A stretch of DNA of 64,000 nt from Escherichia phage pEC-M719-6WT.2: the sequence record OQ845958.1. The stretch is one strand, 5' to 3'. The notes under the pieces are model-generated. The model had not been told where the DNA came from and ran no database searches. It saw only the letters and a list, made by a program, of their open reading frames with translations. Every line of letters starts with the position of its first letter. Position 1 is the first letter of the stretch. Positions 1 through 64,000 of the stretch are shown here, one piece after another. A program made the position numbers and the translations under genes.

Positions 1-1
1 T

Positions 2-733
2 AACTCTCTGAATGATTACTGCCGCCGCCCTGCGTTTTTGTTTGGTGCCACAGTTCGTAAGAGCATTAAGGAAATCCTGGCTGCAGGGCTTCGTATTCGC
101 AAGGCTCCGGTTAACATCAAGAACTATAATTTTAACTCCAGTAACTTGATTATCAATATCAAGAATGATGGTATACAGATTAAGTTCAAACCAACCACCA
201 AGGGCGACGTTGCTCTTTGTGATACCTTTAAAGAGGTTATGGGTATCGCACTGTTTTATATGCGCCATGCTGTTGAAGCATACACGTTTGAAGAAGATAC
301 AAATTATATCCACCAAACGGAAAAATTCCTTAAAACTATAGTCATTGATATTAAATTAACTAAAGAATATCTTTTGTCTTATGCACCTTATCAAGAGAAA
401 AAGGAACCAGAAATGGCAGAACATATCCCTACTGCGACATATAACCCAGCAGTTACAGGTCAGTTTAAATCTTACGACCAGGCTAAAATTTCACCACTGG
501 AAGTTAAAAATATGTATCAATGGAAAATCCAGCCAAACAGCTCTCTTGAAATCTTTAACCCACCAATGAAGCCTATTGAGAGCTATCATGCTGATGCTAT
601 CCAGGAATCAGTCAACCGCTTAAACGGTCTGATTGAAGATGAGAAAAAGGGTATCCAGGATGTTCTGAATCGCATCAAGAACATGGAAAAACAACGCAAT
701 AAATTGCAGGCGGCGATTTTAGCATTAAAATAA
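2..733 (+). CDS. hypothetical early protein, 5'-truncated at window edge
   Basis: Frame open from position 2; first in-window start is TTG-38; head of a tightly packed ORF chain upstream of nrdC. Confidence 0.4.
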   Translation, partial: NSLNDYCRRPAFLFGATVRKSIKEILAAGLRIRKAPVNIKNYNFNSSNLIINIKNDGIQIKFKPTTKGDVALCDTFKEVMGIALFYMRHAVEAYTFEEDTNYIHQTEKFLKTIVIDIKLTKEYLLSYAPYQEKKEPEMAEHIPTATYNPAVTGQFKSYDQAKISPLEVKNMYQWKIQPNSSLEIFNPPMKPIESYHADAIQESVNRLNGLIEDEKKGIQDVLNRIKNMEKQRNKLQAAILALK

Positions 734-791
734 TGTTTACTTCCAAGGATGGAGGGGGTATAATGAATTCCTACTTTATGAGGAGAACACT

Positions 792-1781
792 ATGACACGT
801 AATGAATATATCCAGGCCTTTAACACCACTATCGATGCAAAAGTAAAACCATTAATAGGTGAATCGGCTATCCTTTTAATTATCAATTACTGGTTAAATC
901 AGATTGACTCGACGATTGTTGCATCCGGTCGCTTCAAGAAAGACATTGCGACTATTGCGAGTCGTGCCGGTAAAGATGATATCAAGAAAACTTTTAAAGG
1001 TTCCCGAGTCCTGGCATACCTAGTTAATAAAGACCTTCTTAATAAGTTTGGTGTTGAATCCAGACGTGGTAAAGGTACAATTGGATATCATTGGTTTGGT
1101 GATGTTGAAAAATACTACCTTGATAAACAAGGCTATACTGTTTCTGAATTCGCAAATTGTTGGGCTCGTGAATTCAGAGATAACAAAATGTCTATCATAA
1201 AATCAGCGACAAAATTGATGGGCAGCGATTATCGCACTATCTCCCATTTGGCTGAGCACATGATAAATGTTAAAGAGTCTGGTGAAAACCAGGTAATTAT
1301 TACAGTTAAGTATGAATTCTTTACGCCGGTGGCTACTCCAGAAAATGTCAAAAAGTATCTTGATGCCGCGAGCACGCTTACTTCACAGCTGCAGTGTGCC
1401 CTTAATTATATGCGCACTGTTGAAAAAATTAAAGTAGACCCTATCACCAGTACTCATGGTTGGAAAGGTTGGAAAATTGTGGTGACATTACGCGAAGTTA
1501 AATGTGCAAAGCAACCAACTGTTGCAGAAATTTATAAAAAGAAAAGTGAGGAAATTATGAATGCTCCGCAAGAAACCACCCTTGAAGACCTGATTGATAA
1601 TCTGAATAATGAGCCAGTGGAACAAAAAGCGCCTGAAATTGTTGCTCTGGAAATGGCGTATAATAAAGCTCTTGCTGTTAATAAAAAGGCAACTGAAGAC
1701 TATACCAAAGCCAAGCGACTTTGGGAAGAATCAACTAATCGTCTGGATAAACTGGAACAGGCTCTGGAGCTGCTGAAATGA
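792..1781 (+). CDS. hypothetical protein (nrdC-distal early ORF)
   Basis: 329-aa ORF with ATG start; stop overlaps next start; no motif recognised. Confidence 0.55.
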   Translation: MTRNEYIQAFNTTIDAKVKPLIGESAILLIINYWLNQIDSTIVASGRFKKDIATIASRAGKDDIKKTFKGSRVLAYLVNKDLLNKFGVESRRGKGTIGYHWFGDVEKYYLDKQGYTVSEFANCWAREFRDNKMSIIKSATKLMGSDYRTISHLAEHMINVKESGENQVIITVKYEFFTPVATPENVKKYLDAASTLTSQLQCALNYMRTVEKIKVDPITSTHGWKGWKIVVTLREVKCAKQPTVAEIYKKKSEEIMNAPQETTLEDLIDNLNNEPVEQKAPEIVALEMAYNKALAVNKKATEDYTKAKRLWEESTNRLDKLEQALELLK

Positions 1782-2116
1782 AACAACGTTTAGCTGAAGA
1801 TATTGCAGAAACTGCATTTCCAGAATGGACCCCCGCAGCGGGGGTTAATAAAGGTCTTTTAAAATTTATTGAAAACGCTGAGGGTGTTGACCTTGTTCAG
1901 TTAGGAAAGATTCATGGCTGTGATGATTATAGTCAGGTTCCTGATTGGGATATGGTAATGGCTATGGTTCGTCGGCGTGAACGTGCTTCTAAACGTGTTC
2001 CAAACTGTCCAGAATGCGGAACTGAACAGGTCCAGTTAGTCCATTGGCAGACTAGTAATCTTCGTTATAAATGCAGACATTGCAAACACAAATTTGAGCG
2101 AGAAGAAAATGAATAA
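1778..2116 (+). CDS. zinc-ribbon hypothetical protein
   Basis: CPECG...CRHC paired CxxC motifs; start overlaps upstream stop. Confidence 0.5.
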   Translation: MKQRLAEDIAETAFPEWTPAAGVNKGLLKFIENAEGVDLVQLGKIHGCDDYSQVPDWDMVMAMVRRRERASKRVPNCPECGTEQVQLVHWQTSNLRYKCRHCKHKFEREENE

Positions 2117-2420
2117 TTTAAACCCATTTAAAAGTCAAAATATCATTGAGACTGATGAGATGAAAGGCTTGTTTAAAGAACTTCAGGAATTAACGACCCG
2201 AATATGTCTCCAATACGTTGAAGATTGCGGTACAACAGTTAGTATAGATTCCATCCATCGTAATATTCAATCTTCAATTGATTATGCCATTACTGTTTTT
2301 AAAATCCGGGCTAATTCGGCTTTAATAAACCAACCAAATACAAATTTACCGTTAGAAGAGTGTATTGCAATAGCGGCCTATACAGCTTATAATGAGATTG
2401 TAGATAATGACAAAGCGTAA
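2109..2420 (+). CDS. hypothetical protein
   Basis: ORF in gene chain; ATG-2109 chosen over TTG-2094. Confidence 0.4.
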
Positions 2421-2649
2421 AGAATATCTTGAGACTGCTGATAAGGCGGTCCGTGAATTAACTCTGGCCTATTATAAAGAACACGGTAAACTTCCGGATA
2501 GTTATTCAGTATTGAAATCTGCTTTAACTCGTTCATATAATAATATGCGTTCAGAAGTTTATGGTATTATGGTCAAACATAAAGAACAAACCGGTCAATA
2601 CCCCGATTATACTGAGACCTTCAAACAAGTATTAGGAATTAAGGAATAA
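2407..2649 (+). CDS. hypothetical protein
   Basis: 80-aa ORF, ATG start, overlaps neighbours. Confidence 0.45.
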
Positions 2650-2650
2650 T

Positions 2651-2914
2651 ATGTTTAAAGTATATGGTTATGATTCATCTATTCATCGCTGTGTATTCTG
2701 CGATAATGCAAAACGTTTTTTGGATGTTAAAAAACAACCTTACGAGTTCATCAACGTTATGCCAGAAAAAGGTGTGTTTGATGATGAGAAGATTGCCCAA
2801 CTCCTGGCTGCACTTGGTCGCGAATCTCAAATTGGTTTGACCATGCCGCAAGTATTTGCTCCTGACGGAAGTCATATTGGCGGATTCACTGAACTGCGAG
2901 AATATTTTAAATGA
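2651..2914 (+). CDS. nrdC: NrdC thioredoxin (glutaredoxin-like)
   Basis: 87 aa, MFKVYGYDS...CVFCDNAKR...MPQVFAPDGSHIGGF; near-identical to remembered T4 NrdC. Confidence 0.88.
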   Translation: MFKVYGYDSSIHRCVFCDNAKRFLDVKKQPYEFINVMPEKGVFDDEKIAQLLAALGRESQIGLTMPQVFAPDGSHIGGFTELREYFK

Positions 2915-3078
2915 TTGAATTATTGTTGGGTATTTTGTATCTTATCATCGGTATTGGTTATGCTAAGACCCTAGCTAAAATAGATGATTTCGGTGCGGGT
3001 GACTTTTGTTGGTGGCTGACGTCTATGATTTGTTGGCCTTTATTTCTGGTTGGTGCTTCATTCTGGAACTTTAAATGA
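2911..3078 (+). CDS. small hydrophobic membrane protein
   Basis: 55-aa ORF MIELLLGILYLIIGIGY..., ATGA overlap with nrdC stop; below ORF-track size cut-off. Confidence 0.35.
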   Translation: MIELLLGILYLIIGIGYAKTLAKIDDFGAGDFCWWLTSMICWPLFLVGASFWNFK

Positions 3079-3247
3079 CCGAATTTGATATGGCCTATAA
3101 AACCTGCGCAAGAGAGTTTGATACTCCTGCGCCTAGTAAAGAAACCGTATTGGCAAATCTCCCGGATTGGTTAAAAGAAGAAGCCAACGAATGGGGTTGG
3201 ACTGATACTTGTGTACGCGACCAGTTATTTGAATTTATGGTGGAATT

Positions 3248-3556
3248 ATGAGTGAATTAGACGGACAAACAATTTATCTGGGCGATGGCAACGAAGACGA
3301 CCTGGAATATAAACTATACGAATACATGGTCGCCCTGGCAAAGGAAGAAGGTATTGACTTTGCTGTGGCTAACCCGTATGGTGAGAACACTGTTGTAATT
3401 GGTGGCACTGCTTATGAAGTCCAATGGCAATACGTTGGGCTTGAATCTATAGAATATGAAGAAGATAAGCATGGCGATTGGCATCCGGTGGGTCCCTGGT
3501 ACTGGGACGACGGTGAGCCTGATTTTGAAGTATCAAGCTATTGGAGTGACCAATGA
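3248..3556 (+). CDS. hypothetical acidic protein
   Basis: 102-aa ORF, overlapping stop/start with next ORF. Confidence 0.45.
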   Translation: MSELDGQTIYLGDGNEDDLEYKLYEYMVALAKEEGIDFAVANPYGENTVVIGGTAYEVQWQYVGLESIEYEEDKHGDWHPVGPWYWDDGEPDFEVSSYWSDQ

Positions 3557-3873
3557 CTATTGAAAATGAATTAGATGTTGATGCTGTTTTAAGCGAAATC
3601 ATTGAAGACCATGATGCGTTTACTGAATCATACGAGTTTGAATTTTCGGACTACCTGGTTCCGGTTGAATTAGGCGAATGGACACAATCTGGCAAATACC
3701 AATATCGCCAGGCAATTTATTTCAGCAAAAAACATAATGTACATGTGGCTGTAAACGAAACTCGTACCGGCTCTTATCATACCGACTGGGACCATATGGT
3801 CCCGACTGTTGAACTGGTCAAGCTCCAAGAACGTGTCGTAACCCAAACTATCAGAGAATGGATTACGCTATAA
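3553..3873 (+). CDS. hypothetical protein
   Basis: 106-aa ORF in coupled chain. Confidence 0.45.
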   Translation: MTIENELDVDAVLSEIIEDHDAFTESYEFEFSDYLVPVELGEWTQSGKYQYRQAIYFSKKHNVHVAVNETRTGSYHTDWDHMVPTVELVKLQERVVTQTIREWITL

Positions 3874-4163
3874 AACCATGGTACACCGCTCGATGGGAAA
3901 CCGTCGAGCCAGAGGAACCTGTTTACAACGATTCCGAAATAGATTATAATGAACCTTCAAACAATGATTTAATCGATATGGAGTTTGGATATGAGTACCA
4001 AAATTGAAATTGGCCGTCATAAAGGCCGCCTGATTGAAAAATCACTTTATGAACTGTCGGATTCCCGTAAGTTACCCGATGAAGAATCTGCTTTAATTTT
4101 TGCCGCGGCGGATTATATCCATTGGCTTGAAGCTCAACTTCGCTTTGCTGATAAGGCCTTTTA

Positions 4164-4436
4164 ATGTTTTTAGAAATTGTTAATATTCATGCGGCTGCTC
4201 AATCAGGTTTTATGAAAGAGCTTCAAGACGCAGGATTTAAAAATGGTGATGTTATCCATGCGTTAAGACAACGTTTTGACCCTGACGTTGAATGTAATGT
4301 TTGGGACGTTGTTGAAACGGATGAATACCTTTTTGATACCATAGAAATTGAAGGGTCATGGACCTGTATCACTGAGTATATGATAATTGATAATGGTAAC
4401 GTTGAATGCCATTATCCTTGTTTTAGGATTGTTTAA
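4164..4436 (+). CDS. hypothetical protein
   Basis: 90-aa ORF, ATG overlapping upstream stop. Confidence 0.4.
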   Translation: MFLEIVNIHAAAQSGFMKELQDAGFKNGDVIHALRQRFDPDVECNVWDVVETDEYLFDTIEIEGSWTCITEYMIIDNGNVECHYPCFRIV

Positions 4437-4647
4437 TGAAAACTGCATTAGTCTATACCGAAAAGTTAAACGGTGACAAGGTCTGGAAACTTCTTATCAA
4501 AGGAAGCCCTACTGACCAGTTTATGGCCACCTGTGTGGGATTGTATACTCGTCCTACTAAAAAGATGATTCGTCAATTTAAACGGTTACACCGCGCGTTT
4601 TATAAGATTTAATAAATACCCTTATCTAATAATGGTAAGGGTTTATT

Positions 4648-5121
4648 ATGTTGTTGACTGGCAAATTATACAAAGAAGAAAAACAAAAACTTTATGATGC
4701 ACAAGCTGGTAAGTGTCCAATTTGCCACCGTGATTTGGACTCCGATGTTCAGGCCAACCATCTTGACCATGACCACGAATTGAACGGGCCAAAAGCCGGT
4801 AAGGTTCGCGGGTTACTATGCAATCTGTGCAATGGGACAGAAGGACAAATGAAGCATAAGTTCAGCCGTTCGGGTCTGAAAAGTCGCGATGTTGACTACC
4901 TGGAATGGTTAGAGAGTTTGCTTGTCTATCTGAAATCTGATTATACCGAAAACAATATTCACCCCAATTTTGTAACAGACAAAGCCAAAGAGTTCGGTCG
5001 TCTGGGGAAAGAAGAAATGATTCGGGAAATGCTTTTGAATGGTATGACTTATAATGAATCTGACACCAAAACACAATTAATGGCTTCATTTAAGAAGCAG
5101 CTTAGAAAGAGTTTAAAATGA
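4648..5121 (+). CDS. 49: endonuclease VII (Holliday junction resolvase)
   Basis: 157 aa, MLLTGKLYKEEKQK...HLDHDHELNGPKAGKVRGLLCNLCN; near-identical to remembered T4 gp49. Confidence 0.92.
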   Translation: MLLTGKLYKEEKQKLYDAQAGKCPICHRDLDSDVQANHLDHDHELNGPKAGKVRGLLCNLCNGTEGQMKHKFSRSGLKSRDVDYLEWLESLLVYLKSDYTENNIHPNFVTDKAKEFGRLGKEEMIREMLLNGMTYNESDTKTQLMASFKKQLRKSLK

Positions 5122-6935
5122 CAATTGAAAACGAAATTGAAGGATTGATTCATAAAACTAATAAAGACCTTTTAAACGAGAATGCTAATAAAGATTCTCG
5201 TGTTTTTCCAACTCAACGGGACCTTATGGCTGGTATTGTATCTAAACACATTGCCAAAAATATGGTTGCGCCTTTTATTATGAAAGCACATGAAAGTGGA
5301 ATTATTCATTTCCATGATATTGATTATTCCCCTGCTCTTCCATTTACTAATTGCTGTTTAGTAGATTTAAAAGGAATGCTTGAGAACGGATTTAAGCTTG
5401 GTAATGCACAGATTGAAACTCCTAAATCAATCGGTGTTGCTACTGCAATTATGGCACAAATTACTGCACAGGTTGCTTCTCACCAATATGGCGGAACGAC
5501 TTTTGCTAATGTAGACAAAGTATTTTCTCCTTATGTTAAACGTACATACGCAAAACATATTGAAGATGCAGAAAAATGGCAAATCACTGATGCATTGAAT
5601 TATGCCCAATCTAAAACAGAAAAAGACGTATACGATGCATTCCAAGCTTATGAATATGAAGTAAATACTCTCTTTAGTTCAAACGGACAAACGCCTTTTG
5701 TAACCATTACATTTGGTACGGGAACTGACTGGACTGAACGAATGATTCAGAAAGCAATTCTGAAAAATCGTATCAAAGGTCTTGGTCGCGATGGGATAAC
5801 TCCTATTTTCCCTAAACTTGTTATGTTCGTTGAAGAAGGTGTTAATCTTTATAAAGACGACCCGAACTATGATATTAAGCAGCTTGCTCTAGAGTGTGCA
5901 AGCAAAAGGATGTATCCTGATATTATTTCAGCTAAGAATAATAAAGCTATCACTGGTTCATCTATTCCTGTTTCTCCAATGGGTTGCCGTAGTTTCTTGG
6001 GCGTATGGAAAGATTCGACTGGTAATGAAATTCTTGATGGACGTAATAATCTTGGTGTTGTAACACTGAATCTTCCTCGCATTGCGTTAGATTCTTATAT
6101 TGGAACACAGTTCAATGAACAGAAATTTATCGAATTGTTCAATGAGCGAATGGATTTGTGTTTTGAAGCTTTGATGTGTAGAATTAATTCCTTAAAAGGA
6201 GTTAAAGCGACTGTTGCTCCTATTCTTTACCAAGAAGGTGCATTCGGGGTTCGTCTTAAACCTGATGATGATATAATTGAGTTATTTAAAAACGGTAGAA
6301 GTTCAGTGTCTTTGGGATACATTGGTATTCACGAATTGAATATTCTTGCCGGTCGTGATATTGGGCAAGAAATTTTAACTAAAATGAATGCTCGTCTTAA
6401 GCAGTGGACTGAAAGAACCGGTTTTGCTTTTAGTTTGTATTCTACACCTGCTGAAAACCTTTGTTATCGCTTCTGTAAACTTGATACTGAAAAATATGGA
6501 AGTGTAAAGGATGTTACTGATAAAGGCTGGTACACTAATAGTTTCCATGTTTCAGTAGAAGAAAATATCACCCCGTTTGAAAAGATTTCCCGCGAAGCTC
6601 CATATCATTTCATTGCGACAGGTGGTCACATTTCTTATGTTGAACTTCCTGATATGAAAAATAACTTAAAAGGTCTTGAGGCTGTATGGGATTATGCTGC
6701 GCAACATTTAGATTATTTTGGTGTTAACATGCCAGTAGATAAATGTTTTACGTGTGGAAGTACCCATGAAATGACTCCTACTGAAAACGGATTTGTTTGT
6801 TCTATTTGTGGAGAAACTGACCCTAAAAAGATGAACACAATAAGAAGAACTTGTGGTTATTTGGGAAATCCGAACGAACGCGGATTTAATCTCGGCAAAA
6901 ATAAAGAAATCATGCATAGGGTTAAACACCAATGA
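5118..6935 (+). CDS. nrdD: anaerobic ribonucleoside-triphosphate reductase
   Basis: 605 aa, C-terminal glycyl-radical motif RRTCGYLG and Zn-ribbon cysteines; one uninterrupted ORF. Confidence 0.92.
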   Translation: MTIENEIEGLIHKTNKDLLNENANKDSRVFPTQRDLMAGIVSKHIAKNMVAPFIMKAHESGIIHFHDIDYSPALPFTNCCLVDLKGMLENGFKLGNAQIETPKSIGVATAIMAQITAQVASHQYGGTTFANVDKVFSPYVKRTYAKHIEDAEKWQITDALNYAQSKTEKDVYDAFQAYEYEVNTLFSSNGQTPFVTITFGTGTDWTERMIQKAILKNRIKGLGRDGITPIFPKLVMFVEEGVNLYKDDPNYDIKQLALECASKRMYPDIISAKNNKAITGSSIPVSPMGCRSFLGVWKDSTGNEILDGRNNLGVVTLNLPRIALDSYIGTQFNEQKFIELFNERMDLCFEALMCRINSLKGVKATVAPILYQEGAFGVRLKPDDDIIELFKNGRSSVSLGYIGIHELNILAGRDIGQEILTKMNARLKQWTERTGFAFSLYSTPAENLCYRFCKLDTEKYGSVKDVTDKGWYTNSFHVSVEENITPFEKISREAPYHFIATGGHISYVELPDMKNNLKGLEAVWDYAAQHLDYFGVNMPVDKCFTCGSTHEMTPTENGFVCSICGETDPKKMNTIRRTCGYLGNPNERGFNLGKNKEIMHRVKHQ

Positions 6936-7402
6936 ATTATGATAGAATTTATCCTTGTGATTTTATTAATGGCCCTGGATGCAGGGTCGTTCTTTTCGTC
7001 ACAGGTTGTTTGCATAAATGCGAAGGGTGTTATAATAAATCAACATGGAATGCTAGAAATGGTGTTCCATTCACTGGTGAAACACTAGAACAATTAATTG
7101 AATGTTTGGATAATGATTATATAGAAGGATTAACTATAACTGGAGGAGACCCTCTCTATCCTGATAACCGAGATGTTATTCAATCTGTGGTTCAAACTGT
7201 TAAAAATCTTTATCCAAATAAAAGCATTTGGATGTGGACAGGATATAAGTTTGAAGATATTAAACAACTAGAAATGCTTAAATATGTTGATGTTATTATT
7301 GATGGGAAGTATGAGAAAAATCTTCCGACCAAAAAACTGTGGCGAGGGTCAGATAATCAGCGACTTTGGTCAAATACCGATGGGGTGTGGAAACATGATT
7401 AA
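6932..7402 (+). CDS. nrdG: anaerobic RNR activating enzyme (radical SAM)
   Basis: 156 aa, CLHKCEGC radical-SAM cysteine triad; ATGA overlap with nrdD. Confidence 0.9.
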   Translation: MNYDRIYPCDFINGPGCRVVLFVTGCLHKCEGCYNKSTWNARNGVPFTGETLEQLIECLDNDYIEGLTITGGDPLYPDNRDVIQSVVQTVKNLYPNKSIWMWTGYKFEDIKQLEMLKYVDVIIDGKYEKNLPTKKLWRGSDNQRLWSNTDGVWKHD

Positions 7403-7516
7403 ATTTAATTATATTATGGATACTATAAATGATATGATTTTTCATTTTGGTCCAGAATTTTATTCGCAGTATAGTTTAGTGCTTATCAATGCTTGGTTAA
7501 TCAATTAAGGGTAAAT

Positions 7517-7732
7517 ATGAATAAATTTCGTAATGCTGTTTCTGATATCCTGGCCAATATTACATTTGTCCTGTTTATTGTGTGCCTTTTAATCCTGGTT
7601 ATCCCATTTGGATTGCTGTTTGTGATGATTGGTGCCCTGAGTACTGAAAAGGGCCTCGAAGGGTCTGAGTTCGACAAACGAATCCAGGCTGTGCATAGTG
7701 TTATTGCTAAAATGATGAAGGTGAAAGAATGA
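7517..7732 (+). CDS. small membrane protein
   Basis: Hydrophobic core ITFVLFIVCLLILVIPFGLLFVMIGAL; ATG-7517 preceded by AAGGG. Confidence 0.4.
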   Translation: MNKFRNAVSDILANITFVLFIVCLLILVIPFGLLFVMIGALSTEKGLEGSEFDKRIQAVHSVIAKMMKVKE

Positions 7733-8028
7733 AACGTTTTGAAGAATATGTAGCTACTAATTGGACCGCGTGGGACAAGTTCGGTGATGAATGGTACTTC
7801 CACGACTGTGACCTGGACCCGAAATTCTTTGCTGATAAAGAAGAAGACCTTAAAGATATCTATGCTCTATCTGAGATTCATGGAATCAAACCGACGGTTT
7901 ATTTCTCTTTCGATGACACAGGTTTCCTTATTCAGATTTATGTCCCGTATGCAACCGCCAGCGATGAAGAAGTTATTAAAACCTGGAACTACCAAGGAGT
8001 GATTTCCTGTGGGCCAAAACTCGACTAA
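7729..8028 (+). CDS. hypothetical protein
   Basis: 99-aa ORF, coupled. Confidence 0.45.
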   Translation: MKRFEEYVATNWTAWDKFGDEWYFHDCDLDPKFFADKEEDLKDIYALSEIHGIKPTVYFSFDDTGFLIQIYVPYATASDEEVIKTWNYQGVISCGPKLD

Positions 8029-8326
8029 GATTGAAATCTATGGTATCCCCGAAGAAGTCGGTCGATGCCCTGGTTGTATGCACGTCAGGGGCCTTCTGGG
8101 CTCCTTAAACCTTCCTTATACATTCTATTCAGTCCTTAACAAACAAGGCTCTGAAATCGCTTATGACAGGCCTTTAATCGTGTCTTTGGCTAAGCGTGGT
8201 GGATATCCTACTCTTAACATTCGTTACCCGGTGATTTTTGTCAATGATGAAAAAATGACCAATATTCCTGCCTTTAAAACAAAACTGATATCCCTGGGGT
8301 ACGACCAGGACTTAATTGAAGATTAA
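8009..8326 (+). CDS. nrdH: glutaredoxin-like protein (NrdH-like)
   Basis: CPGC redox motif, size and position between nrdG and gp55 as in T4; non-ATG start. Confidence 0.55.
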   Translation: MGQNSTKIEIYGIPEEVGRCPGCMHVRGLLGSLNLPYTFYSVLNKQGSEIAYDRPLIVSLAKRGGYPTLNIRYPVIFVNDEKMTNIPAFKTKLISLGYDQDLIED

Positions 8327-8334
8327 AAAAGGGG

Positions 8335-8363
8335 TGTACAAGCCCCTTTGAACGGTGTATCAT
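8335..8363 (+). promoter_or_regulatory. early sigma70-type promoter (-35 TGTACA in hairpin loop, -10 TATCAT)
   Basis: Hairpin AAGGGG-tgtacaag-CCCCTT after nrdH; 17-nt spacer to TATCAT. Confidence 0.4.
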
Positions 8364-8394
8364 TATCCCATCAACTACTGATGAGGAAAACAAA

Positions 8395-8571
8395 ATGGTT
8401 ATTGAAGATAAAGAAATTAAAGTCAACCAGTATTATTCAATCAACGGCAAAGCTGTTTTAGTAACTGAAATATCTAGCCTGGATGTGTGGTATACCATAA
8501 TTGACCTTGGTATTAAAATGATTTGTGACCGTGGAGTGTTTTGTTCGATAGCTAAGGAAATTAAATTATGA
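8395..8571 (+). CDS. hypothetical small protein
   Basis: 58-aa ORF following promoter and SD-hairpin motif. Confidence 0.35.
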   Translation: MVIEDKEIKVNQYYSINGKAVLVTEISSLDVWYTIIDLGIKMICDRGVFCSIAKEIKL

Positions 8572-8822
8572 GCCTGAAATTACACTCAATGAAAAATATC
8601 ATTACCCTTAATCTGGATGATGAGCGCCTAATTTTTCTCACCGTCACTGATAAGAATATTGAAATTGCAAATGGTCCTAAGACTTATTGCTGCCCAGTGA
8701 AGAATTGGAAGCATGTAACCTTTTTGACCCTGTGCGACCGTCTGAAAGACCTTAAGTTGGATTTGGATGTCAAAGATATCCAGTACATTAAAAATCTTAT
8801 TGGATACAAACTGTTGAGGTAA
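8568..8822 (+). CDS. hypothetical protein
   Basis: 84-aa ORF. Confidence 0.4.
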   Translation: MSLKLHSMKNIITLNLDDERLIFLTVTDKNIEIANGPKTYCCPVKNWKHVTFLTLCDRLKDLKLDLDVKDIQYIKNLIGYKLLR

Positions 8823-8824
8823 CT

Positions 8825-9118
8825 ATGGGTAAAACTATCCGTCGTAAAGAATTGTCTTCTAAAGATTTTAATTGCATAGCTAGACGTAAAGCACCTGACG
8901 GTGTATCAGAAGAAACTTTGAATAAAAATATCTTCCGTTCGGACAAATGGAAACGTTTTTGTGGTGTTGATTCTGAAGTCAAGAATGAGATGAATCGTCA
9001 ACTGCGCAAAGAAGTTCGTCAGTTGAAAAAAGATGTATACGTTGAGGATGATTTGGATTATAATACTTCTCACCGTGTTGCAAAACGTAAATCAAACGAA
9101 TGCTATCGTTACAGCTGA
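8825..9118 (+). CDS. hypothetical basic protein
   Basis: 97-aa Lys/Arg-rich ORF. Confidence 0.4.
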   Translation: MGKTIRRKELSSKDFNCIARRKAPDGVSEETLNKNIFRSDKWKRFCGVDSEVKNEMNRQLRKEVRQLKKDVYVEDDLDYNTSHRVAKRKSNECYRYS

Positions 9119-9257
9119 GGAAAATATGAATATCAAACGTATGCTTTTTAAACAAGGGTTATACACTTTAAATTCTGCTCCAAAAGGCGATACAACCAAG
9201 TGGTCAGTAAATGACTGGATTGAATTTATTGATGAAAACGGTAACTGGAAAATTTAA

Positions 9258-9455
9258 ATGAACCCTGAATCTAAATTATCACAACGAATTGCTGAAGCCC
9301 GTCGCCAGTTCTTTGAAAATATGATAGCTCAAGGCATTGATGACGAAGTTTTTCTGAACTGGTTTTGGAATCACAAATATTCAAGTTGCTCAGGAGCAAT
9401 ATTGATATCAGCCGCAATGATGTATGAAGGCTGGAAAGCGGCTAAAGCGCAATAA
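9258..9455 (+). CDS. hypothetical protein
   Basis: 65-aa ORF. Confidence 0.35.
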   Translation: MNPESKLSQRIAEARRQFFENMIAQGIDDEVFLNWFWNHKYSSCSGAILISAAMMYEGWKAAKAQ

Positions 9456-9527
9456 AAATCAACGGGGTCATGGTATAATGACCCCAGGATAATAAAATTT
9501 TAATTTAATGAGACTGAGGAATATATC

Positions 9528-9854
9528 ATGACTGCATCTATCACTAACATCATCGCTAATTTCGCATTTGCTAAAGTTAACACTCTGATGAAATCTGGTT
9601 TTGTTACCCCTGAGATTCTGGACCAGTGGGAAGGCGATGTACAGAAACTGATTATTGCAGAAGGTCAGACAATGGGTAAAGCGCGTATTCGTGAAAGCCT
9701 TGTCCAGTATATCCTGAATGAATTTGATGTAGCAGCGTTTGGTCTGCCGCTTCTGCGCGAAAACAAAGAAGTTTCTGATAAAGCTATCAAGCGTATGAAG
9801 TCCCAGCGCAAGAAAGGTTTTGTTGACCTGAAAATTGTTAAGGGTGCAAAATGA
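9528..9854 (+). CDS. hypothetical protein
   Basis: 108-aa ORF with SD GAGGA; preceded by hairpin carrying extended -10 TGGTATAAT. Confidence 0.45.
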   Translation: MTASITNIIANFAFAKVNTLMKSGFVTPEILDQWEGDVQKLIIAEGQTMGKARIRESLVQYILNEFDVAAFGLPLLRENKEVSDKAIKRMKSQRKKGFVDLKIVKGAK

Positions 9855-10114
9855 TGTGCCCTGCTATTGAATTACCTGAAGGTGTTGCGGTAATAGTATC
9901 TTACAAACATACGTATGCTAATGGAATTCGCCGAGCTCATAAAATTAGTCACGGTTACTATTTACAAAGGACTTTAAATTATTTCATTTCAATGGGATAT
10001 GAATTCAGAATCTATCCTATGTGTACTAAAACCAAGTACACTAAAATCGATGCTTGGGAAGCTTGGGCGGAAGGCATGACATTAGACGAATTCCTGGACT
10101 ACTTAAATGATTAA
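9851..10114 (+). CDS. hypothetical protein
   Basis: 87-aa ORF, coupled. Confidence 0.4.
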   Translation: MMCPAIELPEGVAVIVSYKHTYANGIRRAHKISHGYYLQRTLNYFISMGYEFRIYPMCTKTKYTKIDAWEAWAEGMTLDEFLDYLND

Positions 10115-10373
10115 AATAAAACTCTCTAATTACGATAAAAACCTGGAAATGATTACTATGAAAGAAGAACTCCTGAATGATGTACGTCTGGCGGGTTATG
10201 CAGTTCAATTTAATGATGTTGGTGTTCTCCAGATTGAAGGTGACCACTTTATTATTGAATATGAATTCCATCAGTATTGGTTGTATGCCAAAGATGAAGT
10301 AGGTGGGATTGATTATGTTGACCAGTTTGATAAGCTTGACGATGTTTTAGAAGCTGCTCAGATGGTGTACTGA
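10107..10373 (+). CDS. hypothetical protein
   Basis: 88-aa ORF, coupled. Confidence 0.4.
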   Translation: MIKIKLSNYDKNLEMITMKEELLNDVRLAGYAVQFNDVGVLQIEGDHFIIEYEFHQYWLYAKDEVGGIDYVDQFDKLDDVLEAAQMVY

Positions 10374-10639
10374 TGCACATCAATCATACAATGATATCCG
10401 TCCAGGACCTGGGAACGTTTTGGGTGGATGAATTTATGAAAATAACATTCTTCCCGCACGCAGAAGGGTATGGCTCTTGGGAGTCCCATATTAGTATGCT
10501 GAATGAAGGGCAATACCGCAACAAACATGACCGCCTGATGGAATTCATTAGCGATGCCGAGGTTATCCCTTATATTGACATTCATGAATTTAAGGCAATT
10601 ATGGAGAAGGTCTTTCAGGCTTACTGTTTACTTCGCTAA
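10373..10639 (+). CDS. hypothetical protein
   Basis: 88-aa ORF, coupled. Confidence 0.4.
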   Translation: MHINHTMISVQDLGTFWVDEFMKITFFPHAEGYGSWESHISMLNEGQYRNKHDRLMEFISDAEVIPYIDIHEFKAIMEKVFQAYCLLR

Positions 10640-10664
10640 TGCTTTGTATTAAGGATGATATAAT
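10638..10664 (+). promoter_or_regulatory. MotA-dependent middle promoter (aaTGCTTTG box, 12 nt, TATAAT)
   Basis: MotA-box-like TGCTTTG about 12 nt upstream of TATAAT, just upstream of gp55. Confidence 0.4.
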
Positions 10665-10687
10665 ATTCATATACTAAGCGAGGCGAT

Positions 10688-11245
10688 ATGAACGAAATTA
10701 AATTAACCAAGAATAACTATGTAAATAATAAAGAGCTTCTGAAAGCTATTTCGGAGTGGAAACAGAAGCTGAATGCGAACACCGACCCGAATAAAATTAT
10801 TCGCCAGAACGATGTTATTGGTCTGGCAATTATGCTTATAGCCGAAGGTCTTAGCAAACGTTTCAACTTCTCCGGATATACCCAATCCTGGAAGCAAGAA
10901 ATGATTGCAGACGGAATTGAGGCCGCAATAAAAGGTCTTCATAACTTCGACGAAACAAAATACGATAATCCACATGCTTACATAACAATGGCTTGCTTCA
11001 ATGCTTTCGTTCAGCGTATCAAAAAAGAACGTAAAGAAATGGCAAAGAAATATAGCTACTTCGTTCATAACGTGTATGATTCACGTGACGACGATATGGT
11101 GGCTCTGGCTGATGAAACATTTATCCAGGACATCTATGACAAAATGACACAGTACGAATCCTCTTTAGTTAAAGCGCCAGGGTCTGATAAGAGCGCCAAA
11201 GATAAAGAAGGTGATTTGGATTTTTTATATGGAACATCAATTTGA
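10688..11245 (+). CDS. 55: late-transcription sigma factor gp55
   Basis: 185 aa; long identical runs to remembered T4 gp55 ([35 protein letters not shown]). Confidence 0.92.
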
Positions 11246-11462
11246 TATTACCGATTTTTTAGATAAAATCGAGGAAGACTTTACTGCGCTCCCATATTTC
11301 ATTAAACTTTATCTGCGAGACATAAAAGGTCTTCCAATTGATATCGACCCTTTAAACGTCCGGAATCTGGAATTTACTTCGCCGGATAATAACGTTGATT
11401 ACCGTTATCATGTGGATAATGCTAATCTATATTTTACAATTGAGTTAACTCCCAAGGATTAA
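11229..11462 (+). CDS. hypothetical protein
   Basis: ORF from internal ATG of track ORF 11211. Confidence 0.4.
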
Positions 11463-11463
11463 T

Positions 11464-11775
11464 ATGCAAGCTCCAGATATTTCTCAACTGACCGATAAGC
11501 AGATTGAAGAAGCACAGGAACGTCTCGAAGAAGCGAACGCGCTCGAAGCACAGAGTCAAGCGGCAAAGATTCTGAAAAAGAATGCTCGTGAAATTGCACG
11601 ACTGAATAAGCATGCTCAAGGGGCAGTGCTGGAAAACAATTTTGAAGCATACAAATATGCTTTAGTTAAACTGCGTGGAATTTACCGCCAACCAGTTACG
11701 GAAGACCTGATTAAGTTGATGTGGGAAACTACTCGCAAACAAATTTGGGAAATCGTAAATGGCATTAGTAAATAA
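11464..11775 (+). CDS. hypothetical protein
   Basis: 103-aa ORF. Confidence 0.45.
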   Translation: MQAPDISQLTDKQIEEAQERLEEANALEAQSQAAKILKKNAREIARLNKHAQGAVLENNFEAYKYALVKLRGIYRQPVTEDLIKLMWETTRKQIWEIVNGISK

Positions 11776-12278
11776 ACCTTTTAAACGGCTTCTTGTTGGA
11801 GCCGCTTTCAGACTTCGCTCATATGGTAATATCTGTATCAAGCAGACTGAAACCGAATATAAAATGGTTGGGCAGTATTCCGATGAAATTTTTCGGATTG
11901 AGCCTGTAGCCAAGGTTTGGGTGGATTCACATCAACTTAAGAAGTGGTGGCAACGATGATAACATGGACTGCTGGTTAATGAATGACGAATACGAAAAAG
12001 TTTAAGAGGTGTATTATGACTATTGATGATGTAGATATTCTTACTTCCGACGAATTAAAACGATTGGGTAATATATTTCAAGACGAACATCCTGATTTTT
12101 AAGAGGTCATATGAATGACGAATTCGACGGATTTTGATAAGATTAAATCTGATAAAAATGAGATGATACTTCAATTTGAAGCCGCTCGTATTAAAGCAGA
12201 AAATGAAGGTACTATTAAATATAAGCCTATCAAGTTCAGGTCTTCTCATGAACCTCTGTATGGTGTATTAATTGGAAA

Positions 12279-12302
12279 GGAAGCCTAGTGCTTCCTTTTT
12301 TG
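12279..12302 (+). terminator. intrinsic terminator hairpin GGAAGC-ctagt-GCTTCC + T-run
   Basis: Perfect 6-bp stem followed by TTTTTTT. Confidence 0.55.
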
Positions 12303-12325
12303 CTTTATATTCGGGATGATAAAAT
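12301..12325 (+). promoter_or_regulatory. MotA-dependent middle promoter (TGCTTTA box, 12 nt, TAAAAT)
   Basis: Canonical MotA box at about -30 with TAAAAT -10, directly after terminator and upstream of gp47. Confidence 0.5.
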
Positions 12326-12345
12326 GAACCAACTGAGGAGAGTAT

Positions 12346-12489
12346 ATGGTATTATTTTTAGGATATGTCGTGTTATTCATGGCATTCTACACATTCACAC
12401 GAGCTTGTTGGATAGGATTCTTTTCTACTCCCGACGGGTTCATTTCAATAATTTTATTTTGCACTGCGATAACGGCGCTTGGCTTATGA
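12346..12489 (+). CDS. small membrane protein overlapping gp47 start
   Basis: 47-aa hydrophobic ORF with SD GAGGAG, ATGA overlap with gp47 start. Confidence 0.3.
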   Translation: MVLFLGYVVLFMAFYTFTRACWIGFFSTPDGFISIILFCTAITALGL

Positions 12490-13505
12490 AAATTTTAAAT
12501 TTAGGCGATTGGCACTTGGGTGTCAAAGCTGACGACCCATGGGCTCAAAACATTCAACGTGATGGTATTTTACAGGCGATTGCATATTCCAAAGCGAATG
12601 GAATTAAAGTCTGGATTCAATATGGTGATATTTTTGACGTCCGTAAGGCCGTAACGCATAAGACAATGGAATTCAGCCGCGAGATTATGGAACTCCTTCG
12701 TGAAGCAGGAATTACTATGCACACGATAGTCGGGAACCATGACATGAATCTGAAGAATAAGATTCATCCTAATGCTATCACTGAACTCCTGAATAAGTAT
12801 GACCATGTTAAAATCTACGACAAGCCAACGACTGTTGATTTTGACGGTTGTCAGATTGATATGATTCCATGGATGTGTGACGAGAACGCGACTGACATTC
12901 ATCAACACATCAAAACTTCTGGTGCCGAATATTGCATCGGTCACTGGGAATTAACCGGGTTTTATTTCTATAAAGGATTGAAATCCCATGGGCTTGAGCC
13001 CGATTTCCTTAAGAAGTACAAGCAAGTTTGGTCTGGGCACTTCCATACCATTTCGGAAGCTGCGAACGTTAAGTACATAGGGACACCATGGACATTAACA
13101 GCAGGTGATGAGAATGACCCGCGCGGATTCTGGGAATTTGATACAGAAACCGAAGAGATGAAATTTATTCCGAATGAAACCACCTGGCATCGGAAGATTT
13201 TTTATCCAAACGAAACTATTAACTACGACGACTTCAAAGACTTATCAGTCCGTGTTATTGTAGAAAAAGTCGATAAAGACCTGACCAAGTTCGAATCTGA
13301 ATTAGAAAAGCGTGTACATGAATTGCGTGTTGTCAATAAGGTTGATAACAGTGTTGATACGACTGACTCCGAAGAAGAGTTAGACATAAAACGCTTAACT
13401 GATATGATGGCAGAATATATTGATGCATTACCTGACACCAATGAGAAAGAATCAAAAGCTCTTAAAGCATTGGCCAACAAATTATATCTTGAGGTGCAAC
13501 CGTGA
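12486..13505 (+). CDS. 47: recombination nuclease subunit gp47 (Mre11-like)
   Basis: 339 aa from MKILNLGDWHLG..., phosphoesterase motifs GDIFD, GNHD; matches remembered T4 gp47 length and N-terminus. Confidence 0.9.
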   Translation: MKILNLGDWHLGVKADDPWAQNIQRDGILQAIAYSKANGIKVWIQYGDIFDVRKAVTHKTMEFSREIMELLREAGITMHTIVGNHDMNLKNKIHPNAITELLNKYDHVKIYDKPTTVDFDGCQIDMIPWMCDENATDIHQHIKTSGAEYCIGHWELTGFYFYKGLKSHGLEPDFLKKYKQVWSGHFHTISEAANVKYIGTPWTLTAGDENDPRGFWEFDTETEEMKFIPNETTWHRKIFYPNETINYDDFKDLSVRVIVEKVDKDLTKFESELEKRVHELRVVNKVDNSVDTTDSEEELDIKRLTDMMAEYIDALPDTNEKESKALKALANKLYLEVQP

Positions 13506-13765
13506 AACTTTATGATTTTAATGAAGCGGGTCTTGAACATATCCGCGAATGTGATGTGGTCGACGACGATAATCAACCGAATACTATTAAGTATTGGTTT
13601 GAAGCTATCACTGACCGGGAAACCGGTCAACTTATCAAAGTCTATGTAGTCACCGATTGGGCCGTGGAATTTAGCTTTAATGTAATGGTAGATGATACTC
13701 CAGAAACATTAATTCATATGGCTGAATCATGCATCAAGGATGCTTATAATGATGAAAATGTATAA
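13502..13765 (+). CDS. hypothetical protein
   Basis: 87-aa ORF between gp47 and gp46. Confidence 0.45.
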   Translation: MKLYDFNEAGLEHIRECDVVDDDNQPNTIKYWFEAITDRETGQLIKVYVVTDWAVEFSFNVMVDDTPETLIHMAESCIKDAYNDENV

Positions 13766-13964
13766 ACATGATTTTCATATTGGCGATGGCTGGTTCGGTA
13801 ATGTAGAATGGGACGTGGATGGTTCTTGGTATACCGGAACTATGTATGTCACTTCTGAATATTCTGAAGGTGTTTCATGGGCCATGGAACTTGACGACGT
13901 GTTTGCTTCTTCCGAAGAAATGCTAGAATATGCTGAACAAACAATTCGTGAGAACAATACATGA
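13740..13964 (+). CDS. hypothetical acidic protein
   Basis: 74-aa ORF. Confidence 0.4.
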   Translation: MLIMMKMYKHDFHIGDGWFGNVEWDVDGSWYTGTMYVTSEYSEGVSWAMELDDVFASSEEMLEYAEQTIRENNT

Positions 13965-15643
13965 AAACGTTTAAGCTAAAGAAAGTCATCTACAAAAATA
14001 TTATGTCGGTTGGTGCTCAACCGATTACTGTTGAACTGGATAAAGTCCAAAAAACTCTGGTCACCGGCAAGAATGGTGCGGGTAAATCTACGTTCCTTGA
14101 AGCGGTTACCTTTGCTATGTTCGGTAAGCCTTTCCGTGATGTAAAGAAAGGCCAGTTGATTAACTCGAGCAACAAAAAAGATATGCTCGTTGAATTGTGG
14201 ATGGAATATGATGGAAAAGAATACTATATCAAACGCGGGCAAAAACCCAATGTTTTTGAAATCTCTTGTGGCGGTAAACGTCTTGATGAATCTGCCAGCA
14301 GTAAAGACTTCCAAGCGGAATTTGAACAGCTTATCGGAATGTCATACGCCAGTTTCAAACAAATTGTCGTACTCGGCACAGCTGGATATACCCCTTTTAT
14401 GGGCCTATCCACTCCTGCCAGAAGAAAGCTTGTCGAAGACCTTTTAGAGGTTTCTGTACTGGCCGATATGGATAAGCTGAACAAATCTCTTATCCGCGAA
14501 GTCAATAGCCAAATCCAGGTAATGGATGTGCAGCATGATGGTATCGTTCAACAGATTAAAATCTATCAGGACAACGAAGACCGTCAAAGAAAATTGTCAG
14601 GTGATAATCTGTTGCGACTGCAAACGATGTATGATGAACTTGCTACAGAAGCACGTGGAATCAAGGCAACTATCGAAGAAGCAACAACAAGACTGACCGA
14701 GATAATTTTGGGAGAAGACCCCGAGCACGAACTCACAAAGTTAAAGCAGGAATCATTCCTGATTAAATCGAAGATTGACGATTACCGAAAGGTTGTTGGT
14801 CTGTACGAGAAGGGCGGTTGTTGTCAGACTTGTGCCAGTCAGTTACATCCAGGAGACCCTATTGTCGCCAGGATTGAGTCAAAGATTGAAGAATGTAATG
14901 CATCAGCTGATAAGCATAAAGCTCGCCAGAATGCTGTTCAAGAGCAATTTGATGCGTATACCAAGGCAAGACAAAACCAGCGTACAATAGCTCAAGACAT
15001 TCAAACTAAGAAACAAACCTTAGTCCAGACTGTCGAAAAAGCTAAAAAGGTTAAAGCATTAATTGAGCAGGCCAAGTCAGAATTCATTGACCACGCAGCA
15101 GACATTAAAATGCTTCAAGACCAGCTTGATAAAATAGTCAAACAGAAATCTGACCTTGTGATGGAAAAATATCAACGTGGTATCCTAACGGATATGTTGA
15201 AAGATTCTGGTATCAAGGGCGCGATTATTAAGAAATATATTCCCATCTTTAATAAGCAGATAAACGCTTATCTTAAAGTTATGGAAGCTGATTATAGCTT
15301 TACGTTAGATGAAGAGTTCAACGAAACGATTAAATCTCGTGGGCGTGAAGACTTTAGCTATGCATCATTTAGCCAGGGTGAAAAAGCTCGTATAGATATT
15401 GCATTGCTGTTTACATGGCGCGATATTGCGGCAAAAGTATCTGGTGTTAATATTAACACATTGATTCTGGATGAAGTTTTTGACTCGGCCACAGATGTAG
15501 AGGGTGTTAAAGCAATTGCTACCATCCTGAACAAATTGGAAGACACCAACATCTTTATCATCAGTCACCGAGACCATGACCCGGAAGCATACGGACAACA
15601 TCTCCAGATGAAAAAAGTTGGTCGATTCACTGTTATGGAATAA
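13961..15643 (+). CDS. 46: recombination ATPase gp46 (Rad50/SbcC-like)
   Basis: 560 aa, Walker A GKNGAGKST, coiled-coil middle, CxxC hook (CCQTC), C-terminal signature. Confidence 0.9.
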   Translation: MKTFKLKKVIYKNIMSVGAQPITVELDKVQKTLVTGKNGAGKSTFLEAVTFAMFGKPFRDVKKGQLINSSNKKDMLVELWMEYDGKEYYIKRGQKPNVFEISCGGKRLDESASSKDFQAEFEQLIGMSYASFKQIVVLGTAGYTPFMGLSTPARRKLVEDLLEVSVLADMDKLNKSLIREVNSQIQVMDVQHDGIVQQIKIYQDNEDRQRKLSGDNLLRLQTMYDELATEARGIKATIEEATTRLTEIILGEDPEHELTKLKQESFLIKSKIDDYRKVVGLYEKGGCCQTCASQLHPGDPIVARIESKIEECNASADKHKARQNAVQEQFDAYTKARQNQRTIAQDIQTKKQTLVQTVEKAKKVKALIEQAKSEFIDHAADIKMLQDQLDKIVKQKSDLVMEKYQRGILTDMLKDSGIKGAIIKKYIPIFNKQINAYLKVMEADYSFTLDEEFNETIKSRGREDFSYASFSQGEKARIDIALLFTWRDIAAKVSGVNINTLILDEVFDSATDVEGVKAIATILNKLEDTNIFIISHRDHDPEAYGQHLQMKKVGRFTVME

Positions 15644-15678
15644 TGTTTTAAAACAAGGATGTTATAATAGAGGCTATT

Positions 15679-15870
15679 ATGGCTGACTTCTTAACCGGGC
15701 AGCATTTATTGGCTGTCCCTGAAATTAAACGGTATGTGTTAGTTAATACCTTTTCGAAAGATGAACACCTTGTCACTGAACGTGACTTGCAAAACGCTTT
15801 CGGTGAAGAATATGTTAAAATAATCGCGAACAGACACAATGCCTGGTTCGCATATGAATACTTTGATTAA
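15679..15870 (+). CDS. hypothetical protein
   Basis: 63-aa ORF. Confidence 0.4.
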   Translation: MADFLTGQHLLAVPEIKRYVLVNTFSKDEHLVTERDLQNAFGEEYVKIIANRHNAWFAYEYFD

Positions 15871-15894
15871 TTGATAATGAATAGAGAGAATATT

Positions 15895-16302
15895 ATGAAC
15901 AACGTAACTGCTAAAGATATCCAAGTTAAAACCATCCGCACCGACGCTAACCCGCATAACCAAAACCGTGTTCGTAAATCCTGGGTTCTGGCCTGTGATG
16001 AAGCATCTGCTACCCGTCTGCAGTCTCTGCCGCAAGAAATTAAATTTATGCTGTATGGTGTGATTGATACTGATGTATCTGATAAGTGGATTGAACTGAT
16101 GCGTAATCACTATAACGATTCACTGGCTGCTGGTGCTAAACTGGTTATCGACCGTGACGGTTCCGAACGTCTTGAAGATGATTATTGCGTTAACTCTGAT
16201 GACCATCTGGTGCAAGCTGGTTCTATTATTGCTGCACAACTTCCAGAGTATATTGAATCTCTTCCGGAAGCTATCCGCAAACAAATGGCAGTTGTTGCTT
16301 AA
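15895..16302 (+). CDS. RpbA-like RNA polymerase-binding protein (by position)
   Basis: 135-aa ORF between gp46 and gp45 where T4 carries rpbA; SD GAGAG before ATG. Confidence 0.4.
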   Translation: MNNVTAKDIQVKTIRTDANPHNQNRVRKSWVLACDEASATRLQSLPQEIKFMLYGVIDTDVSDKWIELMRNHYNDSLAAGAKLVIDRDGSERLEDDYCVNSDDHLVQAGSIIAAQLPEYIESLPEAIRKQMAVVA

Positions 16303-16329
16303 TTTTTGATTTGAATAAAAGGTAATTAA

Positions 16330-17025
16330 ATGAAATTCTCTAAAGACACTATCGCAGTTCTGAAAAACTTCACTTCCATTTACTCTGGCATTATGCTTAA
16401 GCCAGGTAATACCATCCTGACTCGTTCCGTAACTGGAGCGTCATATGGCGAAGCCGAAATCAATGATACAATTGACTTTGAAGCTGCAATTTATGACCTA
16501 AACGGCTTCTTAAGTATCCTGGGCCTGGTAACTGACCAAGCTGAAGTATCTCTGGCTGAAGATGCATCAAACATCATTATCAAAGACCAACGTTCAACGA
16601 TTCACTGGCCTGCTGCAGACCCGAGCACTATCGTGTTCCCTGCTAAGAAGATTCCTTTCCCGGTAGCTAAGGTTATTTTCGACCTGAAAGGTAGTGACCT
16701 GCAACAGCTTCTGCGTGTGGCTGGTGGTTTGTCTCTGGATACTTTTGCAATCACCAACAAAGACGGTAAGATTGTTATCCATGGTTATAATCAGCTCGAA
16801 GATAAAGAGTTAGCGCGTCCATTGTATTCCCTGGTGTGTGGCGATTACGAAGGTGATGCAGCGTTTAAATTTATCATTAACAAACTGAACATGAAAATGA
16901 TTCCGGCTGATTATCGTGTTATGCTTTGGGCAAAAGATGATAAATTTGCTACGAAGTTTGAAGGCACACAAGCAAGCTATGTGATTGCAATGGAACAAGG
17001 CTCTAGCCACGAATTCCAAGATTAA
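16330..17025 (+). CDS. 45: sliding clamp gp45
   Basis: 231 aa; MKFSKDTIAVLKNFTSIYSGIMLK... strongly matches remembered T4 gp45. Confidence 0.95.
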   Translation: MKFSKDTIAVLKNFTSIYSGIMLKPGNTILTRSVTGASYGEAEINDTIDFEAAIYDLNGFLSILGLVTDQAEVSLAEDASNIIIKDQRSTIHWPAADPSTIVFPAKKIPFPVAKVIFDLKGSDLQQLLRVAGGLSLDTFAITNKDGKIVIHGYNQLEDKELARPLYSLVCGDYEGDAAFKFIINKLNMKMIPADYRVMLWAKDDKFATKFEGTQASYVIAMEQGSSHEFQD

Positions 17026-17081
17026 TAAATGGGGCTTCGGCCCCATGGAGTACAAAGTAGAAACTAATATGAGGAAAATAT

Positions 17082-18041
17082 ATGTTAACGGTTAATGACA
17101 AAGAATTCATGTGGGAACAAAAATACCGTCCAGGTACATTATCAGAGTGTATTCTCCCGGCTCATGATAAAGAAACATTAGAGGCGATTGTTAAAAAAGG
17201 TTTAATTCCTAACTTGATTCTGGTCAGTAGTTCCCCTGGTACTGGTAAGACAACAGTTGCAAAAGCTATGTGCGCAGATACGAATTCTGATATGCTGTTT
17301 GTTAACGGCTCCGATTGTCGAATTGACTTTGTGCGTAATGAATTGACTCGCTTTGCATCATCTAAATCAATCGAAGGTCGCCGCAAGGTAATTGTTATCG
17401 ATGAGTTCGACCGCGCGGGTCTGGCTGAATCACAACGACACCTTCGTAGCTTTATGGAAGCTTATTCGAGCAACTGTTCAATCATTATGACCGCGAACAA
17501 TATCGATGGCATCATCACTCCGCTGCAGTCTCGTTGTCGCGTAATTAAGTTTGGTGAAGCAACTCCAGCTGACCAGACCACTATGATGAAAGAAATGATT
17601 CATCGTGCAGTCGCGATATGTAAAAACGAAGGCGTTGAAATCGAAGACCTGAAAGTTGTTGCTGCTCTGGTTAAGCATAACTTCCCGGACCTGCGTAAGA
17701 CAATTAATGAGCTTGACCGTTACTCTGCAAAGGGTGTTATCGATTCCGGTATTCTGAGCATCGTGACAAACAATCGCACGCCAATTGATGATGTGATTGA
17801 TGCCCTTAAGGACCGTAACTTTAAAGTTCTCCGTGGCCTGGCTCCTAAGCATGCAAATGATTATTCAAGCTTCATTGCAAAGCTGGCTGATGAAATGTAT
17901 GGCAAACTGACTGGTGCAAGCATCATCCGTATGTATGAGATTGTGGGTGAGAATAATCAGTACCATGGCATTGCAGCCAATACCGAAGTTCACTTGACTT
18001 ATCTGTTTGCTCAACTGGCTGGGGAAATGAAATGGCTGTAA
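17082..18041 (+). CDS. 44: clamp loader ATPase subunit gp44
   Basis: 319 aa AAA+ with Walker A SSPGTGKTT and DEFD. Confidence 0.93.
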   Translation: MLTVNDKEFMWEQKYRPGTLSECILPAHDKETLEAIVKKGLIPNLILVSSSPGTGKTTVAKAMCADTNSDMLFVNGSDCRIDFVRNELTRFASSKSIEGRRKVIVIDEFDRAGLAESQRHLRSFMEAYSSNCSIIMTANNIDGIITPLQSRCRVIKFGEATPADQTTMMKEMIHRAVAICKNEGVEIEDLKVVAALVKHNFPDLRKTINELDRYSAKGVIDSGILSIVTNNRTPIDDVIDALKDRNFKVLRGLAPKHANDYSSFIAKLADEMYGKLTGASIIRMYEIVGENNQYHGIAANTEVHLTYLFAQLAGEMKWL

Positions 18042-18610
18042 GTCTCTTTGATGATGACGTTCAATTAAACGAACATGAGGTTGCGTGGAAATCACGCGAC
18101 TTTAACAAAATTCAGGAATTGTCCGATTCATACAAAGAGAAAGCAGAAAATGAATTGTTCGCGATTCTTAATGATATAACCGTTAGTAAAAAACCACGAA
18201 ACCTGATTCAATCGGAAAACTACAATAAATTCTGGTTAGAAAACGCATTGAGCCAGCATGTCGATTGCATCATGCAGGTGAACGTGATGAACTTAATCGG
18301 TTCCGGGTTAACAGACCAACAGCATTATAATTATTTGCTGCATGCGGTTCCACAAGGCAAGCGTTATGGCAAATGGGCTAAGGCTGAGCCGGATGTAGTC
18401 AGCGTCCAGCTTGTGTTAAAGCTTTTAATGAAATATTATACAATTAATGCAGATGATGCTTTGATGTATATGGAAACATTGAAAGTCAAAGGTAGTCTTA
18501 AAGATGTTTTGAAAAAGACAAAAGGTCTGGTAACGGATGAATTCTTAAAGACCGTTACCAGTAATGTGAAAGAACAAAAAGAAATTAAAAAACAAATATT
18601 GGAATGGTAA
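18032..18610 (+). CDS. 62: clamp loader subunit gp62
   Basis: 192-aa ORF overlapping gp44 stop, before regA. Confidence 0.8.
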   Translation: MAVSLFDDDVQLNEHEVAWKSRDFNKIQELSDSYKEKAENELFAILNDITVSKKPRNLIQSENYNKFWLENALSQHVDCIMQVNVMNLIGSGLTDQQHYNYLLHAVPQGKRYGKWAKAEPDVVSVQLVLKLLMKYYTINADDALMYMETLKVKGSLKDVLKKTKGLVTDEFLKTVTSNVKEQKEIKKQILEW

Positions 18611-18611
18611 A

Positions 18612-18980
18612 ATGATTGAAATTACATTAAAGCAACCTGAAGACTTCCTGAAAGTTAAAGAAACTCTGACCCGTATGGGCATCGCAAATAATAAAGACCG
18701 TGTACTGTACCAGAGCTGCCACATCCTCCAGAAGCAAGGTCGTTACTATATTGTTCACTTCAAAGAAATGCTGCGCATGGATGGTCGCCAGGTGGATATT
18801 GATGGTGAAGACTATCAGCGCCGTGATTCCATCACTCAACTGCTCGAAGACTGGGGCTTAATCACTATCAAAGAAGAAGAGCGTAATGAATTGTTCGCAG
18901 TAACAAACAACTTCCGTGTTATCTCCTTTAAACAAAAAGACGACTGGAAGCTCGTAGCCAAATATACAATTGGTAATTAA
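18612..18980 (+). CDS. regA: translational repressor RegA
   Basis: 122 aa, MIEITLKQPEDFLKVKETLTRMGIANNKD... near-identical to remembered T4 RegA. Confidence 0.93.
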   Translation: MIEITLKQPEDFLKVKETLTRMGIANNKDRVLYQSCHILQKQGRYYIVHFKEMLRMDGRQVDIDGEDYQRRDSITQLLEDWGLITIKEEERNELFAVTNNFRVISFKQKDDWKLVAKYTIGN

Positions 18981-18990
18981 TTTAAAGCAA

Positions 18991-19009
18991 AGGGACTTCG
19001 GTCCCTTTT
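18991..19009 (+). terminator. hairpin AGGGAC-ttcg-GTCCCT with short T-run
   Basis: UUCG tetraloop hairpin after regA; only 4 T. Confidence 0.4.
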
Positions 19010-19040
19010 GTAGTATAATAGCGTCAAGTCATAAAACAAA

Positions 19041-19064
19041 AGTCAATCACTCGACTATAAAGGA
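19041..19064 (+). promoter_or_regulatory. putative gp43 translational operator (hairpin + SD)
   Basis: AGTC-aatcactc-GACT hairpin then UAUAAAGGA SD region before gp43 ATG; resembles the T4 gene 43 operator. Confidence 0.45.
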
Positions 19065-19070
19065 AACCAA

Positions 19071-21785
19071 ATGCAAGAATTTTATTTAACTATCGAACAA
19101 ATCGGTGACAATCTGCTCGAACGATACATTGACAAGAACGGTCATGAACGTGTTCGTGAAATCCCTTATGCTCCATGCTTGTTTATGCATGCTCGCGAAG
19201 ACCAGGCTGCAAAGTATACAGACATCTATAATAAAGGTTGTGTGAAAAAAGAATTCGATTCCATGCGTGATGCATCCCAGTGGATGAAGCGAATGAATGA
19301 CATGGGTCTCGAAGCTATGGGTATGGATGACTTTAAACTCGCATACTTGTCCGACCGTTACCCGCACGAAATCAAATACGATTCAAGTAAAATCCGTGTG
19401 GCTAACTTCGATATCGAGGTGACATCTCCTGATGGGTTCCCTGAGCCGTCTGAAGCACGTCACCCTATTGATGCCCTGACGCACTATGATTCGGTAGACG
19501 ATAAATTCTATGTCTTTGACCTTTTGAGCTCACCATACGCCACTGTGGAGCAATGGTCTATCGATATTGCTGCTAAGCTGCAAGAAGATGGCGGTGATGA
19601 AGTCCCTGAAGAAATCCTGGAAAAAATTGTTTATATGGCTTTCGATTCAGAAGAAGAAATGCTCCAGCAGTATTTGGTATTCTGGAACGAGAAAACTCCG
19701 GTTATGTTAACTGGTTGGAACATCGAGAAGTTTGATATTCCATATATCTACAACCGCCTTAAAAATGTATTTGGTGAAGCTACAGCAAAACGACTGAGTC
19801 CACATCGTCGTACAAAAGTTAAGGTCATTAACAATGGCTTCGGTGAAGAACAAGAAATCATTCAGATTCTGGGTATCTCTGTTCTGGATTATCTGGACCT
19901 GTACAAAAAGTTCAGCTTCACAAACCAACCGTCTTATTCGTTGGATTATGTTGCGGAATCTGAACTTGGTGTTGGTAAACTCCCGTATGATGGTCCGATT
20001 TCTAAACTGCGTGAATCAAATCACCAACGGTATATTTCTTATAACATCATTGATGTTTATCGTGTTGTGCAGATTGACCGTAAGCGGCAGTTTATTAACC
20101 TGAGTCAGTCAATGGGTTATTACGCAAAAATGCAGATTCAGTCTGTATTCAGCCCAATCAAAACTTGGGATGCGATTATCTTTAACAGCCTGAAGACTCA
20201 AAACAAAGTCATTCCGGAAACCAAATCGCATGTTCGCCAATCGTTCCCTGGTGCATTTGTTAAGGAACCGATTCCGAACGCATACAAATACGTTATGAGC
20301 TGTGACTTAACATCTCTGTATCCGAGCATCATTCGACAGATTAACATCAGTCCAGAAACGATTGCCGGGTCATTTGCACCAGCGCCGATGTACGAATACA
20401 TTGCAGGAACTGCTGACCGTCCATCTGATACATTTAGTTGTGCTCCAAACGGTATGATGTATTTTAAAGATGTTGCGGGTATTATTCCGACAGAAGTCAC
20501 CAAGGTGTTTAATCAGCGTAAAGAGCATAAAGGTTATATGCTTGCGGCTCAACGTAATGGTGAACTGATTAAGGAAGCCCTGCGTAATCCAGGAACTGGT
20601 ACAACCGAGCCTGAAGTTGATTATCGTTATGACTTTGATGACAATATGAAAACAACCTTGCATGGTCTGAATCAAACAGTTCTGAATGGTATGTTGTACA
20701 AAGCGCAAATGGAAGAAGTTGCAGGCATGACCGCACAGATTAACCGTAAACTGCTTATCAACAGTTGTTATGGCGCTCTGGGTAATATCTGGTTCCGTTA
20801 CTTTGACCTGCGAAATGCAACCGCGATTACATCTTTCGGACAACTTGCATTGCAGTGGATTGAGCGTAAAGTTAACGAATATTTTGATAGTGTTTGCGGT
20901 ACAAGTGGTGAAACATATGTATTCTATGGTGATACTGACTCCATTTATATCCAGTGCGATAACCTGATTAAAAAGGTTGGTGGTGAATCTAAATTCCGCG
21001 ATACAAACCACCTGGTTGACTTCATGGACAAGTTTGCGAAAGACCGTCTGGAACCGGCAATCGATAAAGCTTTCCGTGAGCTGGCTGAATACATGAACAA
21101 CAAACAACACCTTATGTTTATGGACCGTGAAGCGATTGCATGTCCTCCGCTGGGTTCTAAAGGTGTTGGTGGATTCTGGACAGCGAAGAAGCGTTATGCT
21201 CTGAACGTGTACGATATGGAAGGCACACGATACGCTGTTCCGAAACTGAAAATCATGGGCCTGGAAACTCAAAAGTCGAGTACACCAAAAGCATGTCAGA
21301 AAGCTCTGAAAGAATGTATCCGCCGTATGCTGCAAGAAGGTGAAGAATCTCTGCAGACATACTTCAAGGAATTCAACAAGGAATTTAATGAGCTTAACTA
21401 CATGACCATCGCAGGTGTATCATCAGTTAACAACATCCAGAAATATAATGAGGGTGGTTTCCCTGGATTTAAGTGCCCAGCTCATATCAAAGGCGTGCTC
21501 GCTTACATGCGTGCAACTAAAGGTATGAAGACTGTTCCACAAATCATGGAAGGGGAAAAGGTGTATGTACTTCCTCTTAAAGTTGGTAACCCGTTTGGCG
21601 AAACCGTGATTGCATGGCCATCAGGGATTGAACTCCCGATTGAAATCCGTGACCAGGTTCTGCAGTGGATGGACTACAACACACTGTTCCAGAAGACTTT
21701 TGTCAAACCGTTAACAGGGTTCTCTGAAGCGGCTAAGGTTGATTACGAGAAAAAAGCATCTCTTTTTGATATGTTTGATTTTTAA
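19071..21785 (+). CDS. 43: DNA polymerase gp43 (family B)
   Basis: 904 aa; exonuclease and polymerase motifs (FDIE, YGDTDS), N-terminus matches remembered T4 gp43. Confidence 0.97.
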   Translation: MQEFYLTIEQIGDNLLERYIDKNGHERVREIPYAPCLFMHAREDQAAKYTDIYNKGCVKKEFDSMRDASQWMKRMNDMGLEAMGMDDFKLAYLSDRYPHEIKYDSSKIRVANFDIEVTSPDGFPEPSEARHPIDALTHYDSVDDKFYVFDLLSSPYATVEQWSIDIAAKLQEDGGDEVPEEILEKIVYMAFDSEEEMLQQYLVFWNEKTPVMLTGWNIEKFDIPYIYNRLKNVFGEATAKRLSPHRRTKVKVINNGFGEEQEIIQILGISVLDYLDLYKKFSFTNQPSYSLDYVAESELGVGKLPYDGPISKLRESNHQRYISYNIIDVYRVVQIDRKRQFINLSQSMGYYAKMQIQSVFSPIKTWDAIIFNSLKTQNKVIPETKSHVRQSFPGAFVKEPIPNAYKYVMSCDLTSLYPSIIRQINISPETIAGSFAPAPMYEYIAGTADRPSDTFSCAPNGMMYFKDVAGIIPTEVTKVFNQRKEHKGYMLAAQRNGELIKEALRNPGTGTTEPEVDYRYDFDDNMKTTLHGLNQTVLNGMLYKAQMEEVAGMTAQINRKLLINSCYGALGNIWFRYFDLRNATAITSFGQLALQWIERKVNEYFDSVCGTSGETYVFYGDTDSIYIQCDNLIKKVGGESKFRDTNHLVDFMDKFAKDRLEPAIDKAFRELAEYMNNKQHLMFMDREAIACPPLGSKGVGGFWTAKKRYALNVYDMEGTRYAVPKLKIMGLETQKSSTPKACQKALKECIRRMLQEGEESLQTYFKEFNKEFNELNYMTIAGVSSVNNIQKYNEGGFPGFKCPAHIKGVLAYMRATKGMKTVPQIMEGEKVYVLPLKVGNPFGETVIAWPSGIELPIEIRDQVLQWMDYNTLFQKTFVKPLTGFSEAAKVDYEKKASLFDMFDF

Positions 21786-21787
21786 GT

Positions 21788-21817
21788 GTTTACAACGGCA
21801 ATGGATTGCCGTATGAT
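21788..21817 (+). promoter_or_regulatory. early promoter (-35 GTTTAC, -10 TATGAT) with embedded hairpin
   Basis: GTTTAC, 18-nt spacer containing CGGCAA-tgga-TTGCCG, then TATGAT. Confidence 0.4.
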
Positions 21818-21857
21818 TACCTCATCAACTACTGATGAATAACTTAAGGATATTAAA

Positions 21858-22100
21858 ATGGAAACATTAATTGCAGGTACTGTTGTTCTTGGTGCTGGTT
21901 CTTTCTTCCTGGCTGCACTGGCATATTTTCTGCCGTGGATTATCGCGCTACTGCGAGGAACCAAAAGTAATTGCGGAATCTTCTTTGTTAACCTCCTGTT
22001 AGGTTGGACAATGGTCGGATGGTTTATTGCATTTATTTGGGCACTCGTTGCTGAGCGTAAATCAAATGCACATGTAATTATCATCAAGGAAACCAAATGA
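21858..22100 (+). CDS. imm: superinfection-immunity-type membrane protein (Imm-like)
   Basis: 80 aa, two TM helices, LLLGWTMVGWFIAFIWAL motif; sits after gp43 as T4 imm does. Confidence 0.5.
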   Translation: METLIAGTVVLGAGSFFLAALAYFLPWIIALLRGTKSNCGIFFVNLLLGWTMVGWFIAFIWALVAERKSNAHVIIIKETK

Positions 22101-22240
22101 AGATAATTACAATTATTGTACTGATTGCATTTTTTAGTATGTCAATCTATTGGGCAATAATGACTCCGCATATGATTCCAACTTTAATTTTGGGTTGGAT
22201 ATTTTTGGGACTCCAAGCTCGCTATGAATGTTTTAATTGA
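22097..22240 (+). CDS. small membrane protein
   Basis: 47-aa hydrophobic ORF, ATGA overlap with imm-like stop. Confidence 0.3.
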   Translation: MKIITIIVLIAFFSMSIYWAIMTPHMIPTLILGWIFLGLQARYECFN

Positions 22241-22250
22241 GGAAAATACA

Positions 22251-22754
22251 ATGAAAAAGTTAGCTATCGCAGCTGTTATGCTGCTATCCGGTTGTGCTTA
22301 CCAGGGTGATGTAGTTAATGCCAGTGAGATTGGTAAAGCAAGAATTGCTGCAGACCGTCAGGTGCATAATGGTTCCTTTGATTTCAAAGGTGGTACTGGA
22401 CTTATCTACAAACGCGACAACAATCAATGTGGAAATAACTGCGCAAAATATGCTCAACAAGAAATTGAGTACAAACGCGAGCAAGCTGCAAAGCATGACG
22501 AAATCATTGCCAAGCTGGAAGCAGAAACTAAGCGACAAAATGACCTGGACACTGTTAACCAGATTTCACAGGTATGCATGTCATATATCAATATGCAGAT
22601 AAACATCATGCGTGCAGAAGCTTATCAGGCAGCGGAGACGGGTTCTCCAAAAGCCAATGAGTATCGCGATATGTATCAGCGTTCTGCTCAAAACCGTCTG
22701 AGCTATATTAATAAATGTATAGCTAAAGAGAAAGCACGCCAAGGTATTAACTGA
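22251..22754 (+). CDS. putative lipoprotein
   Basis: Signal peptide with lipobox LLSGC; SD GAGGA before ATG-22251. Confidence 0.5.
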   Translation: MKKLAIAAVMLLSGCAYQGDVVNASEIGKARIAADRQVHNGSFDFKGGTGLIYKRDNNQCGNNCAKYAQQEIEYKREQAAKHDEIIAKLEAETKRQNDLDTVNQISQVCMSYINMQINIMRAEAYQAAETGSPKANEYRDMYQRSAQNRLSYINKCIAKEKARQGIN

Positions 22755-23096
22755 TGCTATTATTACTTCTGATTGTTGGAACAGTAATTGGTTTGCTGCT
22801 ATTAGAAAAGCGTAATAAGCATTTGGCTGAAGAAAACTGGAAACGTGGAAACGTTTACTAAATTACTCTGAACTGCGAGAAAAATATTATGATTGATATG
22901 CTATTGATTAGTCTGTGGCTGTTGTCTGCATTTGGTATTGGTTTTATGTACTGGTGGGACAAACGTCAGACCCGGAAGATTGTTGAACGTGCAATTAATC
23001 GTGGATTTAATCGTTAATTGCTCTAAAAATACAGTGATATAATTATCCTATCTTAAACCTGTGAGAAAAATATAATGGTGCCTATGGAAAAAATGA

Positions 23097-24275
23097 ATGT
23101 CTATTGCAGATTTGAAATCCCGTTTGATTAAAGCTTCTACATCCAAAATGACTGCGACTCTTACCAAGTCCAAGTTCTTTAATGATAAAGATGTAGTTCG
23201 TACAAAAATCCCAATGCTGAACATTGCAATCAGCGGTGCACTAGATGGTGGTATGCAGTCAGGTTTGACTATTTTTGCTGGTCCGTCAAAACACTTTAAA
23301 TCCAATATGGGTTTAACGATGGTCTCTGCATATATGAACAAATACCCCGATGCAATCTGTTTGTTCTATGATTCAGAATTTGGTATCACAGAAGCATATC
23401 TTCGTGCAATGAAAGTTGACCCGGAACGTGTTATTCACACACCAATCCAGTCGGTTGAACAATTGAAAGTTGATATGGTTAACCAGCTTGAAGCAATTGA
23501 GCGTGGTGAAAAAGTCATTATCTTCATTGACTCAATCGGTAACATGGCGTCTAAAAAAGAAACAGAAGATGCGATGAACGAAAAAGTCGTTGGCGATATG
23601 ACTCGTGCTAAATCCCTGAAATCTCTGTTCCGTATTGTTACCCCATATTTTAGTATCAAGGATATTCCTTGTGTCGCGGTTAACCATACAATCGAGACGA
23701 TTGAGATGTATAGCAAAACCGTTATGACCGGTGGTACAGGTGTTATGTATTCTGCGGACACCGTATTCATTATCGGCAAACGCCAGATTAAAGAAACTGG
23801 TAAAGAACTTGAAGGTTTCCAATTTGTTCTGAACGCCGAAAAATCTCGTATGGTCAAAGAGAAAAGTAAATTCTTCATTGATGTAAAATTCGATGGGGGT
23901 ATTGACCCGTATTCTGGCCTGCTTGATATGGCAATGGAAATCGGATTTGTGGTGAAACCGAAAGTTGGTTGGTATAACCGCGAATATCTTGATGTTGAGA
24001 CCGGTGAAATGGTCCGCGAAGAAAAATCATGGCGTGCAAAAGATACTAACTGCACCGAATTCTGGGGACCGTTGTTCAAGCACGAACCTTTCCGTGATGC
24101 AATCAAACGCCATTACCAACTGGGTGCAATCGATAGCAATGCTGTTGTTGACGCCGAGGTTGATGCGCTTATTGCCTCCAAGGTTGAAAAATACTCTGCT
24201 CCTGAAGGTAAGGTAAAACCATCTGCAGCAGATATCGAAAATGATTTAGATATGATGGAAGACCTTGATGAATGA
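23097..24275 (+). CDS. uvsX: RecA-like recombinase UvsX
   Basis: 392 aa; Walker A GPSKHFKS; long identical runs to remembered T4 UvsX. Confidence 0.95.
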   Translation: MSIADLKSRLIKASTSKMTATLTKSKFFNDKDVVRTKIPMLNIAISGALDGGMQSGLTIFAGPSKHFKSNMGLTMVSAYMNKYPDAICLFYDSEFGITEAYLRAMKVDPERVIHTPIQSVEQLKVDMVNQLEAIERGEKVIIFIDSIGNMASKKETEDAMNEKVVGDMTRAKSLKSLFRIVTPYFSIKDIPCVAVNHTIETIEMYSKTVMTGGTGVMYSADTVFIIGKRQIKETGKELEGFQFVLNAEKSRMVKEKSKFFIDVKFDGGIDPYSGLLDMAMEIGFVVKPKVGWYNREYLDVETGEMVREEKSWRAKDTNCTEFWGPLFKHEPFRDAIKRHYQLGAIDSNAVVDAEVDALIASKVEKYSAPEGKVKPSAADIENDLDMMEDLDE

Positions 24276-24609
24276 TATCGATTTATCTGATTTAGATAAT
24301 TTCGAGAAAGATGCGGAGGGAGCTAAGGCTCCTTCTGTACCTTACTACGAAAAAAGTTTGGAGATTATCCGGCAATCCATGGGAACTGTGCGACAGGAAA
24401 TTCTGTTATCACTCCCCGATGGGTCCAATCACATCGTGTACGTAACCGGAATTAAAATTGAACCATCTGGAAAAGTTTCAGTTGATTTCGGCACCCCTTC
24501 TGAAGACCGCAAAGCGGAGCTTGCAGTGCATGTAGAAAAGTGTGTTACAATGCAAATACAAGATGAAATTGATAAGATTAAAATGAAAAAGAGGTGGTGG
24601 AAGTGGTAG
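24265..24609 (+). CDS. 40: gp40-like protein (by position)
   Basis: 114-aa ORF between uvsX and gp41 as in T4; size-compatible. Confidence 0.55.
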   Translation: MMNDIDLSDLDNFEKDAEGAKAPSVPYYEKSLEIIRQSMGTVRQEILLSLPDGSNHIVYVTGIKIEPSGKVSVDFGTPSEDRKAELAVHVEKCVTMQIQDEIDKIKMKKRWWKW

Positions 24610-26033
24610 AAACTATTTTATCCCAGCTACTCTTTAACAAGGAATATTTTGTTAAAGTCTGGCCATATCTGAATAGCACATATTTTGAAAAGGGTCCAGC
24701 GAAGACCCTTTTTAATACGATTAACGAACACGTAAAAGAATATCAGGCGGTGCCAACTAAGACTGCACTTGATATCGCGCTCGACAGTTCTGACCTTTCT
24801 GAAGTTGAATATGAAGGCACCAAGAAACTCTTAGGAGTCCTTGCTGATACTCCAGAAGACCAGGAATGGTTGGTTAGAGAAACCGAGAAGTATGTACAGA
24901 AGTCTGCGATGTTCAATGCCACATCCCGGATTATCGAAATCCAGAGTAATGCCGAACTTCCGAAAGATAAACGTGATAAACGAATCCCGGATATTGGTGC
25001 TATCCCTGATATCATGCGTGATGCATTATCTATCTGTTTTGACTCTGCACTGGGCCATGACTGGTTAAACGATTACGAAGCTCGATTCCAGACTTATCTG
25101 AACAAATCGAAGAAAGTTCCGTTCCGCATTAATATCCTGAATAAAATCACGAAGGGTGGAGTTGAGTATGGTACAGAAAACGTTTTACTGGCCGGGACCA
25201 ACGTCGGGAAATCTCTAGGACTTTGTTCGTTAGCGGCTGACTATCTTCAGACTGGTCATAACGTTCTTTATATAAGCATGGAAATGGCCGAAGAAGTATG
25301 CGCCAAACGTATTGATGCCAACTTGCTGGATGTGTCTCTGGATGATATTGATGAAGGTCATATATCATGGGCAGAATATAAAGCTAAGATGGAAAAATGG
25401 CGTGCTTCCGGGACTCTTGGGACTCTGAAGATAAAACAATATCCAACTGGTGGTGCTCATGCGGATACCTTCCGCGCGTTGCTGAATGAATACAAACTGA
25501 AGCAAGGGTTTGTGCCGGATGTGATTATTGTCGACTACCTGGCAATCTGTGCAAGCTCAAGACTGAAAACGTTTACCGAAAACAGTTACGGCCTGATTAA
25601 GATGGTTGCAGAAGAACTTCGTGGTCTGGCAGTCGAGAAAAATGTGGTCTTGTGGACTGCAGCGCAGACAACCAGGGGCGCGAACGTTGCAGCCGAGATT
25701 GATATGGCTGACATTGCAGAATCCTTTGGTATTGCTCACACGGCTGACTTTATGTTGGGTGTTGTTGAGACCGAAGAATTCGCTCAAATGGGGCTGCAGT
25801 TAATCAAACAGCTTAAGTCTCGTTATGGTGATAAGAACTACTATAATAAATTCAAGATGGGTGTTAAGAAAGGTAATCAGCGCTGGTATGAGGTTGATGA
25901 TGATTCGGCTCCTAAACAAGGCCCTACGGTTAAAGAAGCCACCGGTGAGATGAATCGCCAGGCTGAAATGAATAGACAAACCAGGGTCAACAGGAGCGAC
26001 CTGGACGACCTTGCTGCTCAAATGAAATTTTAA
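24594..26033 (+). CDS. 41: replicative DNA helicase gp41 (DnaB-like)
   Basis: 479 aa, GTG start, Walker A GTNVGKS, strong match to remembered T4 gp41. Confidence 0.95.
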   Translation: MVEVVETILSQLLFNKEYFVKVWPYLNSTYFEKGPAKTLFNTINEHVKEYQAVPTKTALDIALDSSDLSEVEYEGTKKLLGVLADTPEDQEWLVRETEKYVQKSAMFNATSRIIEIQSNAELPKDKRDKRIPDIGAIPDIMRDALSICFDSALGHDWLNDYEARFQTYLNKSKKVPFRINILNKITKGGVEYGTENVLLAGTNVGKSLGLCSLAADYLQTGHNVLYISMEMAEEVCAKRIDANLLDVSLDDIDEGHISWAEYKAKMEKWRASGTLGTLKIKQYPTGGAHADTFRALLNEYKLKQGFVPDVIIVDYLAICASSRLKTFTENSYGLIKMVAEELRGLAVEKNVVLWTAAQTTRGANVAAEIDMADIAESFGIAHTADFMLGVVETEEFAQMGLQLIKQLKSRYGDKNYYNKFKMGVKKGNQRWYEVDDDSAPKQGPTVKEATGEMNRQAEMNRQTRVNRSDLDDLAAQMKF

Positions 26034-26045
26034 AATATTTAAAAA

Positions 26046-26068
26046 GGGGCTTACAGCCCCTTTTTCTT
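26046..26068 (+). terminator. intrinsic terminator GGGGC-ttaca-GCCCC + TTTTTCTT
   Basis: GC stem plus T-run immediately after gp41 stop. Confidence 0.6.
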
Positions 26069-26078
26069 ATGTTATAAT
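26051..26078 (+). promoter_or_regulatory. early promoter overlapping terminator (-35 TTACAG in loop, extended -10 TGTTATAAT)
   Basis: 17-nt spacing between loop hexamer and TATAAT. Confidence 0.4.
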
Positions 26079-26104
26079 GACTCTATCAACTACTGGAGAA
26101 TAAA

Positions 26105-26422
26105 ATGAAAACCATTGATTGCAAGGCAGAATACAAAGTTTATTATCATGGGTCAAGCTCTAATGCTGGAATCCAAAATATGCTTTGTCCTCCTGATGCA
26201 ACTGGTGTTCTGTCAGAAGTTGGACGTAAGAAAAATTTAGGGCGTGTGTTTTTTACTGAAGATATTGGTTTGGCGCGTATCTATGCAGGAAGAGCAGCTC
26301 GCTCATATGGAGGAGAGCCCCGTCTTTATCGTGTGATTGCACCGGTTGACGTGGTTTGTTTAAATGATACTAAAGGCGCAACAGTTTATCACGCTGCCTG
26401 GGCCTTCTGCGAGGAAATCTAA
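26105..26422 (+). CDS. hypothetical protein with PARP/diphtheria-toxin-like H-G-S motif
   Basis: 105 aa; VYYHGSSSNAGIQNM then GRVFFTED; first ORF of the island after gp41; SD GGAG. Confidence 0.45.
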   Translation: MKTIDCKAEYKVYYHGSSSNAGIQNMLCPPDATGVLSEVGRKKNLGRVFFTEDIGLARIYAGRAARSYGGEPRLYRVIAPVDVVCLNDTKGATVYHAAWAFCEEI

Positions 26423-26626
26423 ATGTATAAATTAGAAAACGTAGTATTTATTGGTTGGTTTGAAAATGGTAATATGTTTACCAAAGAAACCGCGCTGGAT
26501 GTTAGTGACCAAAATATGATTGAATGGGTTACAGTGCAGTATGCAGAAGTGAATAATGCGCTGGTTAAAGCCTTTGTTAATGACAATAAAGTTTTTGAAT
26601 ATGATGCCCGCATTGAGGAAATTTAA
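26423..26626 (+). CDS. Dmd-like small protein (tentative)
   Basis: 67-aa ORF in the gp41-gp61 island where T4 has 61.5/dmd; similarity recalled from memory only. Confidence 0.4.
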   Translation: MYKLENVVFIGWFENGNMFTKETALDVSDQNMIEWVTVQYAEVNNALVKAFVNDNKVFEYDARIEEI

Positions 26627-26866
26627 ATGAATATCACATTAATGAAACCTACCCCTAGTTCTTTTTGGAATAAATCTTTTGGTAAGCATAATATGTTTAT
26701 CCAACGCACCGTAAGCAGCTGGGAACTAGTTCTTTCAGTCGGCCACAATGATTATGAACAAGAATACGTAGAGTTCTTCGAATTTCCTGTGAAACCTACC
26801 AAGCGTCAGATTCGTCAGACAAAACGCAAATTCCGCAAAATTTATCTGGAAGATGCATTAAAATAG
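26627..26866 (+). CDS. hypothetical basic protein
   Basis: 79-aa ORF. Confidence 0.4.
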   Translation: MNITLMKPTPSSFWNKSFGKHNMFIQRTVSSWELVLSVGHNDYEQEYVEFFEFPVKPTKRQIRQTKRKFRKIYLEDALK

Positions 26867-26895
26867 TGTACAACAAAGGGATAATGCTGTATATT
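26867..26895 (+). promoter_or_regulatory. early promoter (-35 TGTACA, -10 TATATT) with hairpin GGGATAAT/ATTATCCC
   Basis: 17-nt spacer; 8-bp stem encloses -10. Confidence 0.4.
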
Positions 26896-26923
26896 ATCCC
26901 TATCAACTACTGAGGAGATTGAA

Positions 26924-27217
26924 ATGAAAAAGTTATTAATCGCGGCAATTCTTACCGTAGCATCATGTGGTACAGCTCCAGTTACTGCTGGACTTGATAA
27001 AGACCTTTGTGAGTGGTCTATGACTGCTGACCAGACTGATGTTGAACATCAGATTTATGCTGATATTATGAACATAACTAAACGTGACCGCCCTGATATG
27101 GTTAAAGAAGTATCTGACAAATTGACTTCTGGTGACGTTATGCAGTATAACTATGTTCTGTATTGCGATGCTTCATTTGACAATAGCAAAATTGTTCAAT
27201 GGGTTACAGGTGAATAA
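26924..27217 (+). CDS. sp: Spackle-like periplasmic protein
   Basis: 97 aa with signal peptide MKKLLIAAILTVASC; size and position (61.3-like) fit T4 spackle. Confidence 0.55.
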   Translation: MKKLLIAAILTVASCGTAPVTAGLDKDLCEWSMTADQTDVEHQIYADIMNITKRDRPDMVKEVSDKLTSGDVMQYNYVLYCDASFDNSKIVQWVTGE

Positions 27218-27218
27218 A

Positions 27219-27656
27219 ATGATTAACAGAAATTTAGTTATCAAAAAACTTCGCTGTAAAAATCCAAATGCACAGGCATACCGGGTGTTTTGGAGCGACG
27301 AAATTCAATACCTGGGTTATTTTCTTGTTGATAGTGATGATAGAATTACGTTTGCTCATAAGCTTCTTAACAAAGAATTAAACCATTGGCAAGAACTTAT
27401 TGCAGTCAAGTCTAAATTATTTTCGCGCAATACAATGCACCAATTGGTTTATTTTTTCGCTGATGGTATTCCTGACAAGGTTGAGTTTGATGGGTTTGAA
27501 TTTAAAGACATCAATCCTAACAATGAATTGAATGACAGTATTGTTAATATGGGTATTCCTGGTAAGTACATCAAAAACAGTCTTTTGAAAATTCTGGAAA
27601 CCCCTGTATATTCAGTTGACGACCAAATTTTTAATGCCTTTATGAAGCGAGATTAA
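27219..27656 (+). CDS. hypothetical protein (paralogous C-terminus)
   Basis: Ends ...DDQIFNAFMKRD, same tail as next ORF. Confidence 0.45.
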   Translation: MINRNLVIKKLRCKNPNAQAYRVFWSDEIQYLGYFLVDSDDRITFAHKLLNKELNHWQELIAVKSKLFSRNTMHQLVYFFADGIPDKVEFDGFEFKDINPNNELNDSIVNMGIPGKYIKNSLLKILETPVYSVDDQIFNAFMKRD

Positions 27657-27657
27657 T

Positions 27658-28026
27658 ATGTATATTCAAAGCGATTTGTCTTATCTGAATTTTGAATTAG
27701 TTAAAAATAATGATGGTAATGCTCATTATGAATTCCGCGAGCCTCGTTATAATCAGGCGATTGGTTATATTATTGTTAAAGATGGCGTTATCATAAAGGC
27801 TCGCTCATTTATGGTAATGAATGGGCCTTATGAAGATACTCGTGGCTATCCATTTGATAAAAAGAATGTACGCGATTGTGCAGCGTGGATAACCGGAAAT
27901 CCTGAAATTGGGGTCATGCTATCTACTGAAGCAAATGACATTCTGGATGCTGGCTGGGTTAAATCTCAAGAACCGCCTACTGATATTGATGACCAGATTT
28001 TTAATGCTTTCATGAAGCGAGGTTAA
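27658..28026 (+). CDS. hypothetical protein (paralogous C-terminus)
   Basis: Ends ...DDQIFNAFMKRG. Confidence 0.45.
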   Translation: MYIQSDLSYLNFELVKNNDGNAHYEFREPRYNQAIGYIIVKDGVIIKARSFMVMNGPYEDTRGYPFDKKNVRDCAAWITGNPEIGVMLSTEANDILDAGWVKSQEPPTDIDDQIFNAFMKRG

Positions 28027-28027
28027 T

Positions 28028-28219
28028 ATGACTGCAATGTGTACGGGCTCTAAGATTTCGGTCTTCCAGATTTTTGAAGAATATGAAATCGTGTCGCAAG
28101 ACCAAGAAGCAATCCATGTTATCGCTGATGATGGTGTTACCTGGATTATTCCGTTGTATCATGAAGACACCTATGAAGTGACTGATGCAAATGGCGATAA
28201 AGCTATCTTCGTTGTATAA
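28028..28219 (+). CDS. hypothetical acidic protein
   Basis: 63-aa ORF. Confidence 0.35.
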   Translation: MTAMCTGSKISVFQIFEEYEIVSQDQEAIHVIADDGVTWIIPLYHEDTYEVTDANGDKAIFVV

Positions 28220-28222
28220 ATA
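28215..28222 (+). promoter_or_regulatory. late promoter TATAAATA
   Basis: Exact T4 late consensus 18 nt upstream of ATG-28240. Confidence 0.45.
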
Positions 28223-28239
28223 GCGGAAAGGGGGGTGTT

Positions 28240-28407
28240 ATGAAAACATTCAAAGATTTTATCAATGAAGATATGGTTGCCGGTGATGCAGGTGGAAACC
28301 CAACTAATATCGCAACAGGTACCACTTCCGGGGCAGTTGTCAATAAAGGTCCTGAACAAATCCCATCAAAAAAGCGTAAGAATAAAGACGATAAACCTAC
28401 AGTATAA
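28240..28407 (+). CDS. small Gly/Thr-rich protein with basic tail, late-promoter driven
   Basis: 55-aa ORF with SD AAGGGGGG; followed by hairpin ATGGTCC-tccg-GGACCAT. Confidence 0.35.
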   Translation: MKTFKDFINEDMVAGDAGGNPTNIATGTTSGAVVNKGPEQIPSKKRKNKDDKPTV

Positions 28408-28439
28408 TGGTCCTCCGGGACCATTGAAATGAGGAAACT

Positions 28440-29468
28440 ATGTCATATATTGATAGAGAATTTGCAGTCAAAGCTTTATCGTATCAACCACGTTACAGAG
28501 AAGTCACCGGGAGCACATTTAAGGCAAACTGTCGTTGTAAGGTTTGTGGTGACTCCCAGAAAGATTCGCACAAGGCTCGATTCTGGGCGTATACCAATCC
28601 ATCTGATGGTGCGGTTTACGTGAAATGTTTTAACTGTGACTACTCCACGCATATAAGCAAATACATAAAAGAGTTTGAGCCGGATTTGCACCGGGAATAT
28701 ATGGTTGAGAAGTACAAGGAAAACGCCTTCGGTCGACAACGTAATGAAGTTGCAGAAGCTCCGAAAGAACCAGAAAAAACTCCGGTTATTGAAGAGCTTG
28801 CTTTTTGTGAAAGAATTGATACTTTACCAGAAGAGCATCCGATAGTTAAGTATGTAAAAAGTCGGTGTATTCCGAGCAATGTTTGGAACCGGTTATGGTT
28901 TACAAACAAATGGCCTGCATTAGTTAACTCCGTTAATCCTGGGACGTATAAGAATGAAACGAATGAACCACGCTTGGTTATTCCTATCTTCAACGGCAAA
29001 AAAGAAATCGAATCTTTCCAAGGACGAGCTCTTCGCAAAGATGCACCACAAAAATATATCACAATCAAAGCTCACCCAGAAGCTTCCAAAGTCTATGGCG
29101 TAGACAAGATTGATGAGCGCAAGCGCGTGTGGGTAATGGAAGGTCCGATTGATAGTTTGTTTATCCCTAACAGCATTGCGATAACTGGTGGAACATTAGC
29201 ATTGGAAGCCGTTCCTTATGCTGAAACCCGAGTATGGGTAATGGACAACGAGCCAAGACATCCGGATACGATTAAACGTATGAAGAAGCTCGTTGAAGCG
29301 GGTGAAGCCGTTATGTTCTGGGACAATGCACCATGGCATACGAAAGACATAAATGAGATGGTTAAATCGGAGGGCGCAACCCCTGAACAAATCGAATCAT
29401 ATATGGCCGATAACATTGCTCAAGGGTTGATGGCGAGAATGCGACTTTCGAAGTACGCAAAAGTTTAG
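28440..29468 (+). CDS. 61: DNA primase gp61
   Basis: 342 aa; N-terminal zinc ribbon (CRCKVCGDS...CFNCDY); same length as T4 gp61. Confidence 0.92.
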   Translation: MSYIDREFAVKALSYQPRYREVTGSTFKANCRCKVCGDSQKDSHKARFWAYTNPSDGAVYVKCFNCDYSTHISKYIKEFEPDLHREYMVEKYKENAFGRQRNEVAEAPKEPEKTPVIEELAFCERIDTLPEEHPIVKYVKSRCIPSNVWNRLWFTNKWPALVNSVNPGTYKNETNEPRLVIPIFNGKKEIESFQGRALRKDAPQKYITIKAHPEASKVYGVDKIDERKRVWVMEGPIDSLFIPNSIAITGGTLALEAVPYAETRVWVMDNEPRHPDTIKRMKKLVEAGEAVMFWDNAPWHTKDINEMVKSEGATPEQIESYMADNIAQGLMARMRLSKYAKV

Positions 29469-29586
29469 GAAGGAATTCCGGTAAGTTCCGCAGAAAAACA
29501 TCAAGAGCTAAAAAGCCCATGATGTTTCTTGTCTTTCTTACTGGTTAATTTCCAAATCCGATGGAATAATATTCACATTATTCCAT

Positions 29587-29784
29587 CTATATAAGGCCGA
29601 TTAATGCCAGTAAAATATCTACAACTGATTCGAGTGCAATGACTGGTAATATAACACCATGTGTCAATGCAACAGGGGCAACAACGAAGTTCCATAGTAG
29701 AACTAAACAGAGTATCGAAAGGACCAGAATCGTTCGCTTACGACTGCCTTTGATGGCTTGAATTAGACTAGATAGTTTGAGCAT
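29587..29784 (-). CDS. small two-TM membrane protein (reverse strand)
   Basis: 65 aa from internal Met with strong SD GGAGGA 5 nt upstream; hairpin downstream of stop. Confidence 0.45.
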   Translation of the reverse strand: MLKLSSLIQAIKGSRKRTILVLSILCLVLLWNFVVAPVALTHGVILPVIALESVVDILLALIGLI

Positions 29785-29869
29785 ATATCCTCCTTCCGTG
29801 TATTTATGCTTCAAACCAATATGATATAATTAACATACAAAATAACATGAATTGATAAGGAAAAATATA

Positions 29870-30388
29870 ATGGCTCATTTTAATGAATGTTCACAACTGA
29901 TTGCCGGTGTTGATAAAGCTGCTCTGGCTTATGACAATGCAATTACAAAAGGTACTGACCCGCTGCAGATTATGCTTGATATGCAGAAATCATTGCAAGT
30001 TCGTCTGGCTACTGAAAAACCAGAATATAACTCACATCCAGATGAATTGGCTACTGCAGGTGATGTTGTTGCATGGCTTCGTAACCAGAAAGATTATATC
30101 GACGACGAATTCCGTGAACTTCTGACTTCTCTCGGTGGTATGTCTAATGGCGAGAAAGCTGCATCTAGTGTATGGAAACCATGGAAAGTCCAACATGCTG
30201 AATTCCGTAATCGTCGTATTGATGAGTTGTCTCCCGAAGACCAGCTCGAAATTAAATTTGAGATGATTGATATCCTGCACTTTGTTCTGAACATGTTCCA
30301 TGGCCTTGGACTGACTGCAGAAGAAATCTTTAAATTGTATTACCTGAAAAACGCTGAGAACTTTGCTCGTCAGGACCGGGGTTATTAA
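29870..30388 (+). CDS. 56: dCTP pyrophosphatase gp56 (MazG-like dCTPase/dUTPase)
   Basis: 172 aa, MAHFNECSQLIAGVDKA...IDDEFRELLTSLG...FARQDRGY; strong match to remembered T4 gp56. Confidence 0.88.
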   Translation: MAHFNECSQLIAGVDKAALAYDNAITKGTDPLQIMLDMQKSLQVRLATEKPEYNSHPDELATAGDVVAWLRNQKDYIDDEFRELLTSLGGMSNGEKAASSVWKPWKVQHAEFRNRRIDELSPEDQLEIKFEMIDILHFVLNMFHGLGLTAEEIFKLYYLKNAENFARQDRGY

Positions 30389-30390
30389 GT

Positions 30391-30398
30391 TATAAATA
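30391..30398 (+). promoter_or_regulatory. late promoter TATAAATA for soc
   Basis: Exact consensus 32 nt upstream of soc ATG. Confidence 0.6.
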
Positions 30399-30429
30399 CA
30401 CCCGTAATTAAACAACAAAGGAGTTAATT

Positions 30430-30663
30430 ATGGGTGGTTTCGTTAATATCAAAACCTTTACGCATCCAGCTGGTGAAGGTAAAGAAGTTAAAGGTGTTGA
30501 AGTATCTGTTCCGTTTGAAATCTATTCAAATGAGCATCGTATTGCGAATGCACACTATCAGACTTTTCCTTCCGAAAAGGCCGCTTATGTCACCGTAGCG
30601 TCTAGTGCAGCTGATTGGCGAACTAAGAACGCGGCGATGTTTACGCCTACCCCAGTAGTTTAA
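30430..30663 (+). CDS. soc: small outer capsid protein Soc
   Basis: 77 aa, FVNIKTF...AHYQTFPSEKAAY matches remembered T4 Soc; late promoter upstream, terminator downstream. Confidence 0.85.
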   Translation: MGGFVNIKTFTHPAGEGKEVKGVEVSVPFEIYSNEHRIANAHYQTFPSEKAAYVTVASSAADWRTKNAAMFTPTPVV

Positions 30664-30668
30664 TTATA

Positions 30669-30691
30669 GGGAACCTTCGGGTTCCCTTTTT
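30669..30691 (+). terminator. intrinsic terminator GGGAACC-ttcg-GGTTCCC + TTTTT
   Basis: 7-bp GC-rich stem, UUCG loop, T-run. Confidence 0.65.
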
Positions 30692-30714
30692 GCTTTTAAT
30701 AGAAGCGGTATAAT
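30691..30714 (+). promoter_or_regulatory. putative middle promoter (TGCTTTT box, TATAAT)
   Basis: MotA-box-like motif 11 nt upstream of TATAAT after soc terminator. Confidence 0.35.
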
Positions 30715-30739
30715 TATTTCAATTACAGAGGAGAATACT

Positions 30740-30937
30740 ATGTTAAACCGTTGGATTAAACCAAACAAAGCTTTAGATGAAATTATTGCTCATGATGTCC
30801 ATTTTAAGTATGGCCTGGGTGTGTTTGATGAAGTCATCGTACATTCATTCATGATGCATGACGATGACTCTTTAGAATTCAATATTGAAATCCGTTATGA
30901 TGATGGTCAAGTTGAATTTAAACGAGGTTTCCTATGA
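30740..30937 (+). CDS. hypothetical protein
   Basis: 65-aa ORF with SD GAGGAG. Confidence 0.4.
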   Translation: MLNRWIKPNKALDEIIAHDVHFKYGLGVFDEVIVHSFMMHDDDSLEFNIEIRYDDGQVEFKRGFL

Positions 30938-31287
30938 TTAGTTGGCTCAAGAATTTGTTCAAGACCAAACCAAACGAGGGTGTGGTTCCGGTTAGCCTGC
31001 CGGATGTTAAGCTAAGAGAATATGTTTACATGGGTGACGGCATGATGGAAGAAGTGGTCAAATCGAAATCAAAAGACCTATATTCTACAATGTCAGAAGA
31101 AGACTTACAAAAACGTTTAACTCGACTGCAAGAACAAAGAGCTCAAGCTCAAGCCCAAGCGCAAAGTAGTATCGATACTACTTCGATTGTGGTCACCGCC
31201 GCCGCAGTTAGTTCGTGGACCGGTGATTCGTCTTATTCCTCCTATGATTCGGGAAGCTGTGATTCGTCTTCCAGCTCGTGTGATTAA
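30934..31287 (+). CDS. hypothetical protein with Ser-rich low-complexity tail
   Basis: 117 aa; QAQAQAQ then Ser/Asp/Cys-rich C-terminus. Confidence 0.4.
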   Translation: MISWLKNLFKTKPNEGVVPVSLPDVKLREYVYMGDGMMEEVVKSKSKDLYSTMSEEDLQKRLTRLQEQRAQAQAQAQSSIDTTSIVVTAAAVSSWTGDSSYSSYDSGSCDSSSSSCD

Positions 31288-31482
31288 ATGAGAATTACAA
31301 GTTGGCTTAAAGATTGGTTGGTTACTCCAGGGATTGATGATTCCTGGGTAGCCAGGGCCGAGGAAGAAATGCAACGTGAAGCCGAAGAATGGGCCGTTAA
31401 CGGGCTTAAAGCCATGCAGGAAAAGAAGACTGAACGAGCAGCGCTTAAACTGATGCGTGATATCTACGGAGATAAATCATGA
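31288..31482 (+). CDS. hypothetical protein
   Basis: 64-aa ORF. Confidence 0.35.
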
Positions 31483-31624
31483 CACAAGAAGATGCTGAAC
31501 GCCGAGCAAAAGAAGCACTGGATTTGCTTTTGAAAATTGGCAGTAAAATGATGGAAGAAAACGAAAAGTACATCAAGGAAAATAAAGTTCCTGATGGTCC
31601 ATTAGTCGGTAAGAGGAAATCATT

Positions 31625-32107
31625 ATGAAAGTATATGAATTAGAATTCTATGTCCGTGATTCCGCTGGACAGACACGTCCTTACGATGCAACAGCCTGTC
31701 TTATCTTGCCATATAATGGCATGGATTCAGTTACTGAGTTGGAAACAAAATTAATGAACCTGACGATGCCAGAAAACGTTATGCTGAAGGTATTTCATAG
31801 AAAAAACGTTGATGTTGCCGAAGGGTGTCCGTTTACTGTTTCTGAAGCTCTGCACATCAAAGGCTATCGCCACCCGGACCTTTATGGCGAAGATACCATT
31901 TTCTATAAAGATAGAGATAAAATGGCCACTGAACGACTTAAAGGTCGCACATATCTGATTTCTGCACCTGAAGACCTTGCTGAAGTTGAACGTCAGATTT
32001 GGAAGCACTTTGATATTGGCCTACGCTTTACTTTAACAGAAGAAGCTATGCACGATACTAAAGTCCGAGCTCGTATGTATGGTTACGGCCCTATCGGTGG
32101 TTACTAA
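31625..32107 (+). CDS. hypothetical protein (Mrh-like by position and size)
   Basis: 160-aa ORF between soc and the mod genes; T4 mrh sits here. Confidence 0.35.
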
Positions 32108-32261
32108 TGGATTTATTTGAACTTTTTGAAGAGCCTAAAGCTCCTACGGAAGCCCGTGTGGACCTAGTTGACGAACTTGATGCGATTATACAGAAGCACG
32201 GTTTTAGCCTCCCAATGGAAGTTCTACGCGACCTGGCCTCATATTACGACGACCCACCTCC

Positions 32262-32531
32262 ATGGGCACCATGGGTGAAACAATGAACTGGTTAACAAAT
32301 ATTCCCACATCGGCGCTGGATATCGACCGTAAACATGCTCATAAGGAAATCGAGCAACAAAAAATTAATCGTTTACAAAGGCTTAAGACTGAATCCGAGA
32401 CAATTAAAGTCGAAACCCCGATAAAATCGAAAAGTTCTTACTCATCATATCAATCTCCATCATATCAATCTCCGATTGGTATGGCCGTAGACATTGCAGT
32501 CTTTGGCGTTCCACTTGGAGTGTTTAAGTAG
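32262..32531 (+). CDS. hypothetical protein
   Basis: 89-aa ORF with SSYSSYQSPSYQSP repeat. Confidence 0.35.
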   Translation: MGTMGETMNWLTNIPTSALDIDRKHAHKEIEQQKINRLQRLKTESETIKVETPIKSKSSYSSYQSPSYQSPIGMAVDIAVFGVPLGVFK

Positions 32532-32587
32532 TTTACTTACTCCCCTCCTAATGACATAATGGTCTTTCTTACAACAGAGAGACCATT

Positions 32588-33148
32588 ATGAACATCATCA
32601 AATCTGATACCGAACCCAACCAGTTAAAATTTAGTGAAATGGAGATAGCTTCATTATTTGAATGCCGTACATCAAAGGTTGATAAGACCTTGCATTCAAA
32701 TGTCAACTCAATCATCAAGTCAAGGTTGTCTATACCCGATACAGTCTTGTGGCGCGGGGTAACCCAGCAAGAGATTGATTTATTAGATGAAGCAAAAGAA
32801 TCAATGCAACCTTTTGAATTTGGACGGGTAACCTCCTTTACAGAAGACTATGGTATTGCCAGGGATTTTGCTGCAATGGAATATGTGACAAGGACTATCG
32901 TCAGATTGAATCAGACCAAAGCTTTTTGTTACCATGATGCGATGCGCAAAATCGCACTTGATGTTCCACTTGAATTCTTCAATACAGCTTCTGGTTCCGC
33001 CCAGGCAGCTACATTAAGGCGTGAAGAATACATGGACATGATTGATTCTGAGCTTGAATGGTTTGTTCCAGTTGACCAGAAATTCGTGGTAGTTGATGCT
33101 GGATTTATTGATGATTATTATGTTCTTGACTGTGTACAAGAGCAATAA
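32588..33148 (+). CDS. mono-ADP-ribosyltransferase, ModA/ModB family
   Basis: R-S-E ART signature: LWRG, VTSFTED, ELEW; tandem with next ORF. Confidence 0.6.
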   Translation: MNIIKSDTEPNQLKFSEMEIASLFECRTSKVDKTLHSNVNSIIKSRLSIPDTVLWRGVTQQEIDLLDEAKESMQPFEFGRVTSFTEDYGIARDFAAMEYVTRTIVRLNQTKAFCYHDAMRKIALDVPLEFFNTASGSAQAATLRREEYMDMIDSELEWFVPVDQKFVVVDAGFIDDYYVLDCVQEQ

Positions 33149-33192
33149 GACACGTTAAGATGTTCCTATCAACTACTGATGAGGATAATAAA

Positions 33193-33807
33193 ATGCTGTA
33201 CACTGATGACGTTTTGAATGGAATTATTAACACTGCCGCTTCTAGTGAGTCTTTTCGTAACCAATGTCAAGCGGAGATTGATGCTCTTTATACAGATAAT
33301 GAGCAATCAGTACTCTGGCAGTGTATGGAAAATAAACCTGACCTGATTCAAGAAGACTTGTCCAGGATTATCCGCAACAATCTGAATACTGCACCGCCGG
33401 CAGCATTGTTCCGTGGTATATCAAAGAAAACCATGGAATACCTGGAAGATTTAAGATATGTTGGTGCAACAATTGAATTCAATCGTGTAATGAGTTTTTC
33501 CAGGGACTGGCAGGTTGCAAGAAATTTCGCATCATACAGTTTCTATGGAACAAGGAACATTTTCTGTATAAACAATGCACCATATGCGTATAACTATCAG
33601 GAAGCAATCTTCAAAATGATTTGTGGTGCTCCTCCTGAAGAGTTCAATGGTGCATATCCAGAAGCAACCAGGAAGTCAAACTTGCACCTGGTTAATGATG
33701 AAGATGAGTTTATGTTTCCCGCTGGGACTACGCTCCGCGTAGACTTGATTGAAACACACCCATTGAATAACCTGTATACTGTTTGGCATTTAACTGTTTT
33801 GAACTAA
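33193..33807 (+). CDS. mono-ADP-ribosyltransferase, ModA/ModB family
   Basis: ALFRG, MSFSRD, EDEFMFP motifs; paralogue of preceding ORF. Confidence 0.6.
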   Translation: MLYTDDVLNGIINTAASSESFRNQCQAEIDALYTDNEQSVLWQCMENKPDLIQEDLSRIIRNNLNTAPPAALFRGISKKTMEYLEDLRYVGATIEFNRVMSFSRDWQVARNFASYSFYGTRNIFCINNAPYAYNYQEAIFKMICGAPPEEFNGAYPEATRKSNLHLVNDEDEFMFPAGTTLRVDLIETHPLNNLYTVWHLTVLN

Positions 33808-33859
33808 CCAAAGACCTTAGAACCATTATACACAATAAAAATAAAAGCGTTAAAGGTGA

Positions 33860-33912
33860 AAAAGTAGTGTACATAAAAGATGAATAGTATATAATGATTC
33901 CGTACTGAGTTA
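33860..33912 (+). promoter_or_regulatory. early promoter cassette (A-tract, -35 TGTACA, -10 TATAAT, conserved downstream GATTCCGTACTGAGTTA)
   Basis: One of three copies of the AAAAAGTAGTGTACA...ATAATGATTCC(A/G)TACTGAGTTA cassette. Confidence 0.5.
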
Positions 33913-33940
33913 TTCACGTCCGTAAGATGAGAAAAATATC

Positions 33941-34684
33941 ATGAATATGTCAAAAGAAGAGTTTGAATTAAAAGTTTACAAACGTCGCGAGCATACCAAA
34001 ACGTCTGCAAAACGTCGTAACAAGGATTTCAATCTGTCTAGTAAGTATATTGCCAATCTTTTGAAACAAGAATTCTGTGCGTATTCTGGTGAACGTTTTG
34101 ATGAAAATTCAACTCAAGATAAAGTTTCCTTTGAACGCTTTAACAATGATATAGGTTATATTGAAGGCAATGTTATCCCTGTCAAAACTAAGTACAACGG
34201 TTTACGTGCTGATTTATCTCTTGATGAACTTAAACGTGCACAGACTCGTTTGGCGGTGCGTATTAATGGCGGTTCTAAGATGCCCAATAGTTTTAAAGTA
34301 ACTCCCGCTGACTATTATAAAATTCGCAAAATTGTTAAAAATATTAAAGATACCGAACGTGGAATCAAGAAGCGTCAAAAACATTTAAAAGAGCTTTATA
34401 AAAGTGGCGCTAAAGATACCACCCCTTCTGTGATTGCAGTCAAGGCTCGTATCCATGGACAAATGGCTTCCATCGGAACTAGTCAACGTGGGCTGAAAAT
34501 GGTTATGGGTGGTCCTGACTGGCGTCTGAAAATGAAATCATCTGACGCTGAAACGCGTTACGATATGTATGATAAAATTATTCAAGGTCTGGAGCGTTTA
34601 GATAAGTTGTCATTCATTGACCGCCTTAAACTGAAACGTGGTCTGCCTTTGAACGCGTCAATTTTTAAACTGATTAGAGGTTAA
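33941..34684 (+). CDS. Srd-like protein (by position); carries HNH-like SFERFNNDIGYIEGNV motif
   Basis: 247-aa basic ORF between mod genes and dda where T4 has srd. Confidence 0.4.
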   Translation: MNMSKEEFELKVYKRREHTKTSAKRRNKDFNLSSKYIANLLKQEFCAYSGERFDENSTQDKVSFERFNNDIGYIEGNVIPVKTKYNGLRADLSLDELKRAQTRLAVRINGGSKMPNSFKVTPADYYKIRKIVKNIKDTERGIKKRQKHLKELYKSGAKDTTPSVIAVKARIHGQMASIGTSQRGLKMVMGGPDWRLKMKSSDAETRYDMYDKIIQGLERLDKLSFIDRLKLKRGLPLNASIFKLIRG

Positions 34685-34685
34685 T

Positions 34686-34985
34686 GTGATGTACTACGCA
34701 TATGTGCTGGTCCACAAAGATAAAGATGGTTTTGAACACCCATTGGAGTATGATGGAAAGGTTACCTTATACACCACAAAAGTGGGCGCAGAATATGAAC
34801 TTGCCAACTATTCATATACTACAAGCCGCTATTTACGCATGGGACGTATTGAAACAGTATGCACACCTAGAAAATGGTGGTTTGATAAGTGGGAAACAAA
34901 AACTGTTTTTCCTACTGAAGAACACGCACGAGAATTGAAATTAATTTTAGATACTTTATATGTTAAGCGAGTAAAATTGGCATGA
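34686..34985 (+). CDS. hypothetical protein (dda.1 position)
   Basis: 99-aa ORF overlapping dda start. Confidence 0.45.
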   Translation: MMYYAYVLVHKDKDGFEHPLEYDGKVTLYTTKVGAEYELANYSYTTSRYLRMGRIETVCTPRKWWFDKWETKTVFPTEEHARELKLILDTLYVKRVKLA

Positions 34986-36310
34986 TTAAATTTGAAGACT
35001 TGAACACAGGACAAAAAGAAGCTTTTGATTATATTACTGAAGCTATTCAGCGACGTTCAGGGGAATGTATCACTCTGAATGGTCCAGCTGGCACAGGTAA
35101 GACCACTCTGACAAAATTTGTCATTGACCACTTAGTGCGTAATGGAGTTATGGGAATTGTGCTTGCTGCACCAACTCACCAGGCGAAAAAAGTTTTATCT
35201 AAATTGTCTGGTCAAACAGCGAATACAATCCATAGTATCTTGAAGATTAACCCAACGACATATGAAGACCAAAACGTTTTTGAACAGCGCGAAATGCCTG
35301 ACATGTCAAAATGCAATGTTCTGGTTTGTGATGAAGCAAGTATGTATGACGGGTCTCTGTTTAAGATTATTCTTAACTCTGTTCCTGAATGGTGCACTAT
35401 TCTTGGAATTGGTGATATGCACCAGCTGCAGCCGGTTGACCCAGGAAGCACACAGCAAAAGATAAGCCCGTTCTTTACGCATCCTAAGTTCAAACAGATT
35501 CATCTGACTGAGGTCATGCGAAGCAATGCTCCTATCATTGAAGTGGCGACAGAAATTCGCAATGGCGGCTGGTTTCGCGACTGTATGTATGAAGGCCATG
35601 GTGTGCAAGGTTTCACCTCACAAACCGCTTTAAAGGATTTCATGGTAAACTATTTCAGTATTGTAAAAGATGCTGATATGTTGATGGAAAACAGGATGTA
35701 TGCATACACGAATAAATCAGTTGAAAAACTGAACAATATTATTCGTCGCAAGCTCTATGAAACGGATAAAGCATTTTTACCGTATGAAGTCCTGGTTATG
35801 CAAGAGCCGCACATGAAAGAGTTGGAATTTGAAGGTAAGAAATTCAGCGAAACCATTTTTAATAATGGTCAGTTGGTTCGCATCAAGGATTGCAAATACA
35901 CTTCCACCATTCTCCGTTGTAAAGGCGAATCGCACCAGTTAGTGATTAATTACTGGGACCTGGAAGTTGAGTCAATTGATGAAGATGAAGAATATCAGGT
36001 TGACCGCATCAAAGTTTTACCAGAAGACCAGCAACCAAAATTCCAGGCATATCTGGCGAAAGTTGCTGACACATACAAACAGATGAAAGCCGCTGGTAAA
36101 CGTCCAGAGTGGAAAGACTTCTGGAAAGCGCGCAGGACCTTCTTGAAAGTCCGTGCTCTTCCGGTCAGTACAATCCACAAGGCCCAAGGCGTTTCAGTGG
36201 ACAAAGCATTCATCTATACTCCATGCATCCATATGGCCGAAGCTTCATTAGCGAGCCAGTTGGCTTATGTAGGAATCACACGAGCGAGGTACGACGCATA
36301 TTATGTATAA
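34982..36310 (+). CDS. dda: DNA helicase Dda (SF1B)
   Basis: 442 aa; Walker A GPAGTGKTT, DEASM; strong match to remembered T4 Dda. Confidence 0.95.
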   Translation: MIKFEDLNTGQKEAFDYITEAIQRRSGECITLNGPAGTGKTTLTKFVIDHLVRNGVMGIVLAAPTHQAKKVLSKLSGQTANTIHSILKINPTTYEDQNVFEQREMPDMSKCNVLVCDEASMYDGSLFKIILNSVPEWCTILGIGDMHQLQPVDPGSTQQKISPFFTHPKFKQIHLTEVMRSNAPIIEVATEIRNGGWFRDCMYEGHGVQGFTSQTALKDFMVNYFSIVKDADMLMENRMYAYTNKSVEKLNNIIRRKLYETDKAFLPYEVLVMQEPHMKELEFEGKKFSETIFNNGQLVRIKDCKYTSTILRCKGESHQLVINYWDLEVESIDEDEEYQVDRIKVLPEDQQPKFQAYLAKVADTYKQMKAAGKRPEWKDFWKARRTFLKVRALPVSTIHKAQGVSVDKAFIYTPCIHMAEASLASQLAYVGITRARYDAYYV

Positions 36311-36542
36311 AGTACATAAAGAAGATTTAGATAATCTTATCTATGGTATTCAGGACGCGGTTGAATTTTTCGAAGATAATCCGACTATCGTCGTGCAGGG
36401 TAATTACGTTTTGCTGGAACTGAATCTTATTCGGAAACGTATGGCCGCGATTGAATATTTTAACAATGAAGAGCCAGGGATTTTTATCTCCGACTATGTT
36501 GCTGGTGAAATTCAAAAATTAAAAGAGATGTGCGATGATTGA
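36303..36542 (+). CDS. hypothetical protein
   Basis: 79-aa ORF coupled to dexA. Confidence 0.45.
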   Translation: MYKVHKEDLDNLIYGIQDAVEFFEDNPTIVVQGNYVLLELNLIRKRMAAIEYFNNEEPGIFISDYVAGEIQKLKEMCDD

Positions 36543-37218
36543 TGCTATTATTGACTTTGAAACTCTGGGAAACGGCTCGAAGGGAGCCGTTATTGACCTG
36601 GCTCTGATTACATTCGAATCTGACCCTGCTATTGTGGAATCATTCGAAACCCTGGTTAATCGCGGCAAACGTATCAAGTTTAGCCTTGAATACCAAAAAG
36701 GTAAGCGTCTGTTCGATACAACAACCATGGGTTGGTGGAAAAAGCAATCAGCAGAAGCCCGTGTTAACTTGGCTCCTTCTGCGCAAGATGTTGATACTCT
36801 GACCGGTATCCAACAGGCAATTGATTATCTGAATGGTAATGGAATTAACAAATACGAAAGCCTTATGTGGTGTCGTGGAATGTCTTTTGACTTCCCGTTG
36901 TTTGTTGACCTTATCCGTGACCTACAGCGCAATGAGGGTATTCCCGAGCGTGAATTGAATACCTATGGCCTGGAGCCAGTTGTATTCTGGAACCAGCGAG
37001 ATATCAGGACAGCAATCGAAGCCCTATCACTCGTCCGTAAGATGTGTGAAACTCCATTACCAAAGGGGACTTTAGATGGATTTGTGGCGCATGATTCGGT
37101 GCATGACTGCGCGAAAGATATTTTGATGCTTAAGTATGCCCAGCGCTATGCTCTTGGTTTGGATGAAGTTCCTTCCGAAGAAGATGCAGACCCGTTATCT
37201 TTACCGAAAAAACGATAA
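36535..37218 (+). CDS. dexA: exonuclease A (DnaQ-like 3'-5' exonuclease)
   Basis: 227 aa, N-terminal DFET exonuclease motif, same length as T4 DexA. Confidence 0.8.
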   Translation: MIDAIIDFETLGNGSKGAVIDLALITFESDPAIVESFETLVNRGKRIKFSLEYQKGKRLFDTTTMGWWKKQSAEARVNLAPSAQDVDTLTGIQQAIDYLNGNGINKYESLMWCRGMSFDFPLFVDLIRDLQRNEGIPERELNTYGLEPVVFWNQRDIRTAIEALSLVRKMCETPLPKGTLDGFVAHDSVHDCAKDILMLKYAQRYALGLDEVPSEEDADPLSLPKKR

Positions 37219-37225
37219 AAAGTAG

Positions 37226-37254
37226 TGTACAAGGCCAATGGAAAGAGACATAAT
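37226..37254 (+). promoter_or_regulatory. early promoter (-35 TGTACA, -10 CATAAT)
   Basis: AAAAGTAGTGTACA, 17-nt spacer, CATAAT, then SD-hairpin motif. Confidence 0.45.
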
Positions 37255-37285
37255 CATCTCATCAACTACTGATGAGGATAACAAA

Positions 37286-37543
37286 ATGATTACTTCTTTT
37301 GAAATTGGCCAACAATATGAAATGTCTGCTCTTCAAGCTGCTGAAGCAGGTCTGACTGAAGCGTTTGAATGTGCATTTACAAATATTCGTGGTAAAATCT
37401 TTACTGTCAATAAAATTGCGGTATATGATAAAGAAACAGACATGAACAAAGGCATCTACTTGAACGTGTCAAACGCAAAAGGCCGTCGTGAAATTATGGT
37501 TGTACAACCTAACCAACTGGCGATGTTCAATAAGGTTACATAA
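37286..37543 (+). CDS. hypothetical protein
   Basis: 85-aa ORF from ATG after SD GAGGA. Confidence 0.45.
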   Translation: MITSFEIGQQYEMSALQAAEAGLTEAFECAFTNIRGKIFTVNKIAVYDKETDMNKGIYLNVSNAKGRREIMVVQPNQLAMFNKVT

Positions 37544-38295
37544 TGAAACCAGAATTTATTGACTTTGATGTTGTAAGCATGTATGTTCGCCCAATTAAAC
37601 CATTAAAACTTGAGAAACAAAATATGACTATTGAAATTAACAAAACTTATCAACTGATTGAACCTATTATTCAAAACGCAGCTATGGTTTCTGGGTATAA
37701 TACTCTGACTGATGCTTTAGGCGAAGGTGAATTTATTGTTGAAACTTTTGTAAAAAGTAACTGGTTTGATAAAGCATATATTTTGCATGCACGTCGCCTT
37801 GATACAAATGAAGTAGAAAAAATTATGGTTTATGAAGCTGAGATTGAACTCTTCAAAGAAGTTGAAGAAACTCCTATCAAAGTTGACAAAACCTATCAAC
37901 TTGTTGGATATGGTGATTTTGATAATACTAATGCATTGAATGCCGGTTGGCGCGTACTGAAAGGTATTTTTGGATTTGCTCCATTTACCGTTAAAACAGT
38001 TAAGTACCACAATCACCAAAGCATCTTTGAATTTACTGCGGTCAATGAATCAGGTGACAATCTTGAAGCCATCCTTTATCCGCGTGAATCTGTACTGCTG
38101 GAAGAAGTTAGCGAACTGGGTGACCCTATTGACTTGTTATGCAAACCAGTTCAAATCAAACGCCCATTTAACAGTTCCATTTGTGGTTGGGTAACAGACC
38201 AGTGGATTGAAGATGGTGTTGAACTCCTGAACGTTGTCCATGCTGGTGAATTTACTGTTGTACCACGTTCTATGGTTGTTGAAATTTTTAATTAA
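37543..38295 (+). CDS. hypothetical protein with internal repeat; C-terminal domain shared with next ORF
   Basis: 250 aa; (N/D)KTYQL repeated twice; C-terminus GWVTDQWIEDGVELLNVVHAGEFTVVP. Confidence 0.5.
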   Translation: MKPEFIDFDVVSMYVRPIKPLKLEKQNMTIEINKTYQLIEPIIQNAAMVSGYNTLTDALGEGEFIVETFVKSNWFDKAYILHARRLDTNEVEKIMVYEAEIELFKEVEETPIKVDKTYQLVGYGDFDNTNALNAGWRVLKGIFGFAPFTVKTVKYHNHQSIFEFTAVNESGDNLEAILYPRESVLLEEVSELGDPIDLLCKPVQIKRPFNSSICGWVTDQWIEDGVELLNVVHAGEFTVVPRSMVVEIFN

Positions 38296-38300
38296 ATTTA

Positions 38301-38345
38301 AAGTGTACAAACTCTTGGGGTCAGAGTATAATGACCCCACTGGAG
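38301..38345 (+). repeat. promoter/stem-loop cassette copy A
   Basis: AGTGTACAAACTCTTGGGGTCAGAGTATAATGACCCCACTGGAG; 44/45 identical to copy at 49511. Confidence 0.7.
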
Positions 38346-38374
38346 AATAAACTTATTAACCAAGAGAGAAAATT

Positions 38375-38929
38375 ATGAAAGTTGAAGCTGGTGATATTGT
38401 ACGTGTTTCTAAAGAATCTCGTTCTAAAGCTGCTGGTCGTTTTGTTGAGGTTGCGGGTCTTCGCACTAATTTAGTAGGTGGAATTAAAGAAGTTAAAGTG
38501 CGTATCATTCCTAAAAATGGTCAGACTGAAACTCAATTGGCTTATGTGCATCCTAAATTCCTGGAATCAACCGAATTTACTGGATATATCGCTCCTGTGT
38601 CTGAGGAAGTTGAATCCCATGATGGATATGTGTGCGAAAGCAATGATATCCGTGGTGTAATTGCTCAAGACGTTGAAACCATTGACCAGTCTCATGTTGG
38701 GGTTGATTTTAAATGGAAATTGGGCAAAGGTGTCTTTTTTGTTTCACCTAAACCGTTTGAATACAATTGCATGTACGGTCCGACTTATGAAACCACTAGC
38801 ATGTCTGGTTACATCACAGACCAGTGGGTTGAAGAAGGTGTCAAACTGTATAATATCGTATTCCTTGGAACCTTTAAGGTTGTTCCTGAGAGCTTTATCG
38901 TTGAGTATGCCGATATTCATTTTGCCTAA
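38375..38929 (+). CDS. hypothetical protein; C-terminal domain paralogous to 37543 ORF
   Basis: 184 aa; C-terminus GYITDQWVEEGVKLYNIVFLGTFKVVP. Confidence 0.5.
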   Translation: MKVEAGDIVRVSKESRSKAAGRFVEVAGLRTNLVGGIKEVKVRIIPKNGQTETQLAYVHPKFLESTEFTGYIAPVSEEVESHDGYVCESNDIRGVIAQDVETIDQSHVGVDFKWKLGKGVFFVSPKPFEYNCMYGPTYETTSMSGYITDQWVEEGVKLYNIVFLGTFKVVPESFIVEYADIHFA

Positions 38930-38977
38930 ATTATAAAAATGATAGGGTAATTTTGCCCTATCAATGAGGAGAATATT

Positions 38978-39202
38978 ATGTTTAATGAAGATTGTGTGAC
39001 CACTTCCCTGACTGCTGAAGAGTTTTGGGACACTGCCGAAAGTGATAAAGTGATTGTGAAGAAAAACATCAATGAATTTCTTTGCACCACTGATATCATT
39101 TATGTGTATGCAGACAAAGACGCAGAACTACCTAGCTATGCGCTGTTCCGCGAAGAATCAGAAGATGGTACAGATTTTTGGAAGGAGATTTATAATGTCT
39201 AA
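38978..39202 (+). CDS. hypothetical acidic protein
   Basis: 74-aa ORF with SD GAGGAG. Confidence 0.4.
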   Translation: MFNEDCVTTSLTAEEFWDTAESDKVIVKKNINEFLCTTDIIYVYADKDAELPSYALFREESEDGTDFWKEIYNV

Positions 39203-39566
39203 ATTTGAAACTGATAAGTGGTATTATTTTAAAGATAATGTTGCTGAAAGCAGATTCCGTTTGTTATGCACAGATAATGATAATATAGCCAATGCTATAA
39301 TCAATGGCGAGGGATTTAGACCAGTCAGAATTGAAGATGGTGATGTGTATAAAATGGAATTATCAACTGGTGAATTTGTGAGCCTATTCATAAAGGAAGA
39401 CGAATTCCGTTTCTTTGAAGAAGAAAAAGATGACGATACTGAAGATGAATGCGAAGACGCAGCTCCATCTGAGCCAAGCGAATTCCCTTTGACTAAAATC
39501 ACCATCTCTAATAACTCCGAAGCCTGGACCGTTTACCAGATGTTGAAAGCACACTTTAAGGAATAA
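39195..39566 (+). CDS. hypothetical acidic protein
   Basis: 123-aa ORF from internal ATG. Confidence 0.4.
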   Translation: MSKFETDKWYYFKDNVAESRFRLLCTDNDNIANAIINGEGFRPVRIEDGDVYKMELSTGEFVSLFIKEDEFRFFEEEKDDDTEDECEDAAPSEPSEFPLTKITISNNSEAWTVYQMLKAHFKE

Positions 39567-39567
39567 C

Positions 39568-39744
39568 ATGCCACTTTATGATTACAAATGTCAATCCAAT
39601 GACTGCGCGAAAGAATACGAAAAAATCAAGAAAATCTCTGAAAGAGATAATGATGTTTGTCCTGATTGCCATCGGCTGGCTGTTCGGTTAGTCTCGGCCC
39701 CTAAACATGTTAATGGCGGTTTTTACGACCTGCTGACTAAGTGA
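39568..39744 (+). CDS. zinc-ribbon protein (FmdB-like)
   Basis: 58 aa, YDYKCQSNDC...CPDCH paired CxxC motifs. Confidence 0.45.
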   Translation: MPLYDYKCQSNDCAKEYEKIKKISERDNDVCPDCHRLAVRLVSAPKHVNGGFYDLLTK

Positions 39745-39750
39745 GAAATT

Positions 39751-40011
39751 ATGAAATACATTAATCGTTCTATTGCAGCGCTGGTGCTGGCGGTTTCATT
39801 AGCTGGTTGTACTGATGCAGATAACGCCATTCGTGTATTAGATGCAAACGGCTATGAGCAAATCCAAATCACCGGATATAATTGGTTCTCTTGTGGTAAA
39901 GATGATTTCCAACACACAGGCTTTACGGCCGTGGGTCCAACTGGTAAGAAAGTTGAAGGAACTGTTTGTTCTGGTTTGTTGTTCAAGAATTCAACCATCC
40001 GATTTGAATGA
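39751..40011 (+). CDS. putative lipoprotein
   Basis: Signal peptide with lipobox LAGC. Confidence 0.45.
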   Translation: MKYINRSIAALVLAVSLAGCTDADNAIRVLDANGYEQIQITGYNWFSCGKDDFQHTGFTAVGPTGKKVEGTVCSGLLFKNSTIRFE

Positions 40012-40018
40012 GGATATT

Positions 40019-40420
40019 ATGTTTAAAATTGGAAAGAGTTATTGCATTAAAGATTTAGATGGCTTCCTTAAACATGTCGGTATGCCCGGTTGCATTTTGA
40101 ACCAGCAAGGAACCTCTATCATTGATTTGATTACTACCAAAGAGTTTTCAGTCACCAAGATGGAAGCAAATGTTGTGACGGAATTTAGTACTATCGATGG
40201 AACTGGATTTTCTTTCCATAGTCGTAATGGAACCGGTCTTATTTTTGGTGATGAATTTAAATATTTTGAAGAAACCCCAAAGGAATGTGATTCTGAAATA
40301 ACCGAACAGGAATCAAAAGAGGATATTGTTGTTACCGGTGGCGATGTTATTATTACGGTTAAAACTGAAGCCGGGCGCCTACAAGCTATTAAAATGTTAG
40401 AGCAGCTTCGATTCAAATAA
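40019..40420 (+). CDS. hypothetical protein
   Basis: 133-aa ORF with SD GAGGA. Confidence 0.45.
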   Translation: MFKIGKSYCIKDLDGFLKHVGMPGCILNQQGTSIIDLITTKEFSVTKMEANVVTEFSTIDGTGFSFHSRNGTGLIFGDEFKYFEETPKECDSEITEQESKEDIVVTGGDVIITVKTEAGRLQAIKMLEQLRFK

Positions 40421-40439
40421 AAGGCCTTCGGGCCTTTTT
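40421..40439 (+). terminator. intrinsic terminator AAGGCC-ttcg-GGCCTT + TTTTT
   Basis: UUCG hairpin plus T-run. Confidence 0.6.
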
Positions 40440-40463
40440 GCTTTAAAATATGTGACTTATAAT
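40439..40463 (+). promoter_or_regulatory. MotA-dependent middle promoter (TGCTTTA box, 12 nt, TATAAT)
   Basis: Canonical MotA box upstream of gp39. Confidence 0.5.
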
Positions 40464-40485
40464 ACCTCCATACACAAGAGGAAAG

Positions 40486-42318
40486 ATGATGATTAATAAT
40501 GAAATTAAAGTACTCTCGGACGTCGAGCATATCAAAAAACGTTCCGGGATGTATATTGGTTCCAGTTCAAATGAAGCGCATGAGCGATTCTTGTTTGGTG
40601 AATATAAGTCCGTAAGCTATGTTCCTGGTATTGTAAAACTGATTGATGAAATTATCGATAACTCTGTTGATGAAGCAATTCGCACCAGTTTTAAATTTGC
40701 CAATAAAATTGATGTCCAAATTAAAGATAATCAGATTTCGGTTTCCGATAATGGCCGTGGTATTCCACAAGCAATGGTTACAGACCAAAACGGTGAACAA
40801 ATCCCTGGCCCGGTTGCAGCATGGACTATTCCAAAAGCAGGTGGTAACTTCGGTGATGATGCTGAACGTAAAACTGGTGGGATGAATGGCGTCGGGTCTT
40901 CTCTGACCAATATTTTCTCTGTATTGTTCACCGGGATTACTGCCGACGGCACAAATGAAATCACCGTTAACTGCTCCAATGGTATGGAAAACAAAGGTTG
41001 GTCTACCAAGAAATCTAAGGGTAAAGGTACAACTGTTATTTTTGTTCCGGACTTCAGTCACTTTGAAGAAAATAGCCTGTCCCAGATTTATCTGGATATT
41101 ACATTGGACCGTCTGCAGACTCTTGCGGTTGTTTATCCGGATATTCAGTTTACCTTTAATGGTAAAAAGGTTGATGGCAATTTCAAGAAGTTCGCCAAGC
41201 AATTCGGAACCGAAGTTGTTATCCAGGAAACTGATACAGTATCGATGGCCTTTACGACTAGCCCGGATGGTTTCCGCCAGTTGACTTATGTCAACAACAT
41301 TCATACAAAGAATGGTGGGCACCACGTTGAATGTGTTATGGATGATATCTGTGAACATCTTCAGCCAGCCATTAAACGCAAATATAAAGGCATTGAGGTG
41401 ACAAAGGCACGAGTTAAAGAATGCCTCACCATGCTTATGTTCATTCGCGATATGAGCAACATGCGATTTGATTCCCAGACTAAGGAGCGATTGACTTCTC
41501 CGGCTGGTGAAATTCGAAATCACATTAAGATTGATGCCAAGAAAATCGCACAAGCTATTCTGAAAAATGAACCACTGATTATGCCGATTGTTGAAGCTGC
41601 ATTAGCCCGTAAATTGGCTGCAGAGAAAGCAGCAGAGACCAAGGCGAATAAGAAAGCTTCAAAGGCCAAGGTGCAAAAGCATATCAAGGCCAACGAATGG
41701 GGCAATGATAAGCTGGAAACGACTCTATTCCTGACCGAAGGTGATTCTGCAACCGGTCCATTTATCAAGGTCCGCGACCGTGAATTACAAGGTGCTTATC
41801 CGTTACGTGGTAAGTTCAAAAACACATGGGGTCTGAAAGCTGTTGACGTTATGAAGAACGCCGAAGCCTTTGATGTGTGTGCGATTACTGGTTTAACGAT
41901 TGGACAACCGGCCGAGAATATGAATTACCGAAACATTGCTATCATGACAGATGCGGATGTGGATGGTGTCGGTAGTATCTATCCATCGTTATTGGCGTTT
42001 TTCAGTAACTGGCCAGAGCTGTTCCATGAAGGACGAATTCGCTTTGTGAAAACTCCTGTTATTATTGCGCAGCTCAAAGATAAACAAGAATGGTTCTATT
42101 CTCTTCCTGACTATGAAGAAGCTAAGGATAAACTTCCGAAGCACACCATCCGATATATCAAGGGGCTTGGTTCTCTGGAAGATGCCGAGTACAAACGCGT
42201 ATTGCTCGAACCAGTATTCGAAGTTGTTCAATTGCCCGACAACTGGAAAGAACTGTTCGAAATGCTCTTCGGTAAAGATTCCCAGCAGCGTAAAGATTGG
42301 ATGAATGCGACACTATAA
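40486..42318 (+). CDS. 39: DNA topoisomerase II large subunit gp39 (GyrB-like), fused 39+60 form
   Basis: 610 aa single ORF with GHKL ATPase and TOPRIM regions; no separate gene 60. Confidence 0.93.
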   Translation: MMINNEIKVLSDVEHIKKRSGMYIGSSSNEAHERFLFGEYKSVSYVPGIVKLIDEIIDNSVDEAIRTSFKFANKIDVQIKDNQISVSDNGRGIPQAMVTDQNGEQIPGPVAAWTIPKAGGNFGDDAERKTGGMNGVGSSLTNIFSVLFTGITADGTNEITVNCSNGMENKGWSTKKSKGKGTTVIFVPDFSHFEENSLSQIYLDITLDRLQTLAVVYPDIQFTFNGKKVDGNFKKFAKQFGTEVVIQETDTVSMAFTTSPDGFRQLTYVNNIHTKNGGHHVECVMDDICEHLQPAIKRKYKGIEVTKARVKECLTMLMFIRDMSNMRFDSQTKERLTSPAGEIRNHIKIDAKKIAQAILKNEPLIMPIVEAALARKLAAEKAAETKANKKASKAKVQKHIKANEWGNDKLETTLFLTEGDSATGPFIKVRDRELQGAYPLRGKFKNTWGLKAVDVMKNAEAFDVCAITGLTIGQPAENMNYRNIAIMTDADVDGVGSIYPSLLAFFSNWPELFHEGRIRFVKTPVIIAQLKDKQEWFYSLPDYEEAKDKLPKHTIRYIKGLGSLEDAEYKRVLLEPVFEVVQLPDNWKELFEMLFGKDSQQRKDWMNATL

Positions 42319-42321
42319 ATA
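42314..42321 (+). promoter_or_regulatory. late promoter TATAAATA overlapping gp39 stop
   Basis: Exact consensus, then palindrome ACGGGAGAAT/ATTCTCCCGT and SD AGGAGAAG. Confidence 0.45.
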
Positions 42322-42360
42322 GATACGGGAGAATATTCTCCCGTCTTATAGGAGAAGTCC

Positions 42361-42513
42361 ATGAAAAAGTGGTGGGTTACGTTGTCAAATGGCGAATACG
42401 GTTATCTGTGGGCCGATACTAAACCTCTGTTTGCATCCTTTGTCACCATTATGTGCGAGACTTGGGATGGCGAATACTATACCGCATATGGGCAAGTCTA
42501 TAAAGTTGAGTAG
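42361..42513 (+). CDS. small Trp/Tyr-rich protein, late-promoter driven
   Basis: 50-aa ORF flanked by TATAAATA and intrinsic terminator. Confidence 0.35.
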   Translation: MKKWWVTLSNGEYGYLWADTKPLFASFVTIMCETWDGEYYTAYGQVYKVE

Positions 42514-42516
42514 CCA

Positions 42517-42539
42517 AAAGGACCTTCGGGTCCTTTTTT
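42517..42539 (+). terminator. intrinsic terminator AAAGGACC-ttcg-GGTCCTTT + T-run
   Basis: 8-bp stem, UUCG loop, TTTTTT. Confidence 0.65.
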
Positions 42540-42589
42540 ATTATGTACAAGCCACAAAAATTGCGTTAAGATATCCTTGAGGTGAACAT

Positions 42590-42874
42590 ATGATTATGTC
42601 TGACGGAAGTTTAGTTAATCTGCAGAATGTTGCACGTTGTATTATGGAAGCAGGTCTGAGGAAGGTACAGGAGCTCCCAGATAGCGACAGGAAGCGAAGT
42701 TACTTGTTGGCTGTAAGAGCATCAGCCATGAGCATTAAGGCTGGCCAGAAGGTTCCTGAGGAGCGAATTGAAGCACTCCTTGCATTGATATACCATGGCC
42801 AAGAACATAAAGCTACCATGCGTAGTATGAGAAAAATATTGCAGGAGATTGGAAATGACAAACTTCAAAGTTAA
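42590..42874 (+). CDS. hypothetical protein
   Basis: 94-aa ORF with SD GAGG. Confidence 0.4.
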   Translation: MIMSDGSLVNLQNVARCIMEAGLRKVQELPDSDRKRSYLLAVRASAMSIKAGQKVPEERIEALLALIYHGQEHKATMRSMRKILQEIGNDKLQS

Positions 42875-43058
42875 TATGGAACTGTTTGATAAAGCTGTCC
42901 ATAAAGAATACCGTGTTATCCAACGATTTTTTGATATAAGAGAAGCTGAAGAGTTTAAAGAACGCTTCAAAGAAATCCGTATTAAAATAGCTTCAGACAC
43001 CGCAACAAAGGATGAACTTCTTGAAGTTGCAGAATTAATCAAACGTAACATAAAGTGA
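42855..43058 (+). CDS. hypothetical protein (rIIA.1 position)
   Basis: 67-aa ORF. Confidence 0.4.
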   Translation: MTNFKVNMELFDKAVHKEYRVIQRFFDIREAEEFKERFKEIRIKIASDTATKDELLEVAELIKRNIK

Positions 43059-43065
43059 GAAAAAC

Positions 43066-45300
43066 ATGATTTTAGAAACTGAAAAGGAAACAATCCTTGG
43101 TAATGGTGCCAAGGCATCAGCATTCACAATCCAGGCATCTCCAAAGGTGTTTAAGATTCTGACCAGCGACCTTTACACAAATAAGGTGCGTGCAGTTGTT
43201 CGTGAGCTGATTACCAATATGATTGATGCTCATATGCTCAATGGTTGTCAGGATAAATTCATTGTTCAAGCTCCTGGTGAACTGGACCCACGCTTTGTGT
43301 GTCGTGACTTTGGTCCAGGTATGAGTGATTTCCAGATTCGTGGTGATGAAAATACCCCAGGTCTGTATAACAGTTTCTTTGCATCATCCAAGGCTGAATC
43401 CAATGATTTTATTGGTGGCTTTGGTCTGGGTTCTAAATCTCCGTTCAGTTATACAGAGACGTTTAGCCTGATTTCGTATCATGATGGTCAAGTTAATGGT
43501 TATGTCGCTTATATGGATGGTGATGGTCCACAGATTAAGCCAACCTTTAGCGAACCAATGAAACCTGGCGACCGCACAGGGATTGAAGTTGTTGTCCCGG
43601 TTGATAGTAATGATTTTGGTAAGTTCCGCCACGAGATTGCATATATCATGCGTCCATTTGCTGGACTGGCTGAAGTACAAGGCGTAGGCGAAATTAATTA
43701 TTTCCCGGAATTTGATGATTATTATGCTCCAGAGCGTATTAATTATAGCAGCCCAGAACGTTATGGTCTTTATGCAATTTACGGTGGAATTGTTTATCCA
43801 ATTGCCGACGGTTATACAAAGAAAACCTGGATGACTGCCAAAAATGATGTTGTCTTTATTAAGTTCCCGATGGGTTCGTTGGATATTGCACCTTCTCGCG
43901 AAGCATTATCACTGGACAAACGTACGGTCGCAAATATCGTTGAACGTATCGAATCCCTTGATAAGAAAGTCATGGAAGATGATTGTAAGAAATGGCAGGA
44001 ATCAGAATGTATCCGCCACACGTATCGCGAATTACAGAGTCTGAGTTATGAAGCTCGTAATTTTCTGAAAGCTCGTAATGCTGAAACGAAATTTACGAAA
44101 TCGCAATTGACCTTTAACCAGATGTATGAAATGTTCGAGCTGGACAAAGACCTTATTAATGCCGGGGTTGTCTATGATATCTATAGCACTACCCGTCTGA
44201 AACGTCTGCGTAACTCAAGCTCGAACACGAATACTGCAAGCCTGACGAGCATGTTTGGTATTCAGAATAATACCTTGAACATTGTTATTGACGATGCTAA
44301 AGGGCGAATTGCGATGATTCGGGGCATCAGTTCAATGCTGTATGACACCAGCGCGAAAGCCAAAAAGCTCAAAGCATCTGGTAAAGTCCCGACTGTACAA
44401 GGTAGTAGTCTATTGTTCGTTGACCCAACCAGCGAAATTCAAACACGTCTGATGGTTCAACTTCAAGAACGATTTAAAGGCGATACAGTTAATATCTATC
44501 GTACGTCTGAACTGACCGCCCTTGTAAAAGACTGGATTCCGGTTGCTGACCCGAAAGCGCGCGTTAAGTCAAAGACTCCATCATTGATTCGTTGGACTAA
44601 AACCAATGGCAAATGGCAGTCTGTTGAAGAATTTACATGTGCAGCTGATGCAGAGGAAATCGATGGTTATGCTGTATTCATTAACCGCAGTAGCATTTCC
44701 CCGTTGAATCAGGATTATGGCGTCACGAACTTCGGGACCCAGACATTGTGTAAACTGGCAAACCTGTTGGAAATCAATGAATTCTGTGTTATTCGTCCAC
44801 AGCTTCAGAAAAAGATTACCAAGCTGGCGCAGTGTGATTGTCTGATTGAAGCTGCAGTCAATCGTTATGTGGAATTGATTGATGCGGTTGATGCGGACCA
44901 GTACATTGCCGCTTCAAGCCGTTCGCGTTATTATATTCCTATCCTGTCTGAATATGCAGAACTGAATTTTATGTTCAAGTATTTTTATGCAAAAGATGTT
45001 CAGAAAGATGTGAATACTGACTATGCCGAATTAATGCAGTTCAATAAGTTCTTTGCTTATAACGCATATAACAGTGGAACAGTTGATAAGACCATGCAGG
45101 AAACTCTGGTCCTTTGTAATAAGATTTATGACGACCTGACCAAAAACGCTTCGGTAACAAGCGATAAAATGGTTTTTGAATTTGAAAAGAATCACCCGAT
45201 TGTTTCACACTTTTTATATAACCGTAACGCCATGTCAACTGAACAAGTACAGAACGTTGCTCAAATCATGAAGGCCGTGGAAGCGGCCAATAAGGAATAA
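43066..45300 (+). CDS. rIIA: rIIA membrane-associated protein
   Basis: 744 aa, N-terminal GHKL-like motifs, adjacent to rIIB as in T-even phages. Confidence 0.88.
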   Translation: MILETEKETILGNGAKASAFTIQASPKVFKILTSDLYTNKVRAVVRELITNMIDAHMLNGCQDKFIVQAPGELDPRFVCRDFGPGMSDFQIRGDENTPGLYNSFFASSKAESNDFIGGFGLGSKSPFSYTETFSLISYHDGQVNGYVAYMDGDGPQIKPTFSEPMKPGDRTGIEVVVPVDSNDFGKFRHEIAYIMRPFAGLAEVQGVGEINYFPEFDDYYAPERINYSSPERYGLYAIYGGIVYPIADGYTKKTWMTAKNDVVFIKFPMGSLDIAPSREALSLDKRTVANIVERIESLDKKVMEDDCKKWQESECIRHTYRELQSLSYEARNFLKARNAETKFTKSQLTFNQMYEMFELDKDLINAGVVYDIYSTTRLKRLRNSSSNTNTASLTSMFGIQNNTLNIVIDDAKGRIAMIRGISSMLYDTSAKAKKLKASGKVPTVQGSSLLFVDPTSEIQTRLMVQLQERFKGDTVNIYRTSELTALVKDWIPVADPKARVKSKTPSLIRWTKTNGKWQSVEEFTCAADAEEIDGYAVFINRSSISPLNQDYGVTNFGTQTLCKLANLLEINEFCVIRPQLQKKITKLAQCDCLIEAAVNRYVELIDAVDADQYIAASSRSRYYIPILSEYAELNFMFKYFYAKDVQKDVNTDYAELMQFNKFFAYNAYNSGTVDKTMQETLVLCNKIYDDLTKNASVTSDKMVFEFEKNHPIVSHFLYNRNAMSTEQVQNVAQIMKAVEAANKE

Positions 45301-45301
45301 T

Positions 45302-46273
45302 ATGTTTAATATCAAATGTATGTCTAAAGCCGAACAAGCTGATGTGGTCCAGATGTATTCAACGGGCAATTATACCCAGCCTGAATTGGCAGAATATTTT
45401 GCTGTGTCCGTTGACACCATTCGCCGCGTTTTGAAAAATGATAAAGAATCAAAATTAGCTAAAACCATTTCTGCATCACTGAAAGCAGCTGTTGGTGTGG
45501 CGATTAATGCTCCGGTGACAGTAACGGTTGAAGTCCCGGTTGCTGATACAATCGGCGGTAGCCGCCCGGAAATCGTATGGAACGCATCAAGCAAATTCGT
45601 TTCCATCACCGAAGGTCGCACGGTCTGGAACGCAACAAAAGACCATAAACACTTTAATGATATTATTCAGGCACTCAAAGAATCTCGTTTTGACGATGCT
45701 ATCGAGTTTATCTCAATCAAAGCTGCGGTGCAAAAATATGTGAAAGGTGATGTGCGTATTGAAGGTGGTAGTCTGTTCTATCAGGGAATTGAACTGCGCT
45801 CTGGTTTGGTTACTCGTATCATTGATTCAATGCAAAATGGTGAAGATTTTGAATTCTATCTGCCGTTCCTTGAGAATCTCCTTGAGAACCCGAGTGAAAA
45901 AGCAGTACAGCGTTTGTTTGACTTCCTGGTTGCTAACGATATCGAAATCACCGAAGATGGTCATTTCATCGCCTGGAAAATGGTTCGTTCAACCTACAAA
46001 GATTGTCACTCAAACACATTCGACAACAGCCCTGGCCAATATGTTAAAATGCCACGCTCTCGTGTGAATGACAATGACGAACAAACCTGTTCAACTGGGC
46101 TGCACGTTTGTTCTAAAGGTTATATCGGAAGTGGCTTTGGTCATGGTGATGGGCGCATCGTATCCTGTAAAGTTCACCCGCGCGATGTTGTAAGTATCCC
46201 GGTGGATTATAATGATTCAAAAATGAGGGTTTGTGGTTACCTGGTTCTTGATGATGTAACTGAACAATTCTAA
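45302..46273 (+). CDS. rIIB: rIIB protein
   Basis: 323-aa ORF immediately after rIIA. Confidence 0.82.
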   Translation: MFNIKCMSKAEQADVVQMYSTGNYTQPELAEYFAVSVDTIRRVLKNDKESKLAKTISASLKAAVGVAINAPVTVTVEVPVADTIGGSRPEIVWNASSKFVSITEGRTVWNATKDHKHFNDIIQALKESRFDDAIEFISIKAAVQKYVKGDVRIEGGSLFYQGIELRSGLVTRIIDSMQNGEDFEFYLPFLENLLENPSEKAVQRLFDFLVANDIEITEDGHFIAWKMVRSTYKDCHSNTFDNSPGQYVKMPRSRVNDNDEQTCSTGLHVCSKGYIGSGFGHGDGRIVSCKVHPRDVVSIPVDYNDSKMRVCGYLVLDDVTEQF

Positions 46274-46306
46274 ATTAATCGGGGCTTCGGCCCCTAATGA
46301 GGCTTT

Positions 46307-46504
46307 ATGTTAGGTTTCCAAGCACGTGTAGTTGAAGAATATGACCAGCTGGTTTTGAAAATCAATGCTCTTGAAGAGTTTATTAAGGGTGGTGTTTTTG
46401 AAACTCTTGATATCCGTCAACAAGGTCTTTTGATTGCCCAACTGGATGCGATGGGCGCATATGCTCATGTACTGGCAATCCGTATCTCTTATTTTGGTGA
46501 ATAA
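46307..46504 (+). CDS. hypothetical protein
   Basis: 65-aa ORF after GGGGC-ttcg-GCCCC hairpin. Confidence 0.4.
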   Translation: MLGFQARVVEEYDQLVLKINALEEFIKGGVFETLDIRQQGLLIAQLDAMGAYAHVLAIRISYFGE

Positions 46505-46507
46505 ATT

Positions 46508-46828
46508 ATGATTAACTATATGAACGTTGGCGATGAATCTATTAACGAAATCCGGTTGCATGGTAATCATGTTGCGGATATTGTTTATTGTGTGGATTGT
46601 CATTATGCTTCTACAAAGTCAACTGGGCGGTTATATGCGAGGGACATCATTCTTGCAACGAAAGAAGAACTTCGTAGTCTGGACCATTCTACACTAGCCG
46701 AAAGTGCCAGAATTTATTATGGCGTCGTTCATGTGGACAAAGTTTATATTGGCAGCGATTATCAAGAGCAAGCTGAGCAAAATTCTTTAGATATTGTCGA
46801 AAAATCCGATATGTATTTTAAAGGATGA
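46508..46828 (+). CDS. hypothetical protein
   Basis: 106-aa ORF. Confidence 0.4.
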   Translation: MINYMNVGDESINEIRLHGNHVADIVYCVDCHYASTKSTGRLYARDIILATKEELRSLDHSTLAESARIYYGVVHVDKVYIGSDYQEQAEQNSLDIVEKSDMYFKG

Positions 46829-46832
46829 CATT

Positions 46833-47426
46833 ATGATTCAGAAGAGTAAAACATGGGAGCATCTGAAAAAGATGCCCTCCTTTCTTTATACAAAAGAAGA
46901 CTTAACCCCCGAATCCCTGCAAAAGATTGTAGACACTGCCAGGTATTCATTGCGTAAAGACCCTGGTCAGGACCGTGAGCAAGTCATGCAAAGATGTATG
47001 GTGGCTACAATGGCTGAACAAGCTATTGCTAAATGGACCTCCGGTTTTTTATGTGGTGGCGATGAAGATTACGATAATCCTTATTCCTTTGCATTTGATG
47101 TAGTTTCGAAGGAAGGGGTAAGAATCGAAGTCAAGACCCATCAGTCTGGTTCCAAATGGATATCCGTGCACACTGGCAGCCATGGCGATTACCCACACGG
47201 TTACGGAGTTAATCTTGGCCCTTTTATGCAGCACAAGCTTGCTGACCTTATGATTATGTTTAATGTAAAAGAGACTATCAAAGGTTATAGATTTAAACCA
47301 AAATTCCTTGCTGGGCCGGGTGCTTTCGTTCCTGAGTCTGGTCTTGTGCAGAAGTCACAAGGGGATGGCTGGTACCTCCGTTCTTGTTCAGAAGAAAAAT
47401 TTCCCTATCACCGGTTTACAAGCTGA
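46833..47426 (+). CDS. putative PD-(D/E)xK-like nuclease (DenB position)
   Basis: 198 aa; AFDVV...RIEVKT resembles D...ExK motif; lies between rIIB and ndd where T4 has denB. Confidence 0.35.
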   Translation: MIQKSKTWEHLKKMPSFLYTKEDLTPESLQKIVDTARYSLRKDPGQDREQVMQRCMVATMAEQAIAKWTSGFLCGGDEDYDNPYSFAFDVVSKEGVRIEVKTHQSGSKWISVHTGSHGDYPHGYGVNLGPFMQHKLADLMIMFNVKETIKGYRFKPKFLAGPGAFVPESGLVQKSQGDGWYLRSCSEEKFPYHRFTS

Positions 47427-47473
47427 ACCAACCATGTAATAATGTCCTCACACCAACAAATGAGGACATTATC

Positions 47474-47749
47474 ATGGAACACGTTACTACTAATAACATC
47501 AAACAAATTCTTATTCAAGCACTCAAAAACAACAACATCAATTTTCCAACCCATGAAATTTTTGATGTAGTATTCAACGAAGTCCAGGGACAAGTTGCCT
47601 ATTATGACGTTATCATTTATCTTTCAGAATTTGAAGTCTACCACCTGACTGAAATCGCTTTCTATCTCTATCGTGGAACAGCAGATTTTACTGGGGTCGT
47701 GAATGCAGTTGGTGCATATAAAGAAGTTAAAGAACAAATGCACAATTAA
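47474..47749 (+). CDS. hypothetical protein
   Basis: 91-aa ORF preceded by 9-bp hairpin ATGTCCTCA/TGAGGACAT. Confidence 0.4.
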   Translation: MEHVTTNNIKQILIQALKNNNINFPTHEIFDVVFNEVQGQVAYYDVIIYLSEFEVYHLTEIAFYLYRGTADFTGVVNAVGAYKEVKEQMHN

Positions 47750-47752
47750 TCA

Positions 47753-47806
47753 AAAAGTAGTGTACATCAGTATGGAGTCTATGTATAATGATTCCATACT
47801 GAGTTA
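47753..47806 (+). promoter_or_regulatory. early promoter cassette (-35 TGTACA, -10 TATAAT, hairpin CAGTATGGA/TCCATACTG)
   Basis: Copy of the AAAAAGTAGTGTACA...ATAATGATTCCATACTGAGTTA cassette; 17-nt spacer. Confidence 0.5.
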
Positions 47807-47991
47807 CCAAATACTGGAGAATAAAATGAAACCTGCTCAATATGCAATGACTTTATACCTTGAAGTTAATGGCGATATTACTGAATTTTTTAAATTAATG
47901 CAACAGCGTGGAAAAAGTTTTGCAGTTACTGAGCGTCAATTTTACGCATGTCGCAAAAATACATACAATCGTTATGCATGAGGAAAATAAA

Positions 47992-48258
47992 ATGGATATT
48001 AAATTATACTACGCCAAACACAAAGTTACAGGTATGGTTGTTGCTGCTATGTATGATGCATCAGGTGATGGTGATGATGTTACCACAGAATTGTCTCTTT
48101 CTGATTGTAAATTTCTTCGTCCATTGATTGCATCAAAGGAAGATTTAAAAAAGCTTATTGATGGAAAACTGGATAATGTTGATGGCATAGATATTCTTTA
48201 TGACCTTCGCACTGCATTGTACAGAGGATTGATTGAAATCAAAGAGGTGATATTTTGA
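47992..48258 (+). CDS. hypothetical acidic protein
   Basis: 89-aa ORF. Confidence 0.4.
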   Translation: MDIKLYYAKHKVTGMVVAAMYDASGDGDDVTTELSLSDCKFLRPLIASKEDLKKLIDGKLDNVDGIDILYDLRTALYRGLIEIKEVIF

Positions 48259-48349
48259 GCAGCAAAACCTGGTGCCTTATCTGGATGCTGTGTATCCCAG
48301 TAATTTGCGTTTGTTTTAGTTTATTATTAATGAAACTTGCATAAAAGAG

Positions 48350-48377
48350 TGTACATCTCCAGTGGTTGTAGTATAAT
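48350..48377 (+). promoter_or_regulatory. early promoter (-35 TGTACA, -10 TATAAT) within hairpin ATCTCCAGT/ACTGGAGAT
   Basis: 9-bp stem pairs the post -35 sequence with the SD region. Confidence 0.45.
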
Positions 48378-48530
48378 GAACCTATCAACTACTGGAGATG
48401 ATTATGAAAAAGTTACTTAAAGCCATTTGGAACATGTTTGTACTGTTTGTTGTCCTGAGCATTTTCCCAATTGTTTTTATGATTGACCATGTGCGTGTTT
48501 ACTTTAACTATTTCTTTTGAGGATAATATT

Positions 48531-48737
48531 ATGAATTACAATTCACAATTTCAGAAATCCAATCGTCGCTTTGACTTTATGTTCAAGTTTATTGTGGCGA
48601 TGATTATCCTGATTTTCATTGGTGCCATTGCAATGATTGGTTTCCAGCTCTGGATTGCTGCTGAAGTGTTCACACAAATCCAGGATAATGGTTTGAAGTC
48701 TGTTGTTGATGTAATTTGGAATGGAGCTAAGCAATGA
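48531..48737 (+). CDS. small membrane protein
   Basis: 68 aa with one TM helix; SD GAGGA. Confidence 0.4.
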   Translation: MNYNSQFQKSNRRFDFMFKFIVAMIILIFIGAIAMIGFQLWIAAEVFTQIQDNGLKSVVDVIWNGAKQ

Positions 48738-48979
48738 AACTTTTTAAAGACATTGCAGTTGGTGAAAAATTTGTCCTTGGTAATGGTCAACAACTGATTC
48801 GCATTTCGCCTTTAATGGATAACAGCGAGCGCCCTGTGCGCACTGAAAACTGTTTGGATTATCCTTTTTATCAGAAGCGTTTTGCAATTGAAAATAATAC
48901 TGAGTGCTTCACGGTTGATGAACTGATGGAATCATCAGAAGAAGTTGACTTGTGGGATGGCGCGGTAGACCCTGAATAA
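48734..48979 (+). CDS. hypothetical protein
   Basis: 81-aa ORF, coupled. Confidence 0.4.
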   Translation: MKLFKDIAVGEKFVLGNGQQLIRISPLMDNSERPVRTENCLDYPFYQKRFAIENNTECFTVDELMESSEEVDLWDGAVDPE

Positions 48980-49168
48980 ACTGAGGAAAATATTATGGAC
49001 AATAGAATTTATAAAGTAAAGCTTCATGGTAAAGTGATTAAAACTCTTAGTTTTAATGCGTATATTAGCGCAAATTGTGCGCGGGATATCCTCATTGAGG
49101 AAGGTTACAGCAAGTACATTCAGATTGAAGAAGTTCTTTAAAAAGGTTTACTTACTGGGGAAAATATT

Positions 49169-49513
49169 ATGTCTAAAGTATTTTTTGGTAATGCTAAAGT
49201 TATGTTCTTTAAACAGATTAGCCTTCAGGAGGCGTCGGAGGCATTCAATCAAAGTATGATTCCTGACGTACATCCAAAAGTTATGACGAGTGCTGATTTC
49301 GTTTTCGTCCAAGACCCGGAAACAGGCTTTTATCGGTTCATTAAATTTCGTATGAGTATGGAGCCAGGTTATCATAGTGCTTACTACGTGAGTTATGAAA
49401 ATGTTATCAAAGAATTGCGTAATACCTATAAGCGCGCTTTGACCCCGCTGAATAAGGTGTATAATGCTTCCTTTTATACGAGCGGATTTATTTTAGAACA
49501 GCTTCAAAAATAG
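49169..49513 (+). CDS. hypothetical protein
   Basis: 114-aa ORF. Confidence 0.4.
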   Translation: MSKVFFGNAKVMFFKQISLQEASEAFNQSMIPDVHPKVMTSADFVFVQDPETGFYRFIKFRMSMEPGYHSAYYVSYENVIKELRNTYKRALTPLNKVYNASFYTSGFILEQLQK

Positions 49514-49555
49514 TGTACAAACTCTTGGGGTCAGAGTATAATGACCCCACTGGAG
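49511..49555 (+). repeat. promoter/stem-loop cassette copy B
   Basis: TAGTGTACAAACTCTTGGGGTCAGAGTATAATGACCCCACTGGAG; drives ndd. Confidence 0.7.
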
Positions 49556-49586
49556 CAAAAAACTTTAACTTACTGAGGAAATTAAT

Positions 49587-50036
49587 ATGACTACTTACAT
49601 GACCCGTCGTGACGTACTGAATGCTGGTGCTACCACTGTTGCTTATATCCATAATGGTAATTATGTTGCCGGTCGCCCAACTAAAGAAGCTATCACTCAA
49701 CCAGGTTTTTATTTCGTGGTTAAAGGTGAAGGTGAATCGCGTATTGTTGCCGCACGTTTTTATGTTGGTAACCAACGTTCACAACAAGGGTTTGACACTG
49801 TATTAAGTCACATCCGCAAACAGCGTTCTCAACTGTCTCGCACAATGGCGAACAATGGGGTTATCTATGAAGTCCTGTTTGTCCCAGTTTCTAAAATGAA
49901 ACCTCTGACAACTGGTTATGGTAAAGGTCAAATTGCAATGGCGTTCACTCGCTCGCATAGTTCTGATTGCCAGACCCTTTCAGAAATGAATCGCATGCTT
50001 GCTGATAACTTTAAATTCATTCTGCAGAGCTATTAA
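49587..50036 (+). CDS. ndd: nucleoid disruption protein Ndd
   Basis: 149 aa; [23 protein letters not shown]...MKPLTTG.GKGQ...[12 protein letters not shown] matches remembered T4 Ndd. Confidence 0.85.
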
Positions 50037-50037
50037 T

Positions 50038-50118
50038 ATGAGTAATTTCCATAATGAACACGTGATGCAATGGCATCGTCATAATCTGAAATTAACTGGC
50101 GTCTTTGGACGCCCTTGA
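50038..50118 (+). CDS. stp: Stp peptide (26 aa)
   Basis: [26 protein letters not shown] closely resembles remembered T4 Stp; between ndd and ac-like ORF as in T4. Confidence 0.65.
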
Positions 50119-50125
50119 GGAAAAT

Positions 50126-50278
50126 ATGAAATTTGTTCATGGCGTAGCTTTTTTCTGTTGGTCATTTTTATTTGTTGGAACATTAATAACTGGAGAAACT
50201 TCAGTATTTCTGCAGTCAACAGCTCAAGGTGTATTAGCGACTTTAACACTATTTAAATTATTGGATAAAAATGATTAA
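50126..50278 (+). CDS. small membrane protein (Ac-like by position)
   Basis: 50-aa hydrophobic ORF with SD GAGGA, between stp and gp52. Confidence 0.4.
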   Translation: MKFVHGVAFFCWSFLFVGTLITGETSVFLQSTAQGVLATLTLFKLLDKND

Positions 50279-50419
50279 GAAAATCTTGGGCTACTCGTTA
50301 GCCCTTGCTACTTTGTTGGTGGCGCTGTATTACGGAGTTGTGTTTGCATTAGTGCAGGTTGTGCTTTTTATTTCTGATGCTATAATGGCAGTACATTCGT
50401 TAATTTGGTAAGGTGATAT

Positions 50420-51799
50420 ATGTCTGACGTTTTAAGTATGATGTCCAAACAGTTCAGTGATTCCATGGGGACCCTTAACCCACGCAGTCTAAAAGACATT
50501 ATTGATGTGGAAGCATTGTCATATGCTATCTACACTGTGGAAGGTCGTGCCATCCCAAACATGATTGATGGTTTTAAACCAGTTCACAGATTTGTTATGG
50601 CGAGAGCATTAGACCTGGCACGTGGTGATAAGAATAAATTCCATAAGGTTGCATCCATTGCAGGTGGCGTAGCTGATTATGGTTATCACCATGGTGAAGC
50701 ATCAGCTGAAGAAGCAACTTCTGGGTTGGTCGCAACATATAAAAATGAATATCCCATGTTTGATGGGCAAGGTAACTTTGGTTCCAGAATGGTGCCAGAA
50801 GCATCATCGGCTCGTTATGTATTCGCAAGGGTTTCAAAGAACTTTTACAACTTGTTTAAGGATACAGAATATGCTCCGGTCCATCCTGATGAAGAACATA
50901 AGCCTCCTGCTTTTTATCTTCCTGTTATTCCTACTGTATTACTTAACGCCACTTCTGGGATTGCTGTTGGCTTTGCTACTGATATCCTTCCTCATTCGTT
51001 CCAGGACGTCAAGGAAGCTGTTAAAGCTATCGTGGAAGGTCGTGAGCCGGTTGCTCCGAAAGTAAAATATCCAGAATTCCGTGGTAAAGTTGTTGAGCTG
51101 GAAGAGCCTGGTAAGTATGAGCTTCACGGCACATACAAAATGACCTCAAGGACTCAAATGGAAATTACTGAAATCCCGGTCCAATGGAACCTGGAAAAAT
51201 ATACAAGTAAAATCCTGGACCCACTGGAAGAGAAAGGTTTTATCACCTGGAAAGATAACTGCGGCGAGCATGGTTTTGGGTTTAAGATTAAATTCCGCAA
51301 AGAATACAAGTTGGATGGCACTGAAGAAGAGAATCATGAGAAAATCATGAAAGACTTTGGTCTGATTGAGAAACTCTCCCAGAACTTAACTGTGCTTAAT
51401 CACAAAGGCAAATTAGCTGAATACACCAACACGCTTGACCTGATTCGCGATTTCGTTGATGTCCGTAAGACTTATGTTCAAGTGCGAATTGACAGTAAGA
51501 TTAAAGAAACTGAAGCGGCATTTAAACTGGCCCGGGCAAAAGTCTTCTTTATTAAAGAAGTGATTGATGGTAAGGTTGTTATCCAGGGGAAACCTCGTAA
51601 GAAGTTGATTGAGGAGCTCCAGGCGAGTGAAATATATGGCGATTATGCAGAGAAGTTAGTGGCGATGAACATCTACCATATGACCTCTGATGAAGCTAAG
51701 AAGCTTGCGGACGAAGCTAAGGCTAAGAAAGCTGAGCATGAGTACTGGAAGACAACTGACGTTAAAACTGAGTACCTTAATGATTTGGAGGCTCTATGA
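50420..51799 (+). CDS. 52: DNA topoisomerase II medium subunit gp52 (GyrA-like)
   Basis: 459 aa with GyrA-type N-terminal region; position after ndd/stp. Confidence 0.92.
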   Translation: MSDVLSMMSKQFSDSMGTLNPRSLKDIIDVEALSYAIYTVEGRAIPNMIDGFKPVHRFVMARALDLARGDKNKFHKVASIAGGVADYGYHHGEASAEEATSGLVATYKNEYPMFDGQGNFGSRMVPEASSARYVFARVSKNFYNLFKDTEYAPVHPDEEHKPPAFYLPVIPTVLLNATSGIAVGFATDILPHSFQDVKEAVKAIVEGREPVAPKVKYPEFRGKVVELEEPGKYELHGTYKMTSRTQMEITEIPVQWNLEKYTSKILDPLEEKGFITWKDNCGEHGFGFKIKFRKEYKLDGTEEENHEKIMKDFGLIEKLSQNLTVLNHKGKLAEYTNTLDLIRDFVDVRKTYVQVRIDSKIKETEAAFKLARAKVFFIKEVIDGKVVIQGKPRKKLIEELQASEIYGDYAEKLVAMNIYHMTSDEAKKLADEAKAKKAEHEYWKTTDVKTEYLNDLEAL

Positions 51800-51893
51800 G
51801 TTTTGGAGTTGAGTTTGCATTGCTTTGTATTTTCGCGGCAATCGCAGGTGTGATTGTTGGTATGTTTATTGGTAATAAGATAGATAAAGACTA

Positions 51894-51916
51894 GGACCCT
51901 TCGGGGTCCTTTTTTA
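51894..51916 (+). terminator. intrinsic terminator GGACCC-ttcg-GGGTCC + TTTTTTT
   Basis: UUCG hairpin plus 7 T after gp52 and a 32-aa overlapping membrane peptide ORF. Confidence 0.65.
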
Positions 51917-51932
51917 TTTTAAAATATTTTAA

Positions 51933-51986
51933 AAAAGTAGTGTACATGACCCTTGACCTGATGCATAATGATTCCATACTGAGTTA
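51933..51986 (+). promoter_or_regulatory. early promoter cassette (-35 TGTACA, -10 CATAAT, conserved GATTCCATACTGAGTTA)
   Basis: Third copy of the AAAAAGTAGTGTACA cassette; 17-nt spacer. Confidence 0.5.
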
Positions 51987-52018
51987 CAAACTGAATCACA
52001 AAAACTTTGGAGAATAAA

Positions 52019-52234
52019 ATGTTTACTGCACAACAGAATGAAGGTCAAGAATACATTAACGCTAAATTCAAATCTAATAAAGAAGCTTGCTATTATTACT
52101 TTGACATGTTCAAACTGGCGAATTCTAAAGAAGAACGTAAACAAGCGATTGATGTTATTGTTTCTACTTCCCATATGAAACGTACTGTGGTACAATCATA
52201 TGCATCAAATTACATGAAATCTATTAAGGGATAA
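52019..52234 (+). CDS. hypothetical protein
   Basis: 71-aa ORF after SD GGAG. Confidence 0.4.
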   Translation: MFTAQQNEGQEYINAKFKSNKEACYYYFDMFKLANSKEERKQAIDVIVSTSHMKRTVVQSYASNYMKSIKG

Positions 52235-52236
52235 TT

Positions 52237-52845
52237 ATGAACAAGCTAAATTATATCGTTAAATGCTCCCAGAACGCTCTACATGAGACTGATGTTAATG
52301 CTCTGGTGTTTGTATACAAAAACAACTTCGTGCGTCCTGAGGTTGTTTTAGGCCAGCAGAACACGTCAATTGATAGCGTGCAGACATTGTTGAATAACAA
52401 CTATGTTGAAGCTTCTGGTGATGGTTTGATGGTTACAGAAAAAGGTGTTGACCTTATTCTGGATGCAGCTGAACTGTGGGCGAATGAAAATAATCCTGAC
52501 CTTCTGGAAGTGAAGAAGACAAGAACAAAACGCGGTGTGACTGATGAAATGGAAGCGACTGCAGAATATATCAAAGAGCAATTATTGTCTATTGGTATTG
52601 ACTTTAAGAGCATTTCAGAAGACCGCAGCAATCTGATTGTGAAGTTCAAGCGTATCAAGACATTAAAACAGATTGATGTACGTCGTGATGGTCAGATTCG
52701 TGTGCATGCGTATAATACTGAACAAAAGATAGTAAAACAGTTTACAGACGTGGGATTTAGCGTTAAAGTAGGTGGATTGAATACCTACATTGACAATCAT
52801 ATGTCAACTGAAAACATTCAACATGTTATTAACATCTTAAAGTGA
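52237..52845 (+). CDS. motA: middle-transcription activator MotA
   Basis: 202 aa; segments (ASGDGLMVTEKG, VKQFTDVGFSVKV) match remembered T4 MotA; position after gp52. Confidence 0.78.
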   Translation: MNKLNYIVKCSQNALHETDVNALVFVYKNNFVRPEVVLGQQNTSIDSVQTLLNNNYVEASGDGLMVTEKGVDLILDAAELWANENNPDLLEVKKTRTKRGVTDEMEATAEYIKEQLLSIGIDFKSISEDRSNLIVKFKRIKTLKQIDVRRDGQIRVHAYNTEQKIVKQFTDVGFSVKVGGLNTYIDNHMSTENIQHVINILK

Positions 52846-52852
52846 GGAAATT

Positions 52853-53182
52853 ATGAATAAGCTGAATATTGTTAATGAATTGCGTGCTTGTGTAGAACCC
52901 ACTCAAGAGGGTTGGGATGTTTGGTATCATGGCGCTTACCTTGGAACTATTGTCAAGGTCAAAGCTGGTCAGTATCTTATCCATCGCCAAGATGATACAG
53001 CACCATTTGGTGCTCGCAAGAACTTCATGGCAGCGATTGGCGCCTTTGTTCCAGCAGCATATGAAGTCTATAAAGCTGACTATAAAGAATACCTGGAATC
53101 ACAACCAGTTATTCGCTCAATTGGTGTTAATAAAGCTCAACAGAAAAGTCTGTGGCAACGTGTTAAAGGTTGGTTCAAATGA
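52853..53182 (+). CDS. hypothetical protein
   Basis: 109-aa ORF. Confidence 0.4.
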   Translation: MNKLNIVNELRACVEPTQEGWDVWYHGAYLGTIVKVKAGQYLIHRQDDTAPFGARKNFMAAIGAFVPAAYEVYKADYKEYLESQPVIRSIGVNKAQQKSLWQRVKGWFK

Positions 53183-53517
53183 TTCCTATGGAACTAAACT
53201 GGGATGGCGAAGGTCATTCCCTTAAATTGATTGAAGAACAACGTAACGCTTGGGATGAGCGCTGTGCCCTGGTGAATGGTATTAAGAAAACTTATCAACT
53301 TAACCTCCAGATTGATAATGTTACTCTTGAATTTGGTATGCAGCTATTGCGATTTCTTGAGCTTATTTTTACGGAAAAAGTGAATATAACTTCGTATGGC
53401 GAAGGCAAAACAGTTGATATTAAATTATCATCCTATTATAAAGGTGATTTAATTGAAACCGCCGCTAAAATTCAAGAATTCGCTAAAGATAACGGTTATA
53501 AGGTGATTTTCAAATGA
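53170..53517 (+). CDS. hypothetical protein
   Basis: 115-aa ORF. Confidence 0.4.
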
Positions 53518-54125
53518 ATCCATTAAAAGGTAAAGCGTTATCCTTTAAAGACCGTATGGCCTTGTTAGATAAAGCTCTTTCTCGGGAGACTCCTGAAAGT
53601 CTCGCTGCTAAATTACATGCATACGGTGATTACACCGAATATAATGAAGAAGGTAATTGTGAAATGAATCCGTTTATCACTCGTTTAGAAATGTTACCAG
53701 CACCAGAATCGCGTGAAACCCCCAAAAGCCTCGCTGAAAAATTTAAAGCACATGGATACACATGCGATGAAAAAGATATTCTGGAAGAAGTCCCGGAAAT
53801 CTGTTGGCAGATTGCGCATTGGAATAACAATGAAAAATATCAGCGACGGATTGTATGTGCCGCCAACCGATTTAAGTTAAAAGATGGTGGGACTCTGGTT
53901 ATTCCTGGTGCCAGACATTATTCCAAGGATATGGCAGAAGTGCTTGACCAAGTAAGTGATAAACTTGTGTCAGACCATGTTTGTGGTGATAATCAAGGAT
54001 TCATTGACCAGTACAGCAATTACTGGACCCGCGAAGAAGCAATGATTATTGCGACTTATGCAAATCAAGTGCGTATTGAACGTGGCGGTAGTGAAAAAGA
54101 ACTTTATTCAGAGGACCTTTATTAA
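53514..54125 (+). CDS. hypothetical protein with internal tandem repeat
   Basis: 203 aa; [16 protein letters not shown] and [16 protein letters not shown] repeats; C-terminal CAAN...GARH motif. Confidence 0.45.
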
Positions 54126-54403
54126 TGAACCTTAAACAACTCCAGATTGATGCAATCGAAACCCATATCAATCATATCAAACGTCTGAACACTATGATGG
54201 AAGACAACTGGGGAACTTATGTTAACCAGCCGGCTTGGGATGCTTTAGACCATGAATATATAAAGGATATTAGTGATAACACGTATAGAGTTAGAGAAGG
54301 TCTGAAACCCTTCCTACGTGATATGTATATTGCAACTAATAAAGAAATTATCAGTTCTCTTGAATATCAATTAAGGAAATTGCATGAACAATCTGGTAGC
54401 TAA
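54125..54403 (+). CDS. hypothetical protein (T4 arn position)
   Basis: 92-aa ORF upstream of asiA; size equals T4 Arn but no sequence recognised. Confidence 0.4.
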   Translation: MNLKQLQIDAIETHINHIKRLNTMMEDNWGTYVNQPAWDALDHEYIKDISDNTYRVREGLKPFLRDMYIATNKEIISSLEYQLRKLHEQSGS

Positions 54404-54715
54404 GCACGATTTCAATAAGGCGTCTGTCCATAAGGACAAGAAGAAAACCAAAATGCAGTCCAAACGTAAGCAGAAGCACAAAGGGAATCATTATGAGTCA
54501 TAACTTAGAGAACACCATCACCGGTCAACGTACGCACGAGCAGGCTTGCTTTGAGGAATTCCTTGGAGCTGATTTTAAGTTCCAGGAACCAGTTGAACAG
54601 ATGTATCAGGAATATGTTGTACAGATGGAAAATCATGTGTACAACCCAGAGGAATAATAGTATAATACCCTTACTGAATAATTGAATGTCTTATTGAATA
54701 CTTGAGTAAATTAAA

Positions 54716-54991
54716 ATGACTAAATTTGAAATCGTTTCTGAAATTGTTACTATAACTTCAATTTTGATTAAAACCGACCGGGAAGATATTACGATGAAGC
54801 GCGATGTGTTTATCGCGTTTTTGAATGAGTTGGGATTGAGAAATGAGAATGGGAATGAGTTAAACAATGTATCGTTTAACAAATTGTTTAAAAGTTTATC
54901 TGAAGATGAAATTGAACAAATCATTGAACAATTTAACGAAGGATTCGAAGATATACACCGTTATCTTATGATGTATACCTCCGGATTCTAA
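54716..54991 (+). CDS. asiA: anti-sigma70 factor AsiA
   Basis: 91 aa; EIVTITSILIK...FIAFLNE...EQFNEGFE..HRYL.MYT matches remembered T4 AsiA. Confidence 0.85.
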   Translation: MTKFEIVSEIVTITSILIKTDREDITMKRDVFIAFLNELGLRNENGNELNNVSFNKLFKSLSEDEIEQIIEQFNEGFEDIHRYLMMYTSGF

Positions 54992-55641
54992 CGTGTACGC
55001 CCGAGCGTACGACCTGCTTGTCCACACATAGAAGAAAGCCTATCAAAACCAAGGTCGGGTTTTTGCTTATACCAGTACAGTGAGACTGTGCCTGCATAAA
55101 CGTTTTCCAAATTAAAGAATGGGCAGCTGAACATATATGTGAAGCTGCTTTTTTTCTTTGTTGGTAAGAATACAGATTCCACACTGGATTCAAAATAATT
55201 ACCATTAACCCCCGCCAAATATTCCGCTGAAGTCTTATCTATTGGAAACCCACCTAAATTTTTTTCGTCGACTGTATCAGGCAATATCCCCTCGTAACCC
55301 ACCATATCCACAAAGTAGTTAAGGTTAGTTGGTCTAAAAGAATATATTGCTGTAAAGTCTGCCCCACTTGACGAGTGGACTATCTGGATTTGCTCGATAG
55401 CTGCAATTTTAAATCTGTTATCCTGGTCTTGCCTTATCATTTCAGTGTATGAGGCATATGAAGCATCCCTGTACGCATCTAAAAGTGCATCACCTTTATA
55501 CCAGATTACCGCCATTAAAAATAATAGAACAATAACTAGTACCCGGGAAAAAACAACTTTCCCGGTCGCATTATCTTTAAAAATTCTATCAAGAAGTCCA
55601 AAAAGTAGGTCAGGTATTGATATTCCTACTTTTGGTTCCAT
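54988..55641 (-). CDS. t: holin T
   Basis: 217 aa; LDR.FKDNATGKV..SRV, HSSSGADFTAIYSFRP.NLNYFVD matches remembered T4 holin; late promoter and SD upstream. Confidence 0.92.
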   Translation of the reverse strand: MEPKVGISIPDLLFGLLDRIFKDNATGKVVFSRVLVIVLLFLMAVIWYKGDALLDAYRDASYASYTEMIRQDQDNRFKIAAIEQIQIVHSSSGADFTAIYSFRPTNLNYFVDMVGYEGILPDTVDEKNLGGFPIDKTSAEYLAGVNGNYFESSVESVFLPTKKKSSFTYMFSCPFFNLENVYAGTVSLYWYKQKPDLGFDRLSSMCGQAGRTLGRTR

Positions 55642-55659
55642 ACTTTTCTCCTTTAAAGA

Positions 55660-55667
55660 TATTTATA
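55660..55667 (-). promoter_or_regulatory. late promoter TATAAATA for t
   Basis: Reverse complement of TATTTATA on + strand; SD AAGGAG follows. Confidence 0.6.
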
Positions 55668-55678
55668 GCGCTTATGTA

Positions 55679-56458
55679 CTATAACCATGAGCCGTAAATT
55701 GTGCCTGTAGCACCCCATGATGGAGAGGAACCGAATACTGCTCTACCAGGAGCACCACCACCCGACCTGGATAAGTTATTACCCCATCCAGCGCCACCAG
55801 CGCCACCAGCATCACCGCCATTGCCACCGCCAAATTGGTTTGCATTACCACCGCCACCTGGACCATCATAACTAGCATTGCCGCCTGGCCAATTAACACC
55901 ACCGCCGCCGAGACCAAATGGTCTGCCGCCGCCGCCACCTGCTGTAGCATTTGCAGGCCAACTATTCTGTAATGATGCGGCACCGCCGCCACCACCACCG
56001 GAGGCTATCACACCATAATTCCAAATGCGAAGTCGTCCACCAATATCATTTTGGATTACGTCACCACCATTAGTGCCTGGGCTTCCATTTACTGTACCGT
56101 TGCCACCTCGGCCCCACATATGAACACCACCATGAATATTCAAAGTAACATATTCGTTAGGGGTATCACCGTACATAAAGAACAACGGAACATCTTTAGT
56201 ATATGATACTAAGTTGCCTGTGATATTAAACACTATAGGAGCACCGCCGGCTTCAAAGCAACGGTCTCTAAACCATTGTCCGTTAAAGTTGTGGTCTGCT
56301 CCAAGTGTGTGAATAATTTCTCTTGAGCGGCCCGCGAATTGGGACATCCAAGATGGGTTCCCTAGACGTAATTCTCTAGAGGCCGCTGTCATCCAACGTT
56401 GACCTGTTTCAGCCACCGCTGATGTTCCAATCCAACCAGGAATTCCTACTACTGCCAT
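55679..56458 (-). CDS. 38: long tail fibre adhesin gp38 (T2-type, glycine-rich motifs)
   Basis: 259 aa; N-terminus [11 protein letters not shown]...[31 protein letters not shown] matches remembered T2 gp38; poly-Gly motifs. Confidence 0.9.
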
Positions 56459-56487
56459 AAAAACCTCCAGGGCCCGAAGGCCCTTTC

Positions 56488-59400
56488 TTATAATAATGAT
56501 TTAATTAATGCCTTCAACTCAGCAATTTCAGATTTCAATTCCTTGATTTCGTCAGTATGCTCGTTGATAGTAGCAGTATTTAAACCGATAATACCGTTAT
56601 AGTTCAAACGAAGTAAGCCAGTCTCTTTATCTTCAGTCACAAGTTCAGGCAATACCTCTTGAACTTCCTGGGCAATTAAACCGGCAGACGGTTTAACTTC
56701 ATCTGTGACAGAGTTTTTAAGCAGATAAGTATAACCACCTAAGAGTTTAGATTTCTCTTGGGCATTCTCGATAAGCTTAATTTCCGACTTACAACGAATA
56801 TCGGAACGAATATAAACGTCGTTAACATCAATGTTATCACGAACATACATACCTGCATTACAGTGTAAGTTAACACCACCGAATGTCTGAGCAAGTCCGG
56901 CTCGAATACTGAATACACCTTGCCCGTTAGCATACATGTTGTATATGCCATCGCTTTCCCAGACCAATCCGGTGTCATTGTCACCAATAGCAATACACGG
57001 CGTAGTCCAGGCGGGTTCAACACCTACACCCATACCTGCCCATCCTGAAACAATTCTTCCCGGGGAAGTAAACTGCCCGTTGGCCAAAAATTGATAAACC
57101 GCTGCAGGATGTCCTTGTTCTGGTGTATTTTCAGCTGAACGAACAATTATACAACCGGTGGCCCAGGCTGCGGTACCTGAACGTAAAGTACCTAGCTCTA
57201 CGGAGGACGTGTATCCAAACCCTGTAGAAGAACTTCGGCCTTTAACAATCGGGTAATAAACGTTACCATTCAGGTCGCCGTGTTCTACAAATAAAGGAGC
57301 CTCAAGTGCGAATTGTCCGCTAATAGCGCCTGGATTTGTAGCAACCCATCTTGTTCCATTAATCCACAGGCGGTTTTCACTCATTTGAGCTAAATTAAAT
57401 GATTTAGGACTAAATGAAATTACTCCATTATCACTCAAATCTAGACCGGTTGTTGTTTTGTAGTTATAAAAAGATACCGTATCACTTTCACCGCCTTTAC
57501 CAACAAACCAGCTATTAGCACCAGCGACTTCTGAACGGATATGAGAACTATTATTGGCATTTGGGGCTTTAATCAATAAAGCATCATCCGCAGCGGCAAT
57601 AGTCAATTTTCCAGTCATCGTGTCGCCTTCTTTAGCCACACGGGAGGCAATAGCATCATGGATGTTGGTTATATCACCGGCAGAGGTAAATACTTTCCAA
57701 ATATCAGAGAAGATGTTACCATTGCGGGCAATAGTAGCTTCACCGCCACCAACCTGCACGTTATCCGGGAAGTTAACTGTACCGTCAGCATTAAATCTTG
57801 AGGTATGGCCCTGGGTCCCGTCTTCTTTTAAATGGTGTAAAACAAAAGTACCTGAATTAATTTCAGTACCTAAAGACCAAACAGCTTTTCCTTGTAAGAA
57901 TTTCTGCTTAACAATAGGATAATATTTGCTTACAGCGTCATCATCAATTTCCTGAAAAATAGGAGCGGCTTGTGAATATTGAATATCATAACCGCCTGCA
58001 CCAGCACCATGACCACCAAATTTAATAAAACCATTTGCTGCAAAAGTGGTATGGGATAAATCTAAGTCAGGAATAACCACCTTACCTGTATCTAAAGCTA
58101 AACTAAATGGACGAAGGGGTCCGATATCACCGTTCTGTCCTTCGCCAAAAGCAGTAGGAATAATATGAAGACTTCCTTCTGAACGGCGGAAAATAGCACC
58201 GTAATCGTTATTCCAGATGCGGAGCCCATTAACGGCATTTGTAGTAATTTCACCTAATGTATGGACCGCTCTATCAACCCGAATATCTTTTTTAACAATA
58301 AGATTTTCATTAATAGTTTGCTGGCCATTTAATACGGCCTCAATGGTATTATCTGAATTACGCTGAATATATTGCATCCAGCTAATGGCATCAGAAATTT
58401 CCATAATGTTTTTACGGATACCTCCGCTTGGATCAACAAACGTATTACCCCAAACTTTAATATCCATATTATCAACCGAGCTGTATCCTGTTGTGTTGCC
58501 TCTAAACAAAAGAGTCGAAGCGTTGTTGCGGCCATCAATATTAACTGAACCACCAACAACATCAATATTACCAGGAGTAACTAACAAACCGCCAGCGGTG
58601 TTAACGTTTGTAGTGCCCTTACCACGGAAATAGTGGTGATAATTACCGCCTTGATAATACCCTAAAAGAGTTTGACCGTCACCGTACGCGTTATTATCAT
58701 GGTAAGTAACAACAGTGGCTAATGCGTAGTTTTCTGCCGGTGGCGTTGTCATAAGAACTCCGTCCGGAGAATAGCCCATAACCATTTTTCTAAGGCTTTG
58801 CGTTTCTTCTGGTCCGTAGATGAAAGTTCTCGTGCCGTTGTTTACTGTATGGAAATATCCATCCTGATGCCATTTTAACCCGGTGTCATTATCTCCAAGA
58901 GCAATTGAAGCTGTTCCTAATTCAGAATATCCTTTAGAGCCACCTGGAAGACCTACAGAAATAGAATGACCGGCTTTCAATCCACCTGACCATGTAAATG
59001 ACCAAAGATAAGCGTCCAATCCATCTCCAGCATACCAGGTTAACCCGTCATTATCTTTAACTTCATGGAATACACCAGCACCTACGGCATTTCGCATAAC
59101 ACGAAGGTGGTTAATAGCTGTTTCGCTTTCAGACAATGGGCTATTATCAGCCATTGAATAGATATCATAATCGCCGGCCTTCTTCCCGTTTGTAATAACT
59201 TTATCGGTCAAAATTTGTGGGGACGAAATAGATTTCCATGCTGATACTTCAGGTGAAGTGAACAAACCATTGCCTGAAAATGCATAAGTGCTTTCGCTTG
59301 CAGTAGAATAATCTTGTACGCGAATATTAACTACTTGGTTGGTTGCTCCTGCGTTATTAGGAGAAAAGATAATACCACGTTCACGGTCATTGCCATCAAA

Positions 59401-59769
59401 GAAACGAAGGTGAGAAGTTGAGGCACTCTTAGAAATAAGTTCGCCACCGTGGGTCATTATCTGCCCGGCTGCAATGATGTCACGAGTTACACGAGCAATG
59501 CCATTGAGATTGAAATCACCAATTTGAGTAAATACACCGTTAAGAGTATAATCACCAGTTTGATTGTAATTACCGTTATGAATAACATTACCATCAATAT
59601 TACCGCCTTTGGCAAAACCAAGGTCGATAATGGCGCCGGTGTCATCTTTAGTAAAAAGTAAGCGGTCTTTCAGGTTGATAGCCAGTTCACCTTCAGCAAG
59701 AACTGTTGGCGCCGGACGAACGCCGGCAACCTTACTTCTTTTAAATTGTATTTGTTTTAAAGTAGCCAT
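56488..59769 (-). CDS. 37: long tail fibre distal subunit gp37
   Basis: 1093 aa, Gly/Thr/Asn-rich fibre repeats; C-terminal SDIRCK...GGYTY...[15 protein letters not shown] chaperone-like domain. Confidence 0.88.
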
Positions 59770-59777
59770 AATGCCTC

Positions 59778-60425
59778 TTAATAATATCCAAAATCTTGTA
59801 CGGAGTCTTTAAGAACGATTTGGTCAAAACGAGGCACATGGGCCGGGTCTGATGCTGGGTTCCTAGAGAAGAAATTAGGTGCTGACAAGTTACCTGTCAT
59901 TGTTTGCAATGTACTATTATTTAGTTCTACCTGTTGCTGGTTAGTTACATTACCAAGACCAACTTGAGCTTTTGACGGAGTATTCCCTGGAGAAAATACA
60001 CGACCTGTTTCATCATAAATTTGTCGAGCTAACGTATCACCCATAACAGTAAGACGTTTTGCTCCCGTCGTAGTGTCAGGGTCAAAAATAACGAATGGTG
60101 TTCCTGTTTCAGTCTCAAATCCGAATGGTCCTTTAATACGGAAAGATGCGGTAAATGGTGCACCGCCTGTTCTCGCTCCTAACTTAATCCCGTAACCATT
60201 TGAATCGTTAAATGTCAGGCCTTGTTCGAAATATACATTTGCTTTATAATTACCACCAAGAGCTTTAGAAACAAAATCGTTATCGACTGCTTGTGGCTTG
60301 TTATATTCGGAATAAATTTTATAAGTTTTGAAATATAAGTCATTACTGACTGGTGTTAATGGGAAATTACCCTGGTGCCAGAGGACCGAACCTCCGGCTG
60401 TTGAGCCTAGTTTTAAATCTGCCAT
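59778..60425 (-). CDS. 36: long tail fibre subunit gp36
   Basis: 215-aa ORF between gp35 and gp37 with own late promoter. Confidence 0.8.
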   Translation of the reverse strand: MADLKLGSTAGGSVLWHQGNFPLTPVSNDLYFKTYKIYSEYNKPQAVDNDFVSKALGGNYKANVYFEQGLTFNDSNGYGIKLGARTGGAPFTASFRIKGPFGFETETGTPFVIFDPDTTTGAKRLTVMGDTLARQIYDETGRVFSPGNTPSKAQVGLGNVTNQQQVELNNSTLQTMTGNLSAPNFFSRNPASDPAHVPRFDQIVLKDSVQDFGYY

Positions 60426-60462
60426 TTCTTCAAGTCCTCTTCAACCGGCATATGATATTTTG

Positions 60463-60470
60463 TATTTATA
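60463..60470 (-). promoter_or_regulatory. late promoter TATAAATA for gene 36
   Basis: TATTTATA on + strand 38 nt upstream (minus sense) of gp36 ATG; SD AGAGGA. Confidence 0.55.
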
Positions 60471-60473
60471 ACG

Positions 60474-60495
60474 AAAAAAGGACTCCGAAGAGTCC
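60474..60495 (-). terminator. intrinsic terminator (minus sense AGGACTC-ttcg-GAGTCCT + TTTTTT)
   Basis: Hairpin abuts gp35 stop, followed on minus strand by T-run and the gene 36 late promoter. Confidence 0.55.
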
Positions 60496-61625
60496 TATTG
60501 TTTTTCTCGTAGTTCGGCTGCATATATCTTGCCGGCTCTCGGAGCTTGCGCATCCGGGAATGTTACAATTGTATTGCCTGTATTTGTTGTATCGTTTGCA
60601 TATGACATCCTTATGCCGTTGACACCAAATTCAGCTGGTTTGAATGCCGAGTCACCTCTGGTTATCTCACCAATAACAATATTACGTATTGACCCAGTTC
60701 CCACAGCTACAGTCCTTGATGTTACTACTGTAAAGCCATCGGCTCCCGCCGGAATCTCAACATATCTTTCGAAACTCGCCCATGCACCAGCTGGAACGTT
60801 TGCTGCAATATCGATGTTCGTATTTGATATTGGAGCAGTGCTAGGACTTTTAAAGAATCGAATCGAAGTCCTTACGGTCCCCGCGGCTTTCAGTGCAGCG
60901 TCAAATGACATCTGAAACTTCAAGTAAAGCACATCCAAAGGTAAAAGGTTATAGGTGTCCATAGGAGTCACCAGGTCCTCTGTGGGGAACCTTTTAATTG
61001 TGGTTGGTGTTCCATCACCTGTTGATGAATACGTGCTCTCGTCTTCCGTTATGCGCACAGGATAGCCTGTTGCTCCTATATCACTAAAGGTATCATAAAC
61101 GACTTCAAGCGGAGTCGAAACATCCTCAACTAACTTCCCGTCATTATACTTAACATGCTCCGAAACAATTACATTCCGGCCGGTTATGTAAAAAGCCGAG
61201 TACGATGTATCAACTTTATCAATCAGCCATTTCTCTGGGAATGCTCTTGAACCACATTTACGGAACCAATCAATTAATGTCTGTGATGCGTTTAGTTTCC
61301 CTGAAGAAATAAAAGCAATCAATCTTCCGGCTGGAACAGATTCCACAAAGGTGATTAATGCCTGACTGATTGCATCATGTGTGCTAGTTAATGAATAGTT
61401 TTTCGTGTTAACAATTTTATTCGTAGTTGTATCAATTTCCAATAGAGTCAGACCATTACCAAAAGTAGTTGGTCCAATTCGTTCATCCTGAAATTTGATA
61501 TACGATTTCACCGTGGAAAGAGTACAGCTCCCTGCTATACTCATTTTAAATTTAACGGCATTATTTTCTGATATAACTGGCGTTTGGACGTATCCTTGTC
61601 CAAACTCTGCCATAAATTTTTCCAT
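60495..61625 (-). CDS. 35: long tail fibre hinge subunit gp35
   Basis: 376-aa ORF in 34-35-36-37-38 order. Confidence 0.8.
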   Translation of the reverse strand: MEKFMAEFGQGYVQTPVISENNAVKFKMSIAGSCTLSTVKSYIKFQDERIGPTTFGNGLTLLEIDTTTNKIVNTKNYSLTSTHDAISQALITFVESVPAGRLIAFISSGKLNASQTLIDWFRKCGSRAFPEKWLIDKVDTSYSAFYITGRNVIVSEHVKYNDGKLVEDVSTPLEVVYDTFSDIGATGYPVRITEDESTYSSTGDGTPTTIKRFPTEDLVTPMDTYNLLPLDVLYLKFQMSFDAALKAAGTVRTSIRFFKSPSTAPISNTNIDIAANVPAGAWASFERYVEIPAGADGFTVVTSRTVAVGTGSIRNIVIGEITRGDSAFKPAEFGVNGIRMSYANDTTNTGNTIVTFPDAQAPRAGKIYAAELREKQ

Positions 61626-61633
61626 ATTACCTC

Positions 61634-64000
61634 TTATTCAATCCATTCAAACTTAACGGATTTAGTGGTCGGGTCTGGGATGATACGTACGTTACCGATA
61701 CGTAACCAATCAAGAATGGTTAAGTTCCCCATCGTTGTGTTGTCAGCCGGTAATGCGCCAACATCCTCTGCAGACGGAGGGTTATCCGCGGTGTAAACCA
61801 TTGCGAAAGTCGTCCATGCAGATTTATTTTTCTGCCACGTACGAGTATAACGAATAGTACCACCGTTCAATCCAGTTGGATAGCAAACCCAATCTTGATA
61901 GCACGAATCCAGCGTATTACCAAACTGAGTCAATGTACCAGGATATTTAATTTGTTTATCACGAACTGAATAGTCAAACCAGGTTCCACGCAGTTTCTGC
62001 CCAGAGCTACCTAATACTTCATCACCAAGTGTACCATCATCATTACGATAACGAATAGCGGGCGAGGCAAAAGTTCCGTTTTCAGTTAACCAACCAGAAG
62101 CATTCCAAACTTCATCAGTTACACCAGCAGGTTTAGTTTGAACCGTATCAATGTTTACTTGACGTTTTAACTTCATTGTCCAATAACCAGGGAACTGGCT
62201 ATAAGTCGGTTCATCATTGATATCGACAGACCAGAAGCCAACAGTATCTGCAGTCGGAGCTTGCGCGATAAGACTTGGTTTCGTACCAAATACACGGACC
62301 GGAGCATTCACACGGAGCACACCAGACATTGTATCACCGGCTTGGTTAACAAAGTTTCTATCAACAATTTCTATTGCGTTTTTCTCGGTCAGAACTTTAA
62401 ATGCACCGCCACCATTTGCTATGATATTGCCAGCATCAAGAGTTTTGAGCACTAAATTCTGTGAGTTATCACCCAGAGACAAAGTTGCACCAGAAACTTC
62501 ACCCGTCGTGGTTGCGATAGTACGACCATTTAGAACATAATTATTTTTGGCTTGAACATCGTTTCCGGCGCTGAGGTTGTTCAATACAGCAGCATTACCC
62601 GAGGCGGTGTTTAATGTCAATACGTTAGTCGTATCACCAATAGTCATTGTCGTTCCGGTGGAAGGAGCAGTGATTTTCCACTTGTTAGTTCCGTTAACAA
62701 CATTCACAGTTCCGAACGTCGAAGTACCAGCCGTTACATCAGTAAACACCGCAGTGCTCGTCGATACAACCGGAGCAGAGATATTTGTCTGCTTAGTAAG
62801 GGATAATACACCTTCAACAGTCTGAGCAATATCACGACGAATAAACTGGGTCGAATCGAGGTTATCCAGTTTTTCAGCATTAACAGCCATCGCATTTATC
62901 GGTAAGAAGTTTTGCAATACGCGGTTTAATTCGTAAGGCGAAACTGCATATCCAGATTTCGCATAGCTAACCAGTTTACTTGGGTCCGGGGTATACACAC
63001 CATTTTCATATGTAAATCCCGCGCCCGTCGTTGTAGTTGCGGCCGAAGTAGCTGCACCGGAAGATAAACGAACAAATCCACGCAGTGTTTCAGATGCTTC
63101 CCAAGTTGTTTCCGTTTGGGCAATATATTTCAGCGCAGACGGACTAATGGCCAAGACTTTTGATGTGCCTGCTGTTGCTTCTGTGTTTGTCGCGATGCGA
63201 ACAATACCTTCGGCGTTTTCAGTGGCTTTTTTCGACATCAATTTAAGCGGGGTAACGATTGTTTTATCGTCAGTGCCGGTATTGACTTCACCCTGAGTCG
63301 CTAATCTTGCTGTACCACGTTGAGTCTCATTTGCTTCAAGAATATTCAGGCTATAATGGTCCCAGAGCGTCCCTGTTTCTACTAAACCACTTAATGCATT
63401 AACAGAAGTACGAGCAGTATTATTAAATCTATTTTTAATTTTTAATGGAGTTGAGATACGAGTATCATCAGTTCCAGTATCAAATTCTGATTGCGTAGCA
63501 ATCTCGGCTATGCCGGTCAACGTTTCTGATGCTTTACGGTCATTTAACGTTTTAGGAGTCACAGCTCTGGTATAATCGGTTCCTGCATCTGTTTCAACCT
63601 GAGTCGCAATCTCGATTAAACCGATACGAGAATCAAGAGCAGTTTTGCGATGCAACATTTCTGGGGTAACGACTGCGTTTGCCCAGCCAGATTGAGAAGT
63701 ACCAGCGATTACTTCACTTTCAACCGCAAGAATAACCGCGCCTTGCTGGGTGTAAGTAGCTTTGTACTGGTCAAGAGCTTTCGGAGAAACAACCAGATTA
63801 ACCGTATTTTTATTATAAACGTTTGTACCATTTAATTCACGCGAAGCAGCAGGAGTTGCACCAGTCGTTGAAACGTAAGTTACAATACCGGATAGCGATT
63901 CTGAGCCCTGGCGAGCTTGCAGTTTCTTTGGAGTTATAATTGTGGTATCATCTACACCCGCATTGGTTTCTTGCTGTGTGGCGAGTTCTGCGAGCCCACG
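61634..64000 (-). CDS. 34: long tail fibre proximal subunit gp34, C-terminal part (N-terminus beyond window)
   Basis: Frame hand-checked open from 61634 to the window edge; repeated ATQ/GTDD fibre motifs. Confidence 0.85.
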   Translation of the reverse strand, partial: RGLAELATQQETNAGVDDTTIITPKKLQARQGSESLSGIVTYVSTTGATPAASRELNGTNVYNKNTVNLVVSPKALDQYKATYTQQGAVILAVESEVIAGTSQSGWANAVVTPEMLHRKTALDSRIGLIEIATQVETDAGTDYTRAVTPKTLNDRKASETLTGIAEIATQSEFDTGTDDTRISTPLKIKNRFNNTARTSVNALSGLVETGTLWDHYSLNILEANETQRGTARLATQGEVNTGTDDKTIVTPLKLMSKKATENAEGIVRIATNTEATAGTSKVLAISPSALKYIAQTETTWEASETLRGFVRLSSGAATSAATTTTGAGFTYENGVYTPDPSKLVSYAKSGYAVSPYELNRVLQNFLPINAMAVNAEKLDNLDSTQFIRRDIAQTVEGVLSLTKQTNISAPVVSTSTAVFTDVTAGTSTFGTVNVVNGTNKWKITAPSTGTTMTIGDTTNVLTLNTASGNAAVLNNLSAGNDVQAKNNYVLNGRTIATTTGEVSGATLSLGDNSQNLVLKTLDAGNIIANGGGAFKVLTEKNAIEIVDRNFVNQAGDTMSGVLRVNAPVRVFGTKPSLIAQAPTADTVGFWSVDINDEPTYSQFPGYWTMKLKRQVNIDTVQTKPAGVTDEVWNASGWLTENGTFASPAIRYRNDDGTLGDEVLGSSGQKLRGTWFDYSVRDKQIKYPGTLTQFGNTLDSCYQDWVCYPTGLNGGTIRYTRTWQKNKSAWTTFAMVYTADNPPSAEDVGALPADNTTMGNLTILDWLRIGNVRIIPDPTTKSVKFEWIE

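Follow-up and report, generated by a model that had tools for sequence, protein, structure and literature searches.

Predicted T4-type early promoter-leader cassettes with interchangeable start modules in an Escherichia phage

The window analysed here, a stretch of 64,000 nucleotides from Escherichia phage pEC-M719-6WT.2 (OQ845958.1), represents the early region of a T4-like myovirus from the VR7/SP18 group, and its gene order is syntenic with the T4 order modA-srd-dda...rIIB-denB-ndd-52-motA. Three related sites (33859-33912, 47752-47806, and 51932-51986; copies 1 to 3) respectively precede srd, an ORF in the ndd region, and an ORF before motA, all in the orientation of early transcription (Table 1). 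A preliminary description of this DNA had located the three sites, each of which exists but begins one base earlier than was given there (at 33859, 47752, and 51932). The spacers of copies 1, 2, and 3 measure 16, 17, and 17 nt, and the -10 hexamers are TATAAT, TATAAT, and CATAAT. The motif TAATGATTCC[AG]TACTGAGTTA has exactly three matches in the window, all on the + strand, against none in 100 shuffles. AAAAAG lies ahead of the -35 in every copy. A fourth exact match to the upstream block AAAAAGTAGTGTACA lies at 37217 and is followed by a different downstream module (ATCAAC).

Table 1. Positions of the cassette elements, neighbouring genes, and structures in the window
Feature	Position	Strand	Details
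Copy 1 A-tract and -35 block	33859-33873	+	AAAAAGTAGTGTACA, exact match, promoter scans; TGTACA at 33868-33873
Copy 1 -10	33890-33895	+	TATAAT, 16-nt spacer; promoter scans
Copy 1 box	33896-33912	+	Discriminator GATTCC and GTACTGAGTTA; predicted +1 G at 33902
srd (anti-sigma factor), served by copy 1	33941-34684	+	phrog_1400, E 1.9e-89
Fourth exact -35 block with alternative start module	37217-37266	+	CATAAT at 37249-37254; ATCAAC at 37261-37266
Copy 2 A-tract and -35 block	47752-47766	+	TGTACA at 47761-47766
Copy 2 hairpin spanning the -10	47767-47802	+	5' arm 47767-47779 (spacer), loop 47780-47789, 3' arm 47790-47802 (discriminator and box)
Copy 2 box	47790-47806	+	GATTCC and ATACTGAGTTA; predicted +1 A at 47796
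Copy 2 Shine-Dalgarno region	47816-47826	+	GGAGAATAAAA, exact match to RegB/S1 consensus GGAGRAYARAA (consensus from PMC3014915)
51-aa orphan ORF (ndd region), served by copy 2	47826-47981	+	
Intrinsic terminator-like hairpin, directly upstream of copy 3	51893-51916	+	AGGACC(CTTCGG)GGTCCT and T-run; hairpin 51893-51910
Copy 3 A-tract and -35 block	51932-51946	+	TGTACA at 51941-51946
Copy 3 -10	51964-51969	+	CATAAT, 17-nt spacer
Copy 3 box	51970-51986	+	GATTCC and ATACTGAGTTA; predicted +1 A at 51976
Copy 3 Shine-Dalgarno region	52009-52019	+	GGAGAATAAAA, RegB/S1 consensus match
71-aa ORF upstream of motA, served by copy 3	52019-52234	+	phrog_17275

The three sites are predicted to be T4-type sigma-70 early promoters, comprising an A-tract, a GTGTACA -35, a spacer of 16-17 nt, and a (T/C)ATAAT -10. 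The reading as early promoters, already advanced in the preliminary description, is supported by the match to the T4-type consensus, by the intergenic position upstream of early genes and the orientation with early transcription, and by the synteny with T4, whose GenBank record itself carries no promoter features. In the complete genome PP693301, which is 97% identical to the window, there are 34 strong promoter matches, all on the early strand and each upstream of a Shine-Dalgarno sequence (SD) and ATG. Over 17 independent loci, the A-rich tract carries 1.4-1.5 bits at -44 to -42 and at -40, and 0.8 at -41. What had been described as a conserved downstream box is the discriminator GATTCC followed by the first 11 predicted transcribed bases, (A/G)TACTGAGTTA, the +1 being placed from its distance to the -10 (about 7 nt) and from the A/G variation at that base. 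The predicted +1 purine is the sole variable base of the box; it varies in two separate loci, and in the VR25 and VR26 orthologues of copy 1 it is A.

The preliminary description spoke of a three-copy family, which proved too narrow: motif searches in relatives gave about 12 copies per genome and placed the module in four genera. In PP693301, 12 copies are linked to promoters, every one on the early strand, and four of these form a tandem series before hypothetical ORFs at 47.5-49 kb; by BLAST the relatives have 10-14 matches each. The module is also present in Gualtarvirus (Morganella and Providencia phages), in a Dhakavirus, and in one Tequatrovirus. Morganella phage MP1 has five tandem copies, annotated in its record as promoters, while Providencia phage PSTRCR_121 and Tequatrovirus ECp13 have one each; among the 68 records matched by a 33-nt BLAST query there is no T4 record, and ECp13 is the only confirmed Tequatrovirus. 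None of the 17 independent loci departs from the common sequence at +2 to +11, and the -35 and -10 hexamers vary. The first 11 predicted transcribed bases are thus conserved more strictly than the -35 and -10 themselves, and come in only two discrete forms, which was unexpected. Between the window and its 97%-identical relative, the three cassettes differ only in the spacer, in the -35 flank, or after +12, and nowhere from -12 to +12. Mimicry of a host element was rejected, the 50-nt consensus cassette having no match in 5,426 complete E. coli genomes.

Comparison of relatives revealed that the start modules are exchanged, both at orthologous promoters and ahead of one and the same gene. Among 16 cassettes retrieved by their promoter half alone, 14 continue with [AG]TACTGAGTTA (class C, the box) and two with ATCAAC (class A), with no intermediates. 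At the srd promoter, JS98 has ATCAAC where the window has the box, and the two sequences are homologous again immediately downstream of the module. An identical promoter half is joined to class C in VR26 and to class A in VR25 and PP693301, and the same ORF (90-100% amino-acid identity) can stand behind a cassette of either class in different phages. VR26 also has a chimera in which the spacer of one cassette is joined to the leader and gene of a second. VR20 lacks the ORF that follows copy 2, and VR26 has a different ORF in its place; the change is bounded by the cassette ATG and the following SD. Insertions, deletions, and replacements of genes between relatives have their ends at conserved cassette blocks, as described for PeSL cassettes. 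The ORFs that follow box cassettes in MP1 and in the VR7 group are homologues (42-51% identity). Deep vertical linkage of cassette to downstream gene was considered and dropped, since sampling anchored on orthologues showed the cassette before one ORF family to be replaced even between near-identical phages.

We consider it probable that these elements are T4-type early promoter-leader cassettes with interchangeable start modules, and that their conserved blocks act as PeSL-type swap points. Each cassette, consisting of an A-rich UP-like tract, GTGTACA, a free 16-17 nt spacer, (T/C)ATAAT, the pyrimidine-rich GATTCC, and a purine start, would be read by host E-sigma70 immediately after infection. 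The box would lie inside the RNA polymerase footprint and also form the 5' end (5'-AUACUGAGUUA) of an unstructured A/C-rich leader, which would lead into the SD region GGAGAAUAAAA, also a candidate consensus RegB/S1 cleavage site. Among the approximately 35 early promoters of the lineage, the box is one of a few discrete start modules, alongside class A and a class B with a hairpin across the -10. The -35 block, the stretch from -10 to +12, and the SD-ATG would then serve as portable homology patches at which promoter halves, leaders, and small accessory ORFs are swapped within and between T4-like phages, amounting to PeSL-type modular shuffling.

Within such a cassette, the box would presumably act in initiation or promoter escape. 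Its start region (TATAAT GATTCC ATACTGAG) resembles that of N25 (TATAAT AGATTC ATAAATTTGAGAG). It is not known to fit the NAD-capping promoter consensus or to contain a -10-like sigma-pause element, and its likeness to rrn boxA would be limited to UUAACAA, being lost in UUACCAA variants. The initial transcribed sequence sets promoter output, and at strong phage promoters such as T5 N25 the functional promoter takes in the bases between +1 and about +20, which influence both escape and productive yield (Hsu & Han 2025, PMC12464699; Heyduk & Heyduk 2018, PMC5961368); an equivalent effect is predicted here. The known effects, however, are degenerate and driven by composition, and do not predict an invariant 11-nt word. 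The invariance of +2 to +11, tighter than such effects predict, hints at either a more sequence-specific reader or homogenisation by recombination.

The box had also been suggested to be a structure at the 5' end of the transcript, which folding does not bear out: RNAs from the predicted +1 fold no better than shuffles (z -0.23, +0.07, and +1.30). An Rfam scan of 33-53 kb gave no match at the boxes, its only match being a sub-threshold one to Atu_C8 on the terminator (51837-51926). Pairing with rRNA as a translational enhancer was likewise discarded, since the best complementarity to 16S is 8 nt and is equalled by 10% of shuffled queries.

A different structure is present in copy 2, where, as the preliminary description had noticed, the spacer pairs with the box. 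The stem of 13 bp, including one G·U, has a folding energy of -23.9 kcal/mol (z -5.8, 0/200 shuffles as good); its 10 Watson-Crick bp are reached by 0/2000 spacer shuffles, and the TATAAT (47784-47789) lies inside the loop. Folding gave no comparable spacer-box hairpin in copies 1 and 3. Because the 5' arm is untranscribed spacer, the hairpin forms only in read-through RNA or single-stranded DNA. Hairpins of this type recur independently with compensatory and G·U changes: four of the 17 independent loci have spacer stems of at least 10 Watson-Crick bp (0/2000 shuffles each), three further loci have stems of 6-7 bp (p 0.03-0.04), and compensatory GG/CC versus GGG/CCC pairs together with three G·U substitutions keep the pairing. 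RNAalifold on the mixed cassettes was uninformative for covariation, the stems lying in different registers, and per-sequence folds were used. Hairpins spanning the -10 (-15 to -23 kcal/mol) are also found in other cassette classes of distant T4-like phages, and PeSL stem-loops overlapping the -10 have been described, one of which was shown to attenuate transcription (PMC2839356). All this is consistent with the structure being the functional unit, the box being kept mainly as the 3' arm of a -10-enclosing stem-loop that could act as an attenuator, a processing site, a 3' stabiliser in read-through RNA, or a DNA cruciform. We regard this as unlikely, as the majority of box copies, copies 1 and 3 among them, lack a complementary spacer yet have an equally invariant box. 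Further, a functional hairpin should co-vary in both arms, whereas here the spacer arm alone varies; this indicates a separate constraint on the box, to which the spacer adapts. In the cassette reading, where a short intergenic space needs a stem-loop, the spacer, as the only free segment, would have evolved to pair with the fixed box, and the -10-enclosing hairpin, found only in read-through transcripts, would probably be an attenuator or a 3' stabiliser.

Another possibility is that the box is the recognition site of a trans-acting phage or host factor. On DNA it could be an operator that overlaps +1 and serves, for example, early-promoter shut-off; at the RNA 5' end it could control stability or translation and define a co-regulated group among the early transcripts. 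In 17 loci from four genera the 11 bases do not vary, unlike the -35, the -10, and the adjoining leader, the module has only two discrete states without intermediates, and the box, at -6 to +12, occupies a classical operator position. Further, reviews state that neither AsiA nor ModA accounts for the shut-off of early promoters (PMC2988021; PMC3014915). This explanation too seems to us to have a low probability: the box is asymmetric, no box was found outside promoters in these genomes, and no candidate factor was found. The free exchange of class C and class A before a given gene among near-identical phages speaks against gene-specific regulation. Inverted box copies differ in arm boundaries and spacing (9-18 nt) and carry compensatory or G·U changes, so that nucleic-acid pairing fits better than protein half-sites, and a palindromic operator with the box as half-site is unlikely. 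The more specific proposal that the module (5'-AUACUGAGUUA or GATTCC-ATACTGAGTTA) is the target of a sequence-specific factor at +1 on DNA or at the RNA 5' end, marking out certain early promoters or transcripts of several T4-like genera to be controlled together, possibly by rapid shut-off, with ATCAAC as a second class, appears less likely again. Least probable is that the box has no function of its own and reflects recent spread with continuing gene conversion (concerted evolution and horizontal transfer among co-infecting T4-like phages): cassettes do recombine and move, as in the VR26 chimera, modules are swapped at orthologous sites, and cassettes lie at indel borders, but conversion should also homogenise the 17-nt spacer, yet two genomes of 97% identity disagree at 5/17 of its positions, the identical core is flanked in MP1 and in the VR7 group by discriminators and leaders specific to each lineage, and no decayed copies were found at up to two mismatches.

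If the box serves promoter mechanics, it would represent a naturally optimised initial transcribed sequence for E. coli RNA polymerase, useful in promoter design; if it has a specific reader, it would open a way into the mechanism that shuts off T4-type early promoters. In annotating genomes of this phage group, one can use the cassette to call early promoters and its conserved blocks to locate sites of accessory-gene swapping.

The cassettes share with T4-type early promoters (Nolan 2006, PMC1524935; Hinton 2010, PMC2988021) the A-rich tract at -40 to -44, G-36, a (T/G)TTAC-type -35, a 17±1 spacer, the TAtAAT -10, the preference for C at -3 to -1 (PMC1524935), the location upstream of early genes and new ORFs, and, here as a prediction, reading by host E-sigma70. 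Additional consensus regions beyond the -35 and -10 have been described for T4-like early promoters (PMC2988021). The -35 differs, being GTGTACA here and GTTTAC there, and the T4 srd promoter, unlike the srd promoter here, lacks the box. The published logos stop near the start site, without an invariant +1 to +11 module; we found no such module described for T4-type early promoters or PeSL cassettes, the kind of element being otherwise known. At the other end of the cassette, the SD region resembles the RegB/S1 sites in T4 early SD regions (Uzan & Miller 2010, PMC3014915), GGAGAATAAAA fitting GG*AGRAYARAA at 11/11 positions, and a gene in the genome of the 97%-identical relative is annotated RegB. 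The match is outside the box, at the 3' end of the cassette, and copy 1 has no GGAG.

The cassettes also resemble the PeSL cassettes of RB49/phi1, PST/T4, and nt-1/KVP40 (Arbiol 2010, PMC2839356; Comeau 2014, PMC4122927), which combine an early promoter, a stem-loop, and SD-ATG; mini-circles formed when adjacent cassettes recombine are a further trait of the PeSL type. A PeSL-type SD and start codon (GGAGAATAAAATG) ends copies 2 and 3 and most genome-wide copies, while the leader of copy 1 differs. PeSL stem-loops may overlap the -10 or -35 or sit upstream; here, copy 2 has its stem-loop across the -10 and copy 3 an upstream terminator hairpin, and copy 1 has none (z -0.26). Having neither stem-loop nor GGAG, copy 1 is only a partial PeSL-type cassette. 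In both systems copies are numerous and concentrated among small ORFans, and close relatives differ by insertions, deletions, or replacements that end at them. The cassettes described here differ from those of the PeSL papers in lineage (the VR7/SP18 group), in having a stem-loop in only about one third of box cassettes, and in their fixed initial transcribed sequence, of which those papers make no mention. Comparison across distant T4-like phages, in which compensated hairpins enclosing the -10 recur, adds support to the PeSL stem-loop idea.

The window contains three copies of the 21-nt word TAATGATTCC[AG]TACTGAGTTA, all on the + strand, against none in 100 dinucleotide-preserving shuffles. 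The three promoter cassettes named in the preliminary description (copies 1, 2, and 3) are present, but each starts one base earlier than it gave (see table). An exact match to the upstream word AAAAAGTAGTGTACA also occurs at a fourth site, 37217, overlooked earlier; here CATAAT comes next, and the sequence beyond it, ATCAACTACTGATGAGG, differs from that of the other three. A 5-kb piece of the window shares 99% identity with Yersinia phage vB_YenM_P8 (PP693301) and 84-100% with T4-like coliphages of the VR7/VR20/VR25/SP18 group, with other T4-like phages reaching only 60-80%; the window as a whole is ~97% identical to PP693301. Its genes are arranged as in the early region of T4 (modB, modA, srd, dda, dexA, motB, ... 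39, rIIA, rIIB, denB, ndd, ac, 52, motA, asiA), all on the + strand, and all three sites are intergenic. Each has an A-tract, GTGTACA, a spacer of 16 or 17 nt, and (T/C)ATAAT. Early promoters of T4-like phages have an A-rich stretch at -40 to -44, a GTTTAC-type -35, and TAtAAT as -10, and they favour C from -3 to -1 (PMC1524935). The cassette elements fit this consensus and lie between genes in a T4-syntenic early region; the three sites, as first proposed, are thus T4-type early promoters as judged from sequence. Scanning the assembled complete genome of PP693301 for at least 5/6 matches per hexamer followed by SD-ATG gave 34 predicted promoter sites, all on the early strand. The first ~135 residues of the Srd protein also match PHROG families annotated as HNH endonuclease or endonuclease VII (E 2e-15 to 2e-4).

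Coordinates of the cassettes, genes, and hairpins discussed in the text
Feature	Location	Strand	Remark
Box cassette, copy 1	window 33859-33912	+	5' of srd
Box cassette, copy 2	window 47752-47806	+	5' of 51-aa ORF in ndd region
Box cassette, copy 3	window 51932-51986	+	5' of 71-aa ORF preceding motA
srd	window 33941-34684	+	
71-aa ORF before motA	window 52019-52234		phrog_17275
Class A cassettes (examples)	window 8326, 21780, 26041, 26858, 33124, 37217, 48341		
Class B cassettes	window 38302-38351 and 49512-49561		
T4 motB promoter	T4 L002 about 7214	-	class B cassette with compensated arms
Watson-Crick stems of at least 10 bp, spacer to box	window 47761; VR25 orthologue of PP693301 67437; MP1 61351; MP1 59826		13 bp at MP1 59826
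Terminator-like hairpin, C(UUCG)G tetraloop	window 42516-42537		T-run after it
Terminator-like hairpin, CUUCGG loop	window 51893-51910		T-run after it; directly 5' of copy 3

A family of three copies, as originally described, is too small. Motif search with CCATACTGAGTTA (at most two mismatches) placed it after a promoter at 12 positions in PP693301 alone, all remaining matches lying within coding sequence without promoter context, and relatives have 10-14 BLAST places each. In Morganella phage MP1 (Gualtarvirus) the module stands behind five promoters in tandem, which the depositors annotated as MEME-derived promoters, and it occurs behind one promoter each in Providencia phage PSTRCR_121 (Gualtarvirus), Dhakavirus IME341, and Tequatrovirus ECp13. 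BLAST matched 68 records, with T4 and RB69 absent among the 60 matches listed; the module is missing from the T4 srd promoter, and a search of 5,426 complete genomes of E. coli gave no match to the cassette. Its distribution covers the VR7/SP18 group and Gualtarvirus, with sporadic occurrences elsewhere. The full-cassette consensus is aaaaaGT(G/T)TACA-N16/17-(C/T)ATAAT-GATTCC-A-TACTGAGTTA-(A/C)CAAAyAAAACACTGGAGAATAAAATG. The 71-aa ORF before motA corresponds in sequence to the C-terminal portion of larger proteins (143-147 aa) with a weak resemblance to DUF2786 at the N-terminus; these too are preceded by box cassettes, in PP693301 (48409) and MP1 (61859, 60986). Many product names in the PP693301 record are clearly misassigned (thioredoxin, molybdenum ABC transporter, and naphthalene dioxygenase, for example, on small early ORFs), and the record places a spurious ORF, the minus-strand ORF013, over a box cassette.

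The conserved segment, or box, starts immediately after the -10, and its first six bases, GATTCC, form the discriminator. The seventh, the sole variable position of the motif as first defined, is a purine at a +1-like distance from the -10: this predicted +1 is G at srd in the window and A in VR25 and VR26, and at the 47752 site it is A in the window and G in VR25. By this numbering, TACTGAGTTA would occupy +2 to +11 in the predicted transcript. The position of the box is constant relative to the -10 and variable relative to the start codon, with leaders of 30 to 55 nt that diverge after about +12. When the three cassettes are compared with those of PP693301, all differences fall in the spacer (5/17 positions in copy 3), beside the -35, or past +12, and none from -12 to +12. 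Across 17 independent loci (PP693301, window, MP1) the hexamers vary (-35 TGTACA/TTTACA/TATACA/TGTACT; -10 TATAAT/CATAAT/TATTAT) and +2 to +11 are invariant. Searching with the promoter half (GTGTACA-N17-19-ATAATGATTCC), which samples the downstream sequence without bias, recovered 16 distinct T4-like cassettes; [AG]TACTGAGTTA came next in 14 and ATCAAC in the other two, with no intermediates. Per-position information values over box loci are biased by the way the copies were collected; the mismatch search of PP693301, the MP1 tandem copies, the window-versus-relative differences, and the promoter-half sample are selection-independent.

Early promoters of this lineage sort into classes by the sequence after the -10. 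Class A, the largest, starts ATCAAC and has ~15 members in PP693301; class B has an inverted repeat around the -10 (GGGGTCAgagTATAATGACCCC); and class C carries the box. The class A start, ATCAAC(TACTG...), often forms a small 5'-terminal hairpin (AUCA-ACUAC-UGAU) immediately 5' of the SD. The classes substitute for each other at orthologous sites. At srd, the promoter reads ...ATCAAC-TAATCGTCCGTAAGATG in JS98 versus ...ATACTGAGTT-TAATCGTCCGTAAGATG in VR25, and in the window homology with JS98 and T4 restarts at CGTCCGTAAGATG, immediately past the module. One promoter half, the same down to its spacer (aagtcctttgagctaagg), is class C in VR26 and class A in VR25 and PP693301, the downstream gene being different in each. 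In a sample of 50 loci anchored on one ORF family (MKLQRESIK...), the protein (90-100% identity) lies behind class C in PP693301, VR20, IME341, and ECp13, and behind class A in VR26, VR25, and JS98. VR26 also has a chimeric cassette, with the spacer of one cassette and the leader and gene of its neighbour. Homologues of the MKLQR ORF occur in phage contigs of non-T4 size (~49 kb; IMG/VR loci L076 and L083-L108) behind a different promoter, with ATCGAAACGA as predicted transcript start; the family moves between phage types.

We propose that the box is probably the discriminator and initial-transcribed module of a PeSL-like early promoter cassette (PeSL, promoter-early stem-loop). It would be selected as a piece of the promoter and 5' leader, and would spread via recombination at conserved blocks. 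The initial transcribed sequence is known to alter promoter output strongly (PMC5961368, PMC12464699), and the consensus of T4 early promoters extends past the classical elements (PMC2988021). The weak point of this proposal is that the box is more invariant than such effects predict. A factor reading the box sequence-specifically, on DNA or RNA, draws some appeal from the shut-off of early promoters, which reviews stress is unexplained (PMC2988021, PMC3014915). However, classes A and C swap freely before the same gene, which argues against gene-specific control. Such a reader is unlikely.

The hairpin described for copy 2 was confirmed. Its arms are the spacer (47767-47779) and a stretch of discriminator and box (47790-47802), which form a 13-bp stem, one pair being G·U, around a loop that contains TATAAT (-23.9 kcal/mol, z = -5.8). 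Folding copies 1 and 3 gave no comparable spacer-box hairpin. Watson-Crick stems of at least 10 bp join spacer and box at 4 of the 17 independent box loci, unmatched at each locus by any of 2000 spacer shuffles, and three further box loci have 6-7 bp stems (p 0.03-0.04). The arms show compensation, GG/CC accompanying discriminator TCC and GGG/CCC discriminator CCC, and G·U substitutions keep the pairing in VR26, in VR25 (+1 A-to-G opposite U), and in one class B cassette; such changes are better explained by RNA pairing than by protein half-sites. The -10-spanning hairpins of class B covary (T4 motB GGGACC/GGTCCC, window GGGGTCA/TGACCCC, PP693301 GGGAGC/GCTCCC; PP693301 also has a GGGAGC/GTTCCC version), and class A cassettes 5' of the MKLQR ORF in distant T4-like phages have -10-spanning hairpins of -15 to -23 kcal/mol. 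It nevertheless seems doubtful that the hairpin is the primary function of the box, as many box copies lack a pairing partner. Because the 5' arm lies upstream of the predicted +1, the hairpin would be limited to read-through transcripts or single-stranded DNA. The intergenic space may be nearly filled by constrained sequence, with the spacer as the one free segment; a stem-loop would then have to be built from the spacer, and since the spacer adapts to a fixed box, only its arm varies. Among class C copies of the window, PP693301, and MP1, spacer-box pairing occurs mostly with TATAAT, and copies without pairing nearly all have CATAAT, often preceded by TG.

Least probable is pure homogenisation of a functionless box, given that the spacers between conserved blocks are hypervariable and the flanks lineage-specific around an identical core. 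The box as a transcript 5' structure, as had been suggested, is not supported, since RNAs from the predicted +1 fold like shuffles (z -0.23, +0.07, +1.30). Rfam gave zero family matches, and cassette complementarity to 16S and 23S rRNA is no better than chance. The cassette 3' end, GGAGAATAAAA, agrees at 11/11 positions with GG*AGRAYARAA, the consensus for strong RegB/S1 cleavage (PMC3014915), and the PP693301 record has an annotated RegB gene. Based on the unstructured leader and this match, the cassette appears to supply a strong start early in infection and an open leader, and to carry its own means of early inactivation, this last point by analogy with T4.

T4-type early promoters and PeSL cassettes are already known. 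The invariant start module, the two-state alternative, and their distribution are not described in the PeSL papers, the five-genome promoter survey (PMC1524935), or the MP1 genome paper, in which promoters are merely counted (n=12); most subscription journals fell outside this search, and a prior description may exist. PeSL cassettes are composites of early promoter, stem-loop, and SD-ATG; they lie beside ORFans, and modular shuffling occurs through them (PMC2839356, PMC4122927). Indels ending at such cassettes have been reported, and the window cassettes behave in the same way. VR20 lacks window 47829-47988, the 51-aa ORF 3' of copy 2, and VR26 has another ORF in its place; homology is lost at the cassette ATG and regained at the SD of the next gene. 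A second example is window 48979-49170 versus PP693301 118903-118990, an ORF/cassette replacement at SD-ATG microhomology; the window segment holds a 48-aa ORF between the repeats (G)GAGGAAAATATTATG and GGGGAAAATATTATG, where PP693301 has a class B cassette. Stem-loops over the -10, like that of copy 2, are a common subclass of PeSL, and one of that kind was shown to attenuate transcription (PMC2839356).

Follow-up and report, generated by a model that had tools for sequence, protein, structure and literature searches.

A predicted PacI-type His-Me finger domain in the Srd protein of a T4-like Escherichia phage

Does the open reading frame that occupies the srd position of this phage genome encode an Srd protein, or an endonuclease that has taken its place? 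The DNA belongs to Escherichia phage pEC-M719-6WT.2 (record OQ845958.1), of which a stretch of 64,000 nucleotides was analysed (here called the window). The question was raised by an earlier note, made from the letters alone, which pointed to an HNH-like motif in the ORF and suggested that the gene might be a mobile or degenerate endonuclease rather than an Srd orthologue. Its description of the locus is borne out: sequence and synteny agree that a 247-aa ORF with the quoted motif lies on the forward strand in srd position (Table 1). Two modA/modB-like ADP-ribosyltransferase genes are located upstream and dda.1, dda and dexA downstream, and the slot is that of srd in T2 and T4. The encoded protein is 100% identical to the Srd protein of Escherichia phage EAWsc9 (Gaprivervirus), a copy annotated as "Srd anti-sigma factor", and the DNA of the modA-dexA region shows 99.1% identity to the same phage; the window is a Gaprivervirus genome. 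Upstream of srd, a match to the sigma-70 consensus marks a putative promoter, and this promoter-like region is ~95% identical in phage RZ, whereas the srd coding DNA is not.

Table 1. Features of the srd locus (positions are those of the window; residue numbers are those of the 247-aa protein).
Feature	Residues	Position	Strand	Basis or remark
Putative sigma-70-type promoter		33868..33895	+	TGTACA, 16-nt spacer, TATAAT; upstream of srd; 10/12 consensus matches
srd orthologue	1-247	33941..34684	+	ATG start; span includes the stop codon; ORF list
Predicted PacI-type beta-beta-alpha-metal (His-Me finger) domain	~10-95	33968..34225	+	AlphaFold, Foldseek, profiles
Motif, first half: CAYSGERF	46-53	34076..34099	+	counterpart of PacI C63-G-Y-C66-G; C46 kept, second zinc Cys is Ser49
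Motif, second half: SFERFNNDIGYIEGNVIPV	63-81	34127-34183	+	second half of the motif quoted in the earlier note
Positions aligned with PacI Q60, C63, Y65, C66, G67	Q43, C46, Y48, S49, G50			second zinc Cys replaced by Ser
End of beta1	E65-R66	34133..34138	+	aligned with PacI D92-R93; canonical HNH D-H position
Omega loop	G72-Y73	34154..34159	+	aligned with PacI G99-Y100
Structural Asn of the HNH motif	N77	34169..34171	+	aligned with PacI N104
Positions aligned with PacI zinc ligands C109, C112	K82, Y85			ligands lost
Start of core helix	N86-G-L-R89	34196..34207	+	aligned with PacI N113...K116; candidate metal-binding Asn, basic residue
All-helical C-terminal domain, Srd-specific	~121-247	34301..34681	+	full-length AlphaFold model
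Conserved C-terminal tail KLKRGLPLNASIFKLIRG	230-247	34628..34681	+	column conservation

The relationship to Srd extends over the whole protein. PHROG 1400 ("Srd anti-sigma factor") is matched with an E-value of 1.9e-89, residues 6-247 aligning with profile positions 3-249 of 251, and T2 Srd shares 48.5% identity with the window protein over 239 aa. In a tblastn search with the window protein 1,162 phage records gave a match, 1,081 of them covering at least 80% of the protein. Sequence identity declines in steps, from 100% in Gaprivervirus to ~48% in Tequatrovirus (T2, T4-like), ~38% in Klebsiella and Citrobacter phages and ~28% in Acinetobacter phages. The gene order of T2 (modB, modA, srd, dda.1, dda, dexA) is also that of the window, and the order around srd is kept in EAWsc9, RZ, Serratia phage WSPA and an Acinetobacter phage. 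Compared with T2, the neighbouring genes reach identities of 35% (dda.1), 35-39% (modA/B), 60% (dda) and 65% (dexA); as the 48.5% of Srd falls inside this range of 35-65%, the gene has changed at much the same pace as those around it. At least 80% of the 4.6-kb modA-dexA region is covered in 32 records; in each of these the alignment runs through the srd locus, and wherever an annotated record was inspected, a gene is listed at this place. Presence/absence polymorphism of srd was not seen among these 32 close relatives. The variation seen at the locus is confined to allele replacement, the srd allele being swapped between otherwise near-identical Gapriverviruses. Close to the stretch that encodes the C-terminal tail, or slightly upstream of it, there is a recombination junction with phage RZ, the identity to RZ in 60-nt bins rising from 0.75 at 34558 to 0.87 at 34618 and 0.98 at 34678. 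The ORF is thus a full-length, syntenic Srd orthologue: an ordinary, vertically inherited, non-mobile core early gene of host takeover in T4-like phages. The window copy resembles T2/T4 Srd in length (247 versus 246 aa), neighbourhood, N-domain motif and C-terminal tail; it differs in being a diverged Gaprivervirus allele with little conservation in the middle of the C-domain, and its presumed function is assigned by orthology. The suggestion of an endonuclease in place of an Srd orthologue fails on the end-to-end alignment to T2/T4-type Srd. That protein carries the same motif, reading CAYSGEPF...SLERFDNNVGYIKGNVIAV and CAYSGEPF...SLERFDNNVGYIKGNVIAVKKKYN in the alignment of 31 Srd proteins.

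No part of the Srd protein is better conserved than the motif region. Between residues 10 and 95 the identity of relatives to the window protein is 43-63%, compared to 14-45% for the C-terminal 150 residues in the same relatives. Within CAYSGERF no variation was seen at C46, A47, Y48, S49, E51 and F53 in 27-31 Srd proteins, and G50 is conserved in >90%. The invariant columns of the alignment of 31 Srd proteins (A23, R26, K28, Q43, C46, A47, Y48, S49, E51, F53, E65, R66, G72, Y73, G76, N77, V78, V81, K82, K84, Y85, N86, R89 and L97) all fall within the N-terminal 97 residues. E65, R66, G72, Y73, N77, N86 and R89 remain invariant across the 31 proteins down to 27% identity, and the catalytic set is also kept in two more distant phage Srd proteins beyond the 31. 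A degenerate gene, as the earlier note had considered, is at odds with a motif region that the family conserves more strongly than any other part; being also the most constrained part of the protein, it led us to reject pseudogene decay.

The AlphaFold2 model of the full-length protein has a pLDDT of 85.6. With this model Foldseek returned PacI as the top match, the remainder being coiled-coil noise, and since the search was swamped by these coiled-coil matches, the N-domain was remodelled alone (aa 1-112, pLDDT 90.2). The model elements of the N-domain are two helices, beta1 (62-66), an omega loop (67-77), beta2 (78-82) and a further helix (83-89). Searched against the PDB, the N-domain model finds PacI as the best match (3ldy_A, probability 0.99, TMq 0.58, E 0.055). 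HNH nucleases account for all of the top five PDB matches (PacI, the Gme HNH nicking enzyme 4h9d and the HNH domain of NmeCas9), their E-values being weak (0.055 to 0.32), and none of the 58 PDB matches reaches 0.001. By sequence, the window protein alone matches phrog_3322 ("endonuclease", 2.4e-15), phrog_4592 (8.6e-14), phrog_3118 ("HNH endonuclease", 8.5e-13) and phrog_1035 ("endonuclease VII", 2.1e-4). The HNH families of Pfam (HNH, HNH_2-5, Endonuclease_7) gave no match to the window protein at E<=10, no HNH family is among the 25 Pfam families listed for the 31 Srd proteins at E<=1, and the NCBIfam scan of Srd gave no match; taken over the window protein, its 31 orthologues and the distant relatives, the Pfam and NCBIfam scans contained no meaningful family. 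A PDB sequence search with the single window protein gave no match either, and a full-length profile found only coiled-coil noise of the C-domain. With hhalign, the N-domain profile reached a probability of 0.1% against an approximate sequence of T4 endonuclease VII, an uninformative value on which a direct relationship to this enzyme was given up; against an alignment of Gme-type canonical HNH domains a consistent register was obtained at P 0.003 with 4-11% probability. We conclude that residues ~10-95 form, as modelled, a predicted beta-beta-alpha-metal (HNH / His-Me finger) domain in all Srd proteins. The resemblance to such a finger on which the earlier note had remarked is therefore upheld, by the PHROG, Foldseek and hhalign matches and by a profile match to PacI.

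This last match was obtained with a profile of the wider superfamily (A5, 44 sequences, Srd included), for which PacI (3ldy_A) is the best of 177,635 PDB sequences with an E-value of 0.002, the match spanning PacI residues 30-119. In hhalign the superfamily and PacI align over 81 columns (88.7% probability, E 2.5e-6). A profile of 275 domain copies without Srd-type sequences scores the window Srd with 76 bits and PacI with 22 bits in the same register; with a profile made from Srd only, PacI reaches 12 bits (E 0.9). In the reverse direction, a PacI fragment finds phrog_1035 (2.1e-6), phrog_3322 (5.9e-4) and phrog_3118 (1.6e-3), all of which are PHROGs also matched by Srd. Judged from these profiles, the sequence link between Srd and PacI is transitive, running via the intermediate superfamily, but consistent. 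By fold and by sequence profile, PacI is the nearest solved relative of the Srd N-domain.

PacI is an exception among His-Me fingers in that it has no catalytic His, this role being taken by a Tyr of the omega loop (PMC5714182); one Asp and one Asn bind the only metal ion of the enzyme, and the Tyr is placed as general base (PMC4081073). We take Y100 of PacI to be this Tyr because it is the only one in the aligned loop segment, and it is thus probably the residue that replaces the His. PacI (3LDY/3M7K; "group 20" of the His-Me fingers in Jablonska et al. 2017) and Srd share the pattern Q-x2-C-x-Y-x-G, [D/E]-R, G-Y, N and N-x2-[K/R], and in both of them the canonical catalytic His is replaced by Arg and the omega loop contains a Tyr. 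The register of E65-R66 was found in three independent alignments. A catalytic His at the C-terminal end of beta1 is absent from Srd, the position being held by Arg66 in all 31 Srd proteins, and the acid preceding it is Glu in Srd instead of the Asp92 of PacI. The canonical HNH domains (PF01844/PF14279; Gme HNH 4H9D, Cas9 HNH) are like Srd in their beta-beta-alpha-metal fold and align with it through C-x-Y-C-G-E, D-H, G-N-V and C-N-x2-K; for the canonical Gme HNH enzyme the register is the same, with R66 falling on the His of D-H. Unlike them, Srd has neither the catalytic His nor a zinc knuckle nor a significant match to a Pfam HNH family. PacI has Cys4 zinc sites, and of the aligned ligands C63, C66, C109 and C112, for which Srd has C46, S49, K82 and Y85, Srd keeps only C46, i.e. 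three of four are lost. The change from His to Arg and the lost cysteines do not indicate degeneration, because they are an invariant signature of the PacI-type clade, in which the loop Tyr replaces the His. Judged from the alignment, Srd thus keeps every element of a PacI-type active site. With three of the four zinc ligands gone, this site may be held in shape differently from that of PacI. The two proteins also differ in architecture: PacI is a homodimeric DNA restriction enzyme of 142 aa, whereas Srd has one such domain fused to a helical domain of ~130 aa.

Searching 1.84 billion representative proteins, clustered at 50% identity, with the N-domain profile revealed 60,170 clusters at E<=1e-3 and 19,622 at E<=1e-10, and 83 viral structural matches were found in BFVD at E<=1e-3. 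The superfamily is therefore very large; it is composed mostly of phage and metagenome proteins and is without a Pfam or NCBIfam model. No Pfam or NCBIfam family was found in the superfamily members scanned, and look-ups of the clusters of ten members gave no informative names. The 2017 classification of His-Me fingers counts ~88 members in the PacI group and leaves Srd unmentioned (PMC5714182). The superfamily (PHROGs 3322, 3118 and 4592) has the motif S-L-D-R-I-D-x3-G-Y-x2-G-N-V...N-x2-K and shares its invariant residues with Srd; it differs from Srd in having mostly D-R and C-P-[IV]-L-G where Srd has E-R and C-A-Y-S-G. Among 339 copies of the domain, C46 is found in 335, D/E65 in 335, G72 in 334, Y73 in 335, N77 in 337 and, in the helix, N86 in 333 and K/R89 in 329. 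Hence the catalytic-set positions are 94-99% conserved across the 339 copies. Position 66 is Arg in 317 of the copies and Lys in 15, with no His among the residues tallied. Most of the top 150 superfamily matches contain two tandem copies of the domain and no Srd C-domain. This tandem layout resembles that of the PacI homodimer, to which each subunit contributes one motif (PMC3384342). Distant superfamily members adjoin conserved phage genes; in one case (P0056) there is an overlap with the end of a ribonucleotide reductase gene.

The second part of Srd has a different character. In the full-length model it consists of the helices 122-154, 162-198, 202-221, 225-232 and 241-246, and sequence and fold searches with this C-domain gave coiled-coil noise only, with no significant relatives. 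It is variable among Srd proteins except for the tail, which carries GLPLNASIFKLIRG; here G234 is invariant, L235 and P236 are >90% conserved, and the mean column conservation of aa 226-247 is 0.67. Our guess is that the tail might dock onto a partner protein. In distant T4-like phages the C-terminal parts differ or lengthen while the N-domain is kept, the protein being 218 aa long in Serratia phage WSPA and 317 aa in an Acinetobacter phage.

Given an HNH-like fold in a T4-like genome, one may think of a free-standing homing endonuclease (Mob/Seg-like), or of its decaying remnant, sitting in the srd slot. Free-standing endonucleases of the HNH type are common in T4-like genomes (PMC2988022). 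Distant superfamily members do adjoin conserved genes (P0056 and ribonucleotide reductase), some pipelines name Srd homologues "HNH endonuclease", and the allele swap between near-identical Gapriverviruses could be read in the same way. However, ~1,080 phage records of many genera have the full-length gene at this one locus, the 32 close relatives show no presence/absence polymorphism, the gene has diverged about as much as its neighbours, constraint is strongest in the motif region, neither HNH_3 nor any other HNH model of Pfam is matched, and the conserved Srd-specific C-domain is present as well; we therefore find a homing endonuclease or its remnant scarcely credible. Mobility, as the earlier note had proposed it, is likewise not in accord with the constant synteny in T2, Serratia and Acinetobacter T4-like phages and with the alignment of 32 of 32 relatives at the locus. 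A mobile element was rejected on the basis of synteny, the number of phages with the gene and the conservation pattern. The earlier note had also held that a clear full-length alignment to Srd with no HNH fold predicted would count against its proposal; the alignment is present, which speaks against it, and an HNH fold is predicted too, which does not. A different alternative is contained in the name of the protein. The anti-sigma label in the databases can be traced to a similarity put forward in the 1990s, and according to it Srd would be an anti-sigma factor, i.e. a sigma70/sigmaS decoy competing for the RNA polymerase core. The GenBank and PHROG names, the entry "decoy of sigma70/sigma38" for Srd in the table of a review (PMC3594737) and the impaired growth of E. 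coli upon srd expression are in line with such a decoy. Yet no Sigma70_r* family of Pfam matches the window protein at E<=10, Sigma70 is not among the 25 families listed for the 31 Srd proteins, the predicted fold is an HNH plus a helical domain, and later papers attribute the phenotype to RNase E. A sigma decoy is very improbable in our view, and the widely propagated "anti-sigma factor" label appears, on the sequences compared, to be without profile support.

What then might the protein do? According to PMC7430671 and PMC4980113, which cite Qi et al. 2015, T4 Srd binds RNase E at its catalytic, N-terminal half and promotes the decay of host mRNA; PMC13232886 and PMC9409239 cite the same role from the same work. 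Expressed alone, srd impairs the growth of E. coli (PMC6070864). By orthology, binding of RNase E and faster decay of host mRNA would be assigned to the Srd protein of the window. At 48% identity, orthology alone is no proof that the protein of the window phage has this activity too. Taking all data together, we consider it probable that the gene encodes an Srd orthologue of two domains, a PacI-type N-domain and a helical C-domain confined to Srd, with a role at RNase E. From this architecture we infer a division of labour between the domains: the N-domain would be the part that handles nucleic acid, either holding RNA at RNase E or making a metal-dependent cut, and the helical C-domain would dock and/or dimerise Srd. 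The active site would be composed, as in PacI, of the acid before the Arg, the Gly-Tyr of the omega loop and the Asn at the start of the helix. The closest functional parallels are RapZ and CsrD, which also stimulate RNase E cleavage through its catalytic half (PMC7430671); in contrast to Srd, these are host proteins specific to particular small RNAs and have no sequence or fold relationship to it, Srd being a phage protein with a nuclease-type domain.

Whether the N-domain cuts or merely binds is a closer matter. It may well have real nuclease activity, a question on which we see the scales as nearly level; that it might only bind is a good possibility as well, if still short of probable. No nuclease activity of Srd is reported in the literature found, in which the effect is attributed to RNase E. 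This attribution fits a non-catalytic adaptor equally well. Such an adaptor would be a catalytically dead, exapted HNH fold that offers a surface for binding protein or RNA and activates RNase E allosterically, like RapZ. We regard this as quite conceivable, though somewhat doubtful: the zinc-binding cysteines are lost in Srd, RNase E is described in the literature as the target of Srd, which associates with the N-terminal half of the enzyme, reports of nuclease activity were absent from the literature found, and His-Me fingers without catalysis that still bind are documented in SMAD MH1 and ENPP (PMC5714182). On the other hand, these documented dead fingers are without both the His and the equivalent Tyr (PMC5714182), whereas the acid, Arg, Gly-Tyr, Asn and Asn are kept without exception in the 31 and the two distant Srd proteins. 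In its strongest form the catalytic alternative would have Srd be an active, Tyr- and metal-dependent endonuclease of the PacI type whose stimulation of RNase E is partly catalytic: tethered to RNase E, Srd would make first cuts in host transcripts, leaving a 5'-phosphate. The products of His-Me finger nucleases carry 5'-phosphates, and 5'-monophosphorylated RNA is what RNase E prefers as a substrate; it is this fit between product and substrate that makes the catalytic version attractive; nevertheless, we hold it to be rather unlikely in this full form.

The two-domain Srd orthologue with a role at RNase E, which we favour, is of interest beyond this phage. Very few proteins have been reported to activate RNase E by way of its catalytic half, Srd being among them, and a predicted PacI-type fold with an intact catalytic set in the most conserved third of Srd makes this activation testable by point mutants. 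If Srd were catalytic, the tens of thousands of unannotated clusters with D-R...G-Y...N...N would represent a major uncharted class of His-less HNH nucleases in phages. The gene itself is known; what is new is that the third of Srd under the strongest constraint appears to be a nuclease domain of the PacI type in which the catalytic set is intact. No paper that treats Srd and HNH together was found in the literature searched. A hint is nevertheless present in the databases, where a few Srd homologues are already labelled "HNH endonuclease" by automated pipelines.

Of the four zinc ligands of PacI that fall within the aligned part of its beta-beta-alpha-metal domain, only the first has a lasting counterpart in the Srd superfamily: C46 of Srd (window nt 34076-34078) is present in 335 of the 339 aligned domain copies. 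Despite this retention, the remaining three ligand positions are not occupied by cysteine in these copies. At one of them, Srd position 82, a histidine is found in 47 of the 339 copies, and this subgroup is marked by the motif TASLDRID..GY..GNVQWVHK.

Among the superfamily hits (e.g. P0060, P0061, P0064, P0068, P0073 and P0084), most of the best-scoring ones have the domain twice, in tandem; in P0073, a protein of 852 aa, four stretches match, with an Srd-like CAYSG...SLER motif. This multi-copy architecture suggests pseudo-dimeric DNA-cutting enzymes. Among those scanned or looked up, none had a Pfam or NCBIfam family and none an informative name. For the Srd family itself, hundreds of database records repeat the names 'Srd anti-sigma factor', 'decoy of host sigma70 or sigmaS' or even 'anti-termination', and in two Klebsiella phage records the orthologue is instead named 'HNH endonuclease'. 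The Sigma70 models of Pfam did not match the window Srd, and in the scan of 31 Srd proteins they are absent from the families shown.

Comparing the window with Escherichia phage vB_EcoM_RZ, we found ~95% identity in the srd promoter region, just 42-75% in the srd coding DNA (50.6% for the Srd protein) and ~79% in modA/modB; from ~34534 to 37218 of the window, the DNA comparison gives 94.7% identity. The difference at srd is an allele replacement within one genus and not a matter of presence or absence. Identity to RZ by position is 0.75 at 34558, 0.87 at 34618 and 0.98 at 34678; the return to high identity lies near or just upstream of the codons for the conserved C-terminal tail of srd. This pattern is a mosaic boundary at srd, seen for window 33941-34620 against L006 (RZ) 1577-2323. 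The two modA/modB-like genes of the window are adjacent paralogues, and both products match ModA and ModB of T2 alike, at only 29-39% identity.

Genes discussed with the srd locus and its relatives
Feature	Location	Remark
NAD-protein ADP-ribosyltransferase gene, modA/modB-like	window 32588-33148	upstream of srd
NAD-protein ADP-ribosyltransferase gene, modA/modB-like	window 33160-33807	upstream of srd
Srd-like fragment, 72 aa	L005 2549-2767	Klebsiella phage vB_Kpn_AM_K6, 261-kb Straboviridae genome
P0056, distant single-domain PacI-like superfamily member	L008/L009 2266-2718	metagenomic phage contigs

In Klebsiella phage vB_Kpn_AM_K6 the 72-aa fragment is all that is present of an Srd-like gene; it begins at MTLERWNNDLGY, within the beta-beta-alpha motif, adjoins a tRNA-Thr and looks like a pseudogene remnant. 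The gene for P0056 and the 3' end of a gene for a class II ribonucleotide reductase overlap, and such placement against a conserved gene is typical of free-standing homing endonucleases.

Follow-up and report, generated by a model that had tools for sequence, protein, structure and literature searches.

The early promoters of T4 (Pe), which are served by the host sigma70 RNA polymerase, carry an A-rich UP-like tract, a GTTTAC-type -35, a 17-nt spacer and a TAnnnT -10, with C or T at -3 to -1 and A at +1. According to reviews they hold additional consensus regions; C is preferred at -3 to -1 in RB69, RB49 and 44RR (Nolan et al.), and the published logos that were consulted end at the start site. 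In PeSL cassettes, a sigma70-like early promoter is repeated together with a stem-loop, a Shine-Dalgarno (SD) sequence and an ATG; these cassettes lie in regions rich in small ORFs, their stem-loop sits between -35 and -10 or overlaps the -10, and they are linked with insertion, deletion or replacement of ORFs and with the formation of mini-circles (Arbiol et al. 2010; Comeau et al. 2014). The published T4 target of RegB/S1 is GGAGAAUAAAA, with consensus GGAGRAYARAA, it is single-stranded and requires no specific upstream sequence, and GGAU is cut if a strict A-rich tract follows (Durand et al. 2006). Two further systems bear on the comparison, namely the T4 genes e, soc, 49 and I-TevI, where a hairpin with an internal promoter masks the translation initiation region, and the T5 promoter N25, where bases +1 to +20 strongly modulate productive initiation.

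The window that we analysed, 64,000 nt of Escherichia phage pEC-M719-6WT.2 (OQ845958.1), is the early region of a Gaprivervirus (T4-like). The 11-mer ATCAACTACTG occurs in it seven times without mismatch (about one expected by chance), and all copies lie on the + strand, which is the early direction of transcription shared with the early genes. With up to one mismatch the count rises to 8, where shuffles predict 1.1 and 0 of 100 shuffles reached 8; the 20-mer TCATCAACTACTGATGAGGA has four matches with up to three mismatches against 0 expected, and the variant ATCAACTACTGGAG is found exactly at 26085 and 48384. Every one of the seven copies is followed by an SD and then an ATG (Table 1), which confirms the earlier note's observation of a repeated motif before start codons; the letters at 37258-37278, CTCATCAACTACTGATGAGGA, also agree with it. 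The genes downstream include orthologues of T4 early genes, with identities of 51% for Imm, 65% for Sp and 36% for a ModB-like ADP-ribosyltransferase.

Table 1. Class A cassettes of the window (motif copies located by exact search for ATCAACTACTG; +1 is predicted) and the hairpin proposed earlier.
Feature	Span	Strand	-35	-10	Motif	SD	ATG	Remarks
Cassette before 58-aa ORF	8335..8397	+	TGTACA 8335-8340	TATCAT 8358-8363	8370-8380, at +1	GAGG 8383-8386	8395	-35 within stem-loop GGGGTGTACAAGCCCC
Cassette before imm	21789..21860	+	TTTACA 21789-21794	TATGAT 21812-21817	21824-21834	AGGA 21847-21850	21858	12-nt gap between motif and SD
Cassette before 105-aa ORF upstream of dmd	26041..26107	+	CTTACA 26050-26055	TATAAT 26073-26078	26085-26095		26105	Terminator-like stem-loop 26041-26065, its loop containing the -35; perfect RegB/S1 consensus GGAGAATAAAA 26095-26105
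Cassette before sp (spackle)	26867..26926	+	TGTACA 26867-26872	TATATT 26890-26895	26902-26912	GAGGAG 26912-26917	26924	-10 within stem AGGGATAAT/ATTATCCCT
Cassette before ModB-like ADP-ribosyltransferase gene	33133..33195	+	TGTACA 33133-33138	TAAGAT 33156-33161	33168-33178	GAGGA 33181-33185	33193	GGAU-type RegB/S1-like site 33183-33193
Cassette of the reported site, before 85-aa ORF upstream of MotB-like gene	37226..37288	+	TGTACA 37226-37231	CATAAT 37249-37254	37261-37271	GAGGA 37274-37278	37286	Discriminator catctc (pyrimidine-rich) 37255-37260; predicted +1 A37261; GGAU-type RegB/S1-like site 37276-37286
Cassette before 38-aa ORF	48350..48406	+	TGTACA 48350-48355	TATAAT 48372-48377	48384-48394	GGAG 48394-48397	48404	16-nt spacer
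Hairpin of the earlier note, CTCATCA-ACTAC-TGATGAG	37258..37276	+						Formable only in RNA reading through from upstream

The seven copies stand in a fixed register to a promoter. More specifically, each begins exactly 6 nt past the -10 hexamer of a sigma70-type early promoter with a TGTACA/TTTACA -35, a 16-17 nt spacer and a TAnnnT -10. When the promoter is defined as a GTTTAC/TTGACA-type -35 and a TAnnnT -10 lying 16-18 nt apart, it is present at 7/7 copies, compared with 0.17% of window positions as background (p ~3e-20), and at 13/13 copies in a near-identical relative. A generic sigma70 promoter scan returned 56 sites where 53 were expected and does not discriminate, so the promoter argument rests on the fixed register and on the 7/7 coincidence. 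The 12 nt 5' of the -35 are A-rich in five of the seven (for example ttaaaaaagggg and gataaaaagtag); at 21789 the tract is T-rich (gatttttaagtg), and at 33133 the A-rich tract is absent. The distance of the motif to the -10 is constant at 6 nt (7 nt in the imm promoters of Dhakavirus), compared with 8 to 25 nt to the AUG, and from this spacing the motif appears anchored to the start site, not to the AUG or the SD. This register puts the predicted transcription start at the A of ATCAAC; the prediction also draws on the preference of E. coli RNA polymerase for Y(-1)R(+1) at start sites.

Our preferred explanation, which we hold to be probable, is that transcripts from a group of early promoters using the host sigma70 RNA polymerase, here called class A, begin with the 11-mer, which makes it their initial transcribed sequence and the 5' end of their leaders. 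Read 5' to 3', a class A promoter would carry an A-rich tract and a -35 of the form (G)TGTACA or TTTACA, followed after 16-17 nt by a TAnnnT -10; next come six pyrimidine-rich discriminator bases, then A(+1)TCAACTACTG, and last the SD and AUG. The YYY/A context would set initiation at the A, and the G-free, A/C/U-rich start would yield a near-unstructured leader, in which the SD would be open once the RNA emerges and immediate-early translation could follow. Where GGAG or GGAU is followed on its 3' side by an A-rich tract, the same open leader may expose a RegB/S1 site in single-stranded form, through which the mRNA could be inactivated later. Given how near these promoters come to the consensus, escape from them is probably also tuned by the initial transcribed sequence. 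T5 N25 is likewise a near-consensus phage promoter served by the host RNA polymerase, but it has no sequence similarity to class A, and the effect of ATCAACTACTG on escape is a presumed one. Finally, the repeated cassettes would supply short homologies for PeSL-type recombination.

Conservation across genomes points in the same direction. The near-identical complete genome of Yersinia phage vB_YenM_P8 has 12 exact copies and one one-mismatch copy at promoters, each of them on the + strand and with the same 6-nt distance to the -10; elsewhere in its 171 kb there is no exact 11-mer and only two other one-mismatch 11-mers, neither at a promoter. In T4, two promoters have an exact ATCAACTACTG at +1, that of imm.1 and one at ~6.6 kb, and near-copies stand at the sp and motB.2 promoters. 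The +1 motif is also found in Dhakavirus, Jiaodavirus and Carettavirus, and the ATCAAC core in Muldoonvirus. Pairwise comparison of 18 distinct orthologous sp promoters gives a mean identity of 0.83 at +1 to +6, against 0.86 in the -35 and 0.77 in the -10, whereas spacer and discriminator reach only 0.41 and 0.43; by this comparison, ATCAAC is as conserved as the two promoter hexamers. That the motif is kept at orthologous promoters despite flanks at ~41-43% identity points to purifying selection on the motif itself. An exact 14-mer scan of IMG/VR returned mostly single scattered matches in unrelated contigs, consistent with chance, and a full-text literature search for the 11-mer retrieved only unrelated papers. 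The literature consulted does not describe a +1 to +9 element or leader classes; conservation near +1 may already have been described by Liebig and Ruger in 1989.

Class A comprises ~16 of roughly 45 predicted early promoters in the relative; other promoter classes of the same genome carry different leaders, and all leader classes share G-A-T-Y-Y-Y/A-T from -6 to +2. ACTG is the commonest 4-mer immediately 5' of GGAG/GAGG translation initiation regions (21/182) and stands at +8, ~+23 or +1 depending on the leader class. Judging from these positions, the 11-mer appears to be a composite of a start-anchored ATCAAC(T) and of ACTG as the preferred 5' flank of an SD module, ACUG-GAG/GAGG. The leaders are predicted to be open: primary transcripts from all 44 predicted early promoters of the relative are less structured than their dinucleotide shuffles (mean z +0.91, p = 2e-11), as are those of class A taken alone (mean z +0.92, p = 4e-5), and leaders fold at -0.058 kcal/mol per nt against -0.138 in coding controls. 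The predicted primary transcripts of the window copies fold at -0.7 to -2.1 kcal/mol, with z-scores of at least 0. Weak structure near start codons is common in bacterial and phage genes, so the open leaders are supportive but not specific evidence. Moreover, the need for an open leader alone does not explain the exact sequence, as many G-poor sequences would serve.

This feature belongs to the known family of early promoters and PeSL cassettes. It shares the promoter layout of T4 Pe and stands before the same early genes (imm, sp, mod, motB region), but its -35 is mostly (G)TGTACA where that of T4 is GTTTAC. As in PeSLs, the module is repeated, closes with an SD and the start codon of the next ORF, and sits among many small ORFs; a stem-loop adjoins or overlaps the promoter at five of the seven copies (8335, 21789, 26050, where it was called as a terminator, 26867 and 48350), and the promoters at 33133 and 37226 show no evident one. 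Comparison of the window with relatives shows one 424-bp cassette indel and one variable segment, each bordering on a class A promoter. PeSLs, however, were described from RB49/phi1, T4/PST and KVP40/nt-1 rather than from Gaprivervirus, and their definition rests on the stem-loop and promoter rather than on a conserved initial transcribed sequence.

A first alternative is that the copies are kept alike by or for recombination, as the core of a mobile cassette subject to gene conversion and cassette shuffling, and not for expression. PeSLs are repeated in T4-like genomes, with mapped crossovers falling between their -10 and ATG, and the stem-loops of the window fit the pattern. In addition, the 424-bp segment, a class B promoter with its ORF, is present as an insertion in a relative, immediately 5' of the class A promoter at 26050, and the variable segment ends at the sp promoter. 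Yet within one genome the -10s, discriminators and spacers all differ between copies whose 11-mer is identical, so that conversion tracts would need to be ~11 bp, and the preservation of the motif across genera between diverged flanks also speaks against it. We consider this alternative unlikely. Gene replacement behind the 26085 leader was considered for the relatives and rejected, as the ORFs are homologous.

A second alternative, which we regard as distinctly unlikely, takes the conserved block itself as a target of the RegB endoribonuclease, which with ribosomal protein S1 would cut within the GGAG or GGAU of the SD and inactivate early mRNAs. RegB is encoded in this phage lineage (the near-identical relative has an annotated regB, which lies outside the window), and the pattern GGAKRAYARAA is matched at seven sites, every one on the + strand, where 0.79 would be expected. 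Class A leaders hold three of them (GGAGAATAAAA at 26095, GGATAATAAAA at 33183 and GGATAACAAAA at 37276), and class B leaders match at 47816 and 52009 too. The earlier note's suggestion of RegB cleavage is thus partly supported by sequence: at three of the seven copies a match to the published target lies directly 3' of the motif, but the other four are without a good site: 8383 is GGAA, which is poorly cut, 21848 and 26914 are partial matches, and 48394 is a poor one. As a reading of the 11-mer it faces further difficulties, since the target match is 3' of the 11-mer and not inside it, RegB/S1 needs no particular sequence 5' of GGAG, and the motif is anchored to the promoter rather than to the SD. 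RegB may well cleave some of these leaders, but RegB cleavage does not explain ATCAACTAC.

A third alternative is that a phage or host factor specifically recognises ATCAAC(T)AC at +1, on DNA or at the RNA 5' end, with a role in T4 early-promoter shut-off or in the control of RNA fate from the 5' end. The conservation matches that of the two promoter hexamers, a hint of sequence-specific recognition that the class A explanation leaves unnamed; furthermore, the motif occurs at +1 only, never within operons, and reviews describe the mechanism of early-promoter shut-off as not understood. On the other hand, the motif is on only ~1/3 of predicted early promoters, and no candidate binding factor was found. 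A palindromic operator ATCA-N5-TGAT was rejected, as it is complete in just 12/36 copies. The motif has no complementarity to 16S rRNA, and an Rfam 15 scan of the whole window at the gathering score gave 0 matches. We think a recognition site improbable. In its strongest form, which we offer as speculation with little expectation that it will hold, ATCAAC(T)AC from +1 to +9 would be a sequence-specific control element on ~1/3 of early promoters across Straboviridae including T4, read by a putative factor. If true, the element may drive rapid early-promoter shut-off or mark a subset of immediate-early mRNAs, and the inverted copies of the motif that occasionally lie in promoter spacers would belong to the same switch.

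The reading from which the analysis started, that a 5'-UTR hairpin between CTCATCA and TGATGAG hides the SD and controls translation of early genes, is very improbable. A 7-bp stem of -7.0 kcal/mol can indeed be drawn at 37258-37276, and in read-through RNA the SD region is paired at several copies. With +1 predicted at the A of ATCAAC, however, the CTC of the 5' arm falls outside the predicted transcript; this arm covers -3 to +4 relative to the inferred start, and the transcript would not hold both arms in full. From the predicted +1, only 4 bp (AUCA/UGAU) remain, at -0.6 kcal/mol. In the window, the 3' arm TGATGAG is complete at 37261 only; three copies (8370, 21824 and 33168) have part of it, and the other three (26085, 26902 and 48384) lack it. 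Among 36 distinct promoter-linked copies the complete stem is formed in 3 and the +1:+13 pair in 12; 68.3% of cells are paired compared with 67.5% in shuffles (133/500 shuffles as high), and covariation beyond column composition was not found. The 5' arm and loop are invariant, while their supposed 3' partner varies freely, and the leaders are less structured than shuffles. An occluded SD would also conflict with RegB, which requires single-stranded RNA. Accessibility was 0.47 in read-through RNA against 0.63, a difference confounded by RNA length and not relied on. A masking hairpin of a more general kind, between promoter region and leader, was likewise rejected, with upstream-downstream complementarity significant in only 5/44 promoters (1/16 in class A). 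What stands of the original proposal is a shared cis element implying co-regulation of early genes, because all copies belong to one early-promoter class.

The copy at 48384 resembles the masking hairpins of T4 e, soc, 49 and I-TevI, which lend the hairpin reading a precedent. Here the promoter spacer (48354-48371, CATCTCCAGTGGTTGTAG) repeats 48382-48399 (CTATCAACTACTGGAGAT) in inverted orientation, giving a far longer hairpin of ~17 bp that would bury the SD in read-through RNA (-25.5 kcal/mol for the 75-nt RNA); the promoter lies inside the hairpin, and the 3' arm is the +1 motif. RNA derived from this promoter is without the 5' arm, so a hairpin of this type needs read-through RNA. The arrangement is also found in T4 at ~6.6 kb and in Carettavirus phiE142. 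In the T4 examples, however, the internal promoter is late and the helix is conserved for the gene, whereas here the promoter is early and the arrangement occurs in 3/49 distinct class A promoters, at non-orthologous genes. Pairing of the leader with 16S rRNA as a translational enhancer was rejected (no complementary 6-mer; duplex -7.2 kcal/mol, at least as strong in 286/300 shuffles). An NAD-capping promoter would be unexpected, YYY/ATCA reading as the opposite of the published consensus HRRASWW.

Taken at this strength, what had been read as a translational hairpin is better placed in the module where T4-type early promoters start transcription, and the known picture of T4 early gene expression is not overturned. 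A by-product is the start-anchored hexamer ATCAAC, which extends from T4 to Carettavirus. Whether this element acts on initiation and escape, on translation or as a binding site is a question that can be addressed in T4, and the leader classes could help to annotate promoters and operons in T4-like genomes.

The 4-kb stretch around the motif is 98% identical to Escherichia phage EAWsc9, Yersinia phage vB_YenM_P8 and Escherichia phage ECML-359, the last of which is classified in Gaprivervirus (Tevenvirinae, Straboviridae). By the annotation of vB_YenM_P8, whose near-identical complete genome was put together from four stretches and serves here as the relative, T4-type early and replication genes occupy the + strand of the window (see table). 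The earlier note had described a recurrent motif upstream of start codons, and this was borne out: the 11-mer ATCAACTACTG occurs exactly seven times, each with a Shine-Dalgarno sequence (SD) and then an ATG downstream, and the longer and variant forms of the motif were located where the note had placed them. The motif is real and strongly non-random; with at most one mismatch, the window holds eight copies versus 1.1 expected, a number reached in none of 100 shuffles. For three of the downstream ORFs the orthology to T4 early proteins is clear (Imm, Sp and a ModB-like ADP-ribosyltransferase). A mechanical ORF list extended the ModB-like ORF and an 85-aa ORF upstream to ATGs at 33160 and 37238, which fall inside the promoter and leader or ahead of them. 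The annotation of the relative instead agrees with 33193 and 37286 as the starts, each preceded by an SD.

In the complete vB_YenM_P8 genome the 11-mer is found 12 times without a mismatch and once, at a promoter, with one mismatch (ATCAACTACGG); all 13 lie on the + strand, 6 nt after a -10 hexamer. No other exact copy was found on either strand of its 171 kb, and just two further 11-mers with one mismatch occur, neither at a promoter. The motif is tied to transcription starts. Its absence in front of genes within operons speaks against a role as a general translational enhancer. In the window, a sigma70-type promoter precedes all seven copies in fixed register, with a -35 of TGTACA, TTTACA or CTTACA, a spacer of 16-17 nt, a TAnnnT-type -10 and then exactly six bases, mostly pyrimidine, before the A of ATCAAC. 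Such a promoter is found at 0.17% of window positions and at 7/7 copies (p ~3e-20). A generic promoter scan of the window was by itself non-discriminating (56 sites versus 53 expected); several class A promoters, that is, early promoters with ATCAAC at the predicted +1, appear among its calls, as does the terminator-like stem-loop at 26041-26065. E. coli RNA polymerase prefers to start at a purine 7-8 nt past the -10 hexamer that is preceded by a pyrimidine. From this preference and the -10 spacing, the A of ATCAAC is predicted to be +1; transcription would therefore begin with the 11 bases of the motif, and the 5' hairpin arm proposed in the earlier note would have its CTC upstream of the transcript.

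Coordinates and sequences of the motif, leader classes and associated features (window positions unless another genome is named)
Feature	Position	Strand	Sequence or remark
Exact 11-mer copies	8370, 21824, 26085, 26902, 33168, 37261, 48384	+	ATCAACTACTG
GGAKRAYARAA matches	9487, 12314, 26095, 33183, 37276, 47816, 52009	+	candidate RegB cleavage sites
T4-type early and replication genes		+	gp45 ... gp43, imm, uvsX, 41, dmd, 61, mod genes, srd, dda, dexA, motB-like genes, 39, rIIA/B, ndd, 52 ... motA (vB_YenM_P8 annotation)
Tail-fibre genes	3' end of window	-	vB_YenM_P8 annotation
Class A, vB_YenM_P8			~16 promoters; leader ATCAAC...
Class B, vB_YenM_P8			12 promoters; leader ~35 nt, ATACTGAGTTAMCAAAYAAAACACTGGAGAATAAAATG
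Class C, vB_YenM_P8			4 promoters; leader ACTGGAG...
Class D, vB_YenM_P8			3 promoters; leader ACACCAAC...
Class B predicted starts	33902, 47796, 51976		leaders begin (A/G)TACTGAGTTA at +1
Two class C promoters	38304-38345, 49514-49555		identical 35-bp core (TGTACAaactcttggggtcagagTATAATgacccc)
Terminator-like stem-loop	26041-26065		AAAAAGGGGCTTACAGCCCCTTTTT; immediately 3' of gene 41
Stem-loop of like layout	8331-8346		GGGGTGTACAAGCCCC
Inverted-spacer hairpin	48354-48399		CATCTCCAGTGGTTGTAG, inverted copy of CTATCAACTACTGGAGAT
Inverted spacer, T4 stretch (L132)	~6.58-6.61 kb		ATCAGTAGTTGAT pairs with ATCAACTACTGAT
Inverted spacer, Carettavirus phiE142 stretch (L156)	11915-11965		14 nt
T4 imm.1 promoter	+1		exact ATCAACTACTGATACGG
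T4 sp promoter	+1		ATAAACTACTGAGGAG
T4 motB.2 promoter	+1		ATAGCTACTGAGGA

The motif had been taken for a conserved 5' UTR hairpin in which CTCATCA and TGATGAG pair over the SD, a misreading that failed five tests. This hairpin folds at -7.0 kcal/mol when CTC is included (-3..+16) and at -0.6 kcal/mol from +1, and for the seven predicted primary transcripts (+1 to AUG+12) the folding energies run from -0.7 to -2.1 kcal/mol (z +0.2 to +1.2 versus shuffles). Of 36 distinct copies linked to promoters in this phage and its relatives, three have all 7 bp of the stem; the +1:+13 pair forms in 12, and so does the -2:+15 pair. The covariation score of the supposed helix was unremarkable; pairing reaches 68.3% of the cells of an ungapped alignment versus 67.5% with the 3' letters shuffled, and 133 of 500 shuffles did as well as the real alignment. 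The 5' arm and loop are invariant and the supposed 3' partner is variable, the opposite of the pattern of a conserved helix. Early leaders appear to be selected for openness, not closure. From +1 to AUG+30, the leaders of 44 predicted early promoters of the relative show less structure than their dinucleotide-shuffled versions (mean z +0.91, p = 2e-11), as does the class A subset (mean z +0.92, p = 4e-5), and leaders have -0.058 kcal/mol per nt versus -0.138 for coding controls 150 nt downstream (p = 6e-10).

RNA entering from upstream includes the 5' arm, and stronger structures are possible in it. Yet few leaders are specifically complementary to the 45 nt that precede them: significance is reached at 5 of 44 promoters and, within class A, at one of 16, the window copy at 48384. 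Here the two arms pair over about 17 bp, so that the -10 hexamer is enclosed and the SD sequestered; the 75-nt read-through RNA that contains this hairpin folds at -25.5 kcal/mol. With the T4 promoter near 6.6 kb and that of phiE142, the inverted-spacer arrangement is found in 3 of 49 distinct promoters (p = 0.005 each versus shuffled spacers), at non-orthologous genes of three genera. It is a minority feature, by which read-through RNA may have its initiation region hidden, and it resembles the known logic of T4 e, soc, 49 and I-TevI, in which translation is freed by a promoter inside the 5' arm. The spacer copies of the +1 motif are perfect over 10-14 nt in the three genera; each resulting hairpin takes in the -10 hexamer and has no U-tract after it.

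About 45 early promoters are predicted in vB_YenM_P8, and they fall into few leader classes, all of which have G-A-T-Y-Y-Y|A-T at -6 to +2. In this genome the motif keeps a fixed distance to the -10, and its distance to the AUG ranges between 8 and 25 nt. ACTG is the commonest 4-mer immediately 5' of GGAG/GAGG initiation regions (21 of 182 in the relative), and its position depends on the class: +8 for A, about +23 for B and +1 for C. The motif is therefore composite, with ATCAACT anchored to the start site and ACTG part of an SD module. Compared with the reported motif, class B is a longer and more conspicuous repeat, and its leader, conserved over 12 promoters of the relative, terminates in a perfect RegB/S1 consensus. 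The class C pair of the window has ACTGGAG at +1.

Conservation was assessed in gene 41 loci from 31 T4-like contigs and in the first 30 kb of T4. Besides T4, the motif is at +1 in Dhakavirus (QL01), Jiaodavirus (PKO111 group) and Carettavirus (phiE142), and the ATCAAC core is present in Muldoonvirus. Between pairs of 18 distinct orthologous sp promoters, identity averages 0.86 in the -35, 0.41 in the spacer, 0.77 in the -10, 0.43 in the discriminator, 0.83 in +1..+6, 0.55 in +7..+11 and 0.61 in +12..+20. Since the value for +1..+6 is near those of the -35 and -10, the constraint on ATCAAC is as strong as on the core hexamers. In Dhakavirus imm promoters ATCAAC lies 7 nt, not 6 nt, after the -10, which is still in the range of start-site selection.

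According to Durand et al., the RegB/S1 target is an 11-nt single-stranded sequence (GGAGAAUAAAA in T4, consensus GGAGRAYARAA); GGAU is cut given a strict A-rich tract, GGAA is poorly cut and the upstream sequence need not be specific. Secondary structure is a protection from RegB. The form GGAKRAYARAA is found seven times in the window versus 0.79 expected, with three sites in class A leaders (26095, 33183 and 37276) and two in class B leaders, and RegB is encoded by the relative. The suggestion of a RegB-type site is thus reasonable for some leaders; however, it concerns the SD flank and not the conserved ATCAACTAC, and it does not agree with an occluded SD, since a single-stranded target needs the SD exposed. 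The annotated RegB ORF of the relative (vB_YenM_P8 58615-59112) apparently starts too far upstream; an early promoter start is predicted at 58633, and an SD (GGAG) with the ATG at 58654 would lead to a protein of the size of T4 RegB (about 153 aa). The region upstream of this leader is strongly complementary to it (-17.8 kcal/mol, p = 0.005).

The window cassettes fit both the T4 early-promoter class, in which reviews already noted extra regions of consensus (a C-rich -3..-1 having also been noted for RB69, RB49 and 44RR), and the promoter-early stem-loops (PeSLs), repeated units of stem-loop, early promoter, SD and ATG that mediate modular shuffling, with crossovers mapped from the -10 hexamer to the ATG. 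Stem-loops are present at 5/7 window copies. Several promoters have 6-bp inverted repeats of differing sequence around the -10, namely GGGGTC/GACCCC (the class C pair of the window), GGGACC/GGTCCC (T4 motB), GGGAGC/GCTCCC and GGGATA/TATCCC, compensatory differences that support a selected stem-loop of the PeSL type overlapping the -10 box. The terminator-like stem-loop 3' of gene 41 has the -35 hexamer of the next promoter in its loop, so that terminator and promoter overlap. Immediately 5' of the class A promoter at 26050, a relative has 424 bp inserted, with a class B promoter and a small ORF; in other Gaprivervirus genomes (L134 and L133) this insertion separates the end of gene 41 from the class A promoter (window 26033-26050). 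Compared with the same genomes, a second non-homologous segment (window 26605-26866) ends at the sp promoter, and both indels are bounded by promoter cassettes, as the PeSL model has it. Recombinational homogenisation alone is insufficient to account for the 11-mer, because the neighbouring -10, discriminator and spacer differ among copies in one genome and because the element is kept across genera with diverged flanks.

We hold with high confidence that the motif is a start-anchored part of early-promoter cassettes; how it functions in detail we propose tentatively. The element would be the start module of one early-promoter class, fixing initiation at the A, and its G-free, unstructured leader would expose the SD at once and would also present the RegB/S1 site where such a site exists. 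An effect on promoter escape is probable as well, since phage promoters near consensus are limited at this step and respond to their initial transcribed sequence. Neither complementarity to 16S rRNA nor a match to an Rfam family was found, and the 11-mer was not found in the text of phage papers, a search that reached neither figures nor key older papers. The start module leaves unexplained why the exact sequence is kept. One answer would be recognition of the element, as DNA or as 5'-terminal RNA, by a specific factor; we consider this improbable, yet of some interest because the mechanism of T4 early-promoter shut-off is still unexplained. The cassettes are of the T4-type early-promoter/PeSL kind, now seen in Gaprivervirus, and close to the start they contain an insufficiently described element that T4 itself also conserves.
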